Source: a virus
DNA length: 64,000 nt
Direction: 5' to 3' (one strand)
Virus record (IMG/VR): IMGVR_UViG_3300040811_000687
Shown here in pieces: positions 1 through 64,000 of this stretch. The notes beneath the pieces were generated by a model. The model worked only from the letters and a program-made list of their open reading frames with translations. It was not told the DNA's origin and made no database searches. The position numbers were made by a program, and so were the translations under genes. Position 1 is the first letter of the stretch; each line of letters begins with the position of its first letter.

Positions 1-1
1 T

Positions 2-796
2 GCCGCTTTAGATATTAATTACTGTATGACTAACTCTTATTCAACTTCTTGTCAAACAGATATGCCAACTTCATGGTTTTCAACAACACAAGTTACACCC
101 TCAGCAGGCATATCATCATCACAACAGACAACTGTAAACACAGCAAGAGCAAAAACTCAAAATGGTAATGCCATTTATATAACTCAAAGTGGTGTTGGTA
201 TAGATTTAGATATTGTACAAGACGGTAATGACAACTTAATTATAGGTAAAGATTTAACATCATCTGGTTCTATTCAAGGTGACTATAATGAAATAACATT
301 AACACAAAAGAATAATGATAACGTATTAGGTATTGATGTGAATGGCAATTCAAATGATGTAGATGTATGGCAAGATACAGGACAAAGAGCCATAGTTGAA
401 ATAACAGGCAATTCAAATACTTTAGATTTAGAACAATTACATTTAAGTAATAGTGGAGAACACTTTGCTAGAGTTGAAGTAAATGGTAATAGTAATTCAT
501 TAACAATAGACCAAAAAGAAACTGGTGATAAGATACTATTTTTAGATGTAGATAATAGTAATAATGTTCAAGTAGATCAAAAAGGTACAGGCGATCATTA
601 CCTAAATATAATACTAACTGACAGTCATACGCTAGATATAACACAAGATGGTTCTGGTAGCCATGACGCCCACATTAATTTGAGTGGAAACAATACATCA
701 ATAACATTAACACAAGATAGTAGTACAGATCAAAACTACTATTTGGAACAAAACTGTGTATCTGCTAGTTGTTCAGCTACAGTAACACAAAATTAA
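2..796 (+). CDS. Curlin-like (CsgA/CsgB-type) repeat protein, 5'-truncated by the window edge
   Basis: Frame is open from nt 2. Repeated ~22-aa units of the form [ILV]xQxGxxN (IYITQSG, LDIVQDGNDN, VQVDQKGTG, LDITQDGSG); N/Q/G/T/S-rich. Confidence 0.7.
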   Translation, partial: AALDINYCMTNSYSTSCQTDMPTSWFSTTQVTPSAGISSSQQTTVNTARAKTQNGNAIYITQSGVGIDLDIVQDGNDNLIIGKDLTSSGSIQGDYNEITLTQKNNDNVLGIDVNGNSNDVDVWQDTGQRAIVEITGNSNTLDLEQLHLSNSGEHFARVEVNGNSNSLTIDQKETGDKILFLDVDNSNNVQVDQKGTGDHYLNIILTDSHTLDITQDGSGSHDAHINLSGNNTSITLTQDSSTDQNYYLEQNCVSASCSATVTQN

Positions 797-805
797 GGAG
801 AAACT

Positions 806-1177
806 ATGGATATTAAAAAAATATTTACTTGGTTGCCGATAGCACTTGCTTTGATTGGTTCTTTATATACTGGAATAAATGTTATCAGTAAACTAAACAA
901 CACTATTGAACAACACACTATTGCTATCTCAAATTTAGAACAATCTTTGGGTTCAATAGATGAACGATATAAAATTGAAATTAAAAATCTAACACAAAAA
1001 TATAGTGAAGGAAGAGAAGAATTATTCCGTGAGGTGACATTTCTTAATACAGAGATTGCCCAAGCAAGAGCAAAAGTAGAGGCGTTAGACAACTCATATT
1101 ACAAAGTAAATGACGCAGTAAGAGATTTAGGTTATGAACTTAAAGACTTCAAACGAGAAGTCACAGGAGATTATTAA
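806..1177 (+). CDS. Hypothetical protein, N-terminal TM helix plus coiled coil
   Basis: SD AAGGAG upstream; hydrophobic N-terminus followed by heptad-rich region. Confidence 0.75.
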   Translation: MDIKKIFTWLPIALALIGSLYTGINVISKLNNTIEQHTIAISNLEQSLGSIDERYKIEIKNLTQKYSEGREELFREVTFLNTEIAQARAKVEALDNSYYKVNDAVRDLGYELKDFKREVTGDY

Positions 1178-1178
1178 C

Positions 1179-1622
1179 ATGGAGGTACTTAGGATGGCAC
1201 CAAATAAATTTACTTTGTTGATATTAGTATTACTTTTTCTATTTACTATTTTAGTTAAACCTGCTAACGCAAGAAACGATTACTTACAATATGATAATCA
1301 TTGTCAAGGACCAACTTTAGAACCTTACATGGAATATTCACAAACAGAGAATATTGGTAGAGGTTCATCAACAAGTGGTTATGATGATGATAGAGGAACA
1401 GTAGGCGTAAGATTAAGAATACCATTGACTTCAACTTGTTCAAAAGAATATAGAAAAGTGTTTAATGAAAACGCATTGTTAAGACAACAATTAGAAATGT
1501 TAAAAATGTGTTCTCGTTATAAAAACCTAGAACTACCCGACCAGTTTGCTGAAGTGAGAGAGAAGTGTGATGGTATAAAAAGAAAACCAGAGGCAGATGA
1601 ACCAGAGGTAGATGATAAGTAA
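1179..1622 (+). CDS. Hypothetical secreted protein (start 1179 or 1194)
   Basis: Signal peptide ending ANA; four Cys; SD upstream of both candidate starts. Confidence 0.7.
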   Translation: MEVLRMAPNKFTLLILVLLFLFTILVKPANARNDYLQYDNHCQGPTLEPYMEYSQTENIGRGSSTSGYDDDRGTVGVRLRIPLTSTCSKEYRKVFNENALLRQQLEMLKMCSRYKNLELPDQFAEVREKCDGIKRKPEADEPEVDDK

Positions 1623-3435
1623 AATATTCACACACTGGACTATAGCATTTGTAACTTTATTTGTTATTACATTTATAGGTTTAAAAGACCCACAAGTCAA
1701 AGAGATATTAAGACTTAAAGGTTTTGATTTACTTCTTCAATCAGAAAAGAAAGAACTATCACAAGATATAGGTGTTATTACAATTGATGAAAAGGCCATA
1801 GAAAAATATGGACAATGGCCTTGGAAGCGAGATATACTTGCTGATGTCATTATCAAACTACGAGAAGCTGAAGTAGGTATCATTGTATTACCTATATTAT
1901 TTAGTGAAGAAGATAGATTAGGTGGCGACAACGAATTAGCAGAGGTATTACAATATGGTGTGGTCATATCACAAGTAGGAACAACACAAACAAATAAGAA
2001 TGCCGTACCTAGAGGTATTGCTAAAATTAATGATCCTATGGCCTATATGTTTGAATGGCCAGGTATGTTAGGACCTATACCATTGTTAGGTGAAAAGGCA
2101 AGTGGTGTTGGTGTTGTAAACACAGTACCTGAAATAGATGGTGTTGTAAGAAGAATACCATTGATTATGAAGATTGGAGATGAGACCTATCCAGCGATGG
2201 CAATAGAGGTCATAAGAGTGGCCACTGGCGCTCCAAGCTATCAGGTGAAGGCAGGAGAAGGTGGTATTATCGCTATGAGAGTACCTGGTTTCTCTACAAT
2301 AAAGACTGATCCAAATGGCCGTATATGGTTAAGATGGAACAAAGAATATGATACTATCAGTCTAGCAGATTTAGACCAAGTTGGCAAGTTTAAAGGTAAG
2401 ACTGTTATTATAACTACCACGGCAGAGGGTTTAAATTCAATAGTGGCAACTCCTTTAGGTGAAAAATATATGTATGAGATAACTGCCTCAACATTATCAA
2501 CTGTATTAGATGGTAAGAATATAACAAGAGTTGATATTAGTTTTATATCAGAATTAGCTGTTGCCTTTTTACTAGGTTGTGTTATCATATTAATGACTAG
2601 ATTTGCTCCGTATTGGGTTATAGGAATAAAACTTTTATCTTGGTATGTTATAGCAGTATGGTTAAGTTATTACTTTTTTACAAAACATTTGATGTTAGTA
2701 GATGTAAGTTGGATTTTAATTACAATAACTATCGTAGGATTTCATTCCGTATTCAATAGATTTATTTTAGAGTTTAAATTAAAACAACAAATTAAAAAAC
2801 AATTTGAACACTACTTAGCACCAGCAATGGTTAAGAAATTACAAAACAATCCAGAATTATTAAAACTAGGAGGTGATACAAAAGACATGACTTTTTTATT
2901 TTGCGATATAAGAGGTTTTACTCCTATTTCAGAAAAGTATCAAAGTAATCCACAAGGTCTTACAAAAGTTATTAATAAGTTTCTAACACCTATGACAGAT
3001 ATAATAATGAAGAATAATGGAACAATTGATAAGTATATGGGTGATTGTATTATGGCATTTTGGAACGCTCCTTTAGATCAACTTAATCATAGATCACTTG
3101 CAGTTGATTCAGCAATAGAAATGATAAAATGTTTAAAAGAGTTAAATGATAATGAACATTTTGGGGAAGGCAATCACATAAATATAGGTATAGGAATAAA
3201 CTCTGGTCCTGCTGTTGTAGGTAACATGGGTTCTAAACAAAGATTTGATTATTCTGTTCTTGGTGACGCCGTAAATCTAGCAAGTAGATTAGAAGGCATA
3301 AGCAAAAATTATGACACAACTTTAATAGTAGGTTATGATACTTACAAAATGATAAGAAACAAGTACGATTGGAAGAAATTGGATATGGTTCAAGTTAAGG
3401 GCAAATCCAATAAGGTATCAATTTACACAATCTAG
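1612..3435 (+). CDS. CHASE2-domain class III adenylate/guanylate cyclase
   Basis: IDEKAIEKYGQWPWKR and DGVVRRIPL (CHASE2), three TM helices, then FCDIRGFT, IDKYMGDCIMAFW, GDAVNLASRLEG. Confidence 0.93.
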   Translation: MISKIFTHWTIAFVTLFVITFIGLKDPQVKEILRLKGFDLLLQSEKKELSQDIGVITIDEKAIEKYGQWPWKRDILADVIIKLREAEVGIIVLPILFSEEDRLGGDNELAEVLQYGVVISQVGTTQTNKNAVPRGIAKINDPMAYMFEWPGMLGPIPLLGEKASGVGVVNTVPEIDGVVRRIPLIMKIGDETYPAMAIEVIRVATGAPSYQVKAGEGGIIAMRVPGFSTIKTDPNGRIWLRWNKEYDTISLADLDQVGKFKGKTVIITTTAEGLNSIVATPLGEKYMYEITASTLSTVLDGKNITRVDISFISELAVAFLLGCVIILMTRFAPYWVIGIKLLSWYVIAVWLSYYFFTKHLMLVDVSWILITITIVGFHSVFNRFILEFKLKQQIKKQFEHYLAPAMVKKLQNNPELLKLGGDTKDMTFLFCDIRGFTPISEKYQSNPQGLTKVINKFLTPMTDIIMKNNGTIDKYMGDCIMAFWNAPLDQLNHRSLAVDSAIEMIKCLKELNDNEHFGEGNHINIGIGINSGPAVVGNMGSKQRFDYSVLGDAVNLASRLEGISKNYDTTLIVGYDTYKMIRNKYDWKKLDMVQVKGKSNKVSIYTI

Positions 3436-3544
3436 GAGGCTGTCTGATAAAAAGGATAACGTTTACTTTCATAAAGTTTTTTTTATGTTGGTGTTTATTA
3501 TGGACATGTACACAAAATATAAAGTCAGATACAACATCAACTAT

Positions 3545-3552
3545 TATAAATA
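3545..3552 (+). promoter_or_regulatory. T4-type late promoter TATAAATA
   Basis: Exact match, 6 nt before ATG 3559. Confidence 0.75.
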
Positions 3553-3558
3553 TAGCTG

Positions 3559-3996
3559 ATGAGTGAGAATACAGAAATTCAAGTACGATTAGCAGAATTA
3601 ACCAAAGATGTCAAACAGGTTAATAATATTCAAAATAGACTTGATACTGCTATTGACAAACTAACAGATGTTTCTACACACATTAAATCTATGTTGGCCG
3701 TACACGAGGAGAAGATTGAACACCAGGAAAAGATAGATGATGTGATATTCTCCAAGCTAAAGATAAGAGCCAGTGAGACGATAAGTATAGAAAAAGAACT
3801 TTCCGATAAGATACAGGAATCTGAAAAACGTATAAGGGAAGAGTTACTTGAACTAAAAGGCGAATTCCGTGGTAGAATTAGTCTATTAGAAAAGTACAAG
3901 TGGATTATCATAGGTGCTTTCATAGCCGTTGAATTTATTACAGTTTTAATGGTATCCAAAAAAGGTATGTTACCACTCTTTGCCATTTTCAAATAA
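3559..3996 (+). CDS. Coiled-coil protein with C-terminal TM anchor, upstream of primase
   Basis: Heptad pattern; KWIIIGAFIAVEF TM segment. Confidence 0.75.
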   Translation: MSENTEIQVRLAELTKDVKQVNNIQNRLDTAIDKLTDVSTHIKSMLAVHEEKIEHQEKIDDVIFSKLKIRASETISIEKELSDKIQESEKRIREELLELKGEFRGRISLLEKYKWIIIGAFIAVEFITVLMVSKKGMLPLFAIFK

Positions 3997-4089
3997 AATC
4001 GCTTCTCCAGGACTAGAATAAGTAGGTCCGTGAATAAGCGCAGGAAACCTCGGTGCTATTTTTTACGCTGGAAAGTCGCTCAAATAAGC

Positions 4090-4118
4090 TTGACTATTTG
4101 ATATAAATGGTGTATAGT
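4090..4118 (+). promoter_or_regulatory. Sigma70-type promoter
   Basis: TTGACT-17 nt-TATAGT upstream of primase. Confidence 0.75.
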
Positions 4119-4128
4119 AATATTTACT

Positions 4129-5130
4129 ATGTCGTCTTATATTGATCTAAAATTCATCAACCAACTATCAGGCCGATTACAACAGTTTAAGCAAAAGACA
4201 GATTATCTGTTTAACTTCCGTTGTCCTCATTGTGGTGATTCTCAAAAATCTAAAAGTAAAGCAAGAGCCTATTTTTATAGAGTAAAAAATGATATGTTTT
4301 TTAAATGTCATAATTGTGGCCAAGGTCAAAGTTTTGCAAACTTCTTAAAATTCATAGACCCTAAAGTATATACAGAGTATCTATTAGAAAGATATAAAGG
4401 GTCAGCACCATCTACAAAGAAACCAGATTGGCAGTTTGAAAAACCTGTATTTAAAATTAATATATTAGAAGGACTAAAAACAATAAAAGAATTACCTGAA
4501 GATCATATAGCAAAAGAGTATTGTAATAAGAGAAAGATACCTGAAGAATTTTATGAAAAGTTGTATTATGCAGAGGAATTTCAAAAACTAGTTAACAAAG
4601 TTAAACCAAATACATATAAAACTCAATATGATCACCATAGAATTGTTATTCCTTTTTACGATACAACTGGTGAGTTATTTGCCTTTCAAGGTCGTGCATT
4701 AGGAAAAGAAAATCCTAAATACTTGACAATAAAACTAAATGAAAATAAACAAAAAGTTTTCGGTTTAGAACGTATAAATTTTCAAAATCATGTATATATA
4801 GTTGAGGGTCCATTTGACTCATTGTTCGTTAGCAATTGTATCGCAGCTGCTGGCGCCGATTTGCAGTTAAAAAACAAAGTACCTAACAATAAAATAACCT
4901 ATATATTTGACAACGAGCCAAGAAACAAAGAAATTATAAATCGTATGTATAAAATGATTGAACATGATTTCAACATCGTTATATGGCCTGAAGAACAAAC
5001 ACTAAAAGATATTAATGACATGATAATTAGTGGCTTGACAAAACTTCAAATTAAAGATATAATAGACAAGAACACTTATTCACAATTGAGTGCTCTTACT
5101 AAACTTAACCACTGGAAAAAAATTAAATGA
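4129..5130 (+). CDS. gp61: DNA primase (T4 gp61-like)
   Basis: NFRCPHCGDS...CHNCG zinc finger; VEGPFDSLF and DNEPRN Toprim motifs. Confidence 0.95.
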   Translation: MSSYIDLKFINQLSGRLQQFKQKTDYLFNFRCPHCGDSQKSKSKARAYFYRVKNDMFFKCHNCGQGQSFANFLKFIDPKVYTEYLLERYKGSAPSTKKPDWQFEKPVFKINILEGLKTIKELPEDHIAKEYCNKRKIPEEFYEKLYYAEEFQKLVNKVKPNTYKTQYDHHRIVIPFYDTTGELFAFQGRALGKENPKYLTIKLNENKQKVFGLERINFQNHVYIVEGPFDSLFVSNCIAAAGADLQLKNKVPNNKITYIFDNEPRNKEIINRMYKMIEHDFNIVIWPEEQTLKDINDMIISGLTKLQIKDIIDKNTYSQLSALTKLNHWKKIK

Positions 5131-7436
5131 CAAACGATATAAACATTAAAGTTGAAAAGAGAGGTGGTAGAGGTTTAGAACCACTTAATATAGAAAAGAT
5201 ACATGAAATGGTTGAGTATGCCTGTGAAGATATAAAAGGCGTATCAGCTTCACAAGTAGAAATGAGCAGTGGTTTACAATTCTATGATGGTATTACTACA
5301 AACGATATACAACAAATTTTAATTAAGTCTGCTTCAGATTTAATTTCACTAGACAATCCAAACTACCAATACGTGGCAGCCAGATTACTATTGTTTAGTT
5401 TAAGAAAACAAGTTATTGGTAGACTATGGGATCACCCAAATATTTACGATCACGTAGAGAAATGTGTTAAATTAGGAGTATACGATCCAGATATCCTAAA
5501 CAAATATGCTAAAAAAGATTTTAGCAGAATGCAAAACTGGATTACTCACGAAAGAGATAACAACTTTACATATGCAGGATTAAGACAAGTAATAGATAAG
5601 TATCTTGTACAAGATAGATCAAGTGGAGAAATATATGAAACTCCACAATTTATGTATATGATGATAGCTGCTACACTTTTTCAAAACTACGATAAAGCAA
5701 GGAGAATGACCTATGTCAAGAAATATTATGACTCGATATCCAATTTTAAAATTAATATACCAACACCTGTTATGGCTGGTGTTCGGACTCCTATTAAGCA
5801 GTATGCTAGTTGTGTACTTGTTGATACAGACGATACTTTACCTAGTATCTTCTCTAGTGACATGGCTGTTGGAAATTACGTTGCACAAAGAGCCGGTATT
5901 GGAATCAACGCAGGACGAATACGTGGAATCAATGCAAGAATCAGAGGAGGTGAAGTACAACATACAGGCGTTATTCCTTTTCTCAAAAAATTTGAAGCAA
6001 CGGTCAAGTGTTGCACTCAAAATGGTGTTAGAGGAGGCTCAGCAACTGTACACTTCCCTATTTGGCACCAAGAGATAGAAGATATTATTGTTTTAAAGAA
6101 CAACAAAGGTACCGAAGATAACAGAGTTAGAAAGTTAGACTATTCAATACAGATTAGTAAATTATTCTATGAAAGATTTATTAATGAAGAACAAATAACA
6201 CTATTCTCTCCTCACGAGGTGCCTGAATTATATGAGGCATGGGGAACACCAGAATTTGATGAATTGTATTTAAAAGCAGAAAGGAAATTAAGTATTAATA
6301 AGAAAAAGATAAATGCACAAAATTTATTCTTTGACCTTTTAAAAGAAAGAGCAGAAACAGGTCGTATTTACATAATGAATATAGATCACTGTAATACACA
6401 CTCCTCGTTTAAAGATACTATTAAAATGAGTAATCTTTGTCAAGAGATCACACTCCCTACCACTCCTATACAACATATAGACGGTCCAGGAGAGATTGCA
6501 TTGTGTATTCTATCAGCAATCAACGTAGGTAAAATCAACAACCTAGATGAACTGGAAGAACTATGCGATCTTACAGTAAGAGCATTAGAAGAAATTATAG
6601 ACCATCAAAAATATCCAGTAAAAGCGGCCGAGATATCTACAAAAGCAAGAAGATCATTAGGTGTAGGTTATATTGGTCTTGCACATTATCTGGCAAAAAC
6701 AGGTTATAAGTACGAACAAAAAGGTGCCTGGAGAGAAGTAGATAAACTATCAGAGGCATTTCAATATTATCTATTAAAATCTAGTAATGAGATTGCACAA
6801 GAAAAAGGTCAGTGTGAACTATTTCATAGAACAAAATATGCAGACGGCATATTACCAATAGACACATACAAAAAAGAAGTAGACGAATTAGTAACTCGTA
6901 AACTTTCAATGAAATGGGACAAATTACGAGCAGACATTAAAGAATTTGGGCTAAGACATAGTACTCTATCAGCCCAAATGCCTTCCGAGTCTTCTAGTGT
7001 GGTTTCAAATGCAACAAACGGCATTGAACCACCTAGAGACCACTTATCAGTTAAGAAAAGTAAAAAAGGCACATTGAAACAGATAGTACCAGAATATAAT
7101 AAATTAAAGAATTTTTATACTTTATTATGGGATATGCCTAGTAATGAAGGATATATAAATATAGTTGCAGTAATGCAAAAGTACTTTGATCAAGCTATAT
7201 CAGGTAACTGGTCATATAATCCAGATAATTACGAAGACAATCAAGTACCTGTATCTGTTATGGCACAAGACTTGTTAACAACTTATAAATACGGTTGGAA
7301 AACATCTTATTATCAAAATACTTATGATAGTAAAAAAGATATTGAAGAGCCTAAACACTCCATAGATTACGATACACCAATTACAACAGAAACTCCACAA
7401 GAAGACGAGGAGAATTGTGATAGTTGTACAATATAA
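5127..7436 (+). CDS. nrdA: Ribonucleotide reductase class Ia alpha subunit
   Basis: ATP cone, PTPVMAG, SCVL, SNLCQEI, C-terminal CDSC. Confidence 0.97.
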   Translation: MTNDINIKVEKRGGRGLEPLNIEKIHEMVEYACEDIKGVSASQVEMSSGLQFYDGITTNDIQQILIKSASDLISLDNPNYQYVAARLLLFSLRKQVIGRLWDHPNIYDHVEKCVKLGVYDPDILNKYAKKDFSRMQNWITHERDNNFTYAGLRQVIDKYLVQDRSSGEIYETPQFMYMMIAATLFQNYDKARRMTYVKKYYDSISNFKINIPTPVMAGVRTPIKQYASCVLVDTDDTLPSIFSSDMAVGNYVAQRAGIGINAGRIRGINARIRGGEVQHTGVIPFLKKFEATVKCCTQNGVRGGSATVHFPIWHQEIEDIIVLKNNKGTEDNRVRKLDYSIQISKLFYERFINEEQITLFSPHEVPELYEAWGTPEFDELYLKAERKLSINKKKINAQNLFFDLLKERAETGRIYIMNIDHCNTHSSFKDTIKMSNLCQEITLPTTPIQHIDGPGEIALCILSAINVGKINNLDELEELCDLTVRALEEIIDHQKYPVKAAEISTKARRSLGVGYIGLAHYLAKTGYKYEQKGAWREVDKLSEAFQYYLLKSSNEIAQEKGQCELFHRTKYADGILPIDTYKKEVDELVTRKLSMKWDKLRADIKEFGLRHSTLSAQMPSESSSVVSNATNGIEPPRDHLSVKKSKKGTLKQIVPEYNKLKNFYTLLWDMPSNEGYINIVAVMQKYFDQAISGNWSYNPDNYEDNQVPVSVMAQDLLTTYKYGWKTSYYQNTYDSKKDIEEPKHSIDYDTPITTETPQEDEENCDSCTI

Positions 7437-7456
7437 ATTAATAAATAAAGAGAATT

Positions 7457-8560
7457 ATGAGTAAATCAGTTTTTAATAAAGAAAAAGGAATAAATCCTAC
7501 TAAACAACAAATGTTTTTTGGTAAAGATTTATCTGTACAAAGGTATGATACTTTTAAATATCCTATCTTTGATAAACTTACTCAACAACAACTTGGTTAT
7601 TTTTGGAGACCTGAAGAAATATCTTTACAGAAAGATAGAAACGACTATTTGGATTTATCCGAAGGCCAAAAGTTTATCTTCACTAGTAATCTAAAATACC
7701 AAACTATGTTAGACAGTGTACAAGGAAGAGGTCCATGTTTAGCATTTTTACCTTTTGTATCACTTCCAGAATTAGAGGGTGCCATAATAGTATGGGACTT
7801 TATGGAAACAATTCATAGTAGAAGTTATACATACATAATCAAGAATTTATATTCAAATCCGGCAGACGTTTTTGACATGATTTTAGAAGATCAAAAAATT
7901 GAGGAACGAGCAGCCTCTGTAACTAAAACTTATGATGATCTAATTAAAAAAGGATATGAATGGACACTATCACCAGATAAGGTTGATCTATATGAACTTA
8001 AAAAGAAAATGTACCTTGCAATGGTATCAGTTAATATACTAGAGGGTTTAAGATTTTATGTATCATTTGCTTGTTCATTTGCATTTGGTGAATTAAAAAA
8101 ACTAGAAGGCTCTGCTAAGATTATATCTTTTATCGCAAGAGACGAAAGCCAACACTTAGCAATGTCACAAAGAATAATTAACAATTGGAGAGACTATGAA
8201 AATGATAAAGACTTTACGAAAATTATTAAAGAAAGCGAAAAAGAAGTTTACAAAATGTATGACCAAGCTGTAAACGATGAGAAACGTTGGGCAACTTATT
8301 TGTTCAGCAAAGGTTCTATGATTGGTCTATCAGAAAAATTATTACACCAATTTGTAGAATATATGGCGAATAGACGTATGAAAACGATAGGTCTAACACC
8401 TGCTTATGATCAAAAAACTAATCCACTACCATGGGTAGAACACTGGTTAAATAGTAGATCAGCTCAAAATGCACCACAAGAAACAGAAATTGAATCTTAC
8501 GTAGTTGGTGGTATAAAACAAGACGTTACTAAAAATCAATTTAAAAAATTTAAACTGTAA
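7457..8560 (+). CDS. nrdB: Ribonucleotide reductase class Ia beta subunit
   Basis: FWRPEE, ETIHSRSY, LEGLRFYVSF, RDESQH, APQETE. Confidence 0.97.
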   Translation: MSKSVFNKEKGINPTKQQMFFGKDLSVQRYDTFKYPIFDKLTQQQLGYFWRPEEISLQKDRNDYLDLSEGQKFIFTSNLKYQTMLDSVQGRGPCLAFLPFVSLPELEGAIIVWDFMETIHSRSYTYIIKNLYSNPADVFDMILEDQKIEERAASVTKTYDDLIKKGYEWTLSPDKVDLYELKKKMYLAMVSVNILEGLRFYVSFACSFAFGELKKLEGSAKIISFIARDESQHLAMSQRIINNWRDYENDKDFTKIIKESEKEVYKMYDQAVNDEKRWATYLFSKGSMIGLSEKLLHQFVEYMANRRMKTIGLTPAYDQKTNPLPWVEHWLNSRSAQNAPQETEIESYVVGGIKQDVTKNQFKKFKL

Positions 8561-8730
8561 TGGATAAAGTCTCAAAACACTGTTCCAATTGTCAGACTAA
8601 ATATACTATAGAATGGGACGAGGACAAATATGATTTGCCTCCTTTAACATGTCCCTTTTGTGGATATGAGGTAGAAGAAGAACATGACAGTGAAGTACCA
8701 GACGAAGCCGAACACGAAAGTTGGAATTGA
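8560..8730 (+). CDS. Small zinc-ribbon protein, 56 aa (not in ORF track)
   Basis: MDKVSKHCSNC...CPFCG with acidic tail; TAATG coupling to nrdB. Confidence 0.8.
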   Translation: MDKVSKHCSNCQTKYTIEWDEDKYDLPPLTCPFCGYEVEEEHDSEVPDEAEHESWN

Positions 8731-9247
8731 TTATAGTTTAACAAGTCCGGCTATCTGTATAAATGATGGCCAACTAAATTTTTATTACCTAACTACTAAA
8801 AAAAAGTGGATAGGAAAACAAAGTGATAATATAATTGGTTATGAACATAAAGAATGGACAGACCCTATTGAAAGATTTACTTATATTTCAGATTTTGTAT
8901 TTAATATACTGTCTACCATTAATACTCCTAAAGAAATTTACATTGAAGGCTATTCGTATGGTTCTAAAGGCCAGGGTCTTTTTCAAATTGCTGAGAATTG
9001 TGGCATCCTCAAATACAGGATACTTTCTAACGGTCTTAATTACAATACAGTTGTACCGAGTGTTGTTAAAAAAGGCGCAACAGGAAAAGGAAACGCAGAC
9101 AAAGACATGATGTACGAGGCCTTTCTAAAAGAAACTAAAATTGATTTGAAACAAATATTAGATACTGAAAAATGTGGTAATCCTTTATCTGATATTGTTG
9201 ATAGTTATTATATACAAAAGGTAGGACATGAAAATAAAAGTAGTTAA
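8684..9247 (+). CDS. RuvC-like Holliday junction resolvase
   Basis: GIDYSLTSPAI, IEGYSYGS, KKGATGKGNADK, DIVDSY. Confidence 0.8.
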   Translation: MTVKYQTKPNTKVGIDYSLTSPAICINDGQLNFYYLTTKKKWIGKQSDNIIGYEHKEWTDPIERFTYISDFVFNILSTINTPKEIYIEGYSYGSKGQGLFQIAENCGILKYRILSNGLNYNTVVPSVVKKGATGKGNADKDMMYEAFLKETKIDLKQILDTEKCGNPLSDIVDSYYIQKVGHENKSS

Positions 9248-9931
9248 AAGTTGGTATTTACCAGACTATGACACACATTTTGAGTCTATGTTAAAAGAAG
9301 TCAATGGTGAATTTACATATCAACAATCACATAGAGATTATGTTTTAGAATTTGTAGATAAGTTTGATGTTGCAATTGATGTAGGGGCTAATGTAGGTTT
9401 CTGGTCAAAAGATTTTTGTAGAAAATTTAAAAAGGTTTGGGCATTTGAACCTGTTTATGATATATCAGATTGTTATAGAAGAAATATGGCAGCTTATGAT
9501 AACTGGCATTTAGAACAAGTAGGTTTATCTGATAAACAAGGTGAGAATGTACCTTTGTATAGAGGTATAGAAAACTCAGGTGGCGGGTCTTTAGTTGAAG
9601 GTTTTGAAAGTGCGAGTAACAAAGTTGAACATATAGATATTAAAATGTTGAATAATTATATTAATGATTTTGATACTGTAGATTTGATAAAGGTAGATAT
9701 ACAAGGCCATGAATATCAATTTTTAATGGGTGCATTAGAATTTTTAAATAAGTTTAGTCCTACATTATCATTAGAATTGCCAATAAGAACAGACGAAGAA
9801 ATATTAATTAAAAAACATTGTGTAAAATTATTGGAAGATATTGGTTATAAAGAGGTGGGCAAACATATAAAAGATACGGTATTTAAAAAATGAATATTGC
9901 AGTTGTAACAACATGAAAATAAAAGTAGTTA
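9226..9931 (+). repeat. 21-bp direct repeat ACATGAAAATAAAAGTAGTTA at 9226-9246 and 9911-9931
   Basis: Two identical copies read directly; each contains a start codon. Confidence 0.9.
9228..9893 (+). CDS. FkbM-family SAM-dependent methyltransferase
   Basis: IDVGANVG, WAFEP, LIKVDIQGHE. Confidence 0.9.
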   Translation: MKIKVVKSWYLPDYDTHFESMLKEVNGEFTYQQSHRDYVLEFVDKFDVAIDVGANVGFWSKDFCRKFKKVWAFEPVYDISDCYRRNMAAYDNWHLEQVGLSDKQGENVPLYRGIENSGGGSLVEGFESASNKVEHIDIKMLNNYINDFDTVDLIKVDIQGHEYQFLMGALEFLNKFSPTLSLELPIRTDEEILIKKHCVKLLEDIGYKEVGKHIKDTVFKK

Positions 9932-10584
9932 GTACCTGGAATAATAAACTATTTAAAGAATATGCTCATAGATTTCAATCTACTTATAATTGGCCATTTG
10001 AATTAGAAACATACAACGAAGACCATGGTATGTATGAACAAATACCAACTCTTAAAAAATTCGTAGAAAAAAACAAGGTAAGTTTACCATTAGACTTTCG
10101 CCAAGACGCAGTACGTTTTAGTTATAAAGTATATGCATATACACAAGCAATCTTAACAACAAAAGATTGTGATGGTCTCATTTTCATAGACGCAGACAGT
10201 GTATTTTATAAAAAAATTGATGAAAAATGGGTAAAGAAACATTTACATAGAGAAGATTGTATGATAACTTATCTAGGAAGACCAACCTACAGTGAGTGTG
10301 GTTTTTTATATTTCAACATGAAACACTATTTTATAAAACAATTTGCCACAGATATGAGAAAGATGTATGACGACAATTTACTATTTAAGGAAGATCAACT
10401 TCATGACTCATGGATATTTGATGTAGTTAGAAATAGATTAGAAAAAAGATATGGTGTTAAAAACTATGACATAGGAGATAAAAGAGTTGGCCATGTACAA
10501 TCAAGATCAATACTAGGTAAAATATATGACCATACAAAAGGAAATAGAAAAATAAAAGGTAAAAGTAAAGAAAGTACTTTATGA
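9913..10584 (+). CDS. Putative glycosyltransferase (GT-A, DxD)
   Basis: AVRFSYKVYA, FIDADS, SECGF. Confidence 0.65.
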   Translation: MKIKVVSTWNNKLFKEYAHRFQSTYNWPFELETYNEDHGMYEQIPTLKKFVEKNKVSLPLDFRQDAVRFSYKVYAYTQAILTTKDCDGLIFIDADSVFYKKIDEKWVKKHLHREDCMITYLGRPTYSECGFLYFNMKHYFIKQFATDMRKMYDDNLLFKEDQLHDSWIFDVVRNRLEKRYGVKNYDIGDKRVGHVQSRSILGKIYDHTKGNRKIKGKSKESTL

Positions 10585-11249
10585 TAAAAGTCTTTGTAGG
10601 ATTTGATGAAGGTGAAAAAGCGGCATATCACGTGCTTGCTGAAAGTATTAGAAAGTTTTCTAGTGTACCTGTAAGTATAACACCATTGAGTTTAAATAAT
10701 TTACCAGAATTTACGAGAGAAAAACAATCCAATCAATCAACAGACTTTGCATTTAGCAGATTTTTAGTACCTTATCTATCAAACTATAAGGGTTGGTCAA
10801 TCTTTATGGATTGCGACATGATGGTAAGATCAGACATTGCAGAGTTATATGGCTATGCTACATACAAATATTCTGTTATGTGTTGCCAACATAATTATAC
10901 ACCAAAACAAGATATAAAATTTAGAGGTGCAAAAAATCAAGCATTTCCTAAAAAGAACTGGTCTAGTGTAATGTTATTTCACAACTCACAATGCACAAAA
11001 TTAACACCTGAATACGTAAATACAGCAAGTGGTTTAGAACTACATCAATTTAAGTGGTTAGAGAGAGAACACATGGTAGGTGAACTTCCGTTTGAGTGGA
11101 ACTGGTTGGTAGGTGAATATGACTATGATAAGTATGCCAAAAATGTACATTGGACACTTGGTGGTCCTTGGTACAAAGAGTTTAAAGATCAAGATTATGC
11201 AGACGAATGGCATAAGTTGTATAAAGAAACAACAGAGGTAAACTTATGA
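10581..11249 (+). CDS. Putative glycosyltransferase (GT8-like)
   Basis: STDFAFSRFLVP, FMDCDM, KNWSSVML, WNWLVGEY, HWTLGGPW. Confidence 0.8.
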   Translation: MIKVFVGFDEGEKAAYHVLAESIRKFSSVPVSITPLSLNNLPEFTREKQSNQSTDFAFSRFLVPYLSNYKGWSIFMDCDMMVRSDIAELYGYATYKYSVMCCQHNYTPKQDIKFRGAKNQAFPKKNWSSVMLFHNSQCTKLTPEYVNTASGLELHQFKWLEREHMVGELPFEWNWLVGEYDYDKYAKNVHWTLGGPWYKEFKDQDYADEWHKLYKETTEVNL

Positions 11250-12076
11250 TTTTTACACATAGAATGCAAAAAGTTGATTGTCTGTCACATGAAATTTGGC
11301 CTAGTTTTGAAAAAGGTTGGCCAAAGCCTAGTTTAGATACTCATTTTTTTTGGGGATTAGGTGAAGATAACGTAGCAAAGATAACAGAATTAGAAAAGAA
11401 CAAACAAGAATGGTATTATGTAGATGTTGGTTATTTAACTGAACAAATTACAAGATATCCTTCGCCTAAAATAAATGATTACGATAAAACTTATTTTAGA
11501 ATTGTAAAAGGTGGAATACATACACTAACAGGTTCTAAAAAAGGTGGTGGCGATAGAATAAAAGAACTGAATAAAAAAGGAATTAAAAGTATTTTTGATA
11601 ATTGGAATCAAGGAGAAGGAGATCATATATTAGTTTGTCCTTCCTCTGAAACAGTAACTTACAAACATAATGGTATGACACAAGGAGATTGGACAGATAA
11701 TATTGTTGCTCAAATAAAAAAATATACCAATAGAGATATAATAATTAGAAATAAACCTAGACCACATAATGAGTGGTGGGGAAAACCAATACAAGACGAT
11801 CTAGATGGAGCTCACTGTTTGGTTACTAATATGAGTTTAGCAGCTGTTGACGCAGTACTAGAGGGTATACCTGTAATATGTGATACAAGAAACGTTGCAT
11901 GGCCAGTATCAACAAGATATATGGAGTTTATAAATGACCCTTTGAAACCTACTGTACAAAACGTAAACGAATGGTTAAAACTATTAGCAAATAATCAATT
12001 TACATTGAAAGAGATAGAAGATGGTACAGCATTTAATGTTATAAGTAAACAATCAAAGAAAGTATTTGTAATATGA
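11246..12076 (+). CDS. Putative polysaccharide-modifying / GT-B-like protein
   Basis: C-terminal AHCLVTNMSLAAVDAVLEGIPV resembles capsule-biosynthesis GT-B motifs. Confidence 0.5.
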   Translation: MIFTHRMQKVDCLSHEIWPSFEKGWPKPSLDTHFFWGLGEDNVAKITELEKNKQEWYYVDVGYLTEQITRYPSPKINDYDKTYFRIVKGGIHTLTGSKKGGGDRIKELNKKGIKSIFDNWNQGEGDHILVCPSSETVTYKHNGMTQGDWTDNIVAQIKKYTNRDIIIRNKPRPHNEWWGKPIQDDLDGAHCLVTNMSLAAVDAVLEGIPVICDTRNVAWPVSTRYMEFINDPLKPTVQNVNEWLKLLANNQFTLKEIEDGTAFNVISKQSKKVFVI

Positions 12077-12927
12077 AAAAGTTATTAATAGTTAGTGGTT
12101 GTAGTTTTTCAGATCCAATTTTTGAGTCTGTTCTTCATCCAGAAATGAATTGTGATTGGCCTAAATGGCCAGAATTAGTTGCTGAAGAATTAAATATGCA
12201 ATGTGTCAATCTATCAACAAGTGGATCCGGTAATGAAAAAATTTACAGTGTTATATCAGATTATTTAACAACACCTATAGATAAAGAGTTGTCATTTACT
12301 TCAAAAAGACATATAATAGATAAAAATTTTAAATTTCCTATGCCACAAAAAAAATCTGATATAGGTTTAGTCGTAGCAGCCTGGTCACAAGCTCATAGAC
12401 GTGATTGGTCAATGAGAAATACATTGAGCGATAAAAGTAAGAAAGATAGGTGGACAAATATGTTAACAGATAATAAAGGTGATATTTACTATTGGTTTTT
12501 AAAATCAGTTAGATATCAATATGCATATCAAAATTTATGTAAACAACTTGATCTGCCATATGTACAATTTCAAATGATATCTATGTGGAGAGCATGGGTA
12601 CACGAAATAATAGAAACGTGGAATGATTCTAAAAAAGAAGAAGAATATAAAAATAGAAAATTTTGGAGAGAAATAAAATCCAATTTAGTTAAGCACCTAG
12701 ATGATACAGGTTATAGACAGTTAATTAACAAAAAGTTTTTAGGTTGGCCAGGAGATATAAAAACAGATAATTATTATGGAAAAACATCATGGACATTAAG
12801 TGATTGTTTATCACAAGAAGAAAGATTATCTGATATAGATAGACACCCTAACAAACAAGGTCATGAAAAATTAGCAGAGGAGTTTTTAAAACGTTTACAT
12901 GAAAATAAGATACTACAAAAAGATTGA
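12073..12927 (+). CDS. SGNH/GDSL-like hydrolase-fold protein
   Basis: N-terminal GCSFS, SGSGN, C-terminal DRHPNKQGH. Confidence 0.6.
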   Translation: MKKLLIVSGCSFSDPIFESVLHPEMNCDWPKWPELVAEELNMQCVNLSTSGSGNEKIYSVISDYLTTPIDKELSFTSKRHIIDKNFKFPMPQKKSDIGLVVAAWSQAHRRDWSMRNTLSDKSKKDRWTNMLTDNKGDIYYWFLKSVRYQYAYQNLCKQLDLPYVQFQMISMWRAWVHEIIETWNDSKKEEEYKNRKFWREIKSNLVKHLDDTGYRQLINKKFLGWPGDIKTDNYYGKTSWTLSDCLSQEERLSDIDRHPNKQGHEKLAEEFLKRLHENKILQKD

Positions 12928-13144
12928 TGGTTGGCGATGGTTAGGTTTTGTATTAGCCATGGTTGGTGCATGGGTACTTAGCAATGCTAATCCTGATACA
13001 CAATGGTTAGGTTGGTCAATTGCAATATCAAGTTGTAGTATTTGGATTTACATGGGTTGGAAAGATAAAGATATACCTAGAGCGTTAATGGAATTTATGT
13101 ATTTAATTATAGCAGTGAGAGCGATATGGAACTGGTTAATATAG
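12899..13144 (+). CDS. Small 3-TM membrane protein
   Basis: Three Trp-rich hydrophobic helices. Confidence 0.75.
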   Translation: MKIRYYKKIDGWRWLGFVLAMVGAWVLSNANPDTQWLGWSIAISSCSIWIYMGWKDKDIPRALMEFMYLIIAVRAIWNWLI

Positions 13145-13830
13145 TTTGTGTATATTGGGGAAACAAGTATAGTCCTGATTATGTAAGTAAACTATACAAC
13201 ATGGTAAAAAGAAACCTTTCTATACCATTTAACTTTATAGTTTACACCGATCACATCCAGACCTTCACTCACGAAAATTATGATTTTAGAAATAACCAGA
13301 TACCTAATTACCAGACCAGAAAACTGCCTTTCACGAATTACGATGGGTGGTGGAACAAACTAACTCTATTCAGTCCAGAAGCCAACTTAAAAGGTACATG
13401 TTTATACTTTGATTTAGATGTAGTGATACTAGACAACATAGATGATATGGTATTGTTTGGTAAAGAGGACACCTTTGGTGTTATAAATGATTTTAATCCT
13501 GCCAGTGGTGTGTACAATTCAAGTATTATGAAATTCAACAATATTACAGCTGAACATATATGGACATCATTTAAAAAAGATGAAACTAATATGATGAGAA
13601 ACCATGGTGATCAACAAGTTATGAGCCATTTTATCAAATCAACTCCACATTGTAAGGTAATGCCAGACGAGTGGACATTTTCATACAAGTGGTTCTCCCG
13701 AGAGGCCCCCAGAATAGATAAATCGCAGTGGACATTTGACCAGAAACCGAATGCTAAAGTATGTGTGTTTCATGGCCAACCAAATCCACACGAATCAACG
13801 AAGAAATGGGTACAAGATAACTGGAAATAG
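13126..13830 (+). CDS. Putative glycosyltransferase (GT8-like)
   Basis: CVYWGNKY, WWNKLTLF, YFDLDVVI, NSSIM, GDQ, FHGQPNP. Confidence 0.8.
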   Translation: MELVNIVCVYWGNKYSPDYVSKLYNMVKRNLSIPFNFIVYTDHIQTFTHENYDFRNNQIPNYQTRKLPFTNYDGWWNKLTLFSPEANLKGTCLYFDLDVVILDNIDDMVLFGKEDTFGVINDFNPASGVYNSSIMKFNNITAEHIWTSFKKDETNMMRNHGDQQVMSHFIKSTPHCKVMPDEWTFSYKWFSREAPRIDKSQWTFDQKPNAKVCVFHGQPNPHESTKKWVQDNWK

Positions 13831-13844
13831 AACATAACCAGAAC
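13830..13844 (+). promoter_or_regulatory. Alphaproteobacterial LexA-type box GAAC-N7-GAAC
   Basis: GAACataaccaGAAC, ~43 bp upstream of the -35 at 13887. Confidence 0.65.
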
Positions 13845-13886
13845 ATTTTATATCTAAAACCCTTATCCCACAACAAAAAATAACGC

Positions 13887-13997
13887 TTGCTTTCTAGGCC
13901 TGGTATGATAGGATAATGATATGAAAACAAAAAAGATACTAATAAAAACAAATCTTACAAAAGACTTGTTGCCAAATGTACTTTTTTATGATAGGAT
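13887..13997 (+). promoter_or_regulatory. Tandem early sigma70-type promoters
   Basis: TTGCTT-16-TAGGAT (13887-13914) and TTGCCA-17-TAGGAT (13969-13997), both with extended TGn. Confidence 0.7.
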
Positions 13998-14033
13998 TAC
14001 TAATATAAACACTAACAAAAAGGATATAACACT

Positions 14034-14222
14034 ATGTCAAAAATAAAAGCATACATTGAAACGTCAGTAGAAAATGCTGTTGATAAATTTATTAACAAAT
14101 TAAAAGATGGTCAGATTGATCTAGATACTTGTAAATCAAAAATTCTAGAACTTGACAATTTAGCAATGGTTGGTATTGATGAAAATAATATTGATGAAGT
14201 AATAACAATGGAGATCCAATAA
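14034..14222 (+). CDS. Hypothetical early protein
   Basis: SD AAAGGA; first gene after the promoters. Confidence 0.75.
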   Translation: MSKIKAYIETSVENAVDKFINKLKDGQIDLDTCKSKILELDNLAMVGIDENNIDEVITMEIQ

Positions 14223-14464
14223 TGATTACAATGAACGAATTAAATAATTTATCAATAGCTCAATTACAAGACACAAAAGTTTTGATTGACACTATTGTAC
14301 AGAATAAAATCAAAAGAGAATTTAAAGTTGGTACAAAAGTTAACGTAGTACAAAAGACTAAAAAAACACCAGGTGTTATTACAAAAATAATGTCTACAAA
14401 ATGTTTAGTTGATTTAAATGGTAGAATTTATAGAGTATCAATGTCAATGTTGGAGGCTGCTTAG
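14222..14464 (+). CDS. Hypothetical protein, C-terminal SH3/KOW-like barrel
   Basis: Translational coupling; FKVGTKV..GVITKI pattern. Confidence 0.7.
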   Translation: MITMNELNNLSIAQLQDTKVLIDTIVQNKIKREFKVGTKVNVVQKTKKTPGVITKIMSTKCLVDLNGRIYRVSMSMLEAA

Positions 14465-14871
14465 TGAGTAAAAGTAAAGTTATTAGTTTAGTATACGGTA
14501 GAGAATACCAAGATTCAGATGAAAGATATGATGAATTTTTTTACATCTATAATACAGTATTCAGAAATGTACCTATGAAACATCTAAAGACTTTAAATAC
14601 TTTCAAAGAAAAAATTAGAAAATATTGTGATGATAATTTTAATGAAACTGCTAGTAATTTTTGTGGAAATACTACGGTTAAGATTATACATGGCGATGAC
14701 TATTATTCAACTTACGAAGATGTATTTGGTAAAGAAACAGTTGGCAGTGACAACTCATTATTTAATGATTATGGTCAATTGTGGAACGGTAGACAATTCT
14801 TTAAAAAAGATTATAATCCAAAATTAACAGAAAAATATACATACAAGAATTTAAACAGAGAGGCAAGCTAA
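14464..14871 (+). CDS. Hypothetical protein (GTG start)
   Basis: SD GGAGG; overlaps previous stop. Confidence 0.7.
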   Translation: MSKSKVISLVYGREYQDSDERYDEFFYIYNTVFRNVPMKHLKTLNTFKEKIRKYCDDNFNETASNFCGNTTVKIIHGDDYYSTYEDVFGKETVGSDNSLFNDYGQLWNGRQFFKKDYNPKLTEKYTYKNLNREAS

Positions 14872-15185
14872 TGAAATACGGTGAAGACAAGATTGTAAAA
14901 GAGATAGACGAGTATATTAAATCAACATACGGACAACACTATAGTACAACCGAAGACGGTTTCCAGGTACAAGATATGTTGAGACAATTAGATATTGATA
15001 AAGATTTTTGCCAAGCTAATGCCATTAAGTATCTTTGCAGATATGGTAAAAAAGACGGTAAAAACAGAAAAGATTTACTAAAGGCTATTCATTATATAGT
15101 TTTATTGATGAGTAGCGAAGATAAAACATCGGAAGTTTCATGGGCACCAGATAGTTTTCTAGAGCCAGAAACTAAACCAGAATAA
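14871..15185 (+). CDS. DUF3310/SaV-like phage protein
   Basis: HY...FCQANAIKYLCRYGKKDG..DLLKAIHY. Confidence 0.8.
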   Translation: MKYGEDKIVKEIDEYIKSTYGQHYSTTEDGFQVQDMLRQLDIDKDFCQANAIKYLCRYGKKDGKNRKDLLKAIHYIVLLMSSEDKTSEVSWAPDSFLEPETKPE

Positions 15186-15205
15186 CTAACAAAAGGAGAA
15201 CACTA

Positions 15206-15598
15206 ATGACAATAGATACAAATGTTATGGTAACGAAAGAAGATTTAGGTAAAAATCTTTATAGAAAAAAGACCTATTACACACTTTGCATAGAGCAAGA
15301 TGTGTTGGCAGATAATAAAGAAACTGCTGAAAATAAACTTAGCGACAATGGTATAGACCACTCTCAAATAAACCATGAGATCACTGAACAAAAAGATGGC
15401 GTTGAAACATATATGGTTGACGCTAACTATAGTGAATCAGGAGATATTGAGTATATTGGTAAAGTATCATATACAGATGATGAGTATGCTGAAGAAAACG
15501 GAGACGTTGAGATCAATTCAACGGCAGACGAGGTGTACATACCAGATGAGGTTGACACAATGATTAATATTAACGCTGAAGAAATGAGAGGTAAATAA
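15206..15598 (+). CDS. Hypothetical acidic protein
   Basis: SD AAGGAG; D/E-rich. Confidence 0.75.
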   Translation: MTIDTNVMVTKEDLGKNLYRKKTYYTLCIEQDVLADNKETAENKLSDNGIDHSQINHEITEQKDGVETYMVDANYSESGDIEYIGKVSYTDDEYAEENGDVEINSTADEVYIPDEVDTMININAEEMRGK

Positions 15599-15599
15599 T

Positions 15600-15794
15600 A
15601 TGTCACTACTACACGATTTGGACAGACCACTTCAAGACCTCAAAGAAATTAAGGTATCTTTAGGTAGTAAATGTCCTACAACTACTGATTTAATAGACAG
15701 TAAGATTAAAGAGTACGAATCAGATATAGACGCTGTTGATGAGTACTTAAAAAACGACAAAACCAATGGTTTATCAGAGGGACAACCAAGTTAA
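15600..15794 (+). CDS. Hypothetical protein
   Basis: SD GAGG; operon packing. Confidence 0.65.
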   Translation: MSLLHDLDRPLQDLKEIKVSLGSKCPTTTDLIDSKIKEYESDIDAVDEYLKNDKTNGLSEGQPS

Positions 15795-15822
15795 TCCAAT
15801 GAAATCAACACTTTTTAATGGC

Positions 15823-15851
15823 TTGACATTTATTAAAAAGTATGGTAGGAT
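15823..15851 (+). promoter_or_regulatory. Early sigma70-type promoter
   Basis: TTGACA-17-TAGGAT with extended TG. Confidence 0.8.
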
Positions 15852-15883
15852 AAAGACAACTAACTAACAAAAGGATATACTAT

Positions 15884-16216
15884 ATGTCATTTAGATACGA
15901 TACAGACAACTTATACAAAGAGTTTAAAGACGCAAAAAACAAAGATATTGCATTATCACAACATACTGATTTAGATAGTGCAGAAAATGACTACTTTACT
16001 AATAGAGTCAAATTTTGTGTAGATCACAAAGAACTTAAAATATCAAATCCTTCTTATTATGAGAACGTTGATATTAATTTTGACGCTTTAGAGAATGCAT
16101 ACAAGACTACCAACCCTAGAGATACATTTTATCAGATAGGATTTGGCATGACTTATGCAGAGAAGAAAGCCAAAGAACATTTAGAATCAGAAGCAAACCT
16201 TAACAAAGAAGAATAG
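15884..16216 (+). CDS. Hypothetical early protein
   Basis: Promoter plus SD AAAGGA. Confidence 0.75.
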   Translation: MSFRYDTDNLYKEFKDAKNKDIALSQHTDLDSAENDYFTNRVKFCVDHKELKISNPSYYENVDINFDALENAYKTTNPRDTFYQIGFGMTYAEKKAKEHLESEANLNKEE

Positions 16217-16479
16217 TGAAGAAGATCAAAGAAAGATATAGACCAATTAATATTAAGTTAGTGCATGGCACCAAAAAAATGCCAGACTATACTTTAGATA
16301 TTAATGGTATCAAGATGAACTCGTTACCAACGAGTGATAAGATTTCAGGCAGTTGTACTAAACGTAGTACTCCTAAAGTTACTTTGCCTGCTGGTAAAAC
16401 AATAGGGATCGGTTACAATAAGGGAACATATCAGGTTGTAGATTCTTCCGATTTCAAAACTATGGGACGTAAAGTATGA
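16216..16479 (+). CDS. Hypothetical basic protein
   Basis: Coupled ORF; GIGYNKGTYQVV C-terminus. Confidence 0.7.
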   Translation: MKKIKERYRPINIKLVHGTKKMPDYTLDINGIKMNSLPTSDKISGSCTKRSTPKVTLPAGKTIGIGYNKGTYQVVDSSDFKTMGRKV

Positions 16480-16709
16480 GGACTATGATGATGTTAACCA
16501 TTTGTGTATTGATGACAATGACAATGGCCAAAAGTGATGAGAAAAAAACAATTACACCACAAGAGTTTGGTAATGCAATTGCAGAAACACCAGGTAAACT
16601 TGTGAATTTTATTGGTAGTGAAGTTGAGAAAACAAAAGACTATCAAACTAAAGTTTGGGCTGAGGCAAAAACAAAATGGCCTTGGACAATGTTTAAGAAA
16701 AAAGACTAA
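16476..16709 (+). CDS. Hypothetical secreted protein
   Basis: Signal peptide; ATGA overlap. Confidence 0.7.
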   Translation: MRTMMMLTICVLMTMTMAKSDEKKTITPQEFGNAIAETPGKLVNFIGSEVEKTKDYQTKVWAEAKTKWPWTMFKKKD

Positions 16710-17182
16710 TGAGAACTATACTAATTATCTTAATCGGTTTAACACTAACCAACTGTGCCTCTACAAATAGATCACAAGTTGGTGCTGTGTTAGGTTCAAC
16801 TACCACAACTGGTGCATGTGTGAGTATGGGTGTTTCAGATCCATACGCTATAGGCGCCTGTGCTGTTGTAGGTGCGTTTGCCGGTGCAGAAATTATGTAT
16901 AATTCAGATTACGATGTACACAACGCAGTATTCGTAGATCATTTAAATAATGGTACAATGGGGTCAAGTTACACTAATTGGTACAATAAGAAAACAGGTA
17001 ATTCTGGTATCATAAAAGTGACCAAGTCGTACATAGAAGCAGGTTTCAAGTGTAAAGATTATGACGCTACAGTGGACATAACAAGTCAATGGCCGTTGAT
17101 CGGTGTTGGTGGTGTAAATAGAAATACTGTATTTGGTACTACTTGTCAGTTACCAGATGGTCGTTGGGTGGAGTTAAAATAA
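16709..17182 (+). CDS. Glycine-zipper lipoprotein, Rickettsia 17-kDa surface antigen-like
   Basis: Lipobox LTNC, glycine zipper, WYNKKTGNSG, CKDY, CQLPDGRW. Confidence 0.75.
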   Translation: MRTILIILIGLTLTNCASTNRSQVGAVLGSTTTTGACVSMGVSDPYAIGACAVVGAFAGAEIMYNSDYDVHNAVFVDHLNNGTMGSSYTNWYNKKTGNSGIIKVTKSYIEAGFKCKDYDATVDITSQWPLIGVGGVNRNTVFGTTCQLPDGRWVELK

Positions 17183-17370
17183 TGATACATAAAATAAGTG
17201 AACTATGTCAAAAGATTGATGGTATTAAAAAAGTGAGTGACAATCTATATAATATTAAGTACAATCAACCTAAAACTCCTGAAAGAGACGCTGAAGTGAA
17301 TGCTTTAATAGAAGACATACAATTACAATGTAAACTTGTAGCAAATGATAAAGGTGAATATGACAGATAA
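17182..17370 (+). CDS. Hypothetical protein
   Basis: SD GGAG; start revised to MIHKIS. Confidence 0.65.
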   Translation: MIHKISELCQKIDGIKKVSDNLYNIKYNQPKTPERDAEVNALIEDIQLQCKLVANDKGEYDR

Positions 17371-17518
17371 TCCTACAGTGAATAGATTAAAAGAAGAAAA
17401 GAAACAAATTATAGAACAAATGGATCATTATCAAGGCAGAGACGAAACAAAAATACGCCAACTTGAAGATGAACTTTTTGAAGTTAATGATACGTTAAAG
17501 AAATTAAAGGTACAATGA
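17360..17518 (+). CDS. Small coiled-coil protein, 52 aa (not in ORF track)
   Basis: MTDNPTVNRLKEEKK...; fills the gap, ATGA overlap with the next gene. Confidence 0.65.
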   Translation: MTDNPTVNRLKEEKKQIIEQMDHYQGRDETKIRQLEDELFEVNDTLKKLKVQ

Positions 17519-17994
17519 ATAAATTTTTAGTAATATTAATGATACTTACAGTAAGTGCCAAAGCAGATCATGGTCATGGTGAGAATGGTGATCTATCTGG
17601 TCTAGTTGTGCCTATAAAAAATGTTGAGGTATCAGATACCGTTAATAAGACTATTGAAGTATTAGACAAAATTGAGAGAGTTGAGAAAGAGAAAGACAAA
17701 GTTTATTATAACAAGATTACAACTGTAGAACCTAAAAATGCAGCTGACCAATATTGTTATGTCAAAATTACCATAAAAGAAACAGATAACACTATTACTA
17801 AAGAGGAAACTTTAGAGTGTGCTGATGGTAGAAAAAAAGTAGATGGACCAAGTTATTGGGAACTGTTTGCTCAGTTTTACTATAGAGATATCTCTACACC
17901 AGAGTACTGTAGAACTTATAGTAGACCAAACCATGTCTTTAAATCGTTCGGAAAGACATGTCTTAACAAGGACGGTGAATGGAAGGTAAAATAA
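17515..17994 (+). CDS. Hypothetical secreted protein
   Basis: Signal peptide; C-terminal GKTCLNKDGEW resembles the end of 16709..17182. Confidence 0.7.
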   Translation: MNKFLVILMILTVSAKADHGHGENGDLSGLVVPIKNVEVSDTVNKTIEVLDKIERVEKEKDKVYYNKITTVEPKNAADQYCYVKITIKETDNTITKEETLECADGRKKVDGPSYWELFAQFYYRDISTPEYCRTYSRPNHVFKSFGKTCLNKDGEWKVK

Positions 17995-18140
17995 TGATTA
18001 AAAATATGATCATTTTATCACTTTTATTTGTAATTATTACTGGTATCTCGGCTGGAGAGTTTCTTGACTATGTTCAAATGGGACTTGACAAATTAGGTCA
18101 ACTAGTATATACTATGAAAAGTGAGGTAAATAATATATGA
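17994..18140 (+). CDS. Small membrane protein, 48 aa (not in ORF track)
   Basis: MIKNMIILSLLFVIITG...; coupled at both ends. Confidence 0.6.
   Translation: MIKNMIILSLLFVIITGISAGEFLDYVQMGLDKLGQLVYTMKSEVNNI
18085..18113 (+). promoter_or_regulatory. Sigma70-type promoter
   Basis: TTGACA-17-TATACT. Confidence 0.7.
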
Positions 18141-18760
18141 TGAAAAACAAAGTAAGTAAACTTATTGGAGTATGTGTGGCAGGCCTATTAGTGGCTAACT
18201 GTTCAGCAACTTACAATATGAAATCAGAAAAAGGCAAAGTATTAAATCAAGTACCGAAGTGGTACATGTCCGATTTTTCTGAATCAAAAGCATGTGATAC
18301 GCCAAGATTTGGTAAAGACAAAGATAAAATGTGTATCTTTGGTGTTGGTACTGCTGTATCGCCAGACTTAAATCTAGCAATAGAAAAAGGTATGATGATA
18401 GCAAAAGCAGAGTTAGCTGACATTATCAAAGGCGAAATGAATAAGTCTAGTAAACAATTCATCACTGAACTAGGAAAGAATAATAACAAGACAACTGTAT
18501 CAGAGGTTGAGTCTACAATTGTAAACTTAATTAAAGAAACACCAGTTAGAGGTTATGAAATCTTTGCTAAAGATGTAACTATTACTAAAAACGGTTACTA
18601 CAGAGCTTGGATTGGTTTAAGATTACCAATGGGTGAATTTAACAAGATGTATAATTTCACTATTGAGGAAGCTGTAGATTCTTATAACGTTAAGATGAAA
18701 GCAAATGTGGCTTATGAAAACTTAATGAAAGATACAAATGAAAATAGTAATATACAGTAA
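18137..18760 (+). CDS. LPP20-like lipoprotein
   Basis: Lipobox VANC, VPKWY, FGVGTAVS, AKAELA. Confidence 0.7.
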   Translation: MMKNKVSKLIGVCVAGLLVANCSATYNMKSEKGKVLNQVPKWYMSDFSESKACDTPRFGKDKDKMCIFGVGTAVSPDLNLAIEKGMMIAKAELADIIKGEMNKSSKQFITELGKNNNKTTVSEVESTIVNLIKETPVRGYEIFAKDVTITKNGYYRAWIGLRLPMGEFNKMYNFTIEEAVDSYNVKMKANVAYENLMKDTNENSNIQ

Positions 18761-19013
18761 AAAGAACTGTCAATTTTGTGGCAAGGCCAAAGACTTGGTT
18801 AAGAAACTTGGCCTTGAATACACAGAAAAAAATCTAGAGAAAGACTTTGATTCTAATCCTATGAAATTAATAGAAGATATAGGTAAAAAAGTCATGTCTA
18901 TGCCACAAGTTAAAATTGATGATGAGTTAGTTGGTGGTTATAACCAGATGTTAGAATACTTTGTTGAAAAAGGTATGATAAATTTTCAAGGCGAAGTAAT
19001 TAACAATGGCTGA
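18738..19013 (+). CDS. Glutaredoxin
   Basis: IYSKKNCQFC, SMPQV, VGGY. Confidence 0.9.
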   Translation: MKIVIYSKKNCQFCGKAKDLVKKLGLEYTEKNLEKDFDSNPMKLIEDIGKKVMSMPQVKIDDELVGGYNQMLEYFVEKGMINFQGEVINNG

Positions 19014-19494
19014 TAACGAAAATGTAATACAGTTTCCTACAAATAAAATTGTAAGAAACGTAGATACTGAAAACCAAAAGGCACAGAATAAGATTAACGA
19101 GCAGTTAAAACAAAAACAAACAAAACAATTTATTGAACACCAGGTAGACGATATAGTTATGAATTTAATAAACAGTTTTTTAGACCTAGCAATCAAAACA
19201 GATAAGATTACATTTACAAAAGACTTAGCTATGGTTGTTGACGCTATGAGAGGACTAATATACAGAGACTTTGGTATGAGACATACTTCACATACGTTGA
19301 TTGATAAAATTGTTGATGTTAAACAAATGAAAAATGGTCATAGAACAGCCACCATAGACTACAGTAGAGTTATGGAATCAGGTAAACCAACTAAACCATT
19401 TAACAAAGAACTTAAAACTGAACTAGATGACCTATCAAATGGTTCTAGTATTTTTGAATCAGATAGTGATTTAGATAACGATGATGACAAATAG
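19006..19494 (+). CDS. Hypothetical protein
   Basis: NVIQFP N-terminus; acidic tail. Confidence 0.75.
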   Translation: MADNENVIQFPTNKIVRNVDTENQKAQNKINEQLKQKQTKQFIEHQVDDIVMNLINSFLDLAIKTDKITFTKDLAMVVDAMRGLIYRDFGMRHTSHTLIDKIVDVKQMKNGHRTATIDYSRVMESGKPTKPFNKELKTELDDLSNGSSIFESDSDLDNDDDK

Positions 19495-19571
19495 AATTTA
19501 CAGAATTACTCCGGTAATCGCCTCAGCAGGTTGTAAAATAGCAACTAATAATAATAAAGGAGACTTAAACA

Positions 19572-19862
19572 ATGTTTAAATCTATTAAAAATGCGCTTAG
19601 AGGTAGAAAATCTTTAAGTAAAACTCAAAAGGTATTAAATCTTTTGAACAAAGGTGAAGCTGTATCTTGGAAAACGCTAAGAAACAAGTTTGACCTTAAA
19701 TCGCCAAGAGCGATGGTTGATAAATTAAGATCACAAGGTAATATGATCTATATCAACAAAACAGCAAAAGGTACTTCATACAGAGTTGGTACTGCCTCAA
19801 AAGCTATTATAGCTGCCGGTATTACTAAGCTTTATGGAACTCCATTCGCTTACAAGAACTAG
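19572..19862 (+). CDS. Basic winged-HTH nucleic-acid-binding protein
   Basis: KVLNLLNKGEAVS..SPRAMVDKLRSQGNMIY; strong SD. Confidence 0.7.
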   Translation: MFKSIKNALRGRKSLSKTQKVLNLLNKGEAVSWKTLRNKFDLKSPRAMVDKLRSQGNMIYINKTAKGTSYRVGTASKAIIAAGITKLYGTPFAYKN

Positions 19863-19874
19863 TATAGTTAGTAT

Positions 19875-19894
19875 GGTGGCGAGAAATCGCCACC
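19875..19894 (+). terminator. GC-rich hairpin with GAAA loop (terminator or stabiliser)
   Basis: GGTGGCGA-GAAA-TCGCCACC; lacks a U-tract. Confidence 0.6.
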
Positions 19895-19915
19895 TACACC
19901 AACCAACGGAGATTT

Positions 19916-20125
19916 ATGTCAAGCAAAGCACAACTTAAAAAACAAATTGAAACATTACAAGAGACCAACAAATGGTTTAAAAAACAAATAGAACCACATG
20001 ATTGTGGCTGGATGTACACCACTATTGATGGTATCAAATATAGAATTAAAGTATTAAAAGAAAGATTAAGAGCAAAAGAAAAAGGTAAATTAATCAAAGA
20101 AAAACATTGGAGTGATTACGAATGA
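19916..20125 (+). CDS. Hypothetical protein
   Basis: SD GGAG; ATGA overlap with rnh. Confidence 0.7.
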   Translation: MSSKAQLKKQIETLQETNKWFKKQIEPHDCGWMYTTIDGIKYRIKVLKERLRAKEKGKLIKEKHWSDYE

Positions 20126-20973
20126 TTCTAGTAGATTTAAATCAAGTATTAATATCTAACTTAATGGTGCAGACCAGAGGCAAAGCAGAGGTCAAACCTA
20201 ACATGGAAATGGTGAGAAGTATGGTATTAAATTCATTACGTGGTTTTAATCTAAAATTTAAAGACGAGTATGGTAAAATGGTGTTGTGTTCAGACGCTGC
20301 CAATCCATGGAGAAGAAAAATATTTCCTAATTACAAACATGGTAGACGAAAAGGTAGAACTGATTCAGATACAGATTGGGATAATATCTTTGCTATAATG
20401 GCAGAGATCAAAAAAGAACTTGTTGATAACTTTCCATATGTAGTTATGCATGTAGAAAATGCTGAAGCTGATGATATTATTGCTACTCTTATTAAACAGA
20501 GAGAAGAAGATAAGTACCTGATTGTATCTGGTGACAAAGATTTTATTCAACTACATCACTACGGAGATGTGTATCAATTTTCTCCTATACTAAAAGGGTA
20601 TATTGGTGAACAAATTGACCCTATACAATTCTTACATGAACAAATTATAAAAGGTGATAGATCAGATGGTGTACCAAACATATTAAGTCCAGATGATATC
20701 TTTCTACAAGAGGGAGCCAGACAGAAACCTATCAACAAGAAAAGACTAGAAGAATTTAAAAATATTGAAAGAAATGCCACAATAGAAACTAATATCAAAG
20801 AGAACTATCAAAGAAATAAGACTTTGATTGATCTATCTCAAATACCAGATGACATAGAAAAAAGTATTATAAATACATACAAGAACTATAAAGTAAAAGA
20901 CAGGTCGCTCCTGTTAAATTTCTTTATAGAAAATAAAATGAAGACATTAATTGAACAAGTGAATGACTTCTAA
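20122..20973 (+). CDS. rnh: T4-like RNase H (5'-3' exonuclease)
   Basis: ILVDLNQ, WRRKIFPNYK, EADDII, SGDKDFIQL, GDRSDGVPN. Confidence 0.95.
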   Translation: MILVDLNQVLISNLMVQTRGKAEVKPNMEMVRSMVLNSLRGFNLKFKDEYGKMVLCSDAANPWRRKIFPNYKHGRRKGRTDSDTDWDNIFAIMAEIKKELVDNFPYVVMHVENAEADDIIATLIKQREEDKYLIVSGDKDFIQLHHYGDVYQFSPILKGYIGEQIDPIQFLHEQIIKGDRSDGVPNILSPDDIFLQEGARQKPINKKRLEEFKNIERNATIETNIKENYQRNKTLIDLSQIPDDIEKSIINTYKNYKVKDRSLLLNFFIENKMKTLIEQVNDF

Positions 20974-20994
20974 CACATATATGGAGAATAAATT

Positions 20995-21522
20995 ATGGCT
21001 ATAGTAAAACAATCAGCGGCAATGATGGCCGCCAACAGAACCAGTGGGTCAACAGAACTTACTGTACACGAAATCTTTACACAGATTAATAACGCTAAAG
21101 ATAAACCAAAGAAGATATCAATCTTAAAAAAACATGATACTCAAGCAATGAGACAGTTGCTTAAGGCTGCATTTGATCCTAAAATAGAGTTTGCATTACC
21201 AGATGGTACACCACCATTTATTAGAAATGAAGCTCCAGCAGGAACAGAGCATACTAGTTTGTTTTATGCTAGTAGAAAACTATGGAGATTTGTTAAAGGT
21301 GCAGATCCAGATACCAAACAAATGACCAGAGAGAAAATGTTTCTAGGTTTACTAGAATCTTTACACGAAAAAGACGCCGATGTATTAATCGGTATAAAAG
21401 ACAAAAAAATAAACAACATGTACAAAGGTCTAACAGCGGCTGTAGTAAAAGAGGCGTTTAATTGGACTGACGACTTTGTAAAATCAGACGGTAAATCGAT
21501 TCTAAAAGAATTATTGTCTTAA
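20995..21522 (+). CDS. Conserved T4-like hypothetical protein following rnh
   Basis: FALPDGTPPF, REKMFLGLLESLH; late promoter TATAAATA at 20868-20875. Confidence 0.8.
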   Translation: MAIVKQSAAMMAANRTSGSTELTVHEIFTQINNAKDKPKKISILKKHDTQAMRQLLKAAFDPKIEFALPDGTPPFIRNEAPAGTEHTSLFYASRKLWRFVKGADPDTKQMTREKMFLGLLESLHEKDADVLIGIKDKKINNMYKGLTAAVVKEAFNWTDDFVKSDGKSILKELLS

Positions 21523-21603
21523 AAACCTCACATTTTTAAGGGTGCGACACAACGTACCCTTGAAAAACCCTTATAAATCAACACTTTTAAATTTTTTTTC
21601 TGC

Positions 21604-21632
21604 TTGACTTTTATGTCAGGTTGTGGTATCCT
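21604..21632 (+). promoter_or_regulatory. Sigma70-type promoter
   Basis: TTGACT-17-TATCCT with extended TG; hairpin at 21538-21561 upstream. Confidence 0.7.
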
Positions 21633-21662
21633 AAATATATAAAAAGAAAGGTATATTACATT

Positions 21663-21992
21663 ATGAAAAAAGCGATACTATTTTTAGCTGTACTTTGGTT
21701 AGGTTTAAACGCCTTTGCTAATTCAGTTAAAGCAGATGACTATAGCAAGGCAGTTATTGGCCATGTTATATCAGAGACTATTAAGAACAATGAGATAGAT
21801 CACAAGTCTATTATGGAGGGTGAACTATCTAAACTTGGACACCTTTACGCTTTGGAAATGGTTTCTATTTTAGAAAAACATTTACCATACATACTTGATT
21901 CTGTTATGACAGAGTTGAGATTGAAAGCAGACCTTGAATATAAATGCAAGTTGCTTGAAGATACTAAAGCAGTTGATAAAGATTGTATATAA
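21663..21992 (+). CDS. Hypothetical secreted protein (start revised to MKKAIL)
   Basis: SD GAAAGG; signal peptide. Confidence 0.7.
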   Translation: MKKAILFLAVLWLGLNAFANSVKADDYSKAVIGHVISETIKNNEIDHKSIMEGELSKLGHLYALEMVSILEKHLPYILDSVMTELRLKADLEYKCKLLEDTKAVDKDCI

Positions 21993-22022
21993 TGATTAAC
22001 TTAAAATTAGGAGAAAAAACAA

Positions 22023-22439
22023 TTGTTAAGAAGATCAACAAAATACACGAAGACAAAGAAGCTATTGAAGGCTGACCTTACCCAAAAATCATCTAAACGA
22101 AAATATAAAACAAAATATATTGATATAAAAAGATATTTTTCTATGATAAATGAACTAGTATTTGATAACAAATTGTCGCCGTTTAATAAAGTATATATTA
22201 AACAGATGAGAAATAGAACACTTGGTCAAGTTATAACTTATGATTGGGAAAGACGAGGTACAAGAGAGTACGAGCTTCATATGTTACCGACATACGAAGA
22301 CAAACAAGAATTTGCTAATACGTTAGCACATGAAATGGTTCATCTACACCAGATGGCCAACGAGGGCGATACTGGTAACCATAACGCCTTATTTTATAGT
22401 TACCGAAGTAAATTAAACAAAGTAGGATTGGACTTATAA
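22023..22439 (+). CDS. SprT-like zinc metalloprotease (TTG start)
   Basis: LAHEMVHLHQ...HNALF; SD AGGAG. Confidence 0.8.
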   Translation: MLRRSTKYTKTKKLLKADLTQKSSKRKYKTKYIDIKRYFSMINELVFDNKLSPFNKVYIKQMRNRTLGQVITYDWERRGTREYELHMLPTYEDKQEFANTLAHEMVHLHQMANEGDTGNHNALFYSYRSKLNKVGLDL

Positions 22440-22441
22440 TT

Positions 22442-22753
22442 ATGAGTAATATGATGAGAAGAAAAGTGAAAGAACTTGATCCTTACCTTAAAGGTAGAAT
22501 AGGTGAGGCATTGATACAACTACAAGAATTACATAAACCATCAAACAAATCAGGTACATCTAAAGTATATTATACTGGCAATTGGGCTAAAGATGTATAT
22601 GATAACTTTACAGATAAACAGGCAGCTGTTATATTTTCTAAAGTGGCTAAAATGAAAGATGGTTTATCGTTAACACAAACGAAGTTACCAGGTTTTGTAG
22701 ATGAGGAAGGACAAGAGTGGACTGGTTATGATTATGTTGCGAGAAAAATATGA
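22442..22753 (+). CDS. Hypothetical protein
   Basis: Operon packing. Confidence 0.7.
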   Translation: MSNMMRRKVKELDPYLKGRIGEALIQLQELHKPSNKSGTSKVYYTGNWAKDVYDNFTDKQAAVIFSKVAKMKDGLSLTQTKLPGFVDEEGQEWTGYDYVARKI

Positions 22754-23322
22754 TTGTAGTAAAAACAATAGCAAGAACTTTAATGTTCGTAGTTGTAGTT
22801 TTATTTTGTGTAACCACGGTACACTATTATAAAATTCAGGCAAACGCTTCATTACCTACAAAACCTAATTTTGAACATACAAATAATCAACAGTTTATAG
22901 ACAATGTTAATCAGTGTATTGAGTACATATATTTTTATGAGAAGACAGTTAACAAGGTAGATAAAGATTTACTATTAGCACAGGCGGCTCTAGAGTCTGG
23001 TTGGGGAAACAGTAGATTTGCCAGAATTGGTAAAAACCTATTTGGTATTAGAACTTATGATCTACAAGAGCCACATATGTTGCCTTCAAACAATCCTAAA
23101 AAATGGGGAGTTAAAGTATTTCAGCACGAGTGTGATAGTGTATTACATTATATAAATACTTTAAGCAATCACCATGCTTATGAGAAGTACAGAGAACTAT
23201 TAGCTACAGGTGCAGATAGTTTAGAATTAGTTGAAACGCTTGACTCATATGCCAGTGATAAAGACTATTTCTGGAAAGTAAAAAGTATCATTAAAAAGAT
23301 AAGAGAAAACTACAAACACTAA
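22750..23322 (+). CDS. Glucosaminidase-domain (GH73/Bax-like) peptidoglycan hydrolase with N-terminal TM
   Basis: AQAALESGWGNSRFA..NLFGIR, YASD. Confidence 0.88.
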   Translation: MIVVKTIARTLMFVVVVLFCVTTVHYYKIQANASLPTKPNFEHTNNQQFIDNVNQCIEYIYFYEKTVNKVDKDLLLAQAALESGWGNSRFARIGKNLFGIRTYDLQEPHMLPSNNPKKWGVKVFQHECDSVLHYINTLSNHHAYEKYRELLATGADSLELVETLDSYASDKDYFWKVKSIIKKIRENYKH

Positions 23323-23323
23323 T

Positions 23324-24244
23324 ATGTTCCTAATTATACTAACATTTTTAAGTGCAATATCTATATCTGTAATAGCCGCTGGTTATTCTATCATAGGTCT
23401 TGCAACACTATTTGCCGGTGCAGTAGTACCAATTATTGCTATGGGTACGGCATTAGAAGTAGGTAAGTTAGTAGCAGCCTCATGGTTATACAATAATTGG
23501 CAAAGTGATGTACCTAGATTGTTAAAAATGTATTTGTTTACAGCAATCATTGTATTAGTTTTTATTACCTCTATGGGTATCTTTGGTTTCTTATCAAAGG
23601 CACACCTTGATCAAGTTAAACCTACATCTGGTAATAATATAAAACTAGAACAAATTACCGACCAGATTTCAAGACAACAAACTATTATAGACAGATCACA
23701 AAATACGTTAACATTATTAGACAAAGCATTAGAGGTCTACATTGATAAAGAATATGTGACTAGAGGTTTAAAAGAAAGAGCAAAACAAGAAGAAGAAAGA
23801 GCTGCTTTAAACAATGCAATTGAAGACGCAAGTAATAAGATCGCAGAGTTATCAGATAAGAAAGCAACACTATCATTAGCACAAGATAAGATAGAGGCAG
23901 AGGTTGGTCCTATTAAGTATGTTGCAGAGTTAATATATGGTGAAAGTGCAAAAGATAATATTGACAAGGCAGTTAGAATTGTTATACTGATTTTAATATT
24001 TGTATTTGACCCATTGGCTGTATTGTTATTGATAGCAGCCAACATATCATTGAGACAATGGAGATTAAAGAAACAATTAATAAAGTCTAATAAACAGCAA
24101 AATTTACAAAACAAATTAAATAGATTAATGAAAAGAAATAAGAACTTGAAAAAATATAAAAATGTGGTAAAAGACCTTGGCGATAATCCAGATGAGATTA
24201 AGTTGAAGTTAAGCCAGATAGTGAATTTAGATGATAAGAATTAG
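23324..24244 (+). CDS. Multi-TM coiled-coil membrane protein
   Basis: Three N-terminal TMs, long coiled coil, VFDPLAVLLL TM; late promoter at 23151-23158. Confidence 0.8.
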   Translation: MFLIILTFLSAISISVIAAGYSIIGLATLFAGAVVPIIAMGTALEVGKLVAASWLYNNWQSDVPRLLKMYLFTAIIVLVFITSMGIFGFLSKAHLDQVKPTSGNNIKLEQITDQISRQQTIIDRSQNTLTLLDKALEVYIDKEYVTRGLKERAKQEEERAALNNAIEDASNKIAELSDKKATLSLAQDKIEAEVGPIKYVAELIYGESAKDNIDKAVRIVILILIFVFDPLAVLLLIAANISLRQWRLKKQLIKSNKQQNLQNKLNRLMKRNKNLKKYKNVVKDLGDNPDEIKLKLSQIVNLDDKN

Positions 24245-24395
24245 TATTTTAATATTATTGCTCGTGACTTTGGGTGGGTGCATGAAAACGACCTGTGTAT
24301 CAGACCTAGAATGTAAGAAGACGTTAGATTGGAATAACCCTACTTTTACAACGATACGAACAATAATATCACAAGGCACCAATTTAGGTAAATAG
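24231..24395 (+). CDS. Small lipoprotein, 54 aa (not in ORF track)
   Basis: MIRISILILLLVTLGGC lipobox; overlaps the upstream gene. Confidence 0.7.
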   Translation: MIRISILILLLVTLGGCMKTTCVSDLECKKTLDWNNPTFTTIRTIISQGTNLGK

Positions 24396-24399
24396 TGGC

Positions 24400-24428
24400 T
24401 TGACAAAAACAAATAAATGAGGTATAAT
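24400..24428 (+). promoter_or_regulatory. Consensus sigma70 promoter
   Basis: TTGACA-17-TATAAT, perfect match. Confidence 0.9.
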
Positions 24429-24434
24429 TATATG

Positions 24435-24617
24435 ATGAGACAATACATAGAAAGAATCAGTAACACTCCAGAAAAACAAGAAAGACTTATAAACAACGCT
24501 GTGGAGGCAACCAAAGGTGCTACTACAGAGTGGTCTAAAGACTTCTGGTTTGGTATATTTACCAAATTGTGTACTAAATTCAATAGAAGTGACCTATATC
24601 AGAGGAATATACACTAA
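24435..24617 (+). CDS. Hypothetical early protein, probably leaderless (start 24432 or 24435)
   Basis: ATG 6 nt after TATAAT; no SD. Confidence 0.7.
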   Translation: MRQYIERISNTPEKQERLINNAVEATKGATTEWSKDFWFGIFTKLCTKFNRSDLYQRNIH

Positions 24618-24655
24618 TCGCTTGCCTTTTAGGCCAGATGTGATAATATATACGT

Positions 24656-24922
24656 ATGAAAACAATTAATATTACACTAAAGAAAAAGACACTATCAGAG
24701 GTCTACAATCAAGTTGCTTTATTAAACAACATGGGTTTTCCTAACTTTCAAAAAGGCGAACCTATTCATAACTTGATGAGAGAGATTAAAAAAGAAGTGA
24801 GTAAACAAAAGAAACAAGACGAAGTGGTATTATGGAAAGAACTATTAGAGTTTTGGCCATTGTCTATAGTTGTACCATCATTGTTGCTTGCCATTTTGTT
24901 TGGTCCATATATAATGAGGTAA
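24656..24922 (+). CDS. Hypothetical protein with C-terminal TM
   Basis: Own promoter TTGCCT-16-TAATAT (24622-24649). Confidence 0.7.
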   Translation: MKTINITLKKKTLSEVYNQVALLNNMGFPNFQKGEPIHNLMREIKKEVSKQKKQDEVVLWKELLEFWPLSIVVPSLLLAILFGPYIMR

Positions 24923-24923
24923 T

Positions 24924-25514
24924 ATGAATATATTTTATCTAGACAAAGATCCAGTTGTATCAGCTGAAATGAGTTGTGACAAACATGTATGTAAGATGAT
25001 TATTGAGTCTGCTCAAATGTTATCTACAGCACATAGATTACTAGACGGCATAGAGTGGACAGATTACTCTAAAAATGGCCGTAAGATTAAAAGATGGCGA
25101 CTAGAAGACCCTTACCTAGAAAATACTATTTACAAGGCGTGTCATACAGGTCACCCTAGTACAGTATGGGTAATGTCAAATGCGTTTCATTATACTTGGT
25201 TATACAAACATATGATTGCTCTTAATGAACAATTTAAATTGAGATACAACCATACAGAGGATCATATGACTATTCGTAAACTCAAAGAAGTATTACGACA
25301 ACCACCTAAAAATATACCTATAAATAAGATTGCTACTGATCCAACACCTGCTATGCCAGATGAATGTAAAATACCTGGTGATGTGATTGGCTCGTACAGA
25401 AAATATTATGTAATGAAAAAAAGAGAATTTGCTACCTGGAAAACACCAGCTGTTATACCAGAGTGGTATGTAAACGGAGTTAAAGATGGCGAGATTAGGA
25501 AAGACAACAAGTAA
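24924..25514 (+). CDS. Pyrimidine-dimer DNA glycosylase / DenV-like family protein
   Basis: MNIFYLD...DKHVCKMIIESAQMLSTAH, HPSTVW, PAMP. Confidence 0.8.
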   Translation: MNIFYLDKDPVVSAEMSCDKHVCKMIIESAQMLSTAHRLLDGIEWTDYSKNGRKIKRWRLEDPYLENTIYKACHTGHPSTVWVMSNAFHYTWLYKHMIALNEQFKLRYNHTEDHMTIRKLKEVLRQPPKNIPINKIATDPTPAMPDECKIPGDVIGSYRKYYVMKKREFATWKTPAVIPEWYVNGVKDGEIRKDNK

Positions 25515-25713
25515 AAGTACGTTTAGATTTGATGGTAGAAGTAGACCGTCAGATGAACATTATAAAAAAAGATGGAATGAAATTTTTGGCAAAAAGAAAA
25601 ACCCTATTGCTAAAGAGGTACGAACACCAAAATATAAACCAAAAGTTGTAGAATCTAAAAAGAAATACAATAGAAAAAAGAAAGAGAAGATAGATACATG
25701 GCAATGGACGTAA
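25486..25713 (+). CDS. Hypothetical basic protein
   Basis: SD GGAG; Lys-rich. Confidence 0.65.
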   Translation: MARLGKTTSKSTFRFDGRSRPSDEHYKKRWNEIFGKKKNPIAKEVRTPKYKPKVVESKKKYNRKKKEKIDTWQWT

Positions 25714-25940
25714 ATCAAATAAGACCTTTGACATTAGACGAAGAAAAAATTTTAAGAGAAGGACTATCAGATGTAGAGGTGACATATGAAAATGTTGCTA
25801 CACTTACAGTAGAAGACCCTTTTGCTAATTTAGAAATACAAGGTGACAATAGTTTACCACAAGACTTAATGGAAGATGAGATTGTAAGAGATACAGAAAA
25901 TGATCCTTTTAAGGGAACTAGTATTGAGGGGAAAGATTAA
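25698..25940 (+). CDS. Hypothetical acidic protein
   Basis: Operon packing. Confidence 0.65.
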   Translation: MAMDVNQIRPLTLDEEKILREGLSDVEVTYENVATLTVEDPFANLEIQGDNSLPQDLMEDEIVRDTENDPFKGTSIEGKD

Positions 25941-26095
25941 TGGCTAAATCAAAAGAAAAAATATACGAAAGAAATCCTGATACAGGAGTTATTCGTTGGA
26001 GATATGTAGATGAATCACCAGACAAATTTGGTTGGCCTAATTATGGTAGAATATTAAATGAACAAAGAAACAAAACAAAAACTAAAAAAAAGTGA
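25940..26095 (+). CDS. Small protein, 51 aa (not in ORF track)
   Basis: MAKSKEKIYERNPDTG...; SD GAGG, TAATG coupling. Confidence 0.65.
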   Translation: MAKSKEKIYERNPDTGVIRWRYVDESPDKFGWPNYGRILNEQRNKTKTKKK

Positions 26096-26213
26096 GTATG
26101 AAAGTCTATACGATTGTATAGTCAGTGATCAAGTACCTGCTGACCACATCGCTAAATATTTTCAAGACGAAGGATTTTATAGTTATTACAAAAGGAGAAA
26201 AAATGGCAATTAA
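26058..26213 (+). CDS. Small protein, 51 aa (not in ORF track)
   Basis: MNKETKQKLKKSEYESLYDCIVSDQVP...; fills the gap. Confidence 0.55.
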   Translation: MNKETKQKLKKSEYESLYDCIVSDQVPADHIAKYFQDEGFYSYYKRRKNGN

Positions 26214-26391
26214 AGAAGCATTAATTAAGAAATTAGAGGGTGACGTAGCCTTATCTGAAGCAAACTTAAAAACGTTTTTAGAAAACCCAATTGGTGTTGC
26301 AGAGCATATAGATTACGTTGAGACAGCAGAGAAAGAACTAATTAAACTTACAGACGCTAAAGATAAACTTGCTACACTAAAAGATTTATAA
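26203..26391 (+). CDS. Hypothetical coiled-coil protein (start revised to MAIKEA)
   Basis: SD AAGGAG; NPIGVAEH. Confidence 0.7.
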
Positions 26392-26714
26392 TGGCTTATT
26401 CGGTAAACGATAAGTGTATTATGTGTAAGCATACCGACTGTGTGGAGGTCTGTCCTGTAGATTGTTTTTACGAAGGAGAAAATATGTTAGTAATCAATCC
26501 AGATGAATGTATTGATTGTGGTGTATGTGAACCAGAGTGTCCTGAAGGAGCAATACTATCAGACATGGAAGAAGAAGGAAAAAAGTGGATTGCATTTAAC
26601 GATAAGTGGTCAAGACAATGGCCAGTTATAACAGATAAAAAAGATAGTATGGATCCAGATAATAAACATAGAGACGAACCAGATAGATTAAATAAATATT
26701 TTAAGGGTAAATGA
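26391..26714 (+). CDS. fdxA: Ferredoxin, FdxA-type dicluster
   Basis: [43 protein letters not shown]. Confidence 0.93.
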
Positions 26715-27124
26715 TAATTGAAAAGATTAAAGAATCAGGTGACAATTTAAAAATGTTAGAAGGCCACGATAGGTTACAATACTTGGTAGACAAGGCCAAA
26801 GAGGTAGAAACTTTACCTGATATTGTAAAGACAGAGGAAAATAGAATACATGGTTGTGCCAGTAAATTATGGATAATTGGTGGTAAACAAGAAGATGGTA
26901 CAATGATATATAAAGTAGATGGTGACGCTCATATAACCAAAGGTACGGCTAAAGTGGTCACTGATATAGTAAACAACGAACAAGCAACAGAGATTGCCAA
27001 TTTAACAGTTGATAATTTTATACCATTAGGTATCAAAGAATTATTAACTATGCAGAGACAAAATGGTCTAGGCGAATTAATACAAAGAATTATAGGATTA
27101 GCAAATGCCAATATACACGTTTAG
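26711..27124 (+). CDS. sufE: SufE-family sulfur acceptor
   Basis: [27 protein letters not shown]. Confidence 0.88.
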
Positions 27125-27419
27125 AAATAAAAAAACTAAAAAAGAATTTACAGAAATGATGACCATTGCAGAAATGGAGGCTTATATGAAAAAGAATAAG
27201 CACATAACACAAGTACCACAGGTACTAAATATATCAGGTGGTGTAATGGGTGTCAATATGAAGAACGATGGTGGTTGGAAAGACAATCTATCACGTATAG
27301 CAGAGGCACATCCTACTAGTGCATTGGCAGACAGATATAGAAGCCGATCATCTAAAGAAATTGCAACAAGAAATGTTGTACAGAAACACCTAAAAAGACA
27401 AGCAAAGGGGAAAAAATAA
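27105..27419 (+). CDS. Conserved T4-like hypothetical protein (Cys-less FmdB-like N-terminus)
   Basis: MPIYTFRN...GWKDNLSRIAEAHP. Confidence 0.7.
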   Translation: MPIYTFRNKKTKKEFTEMMTIAEMEAYMKKNKHITQVPQVLNISGGVMGVNMKNDGGWKDNLSRIAEAHPTSALADRYRSRSSKEIATRNVVQKHLKRQAKGKK

Positions 27420-27814
27420 TGGCGACAAAAGATTTACCGGATTACATGAGAGGTTTTGACCTCCAAGATGATTGGGGTGTTACAGCAGTAGCGGCTCCAC
27501 CTAAACAAGAAGTACCAGTGGTTGATACAAAACCAATAGAAAATGCTAGTTTAGAAATATCAAAGGTCAAACAGGACGTATCATCTATCAAGTCCATGAT
27601 GAACGAAATAATGCAGATAGTGGCAGAAAAAGATACTATTACTAAAGAAATATCAGATGAAGATACTAAAGCTAAATTCAAAGAGTTAGAGAAAGTAATA
27701 TTACCGTTTTTATATAATTTAAGTAAGACAACAGAACCTTACATACATTGGCCTAACAGAGGTCCAATCATCAAGGCACAAATAGAAAAAGTGTTAAAAA
27801 TAACGAGAGGATAA
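27419..27814 (+). CDS. Conserved hypothetical protein
   Basis: ILPFLYNL...YIHWPNR. Confidence 0.75.
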   Translation: MATKDLPDYMRGFDLQDDWGVTAVAAPPKQEVPVVDTKPIENASLEISKVKQDVSSIKSMMNEIMQIVAEKDTITKEISDEDTKAKFKELEKVILPFLYNLSKTTEPYIHWPNRGPIIKAQIEKVLKITRG

Positions 27815-27815
27815 A

Positions 27816-28283
27816 ATGAAATTAAGTAATAATTTTAGTTTAAAAGAATTAACAGCTTCACAAACAGCTGATCGTAAAGGCATTAATAATAATCCTAACG
27901 AAGATCAAATCAACAAGTTAAAACTGTTATGTGAAAAAGTATTACAACCAATAAGAGACCATTATGGCAAGGTAGTTACCGTGTCTAGTGGGTACAGATC
28001 AGTAGAGCTGTGTGAAGCCATAGGCTCAAGTAAAAATTCACAGCATGCTAAAGCGGAAGCGGCCGATTTTGAAATATTTGGATTGTCCAACGCTGAACTA
28101 TGTAAATGGATATCAGATAACCTAGAGTTTGACCAGATGATTCTGGAATACCATAAGTTAGATGAACCTAACAGTGGGTGGATACATTGTTCGTATAAAG
28201 TTGAAGACAATAGAAAACAAATTTTACGTGCTTACAGAAATGAAAGTGGTAAAACCTGTTACGAGGCATACGAGCCGAAGTGA
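27816..28283 (+). CDS. Peptidase M15A (D-Ala-D-Ala-type), putative endolysin
   Basis: LSNNFSLKE, SSGYRS, SQHAKAEAAD, WIHCS. Confidence 0.88.
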   Translation: MKLSNNFSLKELTASQTADRKGINNNPNEDQINKLKLLCEKVLQPIRDHYGKVVTVSSGYRSVELCEAIGSSKNSQHAKAEAADFEIFGLSNAELCKWISDNLEFDQMILEYHKLDEPNSGWIHCSYKVEDNRKQILRAYRNESGKTCYEAYEPK

Positions 28284-28375
28284 AAAGAAAAACGTGAGGA
28301 GTTAAGAAACTCCAGCGAATTAATTAACGACCATTTACAGTTGTATAGATCAACTTAAAATGGTATGAACGAGGG

Positions 28376-28404
28376 TTGACAAATCAACTGGAAAGTGATA
28401 GAAT
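28376..28404 (+). promoter_or_regulatory. Sigma70-type promoter
   Basis: TTGACA-17-TAGAAT with extended TG. Confidence 0.8.
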
Positions 28405-28413
28405 AAGTATATT

Positions 28414-29097
28414 ATGAGCAAATTTAAATTTATAGAACTAGACAAAACACCTTTGCCTAAAACAAAGGGTAAAAGAATAGACGGCTTCAGATTTTATGAA
28501 GTAGATGGTAAACATTATCCGTCAATAACTACAGTACTTGGTATTCAAAAGAAAGCAGGTCTTCAAAAATGGCGAGACAGTATTGGTGAAGATGTTGCTA
28601 ATTGGGAAATGAGACGAGCAGCCAACCGTGGTACAGCAACCCACAATCTAATTGAACAGTATCTAAAAGGCGAAACACCTAGTGAGAGAAGTGTATTACC
28701 TTTAGGTATGTTCAGACTAATCAAACCATACGTAGATCAAATTAATAACATACATTGTTTAGAAACAATTATGTACAGTAAGAAGTTAACTATTGCTGGA
28801 CAAGTGGACTGTATTGCAGAATATAATGGCAAGTTGTCAGTAATTGATTTCAAGACAGCAAACAAAGAACGCCAAGAATCTTGGATTGAGAATTACTTTT
28901 TACAAACTTGTGCTTATGCTATTATGTACGAAGAATTATATGGTAAACCTATTGAACAATTGGTTGTTCTAATTGCAGGTGAAGATGGTTCTATGGTTCC
29001 TTACGTTAAAGAAAGAAAACCATATGAAGAAAAGCTAGGAAAAGCCATACAAGACTTTTATAAATACTATGAGAAACTTAATAAAGATAAAGTGTAA
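28414..29097 (+). CDS. PD-(D/E)xK exonuclease
   Basis: YPSITTVL, RGTATH, AGQVDCI, IDFKT, QTCAYA. Confidence 0.88.
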   Translation: MSKFKFIELDKTPLPKTKGKRIDGFRFYEVDGKHYPSITTVLGIQKKAGLQKWRDSIGEDVANWEMRRAANRGTATHNLIEQYLKGETPSERSVLPLGMFRLIKPYVDQINNIHCLETIMYSKKLTIAGQVDCIAEYNGKLSVIDFKTANKERQESWIENYFLQTCAYAIMYEELYGKPIEQLVVLIAGEDGSMVPYVKERKPYEEKLGKAIQDFYKYYEKLNKDKV

Positions 29098-29435
29098 TGC
29101 AAAAATTAATCCTCCTATTTGTACTAATAAGTACAATAGCCTTATCAGAGGAAACGTATCAAAATAATACTAACTTAGCACCAAGTGAAATGCCTATTAT
29201 ATGTGGACACCCGGACTATGTACACAAATTCATAACAAACAAAGGTTTTATATTAGAGAACGCAAGTTTAGGCAGAGCAGGTGCAAGTGCAGATGGCGAG
29301 CCTGTAATGATGGTTGTAATGTATTCTAAAGACGATCAGATTATAGCTACTGTTGATATACCTACAGGTGAATCTACTTGTATCATGTATCATACGTTTG
29401 ATAGATCAAACTTAAAGGTAAATAATAATGAATAA
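29097..29435 (+). CDS. Hypothetical secreted protein
   Basis: Signal peptide, two Cys; late promoter at 29059-29066. Confidence 0.7.
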   Translation: MQKLILLFVLISTIALSEETYQNNTNLAPSEMPIICGHPDYVHKFITNKGFILENASLGRAGASADGEPVMMVVMYSKDDQIIATVDIPTGESTCIMYHTFDRSNLKVNNNE

Positions 29436-29652
29436 AATGAATAGTAAATCTTTCTCAATAGAGATAGAGGCATGTGTGAGAAAAGAAAAGATATCTTATA
29501 TGGACGCAATCATACATTTATGTGAAGAAAAAGATTTAGATCCAGGTAAAGTTAATTCATTTATCAACAAACAAATCAAAGAGAAATTAAAGGTTGAAGC
29601 GATCAATTTAAAACTATTAAATATACCAAAACAAGGATCGCTACCGGTATAA
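29428..29652 (+). CDS. gp33: Late transcription coactivator gp33
   Basis: FSIEIE..ISYMDAI..KEKLKVEA..L; synteny with gp59 and gp32. Confidence 0.88.
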   Translation: MNKMNSKSFSIEIEACVRKEKISYMDAIIHLCEEKDLDPGKVNSFINKQIKEKLKVEAINLKLLNIPKQGSLPV

Positions 29653-29653
29653 A

Positions 29654-30262
29654 ATGCATGATGGATTTGACGTATTTAAAACATATCTGGCAATAAAACT
29701 ACATTTTACTACAGATAACTATGACTATTTTGATTATGGTGGTAAAGTTAATTGTAAACTAGATACATTTACGAAAAGAAATGATAGGTATTTCTTTCAT
29801 AAATTGAGTAAGCAGTATGATAAATATAATATAGTAGATTTCTTTGTTGCTAATTTTTTAGACAACGATAAGAAATGGGTAGGAAACTTATTAGAAAAAG
29901 ATGGCAAAACTATTTACCTCAATTATAGACGATATTCAGATAGTGTTAATTACCATTTTAGAGGTGATTGTACAAATATTAGTACCGATTTTGTTAGTCA
30001 TGGTCTTTCTTTTGACGATGGTTTATCTCCTGTTAGAGGCCAGCATCCACGCCTGCTTAAACTTCTTCTCTCCAAAAAAGTAAACTTTCAAACAATGGTG
30101 ATTCTAAATTACCATTTGAACTTCATAAAACAATGGGACAAACAGATTACAGAGAAGTTTGTATGGCCTAATCTATCAAAACGTCTTAAAAAACATAGAA
30201 AATTCATCAAATTCAACGAAACAGAGACTAAATTAACGTTAAAGAACGTGTTTGTTCACTAA
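29654..30262 (+). CDS. gp59: Helicase loader gp59
   Basis: YLAIKLHFT..YDYFDYGGK..KRNDRYFF. Confidence 0.9.
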   Translation: MHDGFDVFKTYLAIKLHFTTDNYDYFDYGGKVNCKLDTFTKRNDRYFFHKLSKQYDKYNIVDFFVANFLDNDKKWVGNLLEKDGKTIYLNYRRYSDSVNYHFRGDCTNISTDFVSHGLSFDDGLSPVRGQHPRLLKLLLSKKVNFQTMVILNYHLNFIKQWDKQITEKFVWPNLSKRLKKHRKFIKFNETETKLTLKNVFVH

Positions 30263-30268
30263 ATGTTC
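30254..30268 (+). promoter_or_regulatory. Alphaproteobacterial LexA-type box GTTC-N7-GTTC
   Basis: GTTCactaaatGTTC, 14 bp upstream of the -35 TTGCCT at 30283. Confidence 0.65.
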
Positions 30269-30337
30269 TGGTTGTTATTTTCTTGCCTTTTTGTTAAAAA
30301 TAGTGTATTATATAACAATAACAAAAGGGAAAACACT

Positions 30338-31498
30338 ATGAAAAAATATGTAACATTTATTATAACACTAAACATCTTACTATGGTTTGGTTTATCTAAC
30401 ATTGCTAAAGCTCATCATAAAGCAGAAAGTCACGAGTTTAGGCATGGTATATCTTGGTCAGCACCAGGTAGTGAGAACTATCAAAAACTAGAAACAGAAT
30501 TAGTTGATAACAAGATTTCTAAACTTGTTGATAAACAATTACAAAACCAAGAAAAAACTGGTTTGGCTTCATACGTTATTTTTTCAGATGGTAAAATTAG
30601 AATTAATAAAAATAAATGGAATGATGAGATTAAAAAGAACAAAGGTTTATTAATATCAAACTCTGTAGGTAAATCTATGATCTCTTATGTTACAGGTCAT
30701 GCTGTTTGTAAGTATGGTATTGATCTAAATGCCAAAATGAATGATTGGGCTGTTTTAAATAATACTTTGTATGCCGATAACACCTTATTACAAGCACTTA
30801 ACATGAAAGCCGGCGATCACAATATAGTTGGTGAAAGAAAATTTAGAGGTGATGGTTTTATTAATGGTAACAAGTATAAAAGAATTAACACTAAAACTGT
30901 TACTTGGAATATGCAATACTTCAAAGACACAAAAAAGAAAAAAGAAAATTCTATATATAATTATAGTGCAATGTCAACACAAGTTGCAATTAATTATGTT
31001 ATACACAAGATTGGTGTAGATAATTATGAGAACTTTCTAAAAGAAATATTTACTGATCATGTTGGTGTAAAAAACGATGTTCACTTTAGTAAAGTTTCTT
31101 GGTCAAAAGCCGATGATGATAAAGGTAATGCTAGATATACTTTCTTTGCTACTGCTGAAGATTATATTAGAATAGGTAAAACATTATACAATGATTACCA
31201 TTCAGATAGTTGTATTGGTGATTATCTAAGATTTATTTATGACAACAGAGTTAAGAAAAATGTTAAAGATTCAAGAATAACTAATAAACACTCGGCGGCT
31301 GCTACATATGAATATGGTGGTCAAATTCATTTTTCATATAAAGGTATGAAAAAAAGAGTTATTTTTGCAATGGATGGTTATGGTGGTCAACAGTTAATTA
31401 TTGATATGGATAATGGTACAATTCTCCATGTTGGTGCAATTGATGAACATTATAACTGGAACAAAATAGTTTATAACGTAATGAAGAAAGGACTTTAA
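30338..31498 (+). CDS. Secreted beta-lactamase/PBP-fold serine hydrolase (start revised to MKKYVT)
   Basis: SxxK (SVGK), YNYS, DGYGGQ; signal peptide; own promoter at 30283-30311. Confidence 0.8.
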   Translation: MKKYVTFIITLNILLWFGLSNIAKAHHKAESHEFRHGISWSAPGSENYQKLETELVDNKISKLVDKQLQNQEKTGLASYVIFSDGKIRINKNKWNDEIKKNKGLLISNSVGKSMISYVTGHAVCKYGIDLNAKMNDWAVLNNTLYADNTLLQALNMKAGDHNIVGERKFRGDGFINGNKYKRINTKTVTWNMQYFKDTKKKKENSIYNYSAMSTQVAINYVIHKIGVDNYENFLKEIFTDHVGVKNDVHFSKVSWSKADDDKGNARYTFFATAEDYIRIGKTLYNDYHSDSCIGDYLRFIYDNRVKKNVKDSRITNKHSAAATYEYGGQIHFSYKGMKKRVIFAMDGYGGQQLIIDMDNGTILHVGAIDEHYNWNKIVYNVMKKGL

Positions 31499-31608
31499 TG
31501 ACAGTAGGATACGGATTAGGAATGTTAGCAGTAGGCATAATCGTAATTGGTTTTGGTGGTGCAATAGTATTTTACTGCTTTAATATAACAGAAAAAGATG
31601 ACGAATAA
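31498..31608 (+). CDS. Small membrane protein, 36 aa (not in ORF track)
   Basis: MTVGYGLGMLAVGIIVIGFGG...; SD AAGGA, TAATG coupling. Confidence 0.6.
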   Translation: MTVGYGLGMLAVGIIVIGFGGAIVFYCFNITEKDDE

Positions 31609-31957
31609 TGGAATGTTTGAAGATGCTATGCAAATAGATAAATTAAAGAAAAAAATAAAAGACTTAACTAAAACTGAAAAGCCAAAAATAAAAGAACCAG
31701 AAAAAGTATTGAGTAAGGTTACACCTTTACACGACTTCTCATGGTACTTAAAATGGTTTTCTAGTATATTAATATTATCAGCAGTATGTTTCAGAGCCAG
31801 TGGTGGTGCGTTTCATATGTTTGATTTATATTTTAGTTTCGCAGGTACACTAGGTTGGTTGTGGGTAGGTATATTATGGCACGACAGAGCTCTAATGGTA
31901 TTGAACACAAGTTTAGCAATGGTATTAATGATAGGAATTTTAAAAACTTATGTCTAA
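31598..31957 (+). CDS. 3-TM membrane protein
   Basis: WYLKWFSS...GWLWVGILWHDRALMVLN. Confidence 0.75.
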   Translation: MTNNGMFEDAMQIDKLKKKIKDLTKTEKPKIKEPEKVLSKVTPLHDFSWYLKWFSSILILSAVCFRASGGAFHMFDLYFSFAGTLGWLWVGILWHDRALMVLNTSLAMVLMIGILKTYV

Positions 31958-32843
31958 TGTATTTTGTATAGGTAACGGTGAAAGCCGAAAAGGTTATGAT
32001 TTAAATAAATTAAAAGGCAAAGGTAGAATATATGGTTGTAATGGATTGTATAGAGATTTTACACCAGATGTTTTAGTTGCAGTTGATCAAGGTATATGCC
32101 ATGAAATATACAACAGTGGTTATTGTCAAGACAATGAGACATATTTAAGAGGTTGGACTAGATTGCCAGCAATGTTATATGAGTCTGTTATAAATGCAGG
32201 TGCCTCAATAACTGCCGAAGAAATGGCTGTAGTCAAAGAAAAGAAATTAATTAATGAAAATGAGAGAGGTGATTGTCAAGAGTTTGTAATGCATGGCTCT
32301 AATATATCAGGTGCAGTTAAGATATTAAAAGAGAATAAAGACATAGAGTCTAAAAATGTAAATCATACTGCTGTAGATGTTAGTTGGTGTTCTATGAATA
32401 GTAAAGAACAATCTATTGACGATGTGATGACGCCTAGAGATTGGGGTTTCGCTGCTGGTCCTACTGCTGGTGCAATTTCTATATTAAAAGAAAAACAACC
32501 AAAGGCAACAGACTTATATAATGACGCAGATAATAATGAACATAAAATAAGTTTAGAAATGTTTTTAATTGGCCACGACTTGGCTAGTAACGATGACAAG
32601 ATTAATAATCTATACAAAGATACCAAATATTATGGTCTAAAAGAACAACAACAAGTACCAACAAAAAACTGGATACAACAGTGGAAGTCTTTGATTGTTA
32701 ATAATCCTGGTGTGACCTTTTACAAGGTAAATCCAAAGGCAGATTTGGGACATGACGCAATAAGCAGACCTATAAAAGAGTGGGAAGGACTAAAGAACGT
32801 CTTTTATATAGACTATCCTACCATGGAAACACTAATAGGCTAA
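31950..32843 (+). CDS. Conserved hypothetical protein, possibly GT29/MptE-like fold
   Basis: FCIGNGESR, IYGCNGLYRDF, LIGHD. Confidence 0.65.
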   Translation: MSNVFCIGNGESRKGYDLNKLKGKGRIYGCNGLYRDFTPDVLVAVDQGICHEIYNSGYCQDNETYLRGWTRLPAMLYESVINAGASITAEEMAVVKEKKLINENERGDCQEFVMHGSNISGAVKILKENKDIESKNVNHTAVDVSWCSMNSKEQSIDDVMTPRDWGFAAGPTAGAISILKEKQPKATDLYNDADNNEHKISLEMFLIGHDLASNDDKINNLYKDTKYYGLKEQQQVPTKNWIQQWKSLIVNNPGVTFYKVNPKADLGHDAISRPIKEWEGLKNVFYIDYPTMETLIG

Positions 32844-32850
32844 AGGAACA

Positions 32851-32879
32851 TTGACACAGAGGTGTAAATGTGTTATATT
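32851..32879 (+). promoter_or_regulatory. Sigma70-type promoter
   Basis: TTGACA-17-TATATT with extended TG; ATG 6 nt downstream. Confidence 0.75.
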
Positions 32880-32885
32880 AAAGCT

Positions 32886-33095
32886 ATGACTAAAAAGAGT
32901 AAAGATCGGAATATAGTAGTAAATAATTATGTAAGATATTGGGACAATTCAACTGATAATGGACATGACATATCTATTTTGAAAACAGATGGCAGTCACA
33001 TTAATATTAAGTTGAGGTGGCCAAAAGGTGAAAATAGACTAATTAAACCTGGTAGAGCTCATAAAACAGTTATAAATAAATATGAATCCGATTAA
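32886..33095 (+). CDS. Hypothetical protein, probably leaderless (start revised to MTKKSK)
   Basis: ATG at the expected +1 of the promoter. Confidence 0.55.
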   Translation: MTKKSKDRNIVVNNYVRYWDNSTDNGHDISILKTDGSHINIKLRWPKGENRLIKPGRAHKTVINKYESD

Positions 33096-33142
33096 TACAG
33101 GATACACAAATATAATAATACAATAATAAGGAGAATACAAAT

Positions 33143-34036
33143 ATGGATTTTGAAGCATTAAAATCATCATCAAGTGGCTTTGATAAATTAACTAAAGCTC
33201 TTGAAACAAACCTCAATCCCGAGGATCAATCAAACAAAAACAAATATCAAGACGACAGACTTTGGAAACCAGAGTTAGACAAAACAGGAAATGGTTACGC
33301 TGTAATCAGATTTCTACCTGCCACAGAGGGAGAAGATTTACCTTGGCAAAGAGTTTGGTCTCATGCCTTTCAAGACAAAGGTGGTTGGTATATTGAAAAC
33401 TCATTAACAACAATGTCTCAAAAAGATCCTGTGTCCGAAGAAAACACAAGATTGTGGAACACTGGTGTTGATAGTGATAAAGAAATTGCTAGAAAGAGAA
33501 AAAGAAAATTATCTTATTACTCAAATATTCTAGTAGTGTCAGACCCAAAACATCCAGAGCATGAAGGCAAGGTGTTCTTATTCAAATTTGGTAAAAAGAT
33601 TTTTGATAAGATTACTGAAGCAATGCAACCGGCTTTTGAAGACGAAAGTCCAATTAACCCATTTGATTTTTGGAAAGGTGCAAACTTTAAACTAAAAATC
33701 AGAAAAGTTGATGGCTATTGGAACTATGACAAGTCTGAATTTGAGGCAGTAACACAAGTTGCTGAAAGTGATGACAAGATTAAAGAAATCTGGTCAAAAC
33801 AATATCCTCTAAAACCATTCTTGGCACCTGAAAATTTTAAGTCCTATGATGAACTCAAAGAGAAACTGAATAGGGTTATTTCTGGTACAAGAAGCACTAA
33901 AACTGTTGAAAGCGATGAGCTCCCGCCAAGCGCTTCAGCGCCTAGTGTGAAAAGTATGGAAGCACCTAGTACTCCATCTGCTAGTGATGATGACGATACG
34001 TTATCTTACTTTAGTAAATTAGCAGAGGACGAATAA
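33143..34036 (+). CDS. gp32: Single-stranded DNA-binding protein gp32
   Basis: DDRLWKP..GNGYAVIRFLP, FGKKIFDKI, GANFKLK, NYDKSEF, acidic tail; late promoter at 33071-33078. Confidence 0.96.
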   Translation: MDFEALKSSSSGFDKLTKALETNLNPEDQSNKNKYQDDRLWKPELDKTGNGYAVIRFLPATEGEDLPWQRVWSHAFQDKGGWYIENSLTTMSQKDPVSEENTRLWNTGVDSDKEIARKRKRKLSYYSNILVVSDPKHPEHEGKVFLFKFGKKIFDKITEAMQPAFEDESPINPFDFWKGANFKLKIRKVDGYWNYDKSEFEAVTQVAESDDKIKEIWSKQYPLKPFLAPENFKSYDELKEKLNRVISGTRSTKTVESDELPPSASAPSVKSMEAPSTPSASDDDDTLSYFSKLAEDE

Positions 34037-34075
34037 TCTAAACCGTTCCCTCCGTTTAGAAAGTGACAATACTTT

Positions 34076-34107
34076 AAGGGCTAGATAGCAATATCTAGCC
34101 CTTTTTT
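34076..34107 (+). terminator. Intrinsic terminator
   Basis: AAGGGCTAGATA-GCAA-TATCTAGCCCTT followed by T-run. Confidence 0.92.
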
Positions 34108-34110
34108 CGT

Positions 34111-34118
34111 TATAAATA
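34111..34118 (+). promoter_or_regulatory. Late promoter TATAAATA
   Basis: Exact match, 6 nt before ATG 34125. Confidence 0.8.
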
Positions 34119-34124
34119 TACCGT

Positions 34125-34655
34125 ATGGCAATAAGCATATTAGATACACTGGTTGATAAGTCAGATGGTGCTGTTAAGTCAGCGTCATGGTACAGAAAAG
34201 CAGTAGGTTCTATAGCAGACAGAATAACAGCAAATAAACTAATGAGACAAGGTAAACTTATTGGTAGACCAAGTGTTGGTAGATTAAACATGTTTGTATA
34301 TGACCCTAAATATAAGCAGACATTACCATATTACGACACTTTTCCTTTAGTGTTGCCGTTAGAGCCAATCAAAGGTGGTTTTGCAGGTATTAATTTTCAT
34401 TATCTGCCACCAAACCAAAGATTTACTCTATTGACACAATTGCAGAGATTTGCCGTACAAGGTAACAAAGTAAATGAGACTAATAGATTTGATGTAAGTT
34501 ACAGTAGAGTTAAAAGACTACCATTAACAAAAAATGCTATTAAAAAGTATTTGTGGGCACACACTAGAAGTAATTATTTAAGAGTTGATTACGATGAGGC
34601 TGCCTTAGCAGTATATTTACCAGTAGCACAATTTAAGAAGGGAAGACCATACTAA
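34125..34655 (+). CDS. gp2: DNA end protector gp2
   Basis: YDPKYKQTLPYYDTFPLV, GINFHYL. Confidence 0.9.
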   Translation: MAISILDTLVDKSDGAVKSASWYRKAVGSIADRITANKLMRQGKLIGRPSVGRLNMFVYDPKYKQTLPYYDTFPLVLPLEPIKGGFAGINFHYLPPNQRFTLLTQLQRFAVQGNKVNETNRFDVSYSRVKRLPLTKNAIKKYLWAHTRSNYLRVDYDEAALAVYLPVAQFKKGRPY

Positions 34656-35635
34656 TGGCAATATTAAGAGGCGGAAAAAGAATTGGTGGTTTTGATATCA
34701 GAATTGGTATACCACGAGACAGATCACTAGACAATGTAACAGGTGATCCAAGATTAAAACGTACACAAGGTGGTAATCCTGAGTCTACAATGGGTAGAGT
34801 ACAGGCAATGGTAAATGAGGCAGAGGGTTTTGCTCGTAAGGCAAGATTTTATGTTGAGTTTATGTTGCCTAAATCACTAGGTGGTGGACCAGATGGTACT
34901 CCAGGCTCAGTGTCTTCACCAATGGTAGATGAAACCTATGATTCATTTTACACACAATCAAAATTAAATCAGGTACATATAGCAAACGGTAGACGTGTAC
35001 AAGCATTTTGTAGTGCTATTGAAATGCCTGATAGAGAAATTATTACTAAAGAAGTTAGACATGGTAACACACCAGTTAGACATGTTGCATATGATTTTAA
35101 ATCACAAGAGATCACAGCAACTTTCTATGCAGACAAATTTATGAGAGAAAGATCATACTTTGAAATGTGGCAAGGCGCCGCTTTTAGTACTAAATCTTTT
35201 AACATGAATTACTATAAGAACTATGTAACAGATATGAGAATATATCAATTAGGTTCATTTGAGTCATCACAAGAGAGAGACGAAATAACCTATGGTGTAC
35301 AACTATTTGATTGTTTACCAACATCAATTAGTAAAGTAGAATATTCGCATGATGAAAATACAGTACAGACATTTTCAGTTACATTTAAATTTATGTATTG
35401 GATTAATTTCTTTTTAGATAATCAAGGCAACATAGAACTTGGTCAATCTAAATTTGGAAAACCATCAGTGAAACAAGATTCAGGTTTATTAGGTGGTTTA
35501 CTAGGTAAACTACCACCAGAATTGAGACGAGCAGGTAGAGACGTGTTGAACAAGTTGAGACGTAGAGTACCACTAGGTAAAATTACCGGTGGTAGAGCGT
35601 TCCCACCTTTCAAACTACCACCTATAAATATATAA
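34655..35635 (+). CDS. gp54: Tail tube-like baseplate initiator (gp54/gp19 fold)
   Basis: GFARKARFYV, FCSAIEMP, TFYAD..ERSYFEMW, LPTSI; synteny. Confidence 0.7.
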   Translation: MAILRGGKRIGGFDIRIGIPRDRSLDNVTGDPRLKRTQGGNPESTMGRVQAMVNEAEGFARKARFYVEFMLPKSLGGGPDGTPGSVSSPMVDETYDSFYTQSKLNQVHIANGRRVQAFCSAIEMPDREIITKEVRHGNTPVRHVAYDFKSQEITATFYADKFMRERSYFEMWQGAAFSTKSFNMNYYKNYVTDMRIYQLGSFESSQERDEITYGVQLFDCLPTSISKVEYSHDENTVQTFSVTFKFMYWINFFLDNQGNIELGQSKFGKPSVKQDSGLLGGLLGKLPPELRRAGRDVLNKLRRRVPLGKITGGRAFPPFKLPPINI

Positions 35636-35653
35636 TAACAAGGAGATAATATT

Positions 35654-36388
35654 ATGGCATTACCGATAATAGAAACACCAACTTATGAGTTGACACTTCC
35701 TTCCCAAGACGAGATAGTAAAATACAGACCTTTCCTTGTTAAAGAAGAAAAATTAATGTTAATAGCTCTTGAGTCAGGTGAAGAAAAAGAAATAAACATG
35801 GCGACTAAAACAATTTTAGACGCATGTACATTTAACAAACTAAAGATAGAAGAATTACCAACATTTGATATAGAATACATGTTCTTACAAATAAGAGCAA
35901 AGTCAGTTGGTGAAGTAACTAAATTCAAAGTTATTTGTCCAGACGACAAAAAAACATACACTGATATTGAGATAGACTTATCAAAAGTTGAGGTGCAAGT
36001 TGATGATGAACATACGAACAAAGTAGTAATTGATGAACAAAGGCAATTGGGTGTTGTTCTCAAATATCCTACGATGTCCATGATGACTAATACACAAATA
36101 CAGTCAGCAGACTATGACACAGCATTTGATATGATGGTCGGTTGTATACACGAAATCTTTGAAGGAGAGAAAGTGTATCCTGGAGTAGATAGTACAAGAG
36201 AAGAATTAAAAGATTTTTTAGAGAAGTTACCACAAGGTGCTTTTGATAAAATTAAAAAGTTTTTTGACACTATGCCTAGATTGAGACACGAGCAAGAAGT
36301 TACAAATCCAAAGACAGGTGTTAAAAGTACAGTTACATTTAGCGGATTACAAGATTTTTTCGGATTGGCCTCACCCATAGTAGCCTAG
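35654..36388 (+). CDS. gp26: Baseplate hub assembly protein gp26
   Basis: ALP..PTYELTLPS..YRPFLVKEEK, FLQIRAKSVGE, FFDTMP, GLQDFF; late promoter at 35623. Confidence 0.92.
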   Translation: MALPIIETPTYELTLPSQDEIVKYRPFLVKEEKLMLIALESGEEKEINMATKTILDACTFNKLKIEELPTFDIEYMFLQIRAKSVGEVTKFKVICPDDKKTYTDIEIDLSKVEVQVDDEHTNKVVIDEQRQLGVVLKYPTMSMMTNTQIQSADYDTAFDMMVGCIHEIFEGEKVYPGVDSTREELKDFLEKLPQGAFDKIKKFFDTMPRLRHEQEVTNPKTGVKSTVTFSGLQDFFGLASPIVA

Positions 36389-36546
36389 AGGCATATTTTG
36401 AAGTTAATTTTGCGTTAATGCAACACCATAAATATGGTATAACAGAAATTGAACAGATGATTCCGTGGGAACGAGATATATATGTTTCAATGTTAATTAA
36501 TTATATAAAAGAAGAAAACGAAAAAAGACAAAGGGAGAAACAGTAA
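36355..36546 (+). CDS. gp51: gp51-like baseplate hub assembly catalyst, -1 frame relative to gp26 (first ATG 36418)
   Basis: NFALMQHHKY..EIEQMIPWERDIY; not in ORF track. Confidence 0.85.
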   Translation, partial: FFRIGLTHSSLEAYFEVNFALMQHHKYGITEIEQMIPWERDIYVSMLINYIKEENEKRQREKQ

Positions 36547-36842
36547 TGAATACTGAAACAAAAAAAGTAAATTTAGAATTAGAGATTGACACTAATACTG
36601 TTGACTCTAGTAAAAACAGATATCAAGGTTTAATTGACCTTGCAAAAGCAATAGACAGTTGGAGAATATTTCCAAGAGTATTCATATCAACATACATTTT
36701 TTTACTATACAAAGTAGTAATATGGTATATGAACTTACAGGCACCTACTATGGAACAAAGTGGGTTAGTATCAATAGTTGTTGGTGCTGGCGCTGCCTGG
36801 TTTGGTTTATATACAGGAAGTAGAGCAAAATCAACTAAATAG
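36546..36842 (+). CDS. Small 2-TM membrane protein (holin-like candidate)
   Basis: WRIFPR, two TM helices. Confidence 0.65.
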   Translation: MNTETKKVNLELEIDTNTVDSSKNRYQGLIDLAKAIDSWRIFPRVFISTYIFLLYKVVIWYMNLQAPTMEQSGLVSIVVGAGAAWFGLYTGSRAKSTK

Positions 36843-36847
36843 TATAT

Positions 36848-38215
36848 ATGGCATTACCAAGTTTAGATACAACAGCAAATGATCAAACTATATCAGCAAT
36901 TGATAAGTTAGGCAAGGCAATAATGGAAAAGGCATCCATGTCAATACAAGGTGCTACAAAGGCCATTGTACCTAGTATACCTAAAATGATTAATCAGTTG
37001 ACAGAGGATTTAGCAAAAGGTCCTGTTCATAGTTTTGGTAAAGTGATCAGAAAATTAGAGAACATGGTAGAGACATTAGGTCTTGATTTAAGATCATATA
37101 ACAATGACTTGGCTGATATGTTACAAGAAAGAGAACAACAGGCTCGTAAGTCAGAGGATACAGTACAAAAGTTAAGACAACAAAATATTGTTGCACGTGT
37201 TAATAAAGATACAAAAGAAGTTGAGATATTAACCAGATCACAAATTAGACAAGAAAAAAAGTTAATAGAAAAGAAAGAGAAAACAATCAAACTTTTAGAA
37301 AAAGAAATCAGACTAGACACTAGAAATTTACAACAAAAAAATAATCTTTCTCCAAGAGAGAAAGGTGACACAAAGAAAAGAATAGAAGCAAATGCTTTAA
37401 AATTAGATAAGTTGACAGCTGAAAGAGACGAACAAGCAAATGATGTAACAGTTGACACAGGTAGAACTGAAAAAGGTCTACCAATGTTTTTAGAAATGAT
37501 GAAAGATGGTTTTCTAGAACCATTTAGAGCAATTGGTGAATCTTTTAACATGATGAAAGATATGGGAAAAGGCACTGCTGATCTATTTAATTTCTTATCA
37601 GGTGGATTATTTCTTAAAGCATTTAAGGGTATCACTAAAGGTTTAAAAGCAATTAGTGGTTTCTTTACATTGGCTAGACTAGTATTAGTTGCTAAATTTG
37701 CATTGGTCATTGGTGCTATAACATTTGTAGCAGCTAAGATCAATAAGATCAAAGACTTCTTTGCTGGCATAATAGATTATTTTAGAAATTCAAAACTTGG
37801 TAAATTATTAGGTCTATCAAAAGAAACACCTGAAGAAAAAGAAAGTAGAAAAATTGAGAATAAAAATAGAGGCACATCTATGGTTGATATAGATAGTCAC
37901 TATGATAGTTTTCCAACTATTTCAAATGCAAAAGAAGAAAATAAAAATACTATTGTAGGTGCTAGTGATAATGTTAGTAAAATGACTAATGAGAAAATAT
38001 TTAACAGTAAAGCAACACAGAATGACGCCGTTAAAGAATTTGATAAGCTAACAAAAGAGGCTAATTCTCAAATGAGCAAAGGTAATGTAATAATTAATAA
38101 TGCACCAACAAGTGTACAGACAAATAATAGTGGTTCAGTGACTTCAGGTTTTACCAATAATAATCCAGACGAGACGATTACAAATACATCTAGAGCTAGA
38201 TGGTCTAATATGTAA
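36848..38215 (+). CDS. Helical tail protein, tape-measure/gp29-like
   Basis: Coiled coil with hydrophobic middle, C-terminal VIINNAP; lies between gp51 and gp48; late promoter ACTAAATA at 36834. Confidence 0.55.
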   Translation: MALPSLDTTANDQTISAIDKLGKAIMEKASMSIQGATKAIVPSIPKMINQLTEDLAKGPVHSFGKVIRKLENMVETLGLDLRSYNNDLADMLQEREQQARKSEDTVQKLRQQNIVARVNKDTKEVEILTRSQIRQEKKLIEKKEKTIKLLEKEIRLDTRNLQQKNNLSPREKGDTKKRIEANALKLDKLTAERDEQANDVTVDTGRTEKGLPMFLEMMKDGFLEPFRAIGESFNMMKDMGKGTADLFNFLSGGLFLKAFKGITKGLKAISGFFTLARLVLVAKFALVIGAITFVAAKINKIKDFFAGIIDYFRNSKLGKLLGLSKETPEEKESRKIENKNRGTSMVDIDSHYDSFPTISNAKEENKNTIVGASDNVSKMTNEKIFNSKATQNDAVKEFDKLTKEANSQMSKGNVIINNAPTSVQTNNSGSVTSGFTNNNPDETITNTSRARWSNM

Positions 38216-38644
38216 TTAAGATAAATCTTTTTCAGTTATAATTTTAAATTCAGCACCTTGATCTTTACAGTATTTGGTAGCGGCTTGCCATTTAGCTTTA
38301 TTTCGTATATATTCTAATGACTCACGCATGTAAGACTTGGTCTTTCTGCTAGTTGGTTTTTTAGGTGGCACACATTGACGTGATGGTTTAATTTCTATTA
38401 CTAACTTACTGCCTGTTTTGGTCTTTACAATGAAGTCTGGAAAATATCTGTGCCATTTGTTGTCAATAGGACTATAATATCTAATTGGTAACTCCTCACT
38501 TGCCCAATGGTCTATATTATCACTTTTATCCAAATACACCATCATACGTCTTTCTAATAGTGAACGGTATATAATGTTATTTGGATCACCAACATACTTG
38601 CTGGGGTTGATTGGTTTATATATTCCCTTAAAAGATTTCTTCAT
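38216..38644 (-). CDS. gp4: Head completion nuclease gp4 (start revised to MKKSFKG)
   Basis: NPSKYVGD, YRSLLE, WASEE, HRYFPDF, EIKP, ITEKDL. Confidence 0.92.
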   Translation of the reverse strand: MKKSFKGIYKPINPSKYVGDPNNIIYRSLLERRMMVYLDKSDNIDHWASEELPIRYYSPIDNKWHRYFPDFIVKTKTGSKLVIEIKPSRQCVPPKKPTSRKTKSYMRESLEYIRNKAKWQAATKYCKDQGAEFKIITEKDLS

Positions 38645-38684
38645 AACCGTTATAAATATACAAGTATATATAAAGGAATTAAAT

Positions 38685-39830
38685 ATGGCATGGACATCTA
38701 AAGTAGCAAACATTATCAAGGGCAAAGTAGGAACAATGATTGGCTCATCAATAGCCAATAAATTAAGTTTTGCCTCATCTGGTCAAACAACCAAAGTGGC
38801 TGCTAAATTATTAAATAAATCTCCGTTAGAGATAGGTACAACAGGACCTATGTCACACATGGAGTCTATGAACAATCCATACAGTTATGGTACAGTATAT
38901 TATCCACAAGAGGCAGGTAATTTAGGTGCTGGTCACTATATTATATTTGATGTAGTATCTCACAAGTCATCTAAATTTAAACAACAAACATTTAAGAACG
39001 GTGCTTTGACAAATGCTTCAGGAGCAGTACCTGGTAAACCAAGAGTTGCCAACATAAAAAGAAATGGTATCACACAGGCAAAAAGATTAAGATCAACTTC
39101 TTCAGGTGCTATGTCAAAAGTTGGTGATACGCACAATTATATTTCAGACAGTATTATATTATATACACCAGCAGAGGCAATGAAATTTAATTACAGTGCC
39201 AGTTATGAAGACACACAAACAGGTCTTGCAGGTGATGTGGCTAGCATGATTGGTGGTGTAATGAACGATCCAGGTTTCTTAAACAAAATTCAGGCTGCCG
39301 GTGAGGGTATTGGTGGTATTGGTAGAGAGTTGTTGAAGTCAGGAGCTTTTGCAGCTGCTAGTATAATACCAGGTTTTGAAAATAGTAGACAATTATTTGA
39401 TAAGTCATTAGGTCAGGCAAAGAACCCTAATCTAGAAACAATATTTCAGTCAGTGCCATTTAGATCATTTAGTTTTCCTTTCTTATTTGCACCAAAAGAC
39501 GAGAAAGAGAAAGATCAAGTACACAAAATTTTACAACTGTTTAGATTTCATATGTTGCCTGAACACCAAAGCGCTGCTATAAAATCAGGTTATTTCAACA
39601 CACCGTCAGAGTTTCAGATTACATACATGTACAGAGACAGTGAGAACGCATACTTACCAAGAATAAGTCGTTGTGTATTAAAAGAATGTAATATAGATTA
39701 CGCACCAGAGGGTGTTGTATCATCATTAATCGCAGATGAAAAAGGCGCACCACCAACTATTATTAAAATGGATTTAACATTTGGTGAAACAGAAATTATG
39801 ACTAAAGAAACAGTAGCAGAGGGATTCTAA
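38685..39830 (+). CDS. gp48: Baseplate tail tube cap gp48 (start revised to MAWTSK)
   Basis: NPNLETIFQSVPFRSFSF, PSEFQI, LTFGETE; late promoter at 38651; SD AAGGA. Confidence 0.85.
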   Translation: MAWTSKVANIIKGKVGTMIGSSIANKLSFASSGQTTKVAAKLLNKSPLEIGTTGPMSHMESMNNPYSYGTVYYPQEAGNLGAGHYIIFDVVSHKSSKFKQQTFKNGALTNASGAVPGKPRVANIKRNGITQAKRLRSTSSGAMSKVGDTHNYISDSIILYTPAEAMKFNYSASYEDTQTGLAGDVASMIGGVMNDPGFLNKIQAAGEGIGGIGRELLKSGAFAAASIIPGFENSRQLFDKSLGQAKNPNLETIFQSVPFRSFSFPFLFAPKDEKEKDQVHKILQLFRFHMLPEHQSAAIKSGYFNTPSEFQITYMYRDSENAYLPRISRCVLKECNIDYAPEGVVSSLIADEKGAPPTIIKMDLTFGETEIMTKETVAEGF

Positions 39831-39831
39831 T

Positions 39832-40353
39832 ATGTATTTTGAAACATTTCCATTAATGAACTACAGCAATGATAAGATCACAACTAAACAAGTAACAGAT
39901 TTATTCAGACGTATAAAAATTAAAGAGAAAATACTTGACGAAGCAAGTTTGTATCAAGAGTATGATGTACCAAATGGCGAAAGACCTGAAGATACAGCAA
40001 TGAAACATTTTGGTGATCCTCAATATCATTGGGTAATATTAATGACAAACAAAAGTCAAGATGGTTTTTATGATTGGCCATTAGATTTCAGAGCATTTGA
40101 AACTTTTATAACAGACAAGTATGCCAATCCAGACGCAACACACCATTATGAAAAGGCACAAACAAGTGGTAAAACAACATCAAATGATTACTCACACTTG
40201 ATAGAAGTAAACAGTACAGAGCCAGGTGCTTTATCAGTCTCTAATAGACAATATGAAGAAAGAATACAAGACGCAAAAAGAAAAATTAAACTTCTTAATC
40301 CAGGTTTCTTGCCTGTATTATTAGAAGAATTTGACAAATTGATGAATGAATAA
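39832..40353 (+). CDS. gp53: Baseplate wedge gp53
   Basis: YFETFP, GERPED, YHWVILMTN, DWPL, HHYE. Confidence 0.92.
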   Translation: MYFETFPLMNYSNDKITTKQVTDLFRRIKIKEKILDEASLYQEYDVPNGERPEDTAMKHFGDPQYHWVILMTNKSQDGFYDWPLDFRAFETFITDKYANPDATHHYEKAQTSGKTTSNDYSHLIEVNSTEPGALSVSNRQYEERIQDAKRKIKLLNPGFLPVLLEEFDKLMNE

Positions 40354-40355
40354 TT

Positions 40356-41846
40356 ATGTACAATCAAATAAATGCTGATACACTAACAAGAGCAGGCCAA
40401 TTTGCCTTATCAGACATACAATTAATATCTTATCAATCTTCCGATGGCGGCAGTGAGCCAAAAAAGGTAAGTGTACGATCACTAGTGCTTGAGATAAACA
40501 TTTACGAAGATATATTTTCAAAAGGTCTATCAGGTAATGTTGTATTACTTGACGGTCAAAATCTTACCAACCACTTACCACTTACAGGCTTTGAACGTAT
40601 AGAATTTAAACTGAATACACCAGGTATTGCAAAAGGTTTTGATTTCACGGCTACAACAGGTCACCCGATGTACATATACAAAATATCAGGTAGACAAGAG
40701 GCAACACCAAGAACGCAGATGTACGTATTACACTTTGCTTCTAAAGAGATATTAACAAACGAAACAAAGAAAATTTATAGATCAATGTCAGGCACCATAG
40801 ATGATATGGTCTTGGACGTTTTTAGAACTGATTTAGAATCAAAAAAGACATTAATACTAGAAGAAACAAAAGGCATACGTAAATACGTGCCAGTAGGTGA
40901 AAGACCATTTGATTTCATAGAAGGATTATCCAAGTCTGCCGAGTCGGCGAGATACAATAATAGTGGTATGTATTTCTATGAAGACAGTACAGGTTTTAGA
41001 TTTAGAAGTTTAGAAAATATGTTGGCGATTACAGATGGCGCTGCTAGACCAGTGGTCGCAAGATTTGAAAAGAAACCTAGATCAATTAAAGGTGGTACAG
41101 GTATTACCAATATCATACAAGAAATGCAAACAGTTGATGGTTTCACAATAGACAACCAGTTTGACACAATAAAGAATTTAAGAAATGGTGTTTACGCAAG
41201 TAGAACAATCAGCCATGATATGTTTAACAAGACATACACTAATTTTGATTATGATTACAATCTAGAGTTTGAGAATATATTTCATACTGAACATGATGGT
41301 AATGGTGGTAAAACAGATAACAAGTCAATTGCACCATTAATTAATTATCATGGTAAACAATTTAGTGATTTCGCAGATACAGCATTATATCTACAATCAA
41401 CAACAACCAATACACATGATAATTTTGAAGATGAACCAAAAGGCACAAACATGGCCAAAAGACTTGCACAAAGAATGGCTTTCGCTGCTGGCCAGGTATC
41501 ATTAACAGCAAGAGGTTTTACTGGATTGTCCGTTGGTGATGTAGTTGCACTAGAGATTCCGGCATACGAACCTGCCGGTGTAGACAACCCTCTAGATAAT
41601 GATCCGTACATGTCTGGACGCTACCTGGTTAAGTCCATACGACATAAAATAGACACAGCTAAAGATATGCACACAATGGCCATTAATACCATGAAGGACG
41701 CAGTAAGGGTCGCATATCCAGAGGAGAGTATAGATACATTTACAGGTAGAGAAAACGCAGAGGCCACCAACATATTACAATACGATTTAGACGACATGTT
41801 AATAACAGAGGCAAGCAAAGGAGACAACGATGGTATACTCTCATAG
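40356..41846 (+). CDS. Baseplate hub / tail protein (gp27-like)
   Basis: IYEDIF..LPLTGFE, FYED..GFRFRSL, SGRYLV; lies between gp53 and gp5. Confidence 0.7.
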   Translation: MYNQINADTLTRAGQFALSDIQLISYQSSDGGSEPKKVSVRSLVLEINIYEDIFSKGLSGNVVLLDGQNLTNHLPLTGFERIEFKLNTPGIAKGFDFTATTGHPMYIYKISGRQEATPRTQMYVLHFASKEILTNETKKIYRSMSGTIDDMVLDVFRTDLESKKTLILEETKGIRKYVPVGERPFDFIEGLSKSAESARYNNSGMYFYEDSTGFRFRSLENMLAITDGAARPVVARFEKKPRSIKGGTGITNIIQEMQTVDGFTIDNQFDTIKNLRNGVYASRTISHDMFNKTYTNFDYDYNLEFENIFHTEHDGNGGKTDNKSIAPLINYHGKQFSDFADTALYLQSTTTNTHDNFEDEPKGTNMAKRLAQRMAFAAGQVSLTARGFTGLSVGDVVALEIPAYEPAGVDNPLDNDPYMSGRYLVKSIRHKIDTAKDMHTMAINTMKDAVRVAYPEESIDTFTGRENAEATNILQYDLDDMLITEASKGDNDGILS

Positions 41847-41988
41847 TTTTCAAGATATACAGAGAATCTCCGAGTTTTCCGACCGCTCCGCTCGCTTTGA
41901 CGATAGATATTACTCTAACGGCCAATACAATGGCCATACGAGAGGTAGAACGCATAATATAACACATACCAACGTGAAAGGCAAATGA
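41830..41988 (+). CDS. Possible small protein, 52 aa (not in ORF track)
   Basis: SD AAGGAG, MVYSHSFQ...; ATGA overlap with 41985. Confidence 0.4.
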   Translation: MVYSHSFQDIQRISEFSDRSARFDDRYYSNGQYNGHTRGRTHNITHTNVKGK

Positions 41989-42239
41989 ATAATACAATGA
42001 ATAAACTGATAGATAAAATCAACAAATCCATAGAAACGGTCTCTCTGGAGGCCTTTGATAAGGCATACTCTTATAAACTCTTATATTTCTATAAGGGCCA
42101 ACAAGAAGTAATAAACACAATGAAACTTGAAGCTAAAGACAAGCTAGCGCATGTCTTGGCCTATATGGGGTATAGGTTATATCACAATCCGTTGAATAAG
42201 GCAAGGGATAAGTATAATGCGTACAAAGAAAAGAAATAG
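41985..42239 (+). CDS. Hypothetical protein
   Basis: SD GAAAGG. Confidence 0.55.
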   Translation: MNNTMNKLIDKINKSIETVSLEAFDKAYSYKLLYFYKGQQEVINTMKLEAKDKLAHVLAYMGYRLYHNPLNKARDKYNAYKEKK

Positions 42240-42300
42240 GCATTTATGACGTATAGCGTAGTGATTAAAAATAAACATTTATCGGAAAATATTTAAGCAT

Positions 42301-43449
42301 ATGGCAAGATTTATAGGAAAGAATACAGATTTTACATGGTTTTCAGGTGTAGTAGAAGACAGACATGACCCTCTCTTTGCTGGCCGTTTAAGAGTTAGAT
42401 GTTTAGGTTTTCATACAGACAACAAGAGTGAGTTACCTACAGAGGACTTACCATGGGCTATGTGTGTGTTATCAACGGCCTCACCAGGTATTTCTGGTCT
42501 TGGCCAATCTCCTTCTTTTCTTGTTGAGGGTAGTTGGGTGTGGGGATACTTTCGGGACTCTGGCCACCAAGAGCCAGTGATTATTGGTTCTTTACCTGGT
42601 AAACCCTATGATCTTGGCAATCCTAATAAAGGATTTAGTGATCCAAATCGTAGGTCGGAGGATGAGGAGGAAGAAGAATACAATCAATCAGTTTATCCTA
42701 AGGAGACAGGTGAGGTAGATACCAATAGATTGGCCGTTAATGATAGTGAGAAAGAACATACTTCGTTGACTACACGTAAGGCCGATAGAGAAAACAATTT
42801 GGATATACCAACGGCAGACTTTGATACAATAACGGCAGCCGATGGATCAAGTATAATCGCAAGTGATTCGGACACCTGGTCACAGCCGGTCATCCCTTAC
42901 TCGGCCGTTTATCCATATAATCATGTGTTTGAGAGTGAACAAGGCCATATCAAAGAATACGATGATTCATGGGAATATGATGAGTACACAAACGAATACC
43001 ACTATTACACACGTATACACGAAAGACACAAAAGTGGTACAGGTTATGAAATAGATAACAGTGGTAATATTGTAAAGTTGGTAAAGGCCAGCAGTTACGA
43101 AATAATTGACGGTGACCACTATGTAAATATCAAACAGGACTCCGACATTACCATTAATGGCCGTCATAAGATATTCATTAACAAAGATGGCTTTGAAAAT
43201 AACCATTACGACATACACGTAGGTGCCAACGCCAATATTAATATACAAGTAGACACAGGCGATATCAATATGGTTACCAAAGGTGGCCGTATCAATGTGA
43301 ACGCAGGCGGTGATTATAATGTTAAAGTAGGTGGTAATTACACATTATCAGTAGATGGTAATAAACAAGAAGATGTAGCAGGTTCTAAAACATCAAACAC
43401 AACAGGCGCAGTAGTACATAGAGGGGCTACAATAGATTTAAATCCGTAG
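42301..43449 (+). CDS. gp5: Baseplate central spike gp5 (OB-fold plus beta-helix, no lysozyme domain)
   Basis: GVVEDRHDP..GRLRVRCLGFH, DLPWA, YPYNHVFESE.GH, C-terminal IDLNP. Confidence 0.92.
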   Translation: MARFIGKNTDFTWFSGVVEDRHDPLFAGRLRVRCLGFHTDNKSELPTEDLPWAMCVLSTASPGISGLGQSPSFLVEGSWVWGYFRDSGHQEPVIIGSLPGKPYDLGNPNKGFSDPNRRSEDEEEEEYNQSVYPKETGEVDTNRLAVNDSEKEHTSLTTRKADRENNLDIPTADFDTITAADGSSIIASDSDTWSQPVIPYSAVYPYNHVFESEQGHIKEYDDSWEYDEYTNEYHYYTRIHERHKSGTGYEIDNSGNIVKLVKASSYEIIDGDHYVNIKQDSDITINGRHKIFINKDGFENNHYDIHVGANANINIQVDTGDINMVTKGGRINVNAGGDYNVKVGGNYTLSVDGNKQEDVAGSKTSNTTGAVVHRGATIDLNP

Positions 43450-43618
43450 AGATATTTTTCCATATATGGCTCGCTATTGGCCATATGGTACCAGGATTTA
43501 ATCTATAAATGCAATAACAATCATTAGCATTGTTCTTATCTTAATTTTTTTCCTGGAGGATTTTCCTGGTGGCTGGAAGCAGGCCATACCTTTCTTTATC
43601 TCGTATTACATATTAGGC

Positions 43619-43647
43619 TTGACTTTAGTCATAATACCAGATATAGT
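43619..43647 (+). promoter_or_regulatory. Sigma70-type promoter
   Basis: TTGACT-17-TATAGT; ATG 6 nt downstream. Confidence 0.75.
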
Positions 43648-43653
43648 ATACCT

Positions 43654-43743
43654 ATGGACATCATACTCGCAATACTAGTGCCAGCCATACCATTAGGTTT
43701 AGTTACTTTATTACTTCTATTTTGGAATAACGAGAAGCCCTAA
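43654..43743 (+). CDS. Leaderless 29-aa hydrophobic peptide (not in ORF track)
   Basis: MDIILAILVPAIPLGLVTLLLLFWNNEKP; ATG at promoter +1. Confidence 0.6.
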   Translation: MDIILAILVPAIPLGLVTLLLLFWNNEKP

Positions 43744-43765
43744 ACTGTCACAGCCTATACATTGG

Positions 43766-43980
43766 CCGTTTCTTATACATAACGGTGTAGTTCCGTAAGG
43801 AAAGCTCCTAGGTCCATAAGGCCTGAAACTTACATATTCACATTATAATCACTCTAAAAAGGATAAATAGTATTAGAAGCATTATGCTTTTTATATTATC
43901 CTCAAATTGATTTTTTTATACAGTAGAGTTCTTTCCTGTTTAAACGAAAGAATGACTATGGCATCCAATAAGGACATAGT
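43766..43980 (+). ncRNA. Candidate structured RNA element(s)
   Basis: Six hairpins visible in a gap with no ORF, including TTCC-GTAA-GGAA. Confidence 0.35.
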
Positions 43981-43999
43981 AAAAAATAAAAAGGATTAA

Positions 44000-44326
44000 A
44001 TGGCAAAATTGCAAAAATATGCTTTGATGGCATTAAAGAAGAAATCACCTAAAGTACCTAATTATACATGTACAGATATTGATAATATTATTACGACTCT
44101 TGGCCAATTACACGAAGGCACGAAAAAGATGACGAAGTTGCGTTTAGATGTTTTAGAACGTAAATTAGAAAGATTAAGAAGTTCTAATGAGTCGTTAAGG
44201 GATAGTGGTATCTACTGGTATGGTGTCTGTAAGAAGATTATTAAAAGTGTTAAGAACGTTAAGAAGGCCACTTTAAGTAAAGTAAATAAAAAAAATCGGA
44301 AAAATCGGAAATTAAACTCTGATTAA
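44000..44326 (+). CDS. Hypothetical basic protein
   Basis: SD AAGGA; YTCTDID..LERLRSSNESLR. Confidence 0.7.
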   Translation: MAKLQKYALMALKKKSPKVPNYTCTDIDNIITTLGQLHEGTKKMTKLRLDVLERKLERLRSSNESLRDSGIYWYGVCKKIIKSVKNVKKATLSKVNKKNRKNRKLNSD

Positions 44327-44344
44327 TACTAGGAGAGAAGTAAA

Positions 44345-44563
44345 ATGGGAGAATATTTTTTAGTTATCGTATTTTGTATGTTTGGTGAATGTCAGAATTT
44401 GGATCAACCAAAAGCTTTTGGTAGTTATGGAGAATGTTACGAACAGGCTCAAGCAACAGCAATGATGATGAATAGACAATATCCAAACAGTACAGGTGAA
44501 ATCTATTGTTTAGACAAAGAACAATACAAGTTGTATCTGGAAGCATTTGATGAAAGTGCATAA
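44345..44563 (+). CDS. Small Cys-containing secreted/membrane protein
   Basis: SD AGGAG; four Cys. Confidence 0.65.
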   Translation: MGEYFLVIVFCMFGECQNLDQPKAFGSYGECYEQAQATAMMMNRQYPNSTGEIYCLDKEQYKLYLEAFDESA

Positions 44564-44571
44564 ATATAAGT

Positions 44572-45234
44572 ATGATAGAGAATACTTTCAAAAAAAGAAA
44601 ACATGTTTTACATTATGATACAAAGGACATACCTACACAAGAACAAATAACAGATATACTTACAAAAGCTATACCTTTAGCTACCAGTAAACAAAAGGCA
44701 TTTGCTTTTAAAGCATTTGTTTTAGGACCTGATTTAGTAAGAAGTGATAAGTTACTTACTGCTTGTGAAGGTGAAAATGATGAAATGAATAGAAAACTTG
44801 GTGAACAGAATCTTCCATCTGATCCAAATCCAGGTCTATTACATTTAGCAACAGCTCCTTATACATTAATATGGACACCAAGATTAGTTGATCCTAATAC
44901 ATATCATAAGAAAAAATTTATGCAAAAAAAAGGTGCATGGGAAATGAATAATTCCTCAAGTATTTTGAAATGTAAACAAATATCTATAGAAATTGGTATG
45001 ATGTCCAAGATGGTTATGGGTGTTGCTTTAGATTCAGGTTTAGATTCTTCTTTTTGTTTATGTTATAGTAGGATATTAAGTGATTGGAAACCTTTTATAC
45101 CTCAAATTGAATTTTCTCCAATCTTAATACAAACAATAGGAAAAGCAAAATCATATTACTGGGAAATGTTAACACCTGAAGAAAGTATAGATAATACCAA
45201 TCCAACAATAGAAGACTTATTTAAATTCGTATGA
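44572..45234 (+). CDS. Nitroreductase-like protein
   Basis: KKRKHVLHY, TSKQ, GLDSSFC; late-type CATAAATA at 44559. Confidence 0.65.
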   Translation: MIENTFKKRKHVLHYDTKDIPTQEQITDILTKAIPLATSKQKAFAFKAFVLGPDLVRSDKLLTACEGENDEMNRKLGEQNLPSDPNPGLLHLATAPYTLIWTPRLVDPNTYHKKKFMQKKGAWEMNNSSSILKCKQISIEIGMMSKMVMGVALDSGLDSSFCLCYSRILSDWKPFIPQIEFSPILIQTIGKAKSYYWEMLTPEESIDNTNPTIEDLFKFV

Positions 45235-45539
45235 TAACACTTACAGATAAAGCAAAACAACATTTACAATCACTAAAAGAAAAACATAATGTTAAGTATG
45301 TGAGACTTGAAGTTAAAGGTGGTGGTTGTGCTGGTTTTGAATATGAATGGAGTTTTGATAATGAATCTAGTTCAGATGATATGGTCGTTGAAGATTTATT
45401 AGTGATTGATAGTTTATATGAATTGTATATAATGGGTATGGAGTTAGACTATAAAGAAGAAATCTTTGGTAGTAACTTTGTATTTAATAATCCAAATGCT
45501 AAAAGTTCTTGTGGTTGTGGAACCTCTTTTAGTGTGTAA
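45231..45539 (+). CDS. A-type Fe-S carrier (IscA/SufA/ErpA, HesB family)
   Basis: GGGCAGFEY, NPNAKSSCGCGTSF. Confidence 0.93.
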   Translation: MITLTDKAKQHLQSLKEKHNVKYVRLEVKGGGCAGFEYEWSFDNESSSDDMVVEDLLVIDSLYELYIMGMELDYKEEIFGSNFVFNNPNAKSSCGCGTSFSV

Positions 45540-45556
45540 CTAAATAGTTTTATATT

Positions 45557-46240
45557 ATGGAAACAAACAGTCAGAAAATAAAAGAATACACAAAAAAAAA
45601 TGGTGTTGAAGTTAAGGAAAATAGTTTCTTTGATAGAAGACATAGAAGATTAAATATTGATCTTTCTCATAGATGTCCTTTAGAGTGTTTACGTTGTGGT
45701 CGTCAAATAAGTTTTTTATTTAAAGGACTAAAAGTACCAGGTAGGGATTTAACTATAGAAGAATTTGAAAAGATAACAGATCATTTTAAAAGTATATCAT
45801 TTTGTGGTCAATATTCAGACCCTATACATCACCCAAAATTTAAAGAATTATTAGAAATATCAAAAAGAAAAAACGTTAGAGTAGAGGTACATGTTGCTTC
45901 TTCACTTAAACCAGAAAAAGCATACATTGAAGCTTTTAAAGCTTACCCACAGGCAGATTGGATTTTTGGTATTGATGGTTTACCTAAAGAAAGTCACAAG
46001 TATAGAAAAAACCAAGATGGGGAAAAACTATTTAAAATAATGTTAGAATCTAAAAAACATCTTATTAAAAAACCATTATGGCAATTTATTATCTTTAGTT
46101 ATAACGAACACAATTTGAATAATGCAATGCAAATGGCCAAAGATAATGATGTTGATTTTGTATTAATAAATTCAGCTAGATGGAGTGCCGATGATGATTG
46201 GTTAATGCCAAAAACTAGGAGAGAAATGACAGATGAGTAA
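45557..46240 (+). CDS. Radical SAM protein
   Basis: CPLECLRC (CxxxCxxC), CGQYSDP, FGIDGL; late-type ACTAAATA at 45539. Confidence 0.88.
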   Translation: METNSQKIKEYTKKNGVEVKENSFFDRRHRRLNIDLSHRCPLECLRCGRQISFLFKGLKVPGRDLTIEEFEKITDHFKSISFCGQYSDPIHHPKFKELLEISKRKNVRVEVHVASSLKPEKAYIEAFKAYPQADWIFGIDGLPKESHKYRKNQDGEKLFKIMLESKKHLIKKPLWQFIIFSYNEHNLNNAMQMAKDNDVDFVLINSARWSADDDWLMPKTRREMTDE

Positions 46241-46616
46241 ACTTGATAACAGATTAGGAGGAAAAAAAAGAAGAGCTGAAGGAGATATTGAATTGGATCC
46301 TTTATGTTTTAAAGATGAGATTGCTTTTGCAGTCACTAATCAAGGTGTATTAGTACCTTGTTGTAGATTTGACGACCCAGCAACTATGGGTGATACTCAA
46401 ATGAAACCTTTAATAGAAGCAAGTAAAATTTCCGAAAATAATACAATAGATGATATTTTGAAAAAAGAAGAATGGAAACAATTTGCAGATAACTTATCAA
46501 AAAATATAGGACCTGCTGCTTGTTTAACTACATGTGCTAAAGCAAAAAAATATACACAAGTAGTAGAGTGGATAGATACAGAAAAAGGTGTAGCAACTAG
46601 TGTGGAAAAAAAGTAA
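46233..46616 (+). CDS. Stand-alone SPASM/twitch-like Fe-S domain protein
   Basis: C...VTNQGVLVPCC...CLTTC. Confidence 0.65.
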   Translation: MSKLDNRLGGKKRRAEGDIELDPLCFKDEIAFAVTNQGVLVPCCRFDDPATMGDTQMKPLIEASKISENNTIDDILKKEEWKQFADNLSKNIGPAACLTTCAKAKKYTQVVEWIDTEKGVATSVEKK

Positions 46617-46672
46617 CCCACACCCAAACCAAAAAGGCTATGATGGCTAACTAAATATATAAAGGATAAATT

Positions 46673-47089
46673 ATGAACGATAAAAAAGTAGGATTTACAT
46701 GTAGTACTTTTGATTTGTTACATGCTGGCCATGTACAAATGTTGAAAGACGCCAAAGACCAATGCGATTACTTAATCGTAGGTTTACAAACAGACCCAAC
46801 TATAGATAGACCTGACACCAAAAATAAACCAATACAAACATTGGTAGAAAGAGGTATACAGTTATCAGCAGTTAAGTATGTAGATGAAGTTATTACGTAT
46901 CAAACTGAACAAGACTTGGAAGATATATTAACAATGTTTAATATATCAGTAAGAATTATGGGAGAAGAATATCAAGGTACAGACTTCACAGGTAAGGAGA
47001 TATGTGTTAAGAAACATATAAAGATAGTTTACAACAAAAGAGATCACCGTTTTTCATCAACGGATTTAAGAAAAAGAATTAAAAATTAG
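46673..47089 (+). CDS. Cytidylyltransferase (TagD-like)
   Basis: TFDLLHAGH, IVGLQTD, VDEV, FSSTDLR. Confidence 0.9.
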   Translation: MNDKKVGFTCSTFDLLHAGHVQMLKDAKDQCDYLIVGLQTDPTIDRPDTKNKPIQTLVERGIQLSAVKYVDEVITYQTEQDLEDILTMFNISVRIMGEEYQGTDFTGKEICVKKHIKIVYNKRDHRFSSTDLRKRIKN

Positions 47090-47099
47090 GAGAAAAAAT

Positions 47100-47324
47100 A
47101 TGAGTAATTTTGACAGTCACGACAAAGATCACGATCACGATAGATCGTATGAAAATGAATCTACAAGAGATACAACACCTATGGTTTCTATATCATTAAG
47201 AGAATATGATAAGTTAAAATCAAGAAGTGCTTTCATCACAGACAAAGCAACGATTGATATTATAGATAATCTTGAAAGACTTGTTAGAGCATTAAGAAAA
47301 CATATAATTAGATCAGAGATTTAA
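47100..47324 (+). CDS. Hypothetical protein with His/Asp N-terminus
   Basis: SD AGGAG; DSHDKDHDHD. Confidence 0.7.
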   Translation: MSNFDSHDKDHDHDRSYENESTRDTTPMVSISLREYDKLKSRSAFITDKATIDIIDNLERLVRALRKHIIRSEI

Positions 47325-47585
47325 TTATCTGTGATATACGGCAAAAGTTGTCGCCATGTTCATATGACAAAATGATTGTGGTCTTTTATAGAATTGAGTA
47401 GAGTTTCCTCTATATCTATATCTAATCTTTTTTGCATTTTTTTGAGCAGATACTTCTTTAAAGTAATTTAAATATTTAATTGGTATATTTGAAGCAATAC
47501 AACTACCAACAGGTGTTAAGTGTTTTAATAATAATGGGTTAACAACCCTTTCAAATATTTTTTTTTGTCTTGTTTTATTTTTCAT
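47325..47585 (-). CDS. Hypothetical basic protein
   Basis: Coupled in the minus-strand operon. Confidence 0.7.
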   Translation of the reverse strand: MKNKTRQKKIFERVVNPLLLKHLTPVGSCIASNIPIKYLNYFKEVSAQKNAKKIRYRYRGNSTQFYKRPQSFCHMNMATTFAVYHR

Positions 47586-47929
47586 TATACTCCTACTCCG
47601 TAATGTCTATAATCAACAATTGGCATAAAGTCATAAGCGTATTCATTATCAGGTAATGCACCCGACATTTGAACATGACAATCATTTTTCTTTCTATTAT
47701 CAAAAAAAGTTTGTAAAGTCTTCTTTAAGTTATTTGCCATTTGTTCATGTATTGAAACATTAAACTTAGCAAACAATGTACCACACATAATAGTACAATC
47801 AGTAGCACTTTCAGCTAATGCAAGTTTCATTATGTCTTTTCTTAATTGAATAGACTCGTTTTTATCATCAGCCATTTCTTGACCTTGTTGTTCTTGTAAT
47901 CTTAACTCGTTATATTTTTCTGGTGTCAT
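47585..47929 (-). CDS. Hypothetical protein (start revised to MTPEKY)
   Basis: SD GAGGA. Confidence 0.7.
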   Translation of the reverse strand: MTPEKYNELRLQEQQGQEMADDKNESIQLRKDIMKLALAESATDCTIMCGTLFAKFNVSIHEQMANNLKKTLQTFFDNRKKNDCHVQMSGALPDNEYAYDFMPIVDYRHYGVGV

Positions 47930-47931
47930 AA

Positions 47932-48315
47932 TTATCCTCTCAATCTTGATTGTGAATCCATATACAAAGGACCAGTCCATCTAACATGGTAATTACCGTC
48001 AAGTACATTACCTCTAGCTTTGTTTAGTGCAGGAGCATTAAAACCAGCAGCCTTTAATATGTCGCCTTTTTTAAAATGTTTAAAGTCTTCTTTTACGATA
48101 AAAGCAAATACTCCGTTTTCTTTTACAACTTTCATATACTTTTTACCTTGTGATACTTTAATCATATTGTCCCAATTGTCAATTTGTTCTTGTGAGTAAG
48201 TTGAAACATTACCATTTTTATCTGTAGTCCAAGAAATATAATCTTCTTTGGCACCGTTCATCATATTCTTAACTCCTTCATCTAAAGAAGTTGCGTTTTT
48301 AGTTACTAATGACAT
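47932..48315 (-). CDS. Conserved phage hypothetical protein
   Basis: GDILKAAGFNAPALNKARGNV, WTGPLY; SD AAGGAGG. Confidence 0.8.
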   Translation of the reverse strand: MSLVTKNATSLDEGVKNMMNGAKEDYISWTTDKNGNVSTYSQEQIDNWDNMIKVSQGKKYMKVVKENGVFAFIVKEDFKHFKKGDILKAAGFNAPALNKARGNVLDGNYHVRWTGPLYMDSQSRLRG

Positions 48316-48497
48316 TATTTGTCCTCCTTGTATAAGTCTTGAGCATATAAAGCTAAGATATAAGACGCAATACCTATCAAGGCCATTGAAGCACCTTGTA
48401 AATATTTGTCTATTTCAATTGAACCTACGGCACCAACCATTGCTAAAGTACCGACTGTCGCCATTATTACCGACATGTATTCTATTATTTTTTTCAT
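48315..48497 (-). CDS. Small 2-TM membrane protein (start revised to MKKIIE)
   Basis: SD AAAGGA; hydrophobic. Confidence 0.7.
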   Translation of the reverse strand: MKKIIEYMSVIMATVGTLAMVGAVGSIEIDKYLQGASMALIGIASYILALYAQDLYKEDK

Positions 48498-48532
48498 AGT
48501 GTATCCTTTTGTTTTTTTCATATTACTTGTCC

Positions 48533-48561
48533 ACTATACCAGATAAATACAGTAAAGTCAA
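48533..48561 (-). promoter_or_regulatory. Early sigma70-type promoter, minus strand
   Basis: TTGACT-17-TATAGT with extended TG. Confidence 0.8.
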
Positions 48562-48579
48562 GAAAAAAAAGCGTAAAAT

Positions 48580-48759
48580 ATGAAAATAATTAAAATAATT
48601 GCAGTTTGTTCACTTTTTGTACTGGTTTCCTGTTCAAAAACTGTTGAGGATTGTAAAATTAAGCCGAATTTAGAAAAAATTAGCGAATCAGCGCTAAAAA
48701 ATAAAGAAAATTTAAGTGAAACTGAGCTAAAACATGCTCAAATGTCTTGTAAATTTTAA
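48580..48759 (+). CDS. Small lipoprotein, 59 aa (not in ORF track)
   Basis: MKIIKIIAVCSLFVLVSC lipobox. Confidence 0.55.
   Translation: MKIIKIIAVCSLFVLVSCSKTVEDCKIKPNLEKISESALKNKENLSETELKHAQMSCKF
48608..48622 (-). promoter_or_regulatory. LexA-type box, one mismatch (GTTC-N7-GTAC on +)
   Basis: ~46 bp upstream of the minus-strand -35; flanks match the 30254 site. Confidence 0.55.
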
Positions 48760-48773
48760 TTATAAATAATATT

Positions 48774-48965
48774 ATGATAAATTCACAAATTTATTGTCAA
48801 AATTGTGGACACGAATCGCATTGTGGCGAAAATTGTTTACAAGATTACGGAGAATCACAAAAAACCGTATGTTGTACACATTGTAGTTGCGAAAAAGACA
48901 ATGATAATTGGGAAGATACTGTAAAATACGATTTAAACAATGAAGATTTATTTAATGGAGCATAA
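48774..48965 (+). CDS. Small Cys/His-rich metal-binding protein
   Basis: CQNCGHESHCGENC..CCTHCSC; late promoter at 48761. Confidence 0.7.
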   Translation: MINSQIYCQNCGHESHCGENCLQDYGESQKTVCCTHCSCEKDNDNWEDTVKYDLNNEDLFNGA

Positions 48966-48967
48966 AA

Positions 48968-49225
48968 ATGGCAAAAATGAGAATATTTAAGTTTTGGAAT
49001 GAAGCAGGTGATGAAAAAGAGAAAGAAGCGATGAGTTTGAAGAAGGCAATAATGTCAGTTCAAGGCGATTTTAAAGATAAATGGATAGGAGCTGAATATA
49101 TTAGTAAAAAAGGTAAAAATATTAGCACCTCTATACAAATACCAGTTGGTAGAAAAATTAGAGAAGCGGCCAGAGTAGAAAAAGCAAGAGCGGCTGCTAA
49201 AGCTTTAAAAGAAATGGGGAGATAA
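48968..49225 (+). CDS. Hypothetical basic protein
   Basis: SD GGAG. Confidence 0.7.
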   Translation: MAKMRIFKFWNEAGDEKEKEAMSLKKAIMSVQGDFKDKWIGAEYISKKGKNISTSIQIPVGRKIREAARVEKARAAAKALKEMGR

Positions 49226-49525
49226 ATGCCGTCAATTTGTAGGAAAGGCGATAGTTTAAGTACCGGTCATATATGTACTGGTACAACAACACTAGATACG
49301 CCTGGCCAAAGTACAGTTCGGGCAAATAGTATATTAATCGCAAGAGTGGGTGACCCAACAGTAAGTCACCCTTTCCCACCGGCACCTCCTTGTGCCCCTC
49401 ACGTTGCAAACGTTAATGTAGGCAGTTCAACAGTTTCAGTTTGTGGTAGTCCAATAGCTAGAATAGGGGATAGTACAGACGCTGGAGCAATGACTTCAGG
49501 TTCTTCAAATATCTTTGCTGGTTAA
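49226..49525 (+). CDS. PAAR spike-tip protein (gp5.4-like)
   Basis: CRKGD..GH, ARVGD..H, PIARIGD, GSSNIFAG. Confidence 0.9.
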   Translation: MPSICRKGDSLSTGHICTGTTTLDTPGQSTVRANSILIARVGDPTVSHPFPPAPPCAPHVANVNVGSSTVSVCGSPIARIGDSTDAGAMTSGSSNIFAG

Positions 49526-49543
49526 CGTATAAATATATACGTA

Positions 49544-49969
49544 ATGCCAAATTTTGATAGTAGTAACACTAACAACAGTAAACGAGCAAATAGAATCTAT
49601 AAAGACTTGGATTTGAATTTTGGTCGTAATGTAGTAACAGGTGATGTAAATAAGTTAACCGATGTAGAGGCCGTTAAAAGAAGTGTTAGAAATTTAATTA
49701 ATACTTCTCATTTTGAGAGACCTTTTCACCCAGAAATTGGCAGTGATGTTAGAAGAATGTTATTTGAACCAATGACACCTCTTACAGCACTTAACTTACA
49801 AAGAAAAGTTGGCGAAGTTCTAAATAATTTTGAACCTAGAATAAAATTAGTACAAATTTTAGCTAGTCCAAATTTAGATAGAAATAGTTATCATTTAACA
49901 ATTATGTTCTATGTTATAGGTTCATCGGAGCCAATAACAGTAGAAACATTTTTAGAAAGATTAAGATAA
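49544..49969 (+). CDS. gp25: Baseplate wedge gp25
   Basis: YKDLDLNF, AVKRSVRNL, ERPFHPEIG, FEPR; late promoter at 49528. Confidence 0.95.
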   Translation: MPNFDSSNTNNSKRANRIYKDLDLNFGRNVVTGDVNKLTDVEAVKRSVRNLINTSHFERPFHPEIGSDVRRMLFEPMTPLTALNLQRKVGEVLNNFEPRIKLVQILASPNLDRNSYHLTIMFYVIGSSEPITVETFLERLR

Positions 49970-49970
49970 A

Positions 49971-51812
49971 ATGGCAAGCAATAAACTAGTAGTATCTGAT
50001 TTTGACTTTGATAACATAAAATCAAATTTAAAAACATTTTTACAAAATCAACCAGAATTTTCAGACTATAATTTTGAAGGATCAGGCTTTGCCGTTCTTT
50101 TAGATACATTAGCATACAATACACACTATCTTGGCTTCAATGCTAATATGTTGGTTAACGAAACTTATTTAAATAGTGCAGATATAAGAAAAAATATAGT
50201 TGCATTAGCAAAGATGATAGGATATACACCATCATCTGTTAGAGCGCCAGTATCAACTATTGACATAACAGTAAACAACGCTTCAGGTTCAAGTATCTTA
50301 ATGAACAAAGGTACAACGTTTACAAGTTCAGTAGATGGTACAAGTTATAACTTTTTAACTAACGAAGATATTACAATTACGCCTTTAAATGGTGTTTATA
50401 AATTTTCAAACGTTAATTTATATGAAGGTACTTTAGTTACTTTTAAATATACAGTTGATAGTACAGATACAGATCAAAAGTATATAATACAAAATTTAAA
50501 TGCTGATACTTCTACTTTAAAAGTAACAGTTCAAAACTCTGTATCAGATTCAACATTAAACACTTACACATTAGCTACAGGTTTAAGAAATATAACAGAT
50601 ACATCTAAAATTTACTTCTTACAAGAAACAGATAACGGTAAATTTGAAGTTTATTTTGGTGATGGCGTTATTGGTAAAAAATTAGAAGATGGTAACATAG
50701 TTATATTAGAATATATTGTTACAAACAAAGATGAGGCTAATGGAGCTAAAACTTTTGAGTTAGCTGGTAGTATTGGTACTTTTAATAATGTAACTATATC
50801 TACTAAAGCAAATGCTCAAGGCGGATCAGAGGCTGAAACAAAAGAGTCTATAAGATTTAATGCACCTTTACAATATACATCACAAGACAGAGCAGTTACA
50901 GCTACAGATTATGAATCAATAGTTAAGACATTATATCCTAATGCGTTATCTGTTAGTGCTTGGGGAGGAGAAGACGATGAAACACCGGTTTATGGTGTTG
51001 TGAATATCGCTATCAAAGCAGCTTCAGGTTCTACTTTAACAGAAACAACAAAAGCCTCTATTGTAAAAGAATTAATACCTTACAACGTAGCTTCAGTTAG
51101 ACCAATAATAGTTGATCCAGAAACAACATCAATTGTATTATCAAGTGTTGCTAAGTATGATAAAAAAGGTACTAGTAAGTCTGCCGACACTATTAAGTCA
51201 GAAATAGTTACGGCTGTTACAAACTATAACACAACTACTTTACAAAAATTTGATGGTGTGTTTAGATTTTCTAAATTAACAGGTTTAATAGATGATGTTG
51301 ATACAAATATACTATCTAACATAACAACTATTAATATGAGAAAGAATTTTACACCAACTATAGGGTCTTCAACAAAATACGATGTGTATTTTAGAAATGC
51401 AATTTATAATCCTCATTCAGGTCATTCAAGTGTTTTATCATCAACTGGTTTTAAAGTTACAGGCAGTGATAACGAAATGTTTTTAGATGATGATAGTAAT
51501 GGTAACGTTAGAAGATATTATCTAGTGAGTGGTGTTAAAACTTATGCTAATAATACACAAGGTACTATTAATTATGAAACAGGTCAAGTTACTTTAAATT
51601 CATTAAATGTAGCTTCAATATCAAATATAAGAAATGCTGTTTCCACCGTTATTGAAATTACAGTTAAACCAAATTCAAACGATATTGTGCCTGTTAGAAA
51701 TCAAGTGGTAGAAATAGACGTTACAAACTCAAATATAACTGTAGAGGAAGATACATTTGTTGGTGGTTCATCTGAAGCCGGCGTAGGCTACAATACTACA
51801 ACAAGTTACTAA
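49971..51812 (+). CDS. gp6: Baseplate wedge gp6
   Basis: DFDNIK, DYNFEGS, YFGDG, QDRAVTATDY, AWGGE. Confidence 0.95.
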   Translation: MASNKLVVSDFDFDNIKSNLKTFLQNQPEFSDYNFEGSGFAVLLDTLAYNTHYLGFNANMLVNETYLNSADIRKNIVALAKMIGYTPSSVRAPVSTIDITVNNASGSSILMNKGTTFTSSVDGTSYNFLTNEDITITPLNGVYKFSNVNLYEGTLVTFKYTVDSTDTDQKYIIQNLNADTSTLKVTVQNSVSDSTLNTYTLATGLRNITDTSKIYFLQETDNGKFEVYFGDGVIGKKLEDGNIVILEYIVTNKDEANGAKTFELAGSIGTFNNVTISTKANAQGGSEAETKESIRFNAPLQYTSQDRAVTATDYESIVKTLYPNALSVSAWGGEDDETPVYGVVNIAIKAASGSTLTETTKASIVKELIPYNVASVRPIIVDPETTSIVLSSVAKYDKKGTSKSADTIKSEIVTAVTNYNTTTLQKFDGVFRFSKLTGLIDDVDTNILSNITTINMRKNFTPTIGSSTKYDVYFRNAIYNPHSGHSSVLSSTGFKVTGSDNEMFLDDDSNGNVRRYYLVSGVKTYANNTQGTINYETGQVTLNSLNVASISNIRNAVSTVIEITVKPNSNDIVPVRNQVVEIDVTNSNITVEEDTFVGGSSEAGVGYNTTTSY

Positions 51813-51820
51813 TTTAGCCA

Positions 51821-54436
51821 ATGGCAAAATTTGATAATAAAATATCCAACTTAATAAACACTCAATTACCAGATTTTGTTGTTGACGATCACCCAAAATT
51901 TGTAGAATTTCTAAAAACTTATTATCAATTTATGGAAGCTGCCGAGTTAGGCGTAACTTCTATTGAATCTACAGACGGAATTAATTTAGAAAATCAAACA
52001 GGCGTACAAAACAATTTAGTATTAAATGGTGGTTCACTTGGTGCTGAAAATACTCAATTAGACCTTGGTGATAAGATAATATTAGAAGATAGTAGTTTTG
52101 GTAAATTTACATATAGAGAAACTATAACAGGACAAACTTCTAAAGCAACAGCTATAATATTAGCTGAAGATTTAGATTTAAATAGACTATTCATAACATC
52201 ACAAGACAAATTTATAACAGGTGAAATTATTAAAGGAGAAAGTTCTAACGCTGAAGCAATTGTTAATACATACAGACCTAATCCTGTTCAAAGTATTCAA
52301 CAATTAACAAATTTTAGAGATCCAGATAAAGTTATTTCTCAATTTTTAGATAATTTTAGAAATGAGTTTTTTAAAACTATTCCAGACAATTTATCTTCAG
52401 GAATAAACAAAAGAAATTTAATAAAAAATATAAAATCTTTATATAAGTTAAAAGGTACACAAAAAGGTCACGAAGTATTTTTTAGAATACTTTTTAACAA
52501 TCAATCTGAAACATTTTATCCTAGAGAACAAATGTTAAAAGTATCAGATGGTAAATGGAATACACAAACAGTTTTAAGAGTATTAAGTACACAAGGAGAA
52601 ACTTTAAGTTTAATAGGAAGACAAATAAAAGGAAGAACATCAAATGCAACGGCAATAGTAGAAAATGTTGGAAAATTTTATGTTGGCGCTGATGAAGTTT
52701 CTGAAATTACTATAAACAAAAAAAGTCTTGTAGGTACTTTTGCTGTAAGTGAAACTATAGAGGGTACTGAAAGTGATCAGTCAGATTATTACATTCTAGC
52801 TACTATTACAGGTGTACCAGGAACAAAAACAATTAATAATGATGGTAATCTTTATACTACAAACGATTTAATAACAATTTCAGGAGGAGGTCAACAAGCC
52901 TCTATGCAAATTAGTGATGTTGGTTCTGGTAAAATAACTGAAATAGTTGTTGATAATGGTGGATCAGGATACGAAATAGGAGATACTTTATCTTTTAATA
53001 ATACAGGTACTTTTGGTAGCAATGCTTCAGGTGTTGTTACAGTTGTTAACGGTGCAGTTTCTAATGAAGATACTGATCATATTGTACTAGAAGAAGAAAC
53101 ATCTGCCGGTGATCATCTTACAGGAGATAAAATTGTTTTTGAATCAGGAACAGGTATAGGAGATATTACAGATATTTATTTAACAAATGGTGGTGACGGT
53201 TATAAATCTTTACCAACTGTTACTGTAACGTCTGATTCAGGTACAGCTTCGGAAATATTAGCATATGGTGATAACGTAGGAAGAATTTTGGGAATAACAA
53301 CATCAAATTTAGGTATTAAATACGAAAACTCTCCTTCTCCATCTTTAGCATTCATAAACAACTTATTTTGTACTACAGTTACAGGTACATTTACTAATGG
53401 AGATACAGTTACAGGTGGTAATTCAAGTGCTACAGGATTAGTTTCAGGTTGGGATTCTTCTAGAAACATATTAAAATTAAAAGAGGTTTCAGGAACCTTT
53501 CAAGCAAACGAAACAATAACATCTGTATCAGCTAGTGCAGTGCTTAAAAATATAGATGTAGCTTCAATAAGTTTAGATGTAACTGCTGTAGTAGACACAG
53601 ACGGAAAATTCTTAAATGAAAAAGGTCATATTTCAGAAACTACAATGAAAGTACAAGATAGTTTATATTATCAAGATTTTTCTTATGTATTAAAAGTAGG
53701 TAACTCAATTAATTCATGGAGAGACGCATTTAAAAAAACAATGCATACTTCAGGTTTTTATTTTACAGGACAAGTTAATTTAGAAAGTAGATTAGATTTA
53801 AAAAATAGAATAGCGCAGGCTGTTAATACAGGTGTAGACGGAACGCCTATAAAACAAATGTTGAGTTTGTTGTTTAGTTCTATGTTTGGTAGAAAATTGG
53901 GAACAATAGATGATAGTTCTAGTTTAAGATCAAATCCTCAACAAGACGTTTCTTCTTATGGCACCAATACAAGAGCTGTAACTTTAAGACGAGAACCTAT
54001 TGGTGTTAAACTAAATTTAAGATTAAGAAGAAAAGTTGGAACAGGTATACTACCTGATTTAAACAGTATTAATATAAGTCAAGGATTTGCATATTGTGGA
54101 CCAAGTTTTGGTTCAATAAACAAATATGCTAATACAGCATATGGTGTCACTGGTAATAGATCAGGTGGTATCAATGGTACAACTGGTATTACTTTTGCAG
54201 TTTTAAATGATTTAAAAATAACTGGTACTAGATCAAGTCTAGACGGTACACCAGCATTATTAAAAACGATAACTAACAATGCCGGGGGTGGACCAAATGA
54301 AGATGATTTTGCAAGGATGTTAAAGACCAACTTTACTTTTCCAGCAGATATTACATTCCCAGGAGAAGAATCGTTTAGTGGTACTACCAATAAATTTGAT
54401 AGCACAAATGAAAAATTTGATCAAACAAACGTATAA
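51821..54436 (+). CDS. Baseplate wedge protein (gp7-like)
   Basis: QLPDFV..FLKTYYQF, LYKLKGT, QDSLYYQDFSYV; lies between gp6 and gp8. Confidence 0.75.
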   Translation: MAKFDNKISNLINTQLPDFVVDDHPKFVEFLKTYYQFMEAAELGVTSIESTDGINLENQTGVQNNLVLNGGSLGAENTQLDLGDKIILEDSSFGKFTYRETITGQTSKATAIILAEDLDLNRLFITSQDKFITGEIIKGESSNAEAIVNTYRPNPVQSIQQLTNFRDPDKVISQFLDNFRNEFFKTIPDNLSSGINKRNLIKNIKSLYKLKGTQKGHEVFFRILFNNQSETFYPREQMLKVSDGKWNTQTVLRVLSTQGETLSLIGRQIKGRTSNATAIVENVGKFYVGADEVSEITINKKSLVGTFAVSETIEGTESDQSDYYILATITGVPGTKTINNDGNLYTTNDLITISGGGQQASMQISDVGSGKITEIVVDNGGSGYEIGDTLSFNNTGTFGSNASGVVTVVNGAVSNEDTDHIVLEEETSAGDHLTGDKIVFESGTGIGDITDIYLTNGGDGYKSLPTVTVTSDSGTASEILAYGDNVGRILGITTSNLGIKYENSPSPSLAFINNLFCTTVTGTFTNGDTVTGGNSSATGLVSGWDSSRNILKLKEVSGTFQANETITSVSASAVLKNIDVASISLDVTAVVDTDGKFLNEKGHISETTMKVQDSLYYQDFSYVLKVGNSINSWRDAFKKTMHTSGFYFTGQVNLESRLDLKNRIAQAVNTGVDGTPIKQMLSLLFSSMFGRKLGTIDDSSSLRSNPQQDVSSYGTNTRAVTLRREPIGVKLNLRLRRKVGTGILPDLNSINISQGFAYCGPSFGSINKYANTAYGVTGNRSGGINGTTGITFAVLNDLKITGTRSSLDGTPALLKTITNNAGGGPNEDDFARMLKTNFTFPADITFPGEESFSGTTNKFDSTNEKFDQTNV

Positions 54437-54451
54437 ATATAACTATAAATA
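54432..54451 (+). promoter_or_regulatory. Tandem late promoters
   Basis: TATAAATA at 54432-54439 and 54444-54451. Confidence 0.75.
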
Positions 54452-54460
54452 AAGATAGAA

Positions 54461-55729
54461 ATGGCAAAACAAACAATATCAATCGGTTCAACTCCAAATG
54501 ACGGCACAGGCACTACTATTAGAGCTGGTGGAGATATAATCAACGATAACTTTAACGAAATTTATACTAATTTTGGAGACGGTACTAATTTAGTTTCTGG
54601 TATAATTACTGGTAAAATTGAAGGTACAAATTTTTCTAATAGTATCATCGTTGGTCACTCTACAACAGGAACACTAAACGACGCTAATACAAATACTGCT
54701 ATTGGTTTAGCAGCTATGGATGCCATAACTTCAGGAGATGGAAACACTGCCATAGGTTATGAATCGGCTACTAGTTTACAAGATGGTCAAGATAATATTT
54801 CTATAGGTAAAGCAACATTAGCGAGTGCAACATCGGCTACAAATAACGTAGCTGTTGGAAGATCAGCTTTAAATGCCAACTTAACATCAACAAATAATAC
54901 TGCTGTAGGTCATGAAGCAGGTAAATTAGTAACAGGAAGAAATAATACTTTAATAGGTGCTGAAGCTGGAGATAATATTACAACAGGATCAGGAAATGTA
55001 ATTATTGGAAATTCAGATGCAGATTCAGCTACAGGCGATAGACAAATGGAAATTGCAGGATTTGATGGATCAACACATACAGTTTGGTTAAAAGGAGATA
55101 GTACAGGTGAGGTTACTGTAACAATGGATCCGGTCTCAGTTTTAGGTGTTGCAACTAAGCAATACGTAGATAATACAGCAGCCGGTTTAAATGTACACGA
55201 ATCAGTTGCAGTTGCAACTACACAAGATTTAGCTACCGAAACAGGTGGAACAGTTACATATGATAACGGAACATTAGGTGTTGGAGCAACTTTAACATTG
55301 AGTTCAGCTATGTCAACTTTAGACGGTTACAGTTTAGTAAATGCAGATAGAGTTTTGGTTAAAAATGAGGCAAATCAAGCACATAACGGAATATATGTAA
55401 GAACGAGTTCAACAGTTTTAACAAGATCAACAGACTATGATCAAGTTTCTGATGTTCAATCAGGAGATACTGTTTTTATAGTAAACGGAACAGTAAACGA
55501 AAACAGTACTTTTGTTCAAACAAATGCAATGGTTACTATGGGTACCACTAATATTACTTGGTCACAATATGCTAAAGCAGGAACAGGTACTATGTCTACT
55601 CAAAATGCAAATAGTGTCAATATTACTGGTGGATCAATCAGTTTATCAGCCGTTTCAAATACTCAAAGTCTACTGATAAAAGACTCTAGTGGTTCAACAT
55701 TAAAAACAATTTATGGAACATCATCATAG
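54461..55729 (+). CDS. Tail fibre / baseplate-attached fibre protein
   Basis: gp9/10-like N-terminus (NDGTG..INDNFNEIY), NTAIG repeats, ATKQYVD, DRVLVKNE..NGIY. Confidence 0.75.
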   Translation: MAKQTISIGSTPNDGTGTTIRAGGDIINDNFNEIYTNFGDGTNLVSGIITGKIEGTNFSNSIIVGHSTTGTLNDANTNTAIGLAAMDAITSGDGNTAIGYESATSLQDGQDNISIGKATLASATSATNNVAVGRSALNANLTSTNNTAVGHEAGKLVTGRNNTLIGAEAGDNITTGSGNVIIGNSDADSATGDRQMEIAGFDGSTHTVWLKGDSTGEVTVTMDPVSVLGVATKQYVDNTAAGLNVHESVAVATTQDLATETGGTVTYDNGTLGVGATLTLSSAMSTLDGYSLVNADRVLVKNEANQAHNGIYVRTSSTVLTRSTDYDQVSDVQSGDTVFIVNGTVNENSTFVQTNAMVTMGTTNITWSQYAKAGTGTMSTQNANSVNITGGSISLSAVSNTQSLLIKDSSGSTLKTIYGTSS

Positions 55730-55756
55730 GAAGTATTATAAATAGGAATAACAATT

Positions 55757-57226
55757 ATGCCAGCGATAATAACAAATAAATTTAGAATTAATAATAGTGA
55801 GCAGTTTCACGAATCTTTCACAGAAGCTTCTCCAAATATTTACTATCTAGGTCTAGCAAGACCACAAGCTTATGGTACATTTACAAGAGGTGATGGCCGA
55901 ACAGATTATGAAGGAACAGACACAAATCCAGTAACACCAAGTGATACTGTAGTTACAGAATTTTCTGCTTTTGATGACTTATTAGCTGCTAAAAAAATTA
56001 CAAGTTCAGATGTTAGTTTTGCAGTACCAAGAAGAAATTGGACAACTGGAACAACATACGATATTTACAGACACGACTATGGAGAATTTGTTACAGGTAG
56101 TACTTTAACAAGAAATACAGCTAATAGTGGTGCAATAACTTTACATGACGCTAATTTTTATGTATTAACTACAGATAGAAATATCTACAAGTGTATTGAC
56201 AATGACGGTAATACTGCTTCAACAATAGAACCAACAGGAACAGGTAATGCTGTTATAACAACTGCTGATGGTTACAAATGGAAATACATGTACACTATGT
56301 CAGCTTCTCAACAATCAAATTTTTTATCAACTGACTTTATGGCAGTTTCAACTAACTCAACTGTTAGTTCAGCCGCTATAGATGGTTCAATTGATTGTAT
56401 TAGAATTAAATCAGCAGGTTCAGGTGGAACAGACGGAACACATTCAGTAACAATTAAAGGTGATGGATCAAGTGCAACAGCTAATGTTGTAGTTTCAGGT
56501 GGTATTATTACAGAGGTAACTATGACTAACGTAGGATCAGGTTATACTTTTGGTACAGTTTCAAACGCAGAAATAGTAACTGCTGGTGCAACAAACTTAA
56601 CAGGTGCAGAATTAGATGTGATTATATCTCCAAAAGGTGGTCACGGTTTTAATGCAGTACAAGAATTAGGTGGTTTCTTCGTAATGTTAAATATAAATTT
56701 AGAAGGAGCAGAATCAGCAAACTCTGGAGATTTTCATGCTGGTAATGACTTTAGAAAAATTTGTTTAATCAGAGATCCAAAAGCTTCAGGTTCAGCTGCA
56801 AGTGCTTCAACTTTAAGAGGTACTAAAGCAGTAAGACTAGCAGCTTCTCCTACACCAGGAACATTTACAGTTGACGAAGAAATTAATCAAGCAACTACAG
56901 GCGCTGTCGCTAAAGTTGTAGAGTGGGACGCAACAAACAGAATTTTATATTACATTCAATCAAGACATAATGACGCCGGCGTTGACGCTAATGGTAACTT
57001 GACAGCTATTTCTAGTACTCATGTAATTACTGGTCAATCGTCTTCAGCAACAGGAACGCCAGACACAAGCGTTTCGGCAACAGTTAACAATGTTGTATTT
57101 TCAAGTGGGTATTCTGCTTCTGAAATAGATCATGACTCTGGCGATGTATTGTACATAGAAAACAGAGCACCTATTCAAAGAGCAACAGACCAAACAGAAA
57201 ATATTAAACTAGTTATTGAGTTTTAA
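55757..57226 (+). CDS. gp8: Baseplate wedge gp8-like
   Basis: PRRNWT, YKCIDN, DGYKWKYMY, YIENRAPI; late promoter at 55737. Confidence 0.85.
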   Translation: MPAIITNKFRINNSEQFHESFTEASPNIYYLGLARPQAYGTFTRGDGRTDYEGTDTNPVTPSDTVVTEFSAFDDLLAAKKITSSDVSFAVPRRNWTTGTTYDIYRHDYGEFVTGSTLTRNTANSGAITLHDANFYVLTTDRNIYKCIDNDGNTASTIEPTGTGNAVITTADGYKWKYMYTMSASQQSNFLSTDFMAVSTNSTVSSAAIDGSIDCIRIKSAGSGGTDGTHSVTIKGDGSSATANVVVSGGIITEVTMTNVGSGYTFGTVSNAEIVTAGATNLTGAELDVIISPKGGHGFNAVQELGGFFVMLNINLEGAESANSGDFHAGNDFRKICLIRDPKASGSAASASTLRGTKAVRLAASPTPGTFTVDEEINQATTGAVAKVVEWDATNRILYYIQSRHNDAGVDANGNLTAISSTHVITGQSSSATGTPDTSVSATVNNVVFSSGYSASEIDHDSGDVLYIENRAPIQRATDQTENIKLVIEF

Positions 57227-57237
57227 AGGGAGATATT

Positions 57238-60200
57238 ATGCCAAGTCCAACAGACTTTAATCTTTCACCTTACTACGATGACTTTAATGAAACAAAGAAG
57301 TTTCATAGAGTTCTTTTTAGACCTGCTTTTGCAGTACAAGGTAGAGAGTTAACACAATCACAATCTATTCTACAAAATCAGATTGAGAGATTATCAGATC
57401 ACGTCTTTGAACAAGGCGCTATGGTTATACCTGGCGATATCAGTTATGACTTAAATTACTATGCAGTAAAATTAACTTCGTTTACAGACTCAGCTGGTGT
57501 AGGTGTTACATTAAACGATTTTATTGGTTTAACATTAACAGGCGCTTCTTCAGGTGTAAAAGCAAGAGTTGTTAATGTTGTAGCAACAGATGGTACTGAC
57601 CCCAATACTTTATTTGTAAAATATTTAAATTCAGGTACTAATAATACATCAACTGCTTTTTCAGCAGAAACAATTTCAGTAAATACTACTTTACAATCTA
57701 CATCAACAACAGTTTCAGCAGTAGTATCTTCTACAGCAACAGGTAGTGCAGCTTCAGTTAAAGAAGGTGTTTACTATATAAATGGTTATCATGTTAAGGT
57801 AAGTGATCAAAATTTAATACTAGACAAGTATACAAACACACCATCTTACAGAGTAGGTTTAACAGTAACAGAAAGTTTCGTAACTCAAAACGATGACGTA
57901 ACTTTAAATGATAATGCTCAAGGAGTTTCAAACACAAATGCTCCAGGTGCTCATAGATTTAAAATAGATTTAACATTAACTAAAAAATCATTAGCTGCTA
58001 CAGATGACGCAAACTTTGTAGAGTTGCTAAGATTAAAAAATGGTATTATTCAAAACCAAGTTAGAACAACTGAATATGCAGTATTAGAAGATACTTTAGC
58101 AAGAAGAACATTTGATGAATCTGGTGATTATGTAGTAAAAGACTTTGATATAGATTTAAGAGAACATTTAATTTCAGGTACTAATAGAGGTATCTACACT
58201 TCAAGCGATGGTGGATCAGAAAGTAAAATTGCTGCTGGTATGGAATCAGGTAAAGCATATGTAAAAGGTTATGAAATAGAAACTTTAGGTACTACTTTTG
58301 TTGATGTAAATAAAGCAAGATCATTTGATACACAAAATAATTCTACTACTAGATTTGATGTAGGTAACTTTGTAAATGTAAATAATGTTTACGGTTCTCC
58401 AGACATAGGATTTGTATCATCTGGACCTGTTGCAGCTTTTAAAGAAGTAAATTTATATAAAGAAAAAACAGCTGTAAGAGGAACAGAAAATGCAGGATCA
58501 GGTTCAAATATAAAATCAGTAGGTCATGCTAAATCTAAAGGATTTCAATATGTTTCAGGTAATGCTGTTAGTGGTGCTTATTCTAGTTCAAGTGCAACAG
58601 AAAATGTATTCAGACATTATCTATTTGATGTTGTTATGTTTACTCATATCAACGTTGCAAAAAATCAGGCATTTACAAATGGAGAAGAAATTACAGGTGG
58701 TACTTCAGGTGCCAAAGGTACTGTTGATCAATTATCAACAAGCAATCAATATTCAATTACAGGTGCAACAGCGGCTAATCCTGTAGTTATTACTGCTACA
58801 AACACTTTACAAGACGGTCAACAAGTGACAATCAACAGTGTTGGTGGTATGACAGAATTAAATGGTAACACTTATACAGTTAAAAATCCAACTAGTTCAA
58901 ATTTTGAATTAGATGTGGATGGTTCTTCTTTTACCACGTATACAAGTGGTGGTACAGCAGATCAATCAGTTGTAGTATTATATAATGTATCAGGAACATT
59001 TGTACCAGGAGAAACTATAACAGGTGGTATTTCATCTAACACTGCTACTATTCAAGCAGACGCTAGAGGCTTTAAAGGTGTCACTTCATATGATTTCTCA
59101 TCTACAAAACAAATTGGTATGCCAGGTACTCCTACATACACAGCAGATACAATTTTAGATAGTACAAACGGAGAAAGTTTACAAATTACAGGTACATTAT
59201 CTATTGCAAACAGTAGTACAACTGTTACAGGTTTCGGTACTAAATTTAATACAGAATTAAGATTAGGTGATTCAATTACATTTACTACAGACGCAGGTTC
59301 TTCAATAACAAAAATTATTGAGGCAATTGTTTCAGATACTTCTTTAGAATTATCATCAGCTGTTGGTGGTTCAGACGTATCAACTAAATCAAATGCAACT
59401 AGAAATAGATCAACACTTAAAGATACAAATAAAAATATTTCTATATTTAAGTTACCATATGAAACAGTTAAAACATTAAAAACAGCTTCAAACTCTGGTG
59501 CTAGTGATACAAGTTTTAAAGTTAGAAGACAATTTGTAAAAACATTAACTGGAAACGGTGACGAAACTATTTCAGCAGGAACAGACGAGACATTTGCTTC
59601 TTTATTAGATTCAGATTTTTCAGTTTCAATTATGTCAACTGGTTCTGGTGGATCAGGTGCAGTAGGAGATTTTTTATCTTTACAAGGAAACAACCACGAA
59701 GGAAACCCTATATTTACATTAAGTGGTTCTCCAACAGGAAAATCTTTAGTATTAGACTTTGGTGCTAATTATGCAGGACATAAAATTAAAATTTTAGCAA
59801 CAGTTAATAGAGCTGTTGTAGAAGAAAAATCAAAAGTTTTAGTACAAAATGCAACGAGAGCCCACACTTCATTAGCAGATATTAAAAAACAAGGTGGTAT
59901 GAGATTAGGCAAAAGTGATATTTACAAATTAAATTCTGTTAAAATGGCAACTTCTTTTGGTACTTATTCATCTTCAGGAGAAATTGATATTACAGATAGA
60001 TTTACTTTAGACAATGGACAAAGAGATAACTTCTATGATATAGGTAGAATAACTTTAAATAAAGGCGCAGTAGACCCAACAGGTTCTATTCAAATTGACT
60101 TTGATTATTTTTCTCATGGTTCAGGAGATGTTTTCACTGTTGATAGTTATTCAGGAGTTGTTGACTATGCAGATATTCCTTCTCATACTTCGGATACGAC

Positions 60201-63200
60201 AGGTGAAGTTTATGAATTAAGAGATTGTTTAGATTTTAGACCTAGAGTTGATGATAACTCTACAATCAATAAAGGAGAAGTTGACAGATATTATAACGGT
60301 GCTGGTGCTTCAACAGTTGATGTTGTTAAATTTGGTACTGATATAACTTCAGATTTAGAATACTATTTGCCAAGAATAGACAAGGTGTTTGTAGATAAAG
60401 ATGGTAAATTTAAAATATCTGAAGGATCAAGTGCATTAGTACCTCAATCTCCAAAAAATTTAGATGGTGCAATGCATTTATACACATTAGATATACCAGC
60501 ATACACACTTGACACAGCAGATATTACAATTACAAAAGTTGATAACAAACGTTACACTATGAGAGATATTGGTAGATTAGAAAATAGAATTGAAAACATT
60601 GAATACTATACTCAACTTTCTTTATTGGAAATGCAAGCTCAAAACTTGCAAACACAAGACGCTCAAGGATTTGACAGATTTAAAAATGGCTTTATAGTAG
60701 ACAATTTTACAGGACATAGTATAGGTGATGTAAGAAATTTAGACTACAAAGTATCAATGGATATGGCAAGAGGTGAAGTTAGACCTATGTTTAATGAGGA
60801 TGCCGTACAATTGATTGAAAGTGATAATGACGGAACTACGATTACTTCGGCTGATAGAACGGATGCCAAGTATGCAAAAACAGGAGATTTAATTACATTA
60901 CCTTATAGTGAGGCAACTTTAATTGATCAACCATTTGCTAGTAAATTTGTTAACGTAAACCCATTTGATATTTTTAGTTGGACTGGTTCTATTGCGTTAA
61001 CACCTCCGTCAGACGAATGGAAAGAAACAGAAAGAGCACCTGAATTAGTTGTTAATAGAACAGGTGGCTTTGACACGTTAGTACAAAATTTAGGAAATCC
61101 TAATCTTTCAAGTGTAGAGATAGGTACTATATGGAATGAATGGCAAGAACATTGGTCAGGAACACCAACAGTAACAAGTTCAAGAGTTTTAGGACAACAT
61201 AGAGTGGGTAGAAGAATTGTACAAAGAACACAAGAAACTTTATCTGGTCAAATGTCTAACACTAGAACAGGTATTAGAACAAGAATAGTACCACAAGTAA
61301 TAAGAAATTCAATAGGCGACAGAGTTGTTAGTGTTGGTATTGTTCCTTTTTTAAGAAGTAGAACATTAACATTTAGTGCTACAAGAATGAAACCTGAAAC
61401 AAGAGTTTATCCTTTCTTTGATAATATTGATATATCAAGCTATATTACACCAACAGGTGGTTCATTAGGTGGAAATTTAGTTACAGATATTAACGGTGCT
61501 GTATCAGGTACTTTTGCAATTCCTGACTCAAAAAATAATTCTAATCCTAGATGGAGAACAGGTACAAGAGTATTCAGATTAACTTCTTCATCAACAAATG
61601 TATTAAGTACAGCAGTTGAAACTTCAGGAGAAGCAGACTACTTAGCCAAAGGTGCTTTAGAAACAATACAAGAAACAATTATTTCTACAAGAGAGCCTTT
61701 GACATTAAGAGAAAGTACAGTTGAATCAGTTAGTTTAGGAAATAGAACAAGTACAAGAAATGTAGATACTACAATAGGTTGGACAGATCCATTAGCACAA
61801 ACATTTATGATAGATGATATTGGTGGTGTATTCTTAACTTCAATGGACTTATTCTTTAGTTCAAAAGATGACAATATTCCAGTAACAATACAAATTAGAG
61901 AAGTAGTAAATGGTTATCCAGGAAAAAGAATAGTTCCTTTTTCTGAAAAAACTTTAAATCCAAGTGCAGTGTCAACAAGTACAGACGCAACAACGGCTAC
62001 TACATTTACTTTTGATTCACCAATTTACTTACAAGAAAAAACAGAATATTGTTTTGTTGTGTTGTCTAACTGTAATGCTTACAACTGTTATGTTGGAAGA
62101 TTGGGTGAAAAGGTAATAGGATCAGATAGAACAATTTCTCAACAACCATATGCTGGTGTTATGTTTAAATCACAAAACGGTTCTACATGGACAGCTGAAC
62201 AAAACGAAGATATTAAATTTAAAATTAAAAGAGCAGAATTTGAAAATGTTACAGGTACAGTTACTTTATGTAATGATGATTTACCTGTTAGAACATTAAA
62301 AAATAATGCATTAAGAACAACAAACAGTTCAGGTGTAATTAGAGTTTCGCATCCCAACCACGGTATGCATGGTACATCAAACAATGTCACAATTGCTGGA
62401 GTTCCATCAGGTACCTACAATGGTATTGCTCATAATCTTATTAATGGAACATATACAAGTATTTCTAACGTAACTTTAGATAGTTATGATATAACTACTA
62501 CAGGAACGGCAAATGCTACTGGAGATATAGGTGGTGACGTTATAACAGCAACCCAGAATAGATTGTATGATGTACTAAACTTAAATCTACAAACAGTAAA
62601 TGTTCCAGGTACAAATATCTCTTATGATATGAGACCTACTACAGGTAGATCAATACATGGCACAGAAACAGAATTTAGTTTAACGTCAGCTGATAGTCCA
62701 GTTGCTACAATTTCAAATGACAATATTTACTTTACAGCTCCTCAAATGGTCGCTAGTACAATCAATGAAACAAATAAGATGGCAGGTAGTAAATCTTTAT
62801 TTGTTAACTTAACATTTACAACTACAAATACTAAACTTTCTCCTGTATTAGATATGCAAAGAGTTAGTGCATATGTAGTTCAAAACAGAATTAATAAAGC
62901 AACTACAAGTAATACACCTAATTATATTTCAGATATAGAAAGTTCAGGAACATCATCAGCGGCTGCTTATATAACTAAACCGGTTGTACTAGAAAACTTA
63001 TCAACTGCTTTAGATGTTAGATTAACACAAAATGTAAGATCAACTTCAAATGTTAAATTATATTTCAGATTATCATCTTCGGAAGAATCTAGAAATATTT
63101 CAGACATAGGCTGGACACCGTTCAACACAGCTGGAGAAGAAGACATAACTGTCACACCAGCAGAAAATGATGAAACGTATAACGAATACAAATATAGTGC

Positions 63201-63312
63201 AAGTGGCTTAACAGAATTTAATACTTTTCAAATTAAAATAGTTATGGAAGGAACAAACTCTGCTTATCCACCTATAATAAGAGATTTAAGAGGTATTGCA
63301 TTGGCAGTATAA
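57238..63312 (+). CDS. Large virion structural protein (VrlC/DUF4815-like)
   Basis: PYYDDF, VQGRELTQ, APGAHR, ARRTFDESG, KRYTMRDIG, DPLAQTF. Confidence 0.85.
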   Translation: MPSPTDFNLSPYYDDFNETKKFHRVLFRPAFAVQGRELTQSQSILQNQIERLSDHVFEQGAMVIPGDISYDLNYYAVKLTSFTDSAGVGVTLNDFIGLTLTGASSGVKARVVNVVATDGTDPNTLFVKYLNSGTNNTSTAFSAETISVNTTLQSTSTTVSAVVSSTATGSAASVKEGVYYINGYHVKVSDQNLILDKYTNTPSYRVGLTVTESFVTQNDDVTLNDNAQGVSNTNAPGAHRFKIDLTLTKKSLAATDDANFVELLRLKNGIIQNQVRTTEYAVLEDTLARRTFDESGDYVVKDFDIDLREHLISGTNRGIYTSSDGGSESKIAAGMESGKAYVKGYEIETLGTTFVDVNKARSFDTQNNSTTRFDVGNFVNVNNVYGSPDIGFVSSGPVAAFKEVNLYKEKTAVRGTENAGSGSNIKSVGHAKSKGFQYVSGNAVSGAYSSSSATENVFRHYLFDVVMFTHINVAKNQAFTNGEEITGGTSGAKGTVDQLSTSNQYSITGATAANPVVITATNTLQDGQQVTINSVGGMTELNGNTYTVKNPTSSNFELDVDGSSFTTYTSGGTADQSVVVLYNVSGTFVPGETITGGISSNTATIQADARGFKGVTSYDFSSTKQIGMPGTPTYTADTILDSTNGESLQITGTLSIANSSTTVTGFGTKFNTELRLGDSITFTTDAGSSITKIIEAIVSDTSLELSSAVGGSDVSTKSNATRNRSTLKDTNKNISIFKLPYETVKTLKTASNSGASDTSFKVRRQFVKTLTGNGDETISAGTDETFASLLDSDFSVSIMSTGSGGSGAVGDFLSLQGNNHEGNPIFTLSGSPTGKSLVLDFGANYAGHKIKILATVNRAVVEEKSKVLVQNATRAHTSLADIKKQGGMRLGKSDIYKLNSVKMATSFGTYSSSGEIDITDRFTLDNGQRDNFYDIGRITLNKGAVDPTGSIQIDFDYFSHGSGDVFTVDSYSGVVDYADIPSHTSDTTGEVYELRDCLDFRPRVDDNSTINKGEVDRYYNGAGASTVDVVKFGTDITSDLEYYLPRIDKVFVDKDGKFKISEGSSALVPQSPKNLDGAMHLYTLDIPAYTLDTADITITKVDNKRYTMRDIGRLENRIENIEYYTQLSLLEMQAQNLQTQDAQGFDRFKNGFIVDNFTGHSIGDVRNLDYKVSMDMARGEVRPMFNEDAVQLIESDNDGTTITSADRTDAKYAKTGDLITLPYSEATLIDQPFASKFVNVNPFDIFSWTGSIALTPPSDEWKETERAPELVVNRTGGFDTLVQNLGNPNLSSVEIGTIWNEWQEHWSGTPTVTSSRVLGQHRVGRRIVQRTQETLSGQMSNTRTGIRTRIVPQVIRNSIGDRVVSVGIVPFLRSRTLTFSATRMKPETRVYPFFDNIDISSYITPTGGSLGGNLVTDINGAVSGTFAIPDSKNNSNPRWRTGTRVFRLTSSSTNVLSTAVETSGEADYLAKGALETIQETIISTREPLTLRESTVESVSLGNRTSTRNVDTTIGWTDPLAQTFMIDDIGGVFLTSMDLFFSSKDDNIPVTIQIREVVNGYPGKRIVPFSEKTLNPSAVSTSTDATTATTFTFDSPIYLQEKTEYCFVVLSNCNAYNCYVGRLGEKVIGSDRTISQQPYAGVMFKSQNGSTWTAEQNEDIKFKIKRAEFENVTGTVTLCNDDLPVRTLKNNALRTTNSSGVIRVSHPNHGMHGTSNNVTIAGVPSGTYNGIAHNLINGTYTSISNVTLDSYDITTTGTANATGDIGGDVITATQNRLYDVLNLNLQTVNVPGTNISYDMRPTTGRSIHGTETEFSLTSADSPVATISNDNIYFTAPQMVASTINETNKMAGSKSLFVNLTFTTTNTKLSPVLDMQRVSAYVVQNRINKATTSNTPNYISDIESSGTSSAAAYITKPVVLENLSTALDVRLTQNVRSTSNVKLYFRLSSSEESRNISDIGWTPFNTAGEEDITVTPAENDETYNEYKYSASGLTEFNTFQIKIVMEGTNSAYPPIIRDLRGIALAV

Positions 63313-63316
63313 AAAT

Positions 63317-63538
63317 ATGGCAGTTAAAACATTAAAAGTTGAAGGATTTGAAAGTTTAGTAAGAGACGTAAACACTAGTGCTATAATTAATACTAACAGA
63401 GCAGACTATAACAACTATATGAAAAGAGTTAAGACTAGAGAAAATAATAGTGATATGGTAAGAGGTCTTTGTAAAGAGATAAATACTTTAAAGAAAGAAT
63501 TATTTGAAATAAAAAAATTGATAAAGGATAAAAAATAA
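63317..63538 (+). CDS. Conserved small protein after the VrlC-like gene
   Basis: KVEG..LVRD..AIIN. Confidence 0.75.
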   Translation: MAVKTLKVEGFESLVRDVNTSAIINTNRADYNNYMKRVKTRENNSDMVRGLCKEINTLKKELFEIKKLIKDKK

Positions 63539-64000
63539 TGGCTGTAAAAAATATATCAACTACTGATACACTAGAAACATTTAGAACGACATTTAACGAT
63601 TTAGCGGCTAATGATTTTGGTGACGCAGCTTTATTAGCACCCGCTGGTATTTCAGCAACCTCTGTTGTTGGTGCAGTAGTTGAGTTATCTTCTCAAATAG
63701 GTTCTGGAGAAGGACACTACATAAGAGACGCAAGTTCAACAGTTCAGTTGATTGCTCCAGGTAATACTATATCTTTTTTAGGTACAAGTAATCAAATAAC
63801 TGCTACAGTTTCAAGTCCAGATACAGTGACGTTAGCTTTTCCAACTAACGTGACGGTTACTAACTTAACAGTTAGTGGTACATTGAACGGACAATCAATT
63901 ACTTTTCCAAGTGCAACAGGAGAAATTATAACAACTGGATCAACTGATTTAGTTAGTGAAAGTATGATGGCTAATGACGCAATTAGTTCAACTGAATTGA
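63538..64000 (+). CDS. Structural/fibre protein, 3'-truncated by the window edge
   Basis: MAVKNISTTDTLETFRTTFN...; frame open to the end of the window. Confidence 0.75.
   Translation, partial: MAVKNISTTDTLETFRTTFNDLAANDFGDAALLAPAGISATSVVGAVVELSSQIGSGEGHYIRDASSTVQLIAPGNTISFLGTSNQITATVSSPDTVTLAFPTNVTVTNLTVSGTLNGQSITFPSATGEIITTGSTDLVSESMMANDAISSTEL

Follow-up and report, generated by a model that had tools for sequence, protein, structure and literature searches.

Candidate operators for host LexA conserved near early promoters of a putatively lytic pelagimyophage

Co-option of LexA by temperate phages and mobile elements has been described for GIL01 with gp7, for CTXphi and for coliphage 186 (tum), as outlined in Fornelos et al. 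2016 (cited in PMC9437464). Virulent phages are likewise known to read master regulators of their hosts, phi29 by way of Spo0A and alphaproteobacterial phages by way of CtrA boxes, the latter having been discussed as 'lytic deferment' (PMC9437464). Non-canonical regulation by LexA, positive or exerted from a distance, has been described for the dual activity at Rhodobacter sphaeroides recA (PMC101838), for Synechocystis hox and for M. tuberculosis, in each case following the account of PMC3381160. Our search of the literature returned no paper reporting host LexA boxes in pelagimyophages.

The window, by which we mean the whole 64,000-nt stretch of viral DNA analysed here, belongs by its sequence to a pelagimyophage related to HTVC008M and Mosig. 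Its relatives have been placed among the T4-like lytic myophages of the Kyanoviridae, and it is itself a putatively lytic, T4-like myovirus. Its nearest cultured relatives have Pelagibacter HTCC1062 as their host, and from similarity to them we infer that the window phage infects SAR11, the most abundant bacterium of the ocean. Among five SAR11 genomes, reached via a 16S probe, LexA was encoded in all five (TIGR00498, scores above the cut-off), and recA was found in four. The presence of lexA, recA and umuDC in SAR11 has been reported, as has their co-induction, also during pelagiphage infection (PMC12753301, PMC2864753). The motif GTTC-N7-GTTC is that of alphaproteobacterial LexA (PMC8565304). 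The extended pattern AGAAC-N6-WGWACA was present in the SAR11 lexA, umuD and recA promoters (operators AGAACTTTTATAGAACA, AGAACAAAACAAGAACA and AGAACAAAATGTGTACA, respectively), with each operator overlapping its own core promoter. This pattern matched ~4 times per genome in 41 SAR11 genomes, while the stricter AGAACN6AGAACA gave just 2 sites in one 1.4-Mb SAR11 genome, at lexA and umuD. A conserved host box was also found in the pgm/nrdA intergenic region. The LexA operators of the SAR11 chromosome number only ~4-5, namely those of lexA, umuDC, recA and probably nrdAB.

Table 1. Candidate LexA-type boxes of the window and the features that surround them.
Feature	Position	Strand	Description
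Chance match AGAACCTTTGCTGAACA	8301..8317	-	inside CDS 7457-8560
Glycosyltransferase-like gene ending at S1	13126..13830	+	ORF; phrog_1962 glycosyltransferase, E 9e-21
S1 LexA-type box AGAACATAACCAGAACA	13829..13845	+	exact match to host consensus, 11/11 specified positions; core repeat GAACataaccaGAAC at 13830-13844
Early sigma70-type promoter 3' of S1	13887..13914	+	TTGCTT, 16-nt spacer, TGaTAGGAT (TG-extended TAGGAT)
Second promoter downstream of S1	13969-13997
gp59 helicase-loader gene	29654..30262	+	ORF; homology to annotated gp59 genes
S2 LexA-type box AGAACATTTAGTGAACA	30253..30269	-	exact match to host consensus, 11/11 specified positions; core repeat GTTCactaaatGTTC at 30254-30268
Promoter TTGCCT-17-TATTAT	30283..30311	+	drives gene of secreted 386-aa protein (30338-31498)
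Divergent early operon	47325..48521	-	ORFs; 4 small genes: 68-aa membrane protein, 127 aa, 131 aa, 86 aa
Early promoter of divergent operon	48533..48561	-	TTGACT-17-(TG)TATAGT
Small lipoprotein gene heading baseplate operon	48580..48759	+	59-aa ORF, lipobox LVSC
S3 LexA-type box AGTACAAAAAGTGAACA	48607..48623	-	one mismatch to host consensus, 10/11 specified positions; core repeat GTTCactttttGTAC at 48608-48622

An earlier note on this DNA had placed three boxes of the alphaproteobacterial LexA type at positions 13830, 30254 and 48608 (S1, S2 and S3; Table 1). All three strings were confirmed, the flanks said to be shared by S2 and S3 are real, and the assignment to the LexA type is supported by host SOS operators that carry the same extended sequence. 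Bare GTTC-N7-GTTC was not significant in the window, with 3 occurrences where 1.44 were expected; 17 of 100 shuffles gave at least as many. The expectation for the GTTC..GTAC variant was 1.3. Enrichment was significant only for the extended host consensus AGAAC-N6-WGWACA, with 3 exact matches compared to 0.36 expected (P ~0.005), and the comparative data are stronger still. A fourth exact GTTC-N7-GTTC, which the earlier note had missed, lies at 8302, and the extended match at 8301 is likewise exact. We rejected the 8301 site as an operator: the peptide YLFSKGSM is invariant in 46 comparable relatives, and the box drifts synonymously (0-5 mismatches). The window alone thus makes a weak case, which the sequences of the host and of related phages make a strong one.

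Site S1 leads into the main block of small early genes and adjoins the upstream glycosyltransferase-like gene, its first bases being the TAG stop of that gene. It was invariant across relatives with diverged flanks, and was shifted by 30 nt in L027. In an alignment of the diverged spacer (A1), the S1 box and its promoter were the sole two conserved islands. Exact boxes at S1 loci numbered 15, compared to 0 for control patterns of the same composition. Boxes on stop codons, analogous to S1, were also found in HTVC008M and Mosig.

Site S3 occupies the divergent region between the four-gene early operon and the baseplate/late operon, and is co-directional with the minus-strand operon. For that operon, the only matches were weak ones to DUF7717 and phrog_5014, both for the 127-aa protein. 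The site is not intergenic: it falls inside the ORF of the lipoprotein gene, where it provides signal-peptide codons 10-15. Its single mismatch is a GTAC in the first half-site. The host recA operator also contains GTAC, but in the other half, and host operators never have it at the position that it takes in S3. Of 80 orthologous loci in related contigs, 79 had an exact or one-mismatch box, with at least 20 spacer variants and, in some loci, tandem triple half-sites. Exact boxes numbered 60 at S3 loci, compared to 0-4 for control patterns. Among relatives, the box occupies all three reading frames of the lipoprotein signal peptide, indicating that selection acts on the DNA, and in L204-type loci it is non-coding. 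S1 and S3 are under DNA-level purifying selection across pelagimyophages.

Site S2 is confined to close relatives. It spans the TAA stop of gp59, so that the last gp59 codons and the stop lie inside it, and is inverted in orientation with respect to the promoter that begins 13-14 nt downstream. In relatives with at least 78% gp59 identity the box was exact or carried one change (CGAACA), and the sequence downstream of it diverges; it was absent at 60% gp59 identity, as well as in Mosig and HTVC008M. Exact boxes numbered 5 at S2 loci, compared to 0-4 for control patterns. The label 'serine hydrolase', previously given to the gene downstream of S2, found no Pfam or PDB support.

The distribution of the boxes follows the host. 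HTVC008M has 4 and Mosig has 2, each at a gene end upstream of a promoter or within the lipoprotein ORF. The box was not enriched in pelagipodophages, in cyanomyophages or in an OM43 phage; in all, five phages of other hosts gave 3 matches per 907 kb. Of 51 core GAAC-N7-GAAC sites collected without bias, 49 had A at -1 and 47 had A after the second half-site; these flanking bases agree with the host operators, indicating that the phage and host sites share the same extended sequence. Among the phages compared, the boxes are specific to myophages of the SAR11 host.

We next consider how the boxes are arranged relative to promoters. Consistent with the claim that the sites lie upstream of promoters rather than over them, in all 40 of the distinct box-promoter pairs examined the box lay 9-79 nt 5' of the -35, with box centres at about -53 to -123 and no overlap of the core promoter (0/40). 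Similar spacing of S1 and S3 had also been proposed; it is indeed similar in the window (42 nt from S1 to the -35 hexamer TTGCTT at 13887, and 45 nt from S3 to its minus-strand promoter), but this is no conserved rule, distances in relatives ranging from 9 to 79 nt. Helical phasing in the 40 pairs was weak (R 0.33); with each distance counted once, it was not significant. Since the phage boxes, unlike host operators, never cover a core promoter, the simple repressor model does not fit and any effect would not be classical occlusion. Promoters near the boxes are near-consensus and need no activator.

We favor the view, to which we assign a probability of roughly 60%, that S1-S3 are operators for host LexA embedded in the phage's own control regions. 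With conserved host-type sites a short way upstream of some of its early promoters, the virus probably senses the damage state of its host. Early in the infection of an undamaged cell, dimers of LexA would occupy the boxes and modulate the adjacent promoters for host RNA polymerase. Activation of RecA, whether by UV damage or by infection itself, would lead to cleavage of LexA and loss of this modulation, so that the box-linked transcription units would track the SOS state of the host or the age of the infection. Our best guess is that LexA dampens very strong, UP-element-rich promoters until it is cleaved, with activation by LexA as the second choice. A lysis/dormancy switch, as the earlier note had suggested, found no support in the analysis.

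The geometry also bears on a different role, in which LexA at the boxes acts on incoming transcription, either blocking its passage or insulating against it where the upstream gene ends, or as the operator of TATAAATA-type late promoters in the divergent S3 region. Six boxes overlap or touch the upstream stop codon (S1, S2, three in HTVC008M and one in Mosig) and the distance to the next -35 is not fixed, which such a role at the gene end or at nearby late promoters fits at least equally well. Moreover, in L031-33 an intrinsic terminator takes the place of the box at the S1 position, the L204-type box ends 8 nt upstream of the TATAAATA of the MAKMR gene, and in the window S3 lies ~50 nt downstream of, and on the other strand from, a late-promoter-like GATAAATA (48543-48550, + strand) that is embedded in the spacer of the promoter of the divergent operon. 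Despite these points, the geometry of box and late-like element is inconsistent, many boxes have no such element within 110 nt, and LexA would probably have been cleaved already by late times. LexA is also not known to be an efficient roadblock to elongation. On balance, we regard this role as unlikely.

Another possibility is that the boxes serve to titrate LexA. Each phage genome would bring three to four operators, and replication in the tiny SAR11 cell would let phage boxes outnumber the 4-5 host operators and pull LexA off recA, umuDC and nrdAB, thereby turning on the SOS response and dNTP supply of a host whose DNA is undamaged. The small number of host operators, the conserved box between pgm and nrdA, and the position of the phage boxes away from core promoters are all compatible with this idea, as is the joint rise of host nrd and SOS genes in a pelagiphage infection (PMC12753301). 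However, those infection data come from a podophage, a group in which the boxes are not enriched. Furthermore, a sponge would work from any genomic position, whereas divergent lineages retain the boxes at the same promoter-adjacent loci, and with 2-4 sites per genome they form no arrays beyond the triple half-sites. Titration as the whole explanation is in our judgment improbable. A bolder proposal combines it with the view of the boxes as operators. The MotA/AsiA machinery that gives T4 its middle mode is missing from pelagimyophages, in which middle promoters have not been found either (PMC7029224). Cleavage of host LexA might serve them as the temporal and environmental switch that they lack: early units governed by LexA-occupied control regions would form a class of their own, with an output that shifts when RecA is activated by infection or by daytime UV, while multiplying phage operators would also drain LexA from recA, umuDC and nrdAB. 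We offer this combination tentatively and consider it rather doubtful.

The repeats could instead be bound by a phage-encoded protein, their likeness to the host SOS box reflecting convergence or mimicry. Such a protein might explain why the boxes stand upstream of promoters while host operators lie over them, and most early phage proteins have no function assigned. Against this, the match extends over 11 specified positions and the A-rich start of the spacer, several phage 17-mers are identical to host umuD operators, a search of the window, HTVC008M and Mosig found no LexA homologue, and the related phage Melnitz, whose host is not an alphaproteobacterium, showed no enrichment. A phage-encoded reader of the boxes therefore seems quite improbable. 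Finally, that the sites are functionless chance repeats of tetranucleotides in an AT-rich genome would suit the bare-motif count and the demonstrably fortuitous match at 8301, but is scarcely credible given conservation amid diverged flanks, the excess over control patterns, the three coding frames and the host-specific distribution, which already contradict it for S1 and S3.

If the bolder, combined proposal holds, a host repressor would provide timing as well as damage sensing in one of the ocean's most abundant virus-host pairs. In comparison with the SAR11 lexA, umuDC and recA operators, the phage boxes have the same direct repeat, extended half-site AGAACA and A-rich spacer start (PMC8565304); those of the host lie over the -35/-10 or the start of transcription, whereas the phage boxes stand 9-79 nt before the -35 and often coincide with the stop of the gene that precedes them or fall in a divergent ORF. 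As in the temperate phages that co-opt LexA, operators in the phage genome would couple phage transcription to RecA-mediated cleavage of LexA, a coupling that is here predicted from sequence. In the accounts cited, those phages use it for the switch from lysogeny to lysis, with the operator over antirepressor or lytic-gene promoters. The window phage, in contrast, pairs promoter-distal boxes with small early genes; no box was found over an antirepressor, co-repressor or lytic-gene promoter, and the downstream genes had no antirepressor or regulator matches. Non-canonical LexA regulation, as those sources present it, likewise involves sites upstream of promoters and effects beyond simple occlusion, and one precedent is alphaproteobacterial, although these cases are chromosomal and have experimental support, whereas ours is predicted from sequence. 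With phi29 and the CtrA-box phages, the window phage shares a putatively lytic lifestyle, promoter-associated candidate sites for a host regulator and an infection that would be tied to host state. It differs from them in having only 2-4 sites per genome rather than arrays, in the regulator, and in the signal, which for those phages is sporulation or the cell cycle and here would be DNA damage or the cleavage of LexA.

The window is 72-73% identical to the Pelagibacter phages Mosig EXVC030M and HTVC008M over conserved genes and has a G+C content of 32%; from its sequence we infer a SAR11 host. The earlier note's claim that LexA (SOS) boxes lie upstream of three early promoters depended on the host possessing lexA, and all 5 SAR11 genomes tested, drawn from a collection made via a 16S probe, encode a LexA that scores higher than the curated TIGR00498 cut-off, the second match being UmuD; recA was found in 4 of the 5. 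Pelagibacter lexA, recA and umuDC are reported to be co-induced, pelagiphage infection included (PMC2864753, PMC12753301). The host lexA, umuD and recA operators each overlap the core promoter, are co-directional with their own gene, and extend GTTC-N7-GTTC to AGAAC-N6-WGWACA, in agreement with the earlier note and with PMC8565304, both of which give GTTC-N7-GTTC as the alphaproteobacterial LexA motif. This extended consensus has ~4 matches per genome over 41 genomes, the same few operators recurring, and the stricter AGAACN6AGAACA has only 2 matches in a 1.4-Mb SAR11 genome, at lexA and umuD. Two more recurrent host boxes flank nrdAB, and the pair seen in the SAR11 genome L355 is shared with at least 6 others. 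Because these boxes at pgm/nrdA and nrdB are conserved, ribonucleotide reductase probably belongs to the SAR11 SOS regulon, which would be very small (lexA, recA, umuDC and probably nrdAB). A by-product of the analysis is a definition of the SAR11 SOS box and of this candidate regulon.

Coordinates of the boxes and neighboring features in the window, and of the host operators
Feature	Location	Strand	Remarks
Glycosyltransferase-like gene	13126-13830		phrog_1962 match
S1 (GAAC..GAAC)	13830-13844		starts within TAG stop of glycosyltransferase-like gene
Second promoter downstream of S1	13969		
S2	30254-30268		spans gp59 TAA stop
Late-promoter-like GATAAATA	48543-48550	+	for lipoprotein/baseplate operon; in spacer of early promoter 48533-48561 (-)
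59-aa lipoprotein ORF	48580-48759	+	lipobox LVSC
S3	48608-48622		encodes signal-peptide residues 10-15 of the lipoprotein
Host lexA operator			AGAACTTTTATAGAACA
Host umuD operator			AGAACAAAACAAGAACA
Host recA operator			AGAACAAAATGTGTACA
nrdA-side host box	L355 1433-1449	-	divergent intergenic region, phosphoglucomutase-like gene (pgm)/nrdA
nrdB-side host box	L355 4220-4236	+	within 3' end of nrdB

All three boxes of the window (S1, S2 and S3) are present where the earlier note had placed them. Its list was incomplete, however, having overlooked a GTTC-N7-GTTC at 8302, and S3 is not intergenic but lies inside the lipoprotein ORF. At each of the 11 specified positions S1 and S2 agree with the host consensus; S3, with GTAC in one half-site, does so at 10. 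The bare GTTC-N7-GTTC motif was observed 3 times (the 8302 site included) against 1.44 expected, and 1.3 occurrences of the GTTC..GTAC form are expected, while exact consensus matches number 3 against 0.36 expected (P about 0.005, first-order Markov model); for this phage the box count covers the 64-kb window. Because the count of the bare motif fell short of significance and S3 turned out to lie within an ORF, we at first took the boxes for chance occurrences, a view overturned by the comparative data discussed below. The fourth site (8301-8317, minus strand), inside the CDS at 7457-8560, is an exact consensus match. Its peptide, YLFSKGSM, is invariant in relatives, and synonymous drift yields 0-5 mismatches to the box. 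This match is a chance site that behaves as neutral, and it serves as a useful internal negative control.

Between S1 and TTGCTT lie 42 nt, and a 16-nt spacer then leads to a TG-extended TAGGAT; a TTGCCT-17-TATTAT promoter begins 13-14 nt downstream of S2. Four small genes are driven from a near-consensus promoter on the minus strand, TTGACT-17-TATAGT, with S3 placed 45 nt upstream of it; this early promoter and the plus-strand late-like promoter are back to back and overlapping, a layout kept in close relatives. Searches of the downstream genes against Pfam, PHROGs and PDB returned no useful function match. These include the gene at 30338-31498 (+), for which the earlier label of serine hydrolase finds no sequence match in the three databases; its product is a secreted 386-aa protein with a signal peptide and an SVGK motif.

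At S3, an exact or one-mismatch box lies upstream in 79 of 80 contigs bearing the 127-aa gene of the four-gene operon, with at least 20 different spacer sequences, and several lineages carry three half-sites at an 11-nt phase. Within the lipoprotein signal peptide the box occurs in frame 0 (n = 7), frame 1 (n = 7) and frame 2 (n = 18), its codon position in the overlapping ORF varies from 4 to 60 (mostly 4-24), and at L204-type loci, which have no lipoprotein gene, it is non-coding and inverted. These observations rule out the view that S3 is kept merely as signal-peptide code: because the box occupies all three frames and is non-coding elsewhere, selection acts on the DNA and not on the peptide. 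At S1, the intergenic region of IMG/VR relatives down to 70% upstream-protein identity shows two islands of conservation, one at the box and one at the promoter, with 39-42 nt of diverged sequence between them. In one relative (L027) the box is shifted 30 nt from the stop codon with its distance to the promoter unchanged, and in a 55% lineage the box is replaced by an intrinsic terminator. S2 persists, unaltered or with a single change, in relatives whose gp59 is at least 78% identical, amid diverged adjoining sequence, and is absent in relatives below that value. An ORF starting at ATG 30263 does not account for its conservation, since the frame is stopped in L008. In the ~78%-identity lineage (L008-L011, L182-L197), S2 and S3 share one substitution, TGAACA to CGAACA at position 12 of the box, which may be coincidental or may mean that both operators have adapted to a variant LexA of the host.

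Control patterns of the same composition (other spacings, reversed, permuted) were counted in the fetched loci. Exact boxes numbered 60 versus 0-4 for controls at S3 loci, 15 versus 0 at S1 loci and 5 versus 0-4 at S2 loci; because the loci are related, these raw counts overstate independence, which the many distinct variants and frame shifts mitigate. Among 51 sites chosen on the core GAAC-N7-GAAC alone, flanking bases likewise agree with the host, A preceding the first half-site in 49, preceding the second in 45 and following the second in 47. We give most weight to this comparative evidence.

Exact boxes are also present in the SAR11 phages HTVC008M (4) and Mosig (2), each of them either within the orthologous lipoprotein ORF or at the stop codon of a gene that precedes a promoter. 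Only 3 were found in four cyanomyophages and Melnitz (hosts cyanobacteria and OM43; 907 kb in all), and in three pelagipodophages of SAR11 exact boxes were not above the reversed control. One of the latter genomes, HTVC011P, carries a lone exact box, AGAACAACTATAGAACA (NC_020482.1, 3346-3362, minus strand), and is otherwise not enriched. In Melnitz (MZ577097.1), CTGT-N8-ACAG occurs 6 times versus 2 in the reversed control (Mosig 0, HTVC008M 3), and the sequences are a poor fit to the gamma/beta-type SOS consensus. A phage-encoded LexA was rejected, no homologue having been found in the window, HTVC008M or Mosig. LexA boxes of HTVC008M are followed after 5 nt by a perfect palindrome, GTGCGA-N4-TCGCAC (L260 1524-1539; HTVC008M 133428-133443), with variants in L258 and L262 and a related GTGCC..GCAC element at the S1 position of the box-less loci L031-L033; the window holds no exact copy. 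It could be the site of a second regulator or a small hairpin.

We consider it likely that the boxes are LexA sites. That they are true operators, which tie these units to the cleavage of LexA via UV or infection-induced SOS, is our main reading, to which we assign a probability of about 0.6. As the earlier note had stated, the sites lie upstream of promoters: across 40 distinct pairs of box and promoter, the gap from the end of the box to the -35 is 9-79 nt, mainly 39-48 and 55-61 nt. Classical occlusion is unlikely because none of the 40 boxes overlaps the core promoter. No cryptic promoter overlapped by S1 or S3 is conserved. Neither fixed spacing to the -35 nor strict helical phasing is supported over these pairs, phasing being weak (R 0.33 at a 10.5-nt period; nominal p 0.013 on non-independent sequences, 0.17 on unique distances). 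No constant relation of the boxes to TATAAATA late promoters was found; in one lineage, 8 nt separate the end of the box from such a promoter downstream. As operators, the boxes might allow LexA to damp strong, UP-element-rich promoters or to activate them in a class-I-like manner, the latter being an option because LexA acts positively or distally in R. sphaeroides, Synechocystis and M. tuberculosis (PMC3381160). Alternatively, LexA could form a roadblock at the end of the upstream gene, or the boxes could titrate a scarce repressor.

In the plankton of the surface ocean SAR11 and its phages predominate, yet next to nothing is known of how pelagimyophage infections are regulated. The main comparative study of these phages identified few regulators, could find no middle promoters and does not mention LexA or SOS boxes (PMC7029224), and our literature search found no paper tying either to pelagimyophages. 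A conserved set of host-LexA operators would provide a concrete, testable link from sunlight, through UV damage, or from infection-induced SOS to viral expression, and such a host-specific operator could mark uncultured myophage contigs as having alphaproteobacterial, SAR11-type hosts. A ~38-nt cassette at 21563-21600 of the window, AAAAACCCTTATAAATCAACAC followed by a T-rich run, with late-type TATAAATC directly upstream of an early TTGACT at 21604, recurs near-identically in the S3 region of the distant relatives L234, L246 and L250 (~1680-1720), where the lipoprotein ORF begins with it, and is similar to the mobile PeSL promoter cassettes of T4-type phages. Co-option of LexA is established in temperate phages and other mobile elements. 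Our main reading would extend it to a T4-like lineage that is strictly lytic, in an unusual arrangement with the boxes distal to the promoter, alongside virulent phages that carry boxes for other host regulators, namely phi29 (Spo0A) and the CtrA phages (PMC9437464).

What the first reader, a model, noticed from the sequence alone, without database searches (positions are those of the whole stretch)
36353..36546. Programmed -1 frameshift signal fusing gp26 to gp51
Seen: gp26 reads GAT TTT TTC (slippery T-TTT-TTC, 36355-36361). A GCCTC/GAGGC stem starts 6 nt downstream. The -1 frame runs without stops (RIGLTHSSLEAYFEVNFALMQHHKY...) into gp51, whose first ATG has no clear SD and falls inside the NFALMQHH motif. 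Known: tail assembly chaperones (lambda G/GT) use such frameshifts upstream of the tape measure. Inference: gp26/gp26-51 is the G/GT equivalent here, with a tape-measure-like gene at 36848.
Basis: partly seen in the sequence, partly recalled or inferred. Interest (0 to 1): 0.7.

Follow-up and report, generated by a model that had tools for sequence, protein, structure and literature searches.

The report
Frameshift in phage tail-chaperone gene
One tail-assembly gene of this marine T4-like phage very probably makes a short and a long protein because some ribosomes slip back one base on a TTTTTTC run, a trick already described for tail chaperone genes and, it seems, for T4-like phages.

Summary
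The gp26 homologue (35654-36388, Pfam PF12322) reads GAT TTT TTC, so the heptamer T_TTT_TTC lies at 36355-36361. The -1 frame is open from 36343 to 36546. A GCCUC/GAGGC stem starts 6 nt downstream.

The heptamer, its register and the -1 phase are kept in 157 of 157 complete environmental relatives and in 10 of 11 distant phage records. The -1 peptide is conserved from the slip site on, upstream of any start codon. The predicted 297-aa fusion is colinear with T4 gp51. T4 gp51 is itself a gp26 paralogue with this C-terminal extension. T4 carries two PF12322 genes; four other phages checked carry one. The N-terminal domain of gp26 is modelled like the three solved tail assembly chaperones.

The lambda G/GT reading is therefore supported. 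The tape-measure identity of 36848-38215 rests only on gene position and weak feature matches.

This is not new. Vladimirov et al. 2022 (Virology 566:9) was not held here. Two citing papers credit it with naming gp26/gp51 as T4-like tail chaperones and with poly-T -1 signals in their genes. This scan has also noted the same frameshift 299 times, in at least 269 other genomes. No experiment was found. Verdict: a real, unannotated member of a known kind.

The parts
35623..35630 (+). TATAAATA, a T4-type late-promoter-like motif just upstream of the gp26 homologue
   Evidence: Read. The consensus TATAAATA for T4-type late promoters is quoted in a passage of PMC3121705. Function was not tested here.
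35654..36388 (+). gp26 homologue, the short tail assembly chaperone form (TAC-N, 244 aa). It has the Shine-Dalgarno sequence AAGGAG and a 0-frame stop TAG at 36386-36388.
36355..36361 (+). Slippery heptamer T_TTT_TTC (codons GAT TTT TTC). tRNA-Phe in the P and A sites can re-pair one base back.
   Evidence: Kept in register in 157 of 157 complete IMG/VR relatives: 148 TTTTTTC, 7 TTTTTTA, 2 TTTTTTT. Also kept in 10 of 11 distant phage records. The third base of the preceding codon is T in 33 of 33 sequences although the residue varies D/S/N/T.
36362..36367 (+). 6-nt spacer GGATTG between the heptamer and the stem
   Evidence: In 69 of 92 unique relatives the longest helix starts 4-9 nt after the heptamer.
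36368..36392 (+). Candidate stimulatory hairpin GCCUC / 15-nt loop / GAGGC inside a G+C-rich island
   Evidence: Centroid structure (-8.2 kcal/mol, z -0.5, so not significant alone). Both arms are invariant in 53 unique sequences of this clade. Other clades have different stems at the same spacing. The 40 nt after the heptamer fold at a mean of -9.9 kcal/mol against -2.9 to -4.6 in control windows.
36361..36546 (+). -1 frame extension read after the slip: 61 codons (RIGLTHSSLEAYFEVNFALMQHH...REKQ) plus the TAA stop. With residues 1-236 it gives a 297-aa long form (TAC-NC).
   Evidence: phrog_634 2.4e-28 for the 67-aa stop-to-stop frame (3.4e-27 for the 61 aa from 36361), against 8.8e-18 for the 42-aa ORF; phrog_150 profile 229-276 of 282. 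hhalign to T4 gp51 residues 206-243, E 4.1e-5. Entropy by codon position of the -1 frame is 0.39/0.36/1.03 upstream of the ATG. The model has pLDDT 82.6 and helix 1 lies upstream of the ATG.
36418..36546 (+). The 42-aa ORF that database records call 'gp51 / baseplate hub assembly catalyst'. It is the tail of the extension, not a gene of its own.
   Evidence: No Shine-Dalgarno sequence. The ATG is replaced by Leu, Ile or Val codons in many relatives; 34 of 87 loci have no ATG/GTG/TTG before codon 26 after the slip.
34655..35635 (+). Tail-tube-family gene upstream (gp54-like tube initiator)
   Evidence: phrog_45 'tail tube' 2.6e-31; weak Pfam Phage_T4_gp19. The Mosig homologue is annotated as baseplate tail tube initiator.
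36546..36842 (+). 98-aa hydrophobic ORF of unknown function between the chaperone gene and the tape-measure candidate
   Evidence: phrog_10198 7.6e-22, function unknown. No Pfam family.
36848..38215 (+). 455-aa candidate tape measure protein (positional counterpart of T4 gp29)
   Evidence: It lies between 'gp51' and gp48 as gp29 does in T4. Coiled-coil-like and hydrophobic stretches are visible. Among the nearest feature-based clusters are two named tape measure, one with PF25671 T4_Tape_measure, both score 0.93. There is no family hit and no BLAST similarity to gp29.

Best explanation
Proposed mechanism. The gene at 35654 is the tail assembly chaperone (TAC) gene of a T4-like phage. Most ribosomes read it in frame and stop at the TAG (36386-88). 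This gives a 244-aa short form, equivalent to T4 gp26 and lambda gpG. A minority pause with tRNA-Phe on UUU (P site) and UUC (A site) of U_UUU_UUC, probably held up by the G+C-rich hairpin that starts 6 nt downstream. Both tRNAs re-pair one base back. Translation then continues in the -1 frame from CGG (36361) for 61 codons to the TAA at 36544. The result is a 297-aa long form, equivalent to T4 gp51 and lambda gpGT, whose extra three-helix domain is the piece annotated as 'gp51'.

Inferred function. By analogy with lambda G/GT, many copies of the short form and a few of the long form would coat the tape measure protein (candidate: 36848-38215). The C-terminal domain would recruit tube or hub subunits. 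Neither form would end up in the virion.

Shown here: the heptamer, its register and phase; its conservation; coding selection in the -1 frame upstream of the ATG; colinearity with T4 gp51; and a TAC-like model of the N-terminal domain.

Inferred only: that ribosomes really slip, at what rate, that the hairpin stimulates the slip, and what the two forms bind.
For: 1. Conservation of the signal.
- Of 80 IMG/VR loci at 64-100% protein identity, 78 have T_TTT_TTC and 2 have T_TTT_TTT in register, and all have the -1 ORF.
- Of 80 cyanophage-type loci, 3 are cut before the gene end. Of the other 77, 70 have TTTTTTC and 7 have TTTTTTA.
- L005 is identical to the window and L089 is the P-HM1 genome, so the independent count is lower: 53 and 57 unique sequences.
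- Ten of 11 distant phage records keep the signal: Pelagibacter Mosig, ACG-2014j, P-TIM68, P-HM1, Ralstonia RSP15, Stenotrophomonas Moby, Vibrio D486, Paraglaciecola GD1, Citrobacter Ci1 and Variovorax V45v66.

2. Selection acts on the nucleotides, not the residues. Residue 234 varies (D/S/N/T) but its third base is T in 33 of 33 sequences. F235 is TTT in 33 of 33. Other invariant Phe codons are TTC in 1-15 of 33, and invariant Asp/Asn codons end in C in 8-10 of 33.

3. The -1 frame codes upstream of the ATG. Entropy by codon position is 0.39/0.36/1.03 between the 0-frame stop and the ATG. The first possible start codon wanders, and 34 of 87 loci have none before codon 26. The PHROG score rises from 8.8e-18 to 2.4e-28 when the upstream part is included.

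4. Colinearity with T4.
- T4 gp51 residues 1-201 match PF12322 (3.9e-52), as gp26 does.
- On phrog_150 (282 positions), T4 gp51 covers 13-280, T4 gp26 covers 14-235, the window's gp26 covers 5-234 and its -1 peptide covers 229-276.
- hhalign places the -1 peptide profile on gp51 residues 206-243 (E 4.1e-5) and the gp26 profile on gp51 residues 15-172 (E 1.7e-5).
- T4 has 2 PF12322 genes; Mosig, RSP15, Moby and D486 have 1 each.

6. Stimulator. The 40 nt after the heptamer fold at a mean of -9.9 kcal/mol (z -1.83), against -2.9 to -4.6 (z -0.1 to -0.4) for three control windows in 86 unique sequences. In 69 of 92 unique sequences the longest helix starts 4-9 nt downstream, and stem sequences differ between clades.

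7. Literature. Citing passages say poly-T -1 signals are known in TAC-N genes of T4-like phages (PMC12846349) and that some T4-like phages use a short gene plus a long fused gene instead (PMC10274946).
Against: - No protein evidence of any kind exists here. Neither the fusion nor its ratio has been seen.
- The window's own stem is no better than shuffles (z -0.5 to 0). Part of the low MFE is simply local G+C content.
- The invariance of the arms within this clade is confounded by two overlapping reading frames, so only about one free position (GAG, never GAA) speaks for RNA pairing.
- The loci are related to each other, so the counts are not independent events.
- One relative, Vibrio phage K476, has no canonical heptamer (ACG CTT TTT GCG TAA). 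It may start its small ORF independently.
- A 98-aa ORF separates the chaperone gene from the tape-measure candidate, unlike the lambda layout.
- U_UUU_UUC is not among the heptamers I recall as most efficient in E. coli.
Confidence: 0.87

Rival explanations
1. Transcriptional slippage. RNA polymerase stutters on the T6 run and adds one U to a fraction of the mRNAs. Ordinary in-frame translation of those mRNAs then gives the same 297-aa fusion.
For: The conserved element is a homopolymeric T run. The title of Vladimirov et al. [quoted passage not shown] However, the PRFect passage explains that phrase as the two-gene solution.
Against: - The run has 6 T in 155 of 157 loci and 7 T in 2. From memory, efficient bacterial slippage needs about 8-9.
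- If length were what mattered, longer runs would be expected. Instead the run is kept short and in a fixed codon register, and a hairpin follows at ribosomal-frameshift spacing.
- Contigs from 4 metatranscriptome libraries of 4 studies cross the site with no inserted or deleted letter. Contigs drop rare variants and may derive from DNA, so this is weak evidence.
Confidence: 0.06
2. Two separate proteins. gp26 stops at the TAG, and the small 'gp51' ORF is translated on its own from the ATG at 36418, or by re-initiation after the gp26 stop. This is how all database records annotate it.
For: - Records annotate two CDSs in Mosig, P-TIM68, P-HM1, RSP15, Moby, D486, GD1, Ci1 and K476.
- In RSP15, Moby and D486 an ATG lies 3 codons after the slip site.
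- K476 has no canonical heptamer.
Against: - There is no Shine-Dalgarno sequence before 36418.
- The 19 codons upstream of the ATG are conserved as protein.
- Those codons form helix 1 of the modelled domain.
- The Met is replaced by Leu, Ile or Val in many relatives; 34 of 87 loci have no start codon before codon 26.
- This reading does not explain why the T run is kept at synonymous and non-synonymous sites, nor why the small ORF is always in the -1 phase.
- In T4 the same peptide is the C-terminus of a full-length gp26 paralogue.
Confidence: 0.05
3. Chance or artefact. The heptamer and the open -1 frame are a coincidence, or an assembly indel has split a single gene.
For: TTTTTTC is common in this A+T-rich window: 48 hits against 39.7 expected.
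Against: The same arrangement is found in 157 of 157 complete environmental loci and in 10 of 11 distant isolates sequenced independently. RNA-library contigs from four studies carry the identical sequence.
Confidence: 0.01

Closest known systems
Phage T4 gp26 (208 aa) and gp51 (249 aa), named as the tail assembly chaperones of T4-like phages by Vladimirov, Gautam & Davidson, Virology 566:9-15, 2022. The paper was not held; I saw only its title in reference lists and two citing passages.
   Same: Same protein family (PF12322, phrog_150). The short form corresponds to gp26. The long form is colinear with gp51, including the C-terminal FYxxNxxL...YSL...MIPxER motif. The genes lie in the same baseplate-hub neighbourhood.
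   Different: T4 makes the two forms from two diverged paralogous genes on opposite strands, 20% identical over 161 residues. This phage has a single gene plus a -1 slip. Four relatives checked also carry a single PF12322 gene; the window's own genome is not held and could not be searched.
Lambda gpG/gpGT and the conserved -1 frameshift of tail assembly chaperone genes (Xu, Hendrix & Duda 2004, recalled). I read a passage of the review PMC5009743.
   Same: A short product and a -1-extended product come from one gene. [quoted passage not shown] The gene sits after a tube-family gene and before the tape-measure candidate. The N-terminal fold is TAC-like.
   Different: The heptamer is U_UUU_UUC, not lambda's G_GGA_AAG (recalled). 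The short form is much larger (244 aa). A 98-aa ORF intervenes before the tape-measure candidate. There is no sequence similarity. The review passage states that the frameshift is conserved 'except T4'.
HK97 gp13 (PDB 2OB9), YqbN (3KLU) and Rbstp2171 (3FGX), the three solved tail assembly chaperone structures (passage of PMC9603447 citing Pell et al. 2013)
   Different: Sequence identity is 6-11%. Foldseek does not find them at a significant E-value. The window's protein has about 150 more residues that match no known fold.
Vandenendeviridae / Andersonviridae TAC locus with a -1 frameshift on GTTTTT (Pseudomonas phage Adele paper, PMC12846349; passages read)
   Same: A myovirus TAC-N gene has a poly-T slip site near its 3' end. 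The downstream 'hypothetical' ORF is really the C-terminal part of TAC-NC. The case is argued from conservation of the -1 frame, as here.
   Different: A different protein family and a different motif. Homology to the window's gene was not tested.

Membership tests
Tail assembly chaperone gene with programmed -1 frameshift (lambda G/GT type) | Two overlapping ORFs, the second in the -1 frame, with an X_XXY_YYZ heptamer in the overlap | tested here: met
   T_TTT_TTC at 36355-36361 lies inside the 46-nt overlap 36343-36388. It is conserved in 157 of 157 complete loci and in 10 of 11 distant records.
Tail assembly chaperone gene with programmed -1 frameshift (lambda G/GT type) | Position between the tail tube gene and the tape measure gene | tested here: inconclusive
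   A tube-family gene lies directly upstream (phrog_45). Downstream there is first a 98-aa ORF and then a 455-aa protein. That protein is a tape-measure candidate only by position and by feature leads.
Tail assembly chaperone gene with programmed -1 frameshift (lambda G/GT type) | TAC fold as in HK97 gp13 (2OB9) | tested here: met
Tail assembly chaperone gene with programmed -1 frameshift (lambda G/GT type) | Two proteins actually made, in a fixed low ratio of long to short | not testable with these tools
   This needs mass spectrometry, western blot or a reporter assay.
Tail assembly chaperone gene with programmed -1 frameshift (lambda G/GT type) | The short part binds the tape measure and the C-terminal domain binds the tube subunit; both are absent from virions | not tested
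T4 gp26/gp51 family (Pfam PF12322 T4_baseplate; phrog_150 / phrog_634) | Match to PF12322 above the curated cut-off | tested here: met
   219.2 bits against a cut-off of 24.5, E 6.9e-65.
T4 gp26/gp51 family (Pfam PF12322 T4_baseplate; phrog_150 / phrog_634) | The long form carries the gp51 C-terminal extension | tested here: met
   The -1 peptide hits phrog_634 at 2.4e-28 and phrog_150 positions 229-276 at 1.7e-6. hhalign places it on T4 gp51 residues 206-243, E 4.1e-5.
T4 gp26/gp51 family (Pfam PF12322 T4_baseplate; phrog_150 / phrog_634) | Short and long forms encoded by two separate full-length genes, as in T4 | tested here: inconclusive
   In the window only one ORF was given to Pfam and matched PF12322, and its long form needs the -1 slip; the other ORFs of the window were not scanned. 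The window's own genome is not held, so a second copy elsewhere could not be excluded. T4 has 2 copies; four relatives have 1 each.
dnaX-type -1 frameshift (upstream Shine-Dalgarno-like stimulator plus downstream hairpin) | Shine-Dalgarno-like element about 10 nt upstream of the heptamer | tested here: inconclusive
   Only the GG of the conserved Gly231 codon lies 12-14 nt upstream. There is no consistent GGAG or AGGA. A downstream hairpin at 4-9 nt is present in 69 of 92 unique sequences.
Transcriptional slippage (realignment on long A/T runs) | A homopolymer long enough for polymerase slippage, and heterogeneous run length in RNA | tested here: inconclusive
   The run is 6 T, or 7 T in 2 of 157 loci. 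RNA-library contigs of 4 runs show no indel, but contigs cannot show rare variants.

The most novel reading that the evidence does not exclude
The single-gene -1 frameshift on U_UUU_UUN is the ancestral and almost universal way that the whole T4 superfamily makes its two tail chaperone forms. Here it was seen in pelagiphage-type and cyanophage-type environmental loci, a 253-kb Vibrio phage, Citrobacter phage Ci1 (Straboviridae), and the RSP15, Moby and Variovorax lineages. T4's two divergent genes 26 and 51 would then be a late duplication that replaced recoding. The stimulatory hairpin has been rebuilt with different sequences and loop sizes in different clades while keeping its 4-9 nt spacing. 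If the 2022 paper, which I could not read, did not document this breadth and the hairpin turnover, those two points would be new. They would offer a natural experiment on why the short:long ratio matters.
Probability: 0.3. Interest if true: 0.5.

Novelty: new member of a known kind. Interest (0 to 1): 0.3.

Why it matters
- Annotation. All ten of the non-T4 records I opened that carry annotation either list the 3' piece as a separate small gene ('baseplate hub assembly catalyst' or 'hypothetical protein') or leave it out. None marks a ribosomal slippage. The eleventh record is unannotated. As a result the long chaperone form is missing from protein databases for most T4-like phages.

- Biology. 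The finding ties the long-unexplained 'catalytic' T4 protein gp51 to the general G/GT logic of tail-length control. It also removes the textbook exception 'except T4' (PMC5009743). This point already appears to be in print (Vladimirov et al. 2022, seen through citing passages).

- What is still missing anywhere I searched is an experiment showing the slip and its rate.

Tried and rejected
- Literature. Searches on gp26/gp51/frameshift, cyanophage/frameshift/baseplate hub, gp51/gp26/tail assembly chaperone, 'baseplate hub assembly catalyst'/frameshift and 'programmed ribosomal frameshift'/baseplate hub found nothing on this locus. So did 'TAC-NC'/gp51. The relevant paper surfaced only through the PRFect preprint. 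It is not held under its DOI or PubMed id. Four further citing papers gave only the reference, or a generic mention of tail assembly chaperones.

- Pairwise BLAST. BLASTP of T4 gp51 against the 67-aa -1 peptide gave no alignment. Profile methods were needed.

- Complex prediction. Complex prediction (gp26 with the 455-aa protein) was not available, so no binding test was made.

- Tape measure. There is no Pfam or PHROG family and no BLAST similarity to T4 gp29 for 36848-38215. Its 41 sequence relatives carry no informative name.

- Database scans. IMG/VR scans with the Vibrio D486 and Ralstonia RSP15 proteins returned no new relatives. The window's own assembly is not held, so the copy number of PF12322 in its whole genome could not be checked.

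- Covariation. A single consensus covariation test of the hairpin was not attempted. The 3' arm sits at different distances in different clades (i+j registers 29, 31, 38, 41, read), so the pairs are not homologous across clades.

- RNA contigs. They cannot show rare slippage products, start sites or expression level.

Full report
**What is there**

The window carries a T4-type baseplate-hub gene block on the + strand:
- DNA end protector (34125-34655)
- a tube-family gene (34655-35635, phrog_45)
- a gp26 homologue (35654-36388; Pfam PF12322 6.9e-65; phrog_150 1.5e-70)
- the small ORF that databases call gp51 (36418-36546; phrog_634 8.8e-18)
- a 98-aa ORF
- a 455-aa ORF
- gp48, gp53, a tail protein (40356-41846, phrog_350), and gp5

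The closest cultured relative by DNA and by protein is Pelagibacter phage Mosig (68% DNA identity, 56% protein identity).

**The observation**

The gp26 frame reads GAT TTT TTC, so T_TTT_TTC lies at 36355-36361 in X_XXY_YYZ register. The -1 frame opens at 36343 and runs to 36546. The heptamer therefore sits inside a 46-nt zone where a change of frame is possible. After a 6-nt spacer, GCCUC (36368-72) pairs with GAGGC (36388-92). The ATG at 36418 has no Shine-Dalgarno sequence, unlike the starts of gp26 and of the next ORF.

In one A+T-rich genome the heptamer alone is only suggestive: the window has 48 copies on both strands against 39.7 expected. The stem alone is not better than shuffles (z -0.5).

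- Of 80 IMG/VR loci found with the window's gp26 (64-100% identity; one is identical to the window), 78 have T_TTT_TTC and 2 have T_TTT_TTT in register. All have the -1 ORF.
- Of 80 loci found with cyanophage P-HM1 gp26 (41-100% identity to it; one is P-HM1 itself), 3 are cut before the gene end. Of the other 77, 70 have TTTTTTC and 7 have TTTTTTA.
- Of 11 non-T4 phage records opened, 10 keep T_TTT_TT(C/T) and the -1 phase: Mosig, ACG-2014j, P-TIM68, P-HM1, Ralstonia RSP15, Stenotrophomonas Moby, the 253-kb Vibrio phage D486, Paraglaciecola GD virus 1, Citrobacter Ci1 and Variovorax V45v66. Vibrio phage K476 does not.

The selection is on nucleotides. In 33 diverse sequences the residue before the run is D, S, N or T, yet its third base is always T. 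The first Phe codon is always TTT. Other invariant Phe codons use TTC in 1-15 of 33 sequences, and invariant Asp/Asn codons end in C in 8-10 of 33.

**The -1 frame is a coding frame upstream of the ATG**

- Across 53 unique sequences of the window's clade, variability between the 0-frame stop and the ATG peaks at the third position of -1-frame codons (0.39/0.36/1.03). Upstream of the heptamer it peaks at the third position of the 0 frame (0.47/0.36/1.25).
- The peptide RI(G/A/S)L.H..LE..F..NFAL is conserved from the first codon after the slip.
- The position of the first possible start codon wanders. Of 87 loci, 43 have the ATG at codon 20, and 34 have no ATG, GTG or TTG before codon 26.
- Including the upstream part raises the phrog_634 match from 8.8e-18 to 2.4e-28.
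- An AlphaFold2 model of the 61 residues has pLDDT 82.6 and three helices (2-22, 27-31, 35-60). The first helix lies almost wholly upstream of the ATG.

**Relation to T4**

- In T4, genes 26 and 51 lie on opposite strands.
- Both products match PF12322: gp26 over residues 1-206 and gp51 over 1-201. They are 20% identical over 161 residues.
- On the 282-position profile phrog_150, T4 gp51 covers 13-280, T4 gp26 covers 14-235, the window's gp26 covers 5-234 and its -1 peptide covers 229-276.
- hhalign puts the -1 peptide profile on gp51 residues 206-243 (E 4.1e-5) and the gp26 profile on gp51 residues 15-172 (E 1.7e-5).
- T4 has two PF12322 genes. Mosig, RSP15, Moby and D486 have one each.

The 297-aa slip product (236 + 61 residues) is therefore the counterpart of gp51, and the 244-aa product is the counterpart of gp26.

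**Chaperone fold**

**Stimulator**

- In 86 unique sequences the 40 nt after the heptamer fold at a mean of -9.9 kcal/mol (z -1.83). Three control windows of the same loci give -2.9 to -4.6 (z -0.1 to -0.4).
- In 69 of 92 unique sequences the longest helix begins 4-9 nt after the heptamer. There are many different stems, for example GCCUC/GAGGC, GCCCUC/GAGGGC, GGGCUCUC/GAGAGCCU, GGACUAUC/GAUAGUCU and ACUCUUCCA/UGGAAGGGU, with loops of 4-15 nt.
- In the window the stem lies in a 57% G+C island.

The feature is real at the family level but weak for this one sequence.

**RNA**

Contigs of four metatranscriptome libraries from four studies cross the slip site without any change or indel. This shows presence in RNA libraries and a majority T6 form. 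It shows nothing about rare slippage products.

**Tape measure**

The 455-aa protein has no family match and no similarity to T4 gp29. It sits where gp29 sits, before gp48. Among its nearest feature-based clusters are two named tape measure, one carrying PF25671 (both score 0.93). These are leads only.

**What is known**

A 2016 review states that G-T frameshifting is conserved among long-tailed phages 'except T4' (passage of PMC5009743). Vladimirov, Gautam & Davidson (Virology 2022) is not held. The PRFect preprint says of it that some T4-like phages carry a short gene and a long fused gene instead of frameshifting (PMC10274946). The phage Adele paper cites it for poly-T -1 signals in TAC-N genes of T4-like phages (PMC12846349). 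The kind is thus in print.

This scan has also noted the same thing 299 times, in at least 269 other genomes. One of those notes says that no paper reports it. My reading of the citing passages contradicts that.

**Verdict**

This is a real, conserved, unannotated programmed -1 frameshift in the tail assembly chaperone gene of a T4-like marine phage. It is a new member of a known kind. Protein-level proof is still lacking.

Noticed in passing
window 38216-38641 (- strand): A stand-alone TnsA-like endonuclease N-terminal domain ORF (PF08722, E 1.5e-21) lies on the opposite strand, wedged between the tape-measure candidate and gp48. It looks like an inserted mobile or homing endonuclease gene.
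   Followed up: partly
window 35623-35630: TATAAATA, the T4-type late promoter consensus, lies directly upstream of the gp26 homologue and overlaps the end of the preceding gene.
   Followed up: no
L172 (Vibrio phage K476) 1390-1430: This is the only relative examined without a canonical heptamer. The gp26 homologue ends ACG CTT TTT GCG TAA and the -1 ORF opens only 16 nt before the stop. This lineage may use a non-canonical slip or independent initiation.
   Followed up: partly
L158, L159, L160, L162, L166, L167, L168 (IMG/VR cyanophage-type loci): Seven of 77 loci use T_TTT_TTA, so the 0-frame residue is Leu instead of Phe. Some of them have strong 7-8 bp hairpins 5 nt downstream, with compensatory differences between loci (GGGCUCUC/GAGAGCCU against GGACUAUC/GAUAGUCU).
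   Followed up: partly
window 36546-36842: A 98-aa hydrophobic ORF (phrog_10198, function unknown) lies between the chaperone gene and the tape-measure candidate. In RNA-library contigs, 36656-36831 shows by far the highest summed depth and many variant letters (up to 211 in run X3). It may be a conserved stretch shared by many related phages.
   Followed up: no
window 42301-43449: The gp5 homologue (382 aa) matches only the Gp5 OB domain and C-terminal repeat families in Pfam, with no lysozyme domain hit. In relatives, the large gene after the chaperone locus carries muralytic annotations (peptidase M15 in P-HM1, lysozyme-like in Moby).
   Followed up: no
L085 (T4) 3803-4090: The T4 record annotates an internal in-frame product 26' (the C-terminal 95 residues of gp26) beside gp26. 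T4 may therefore make three products of this family.
   Followed up: no
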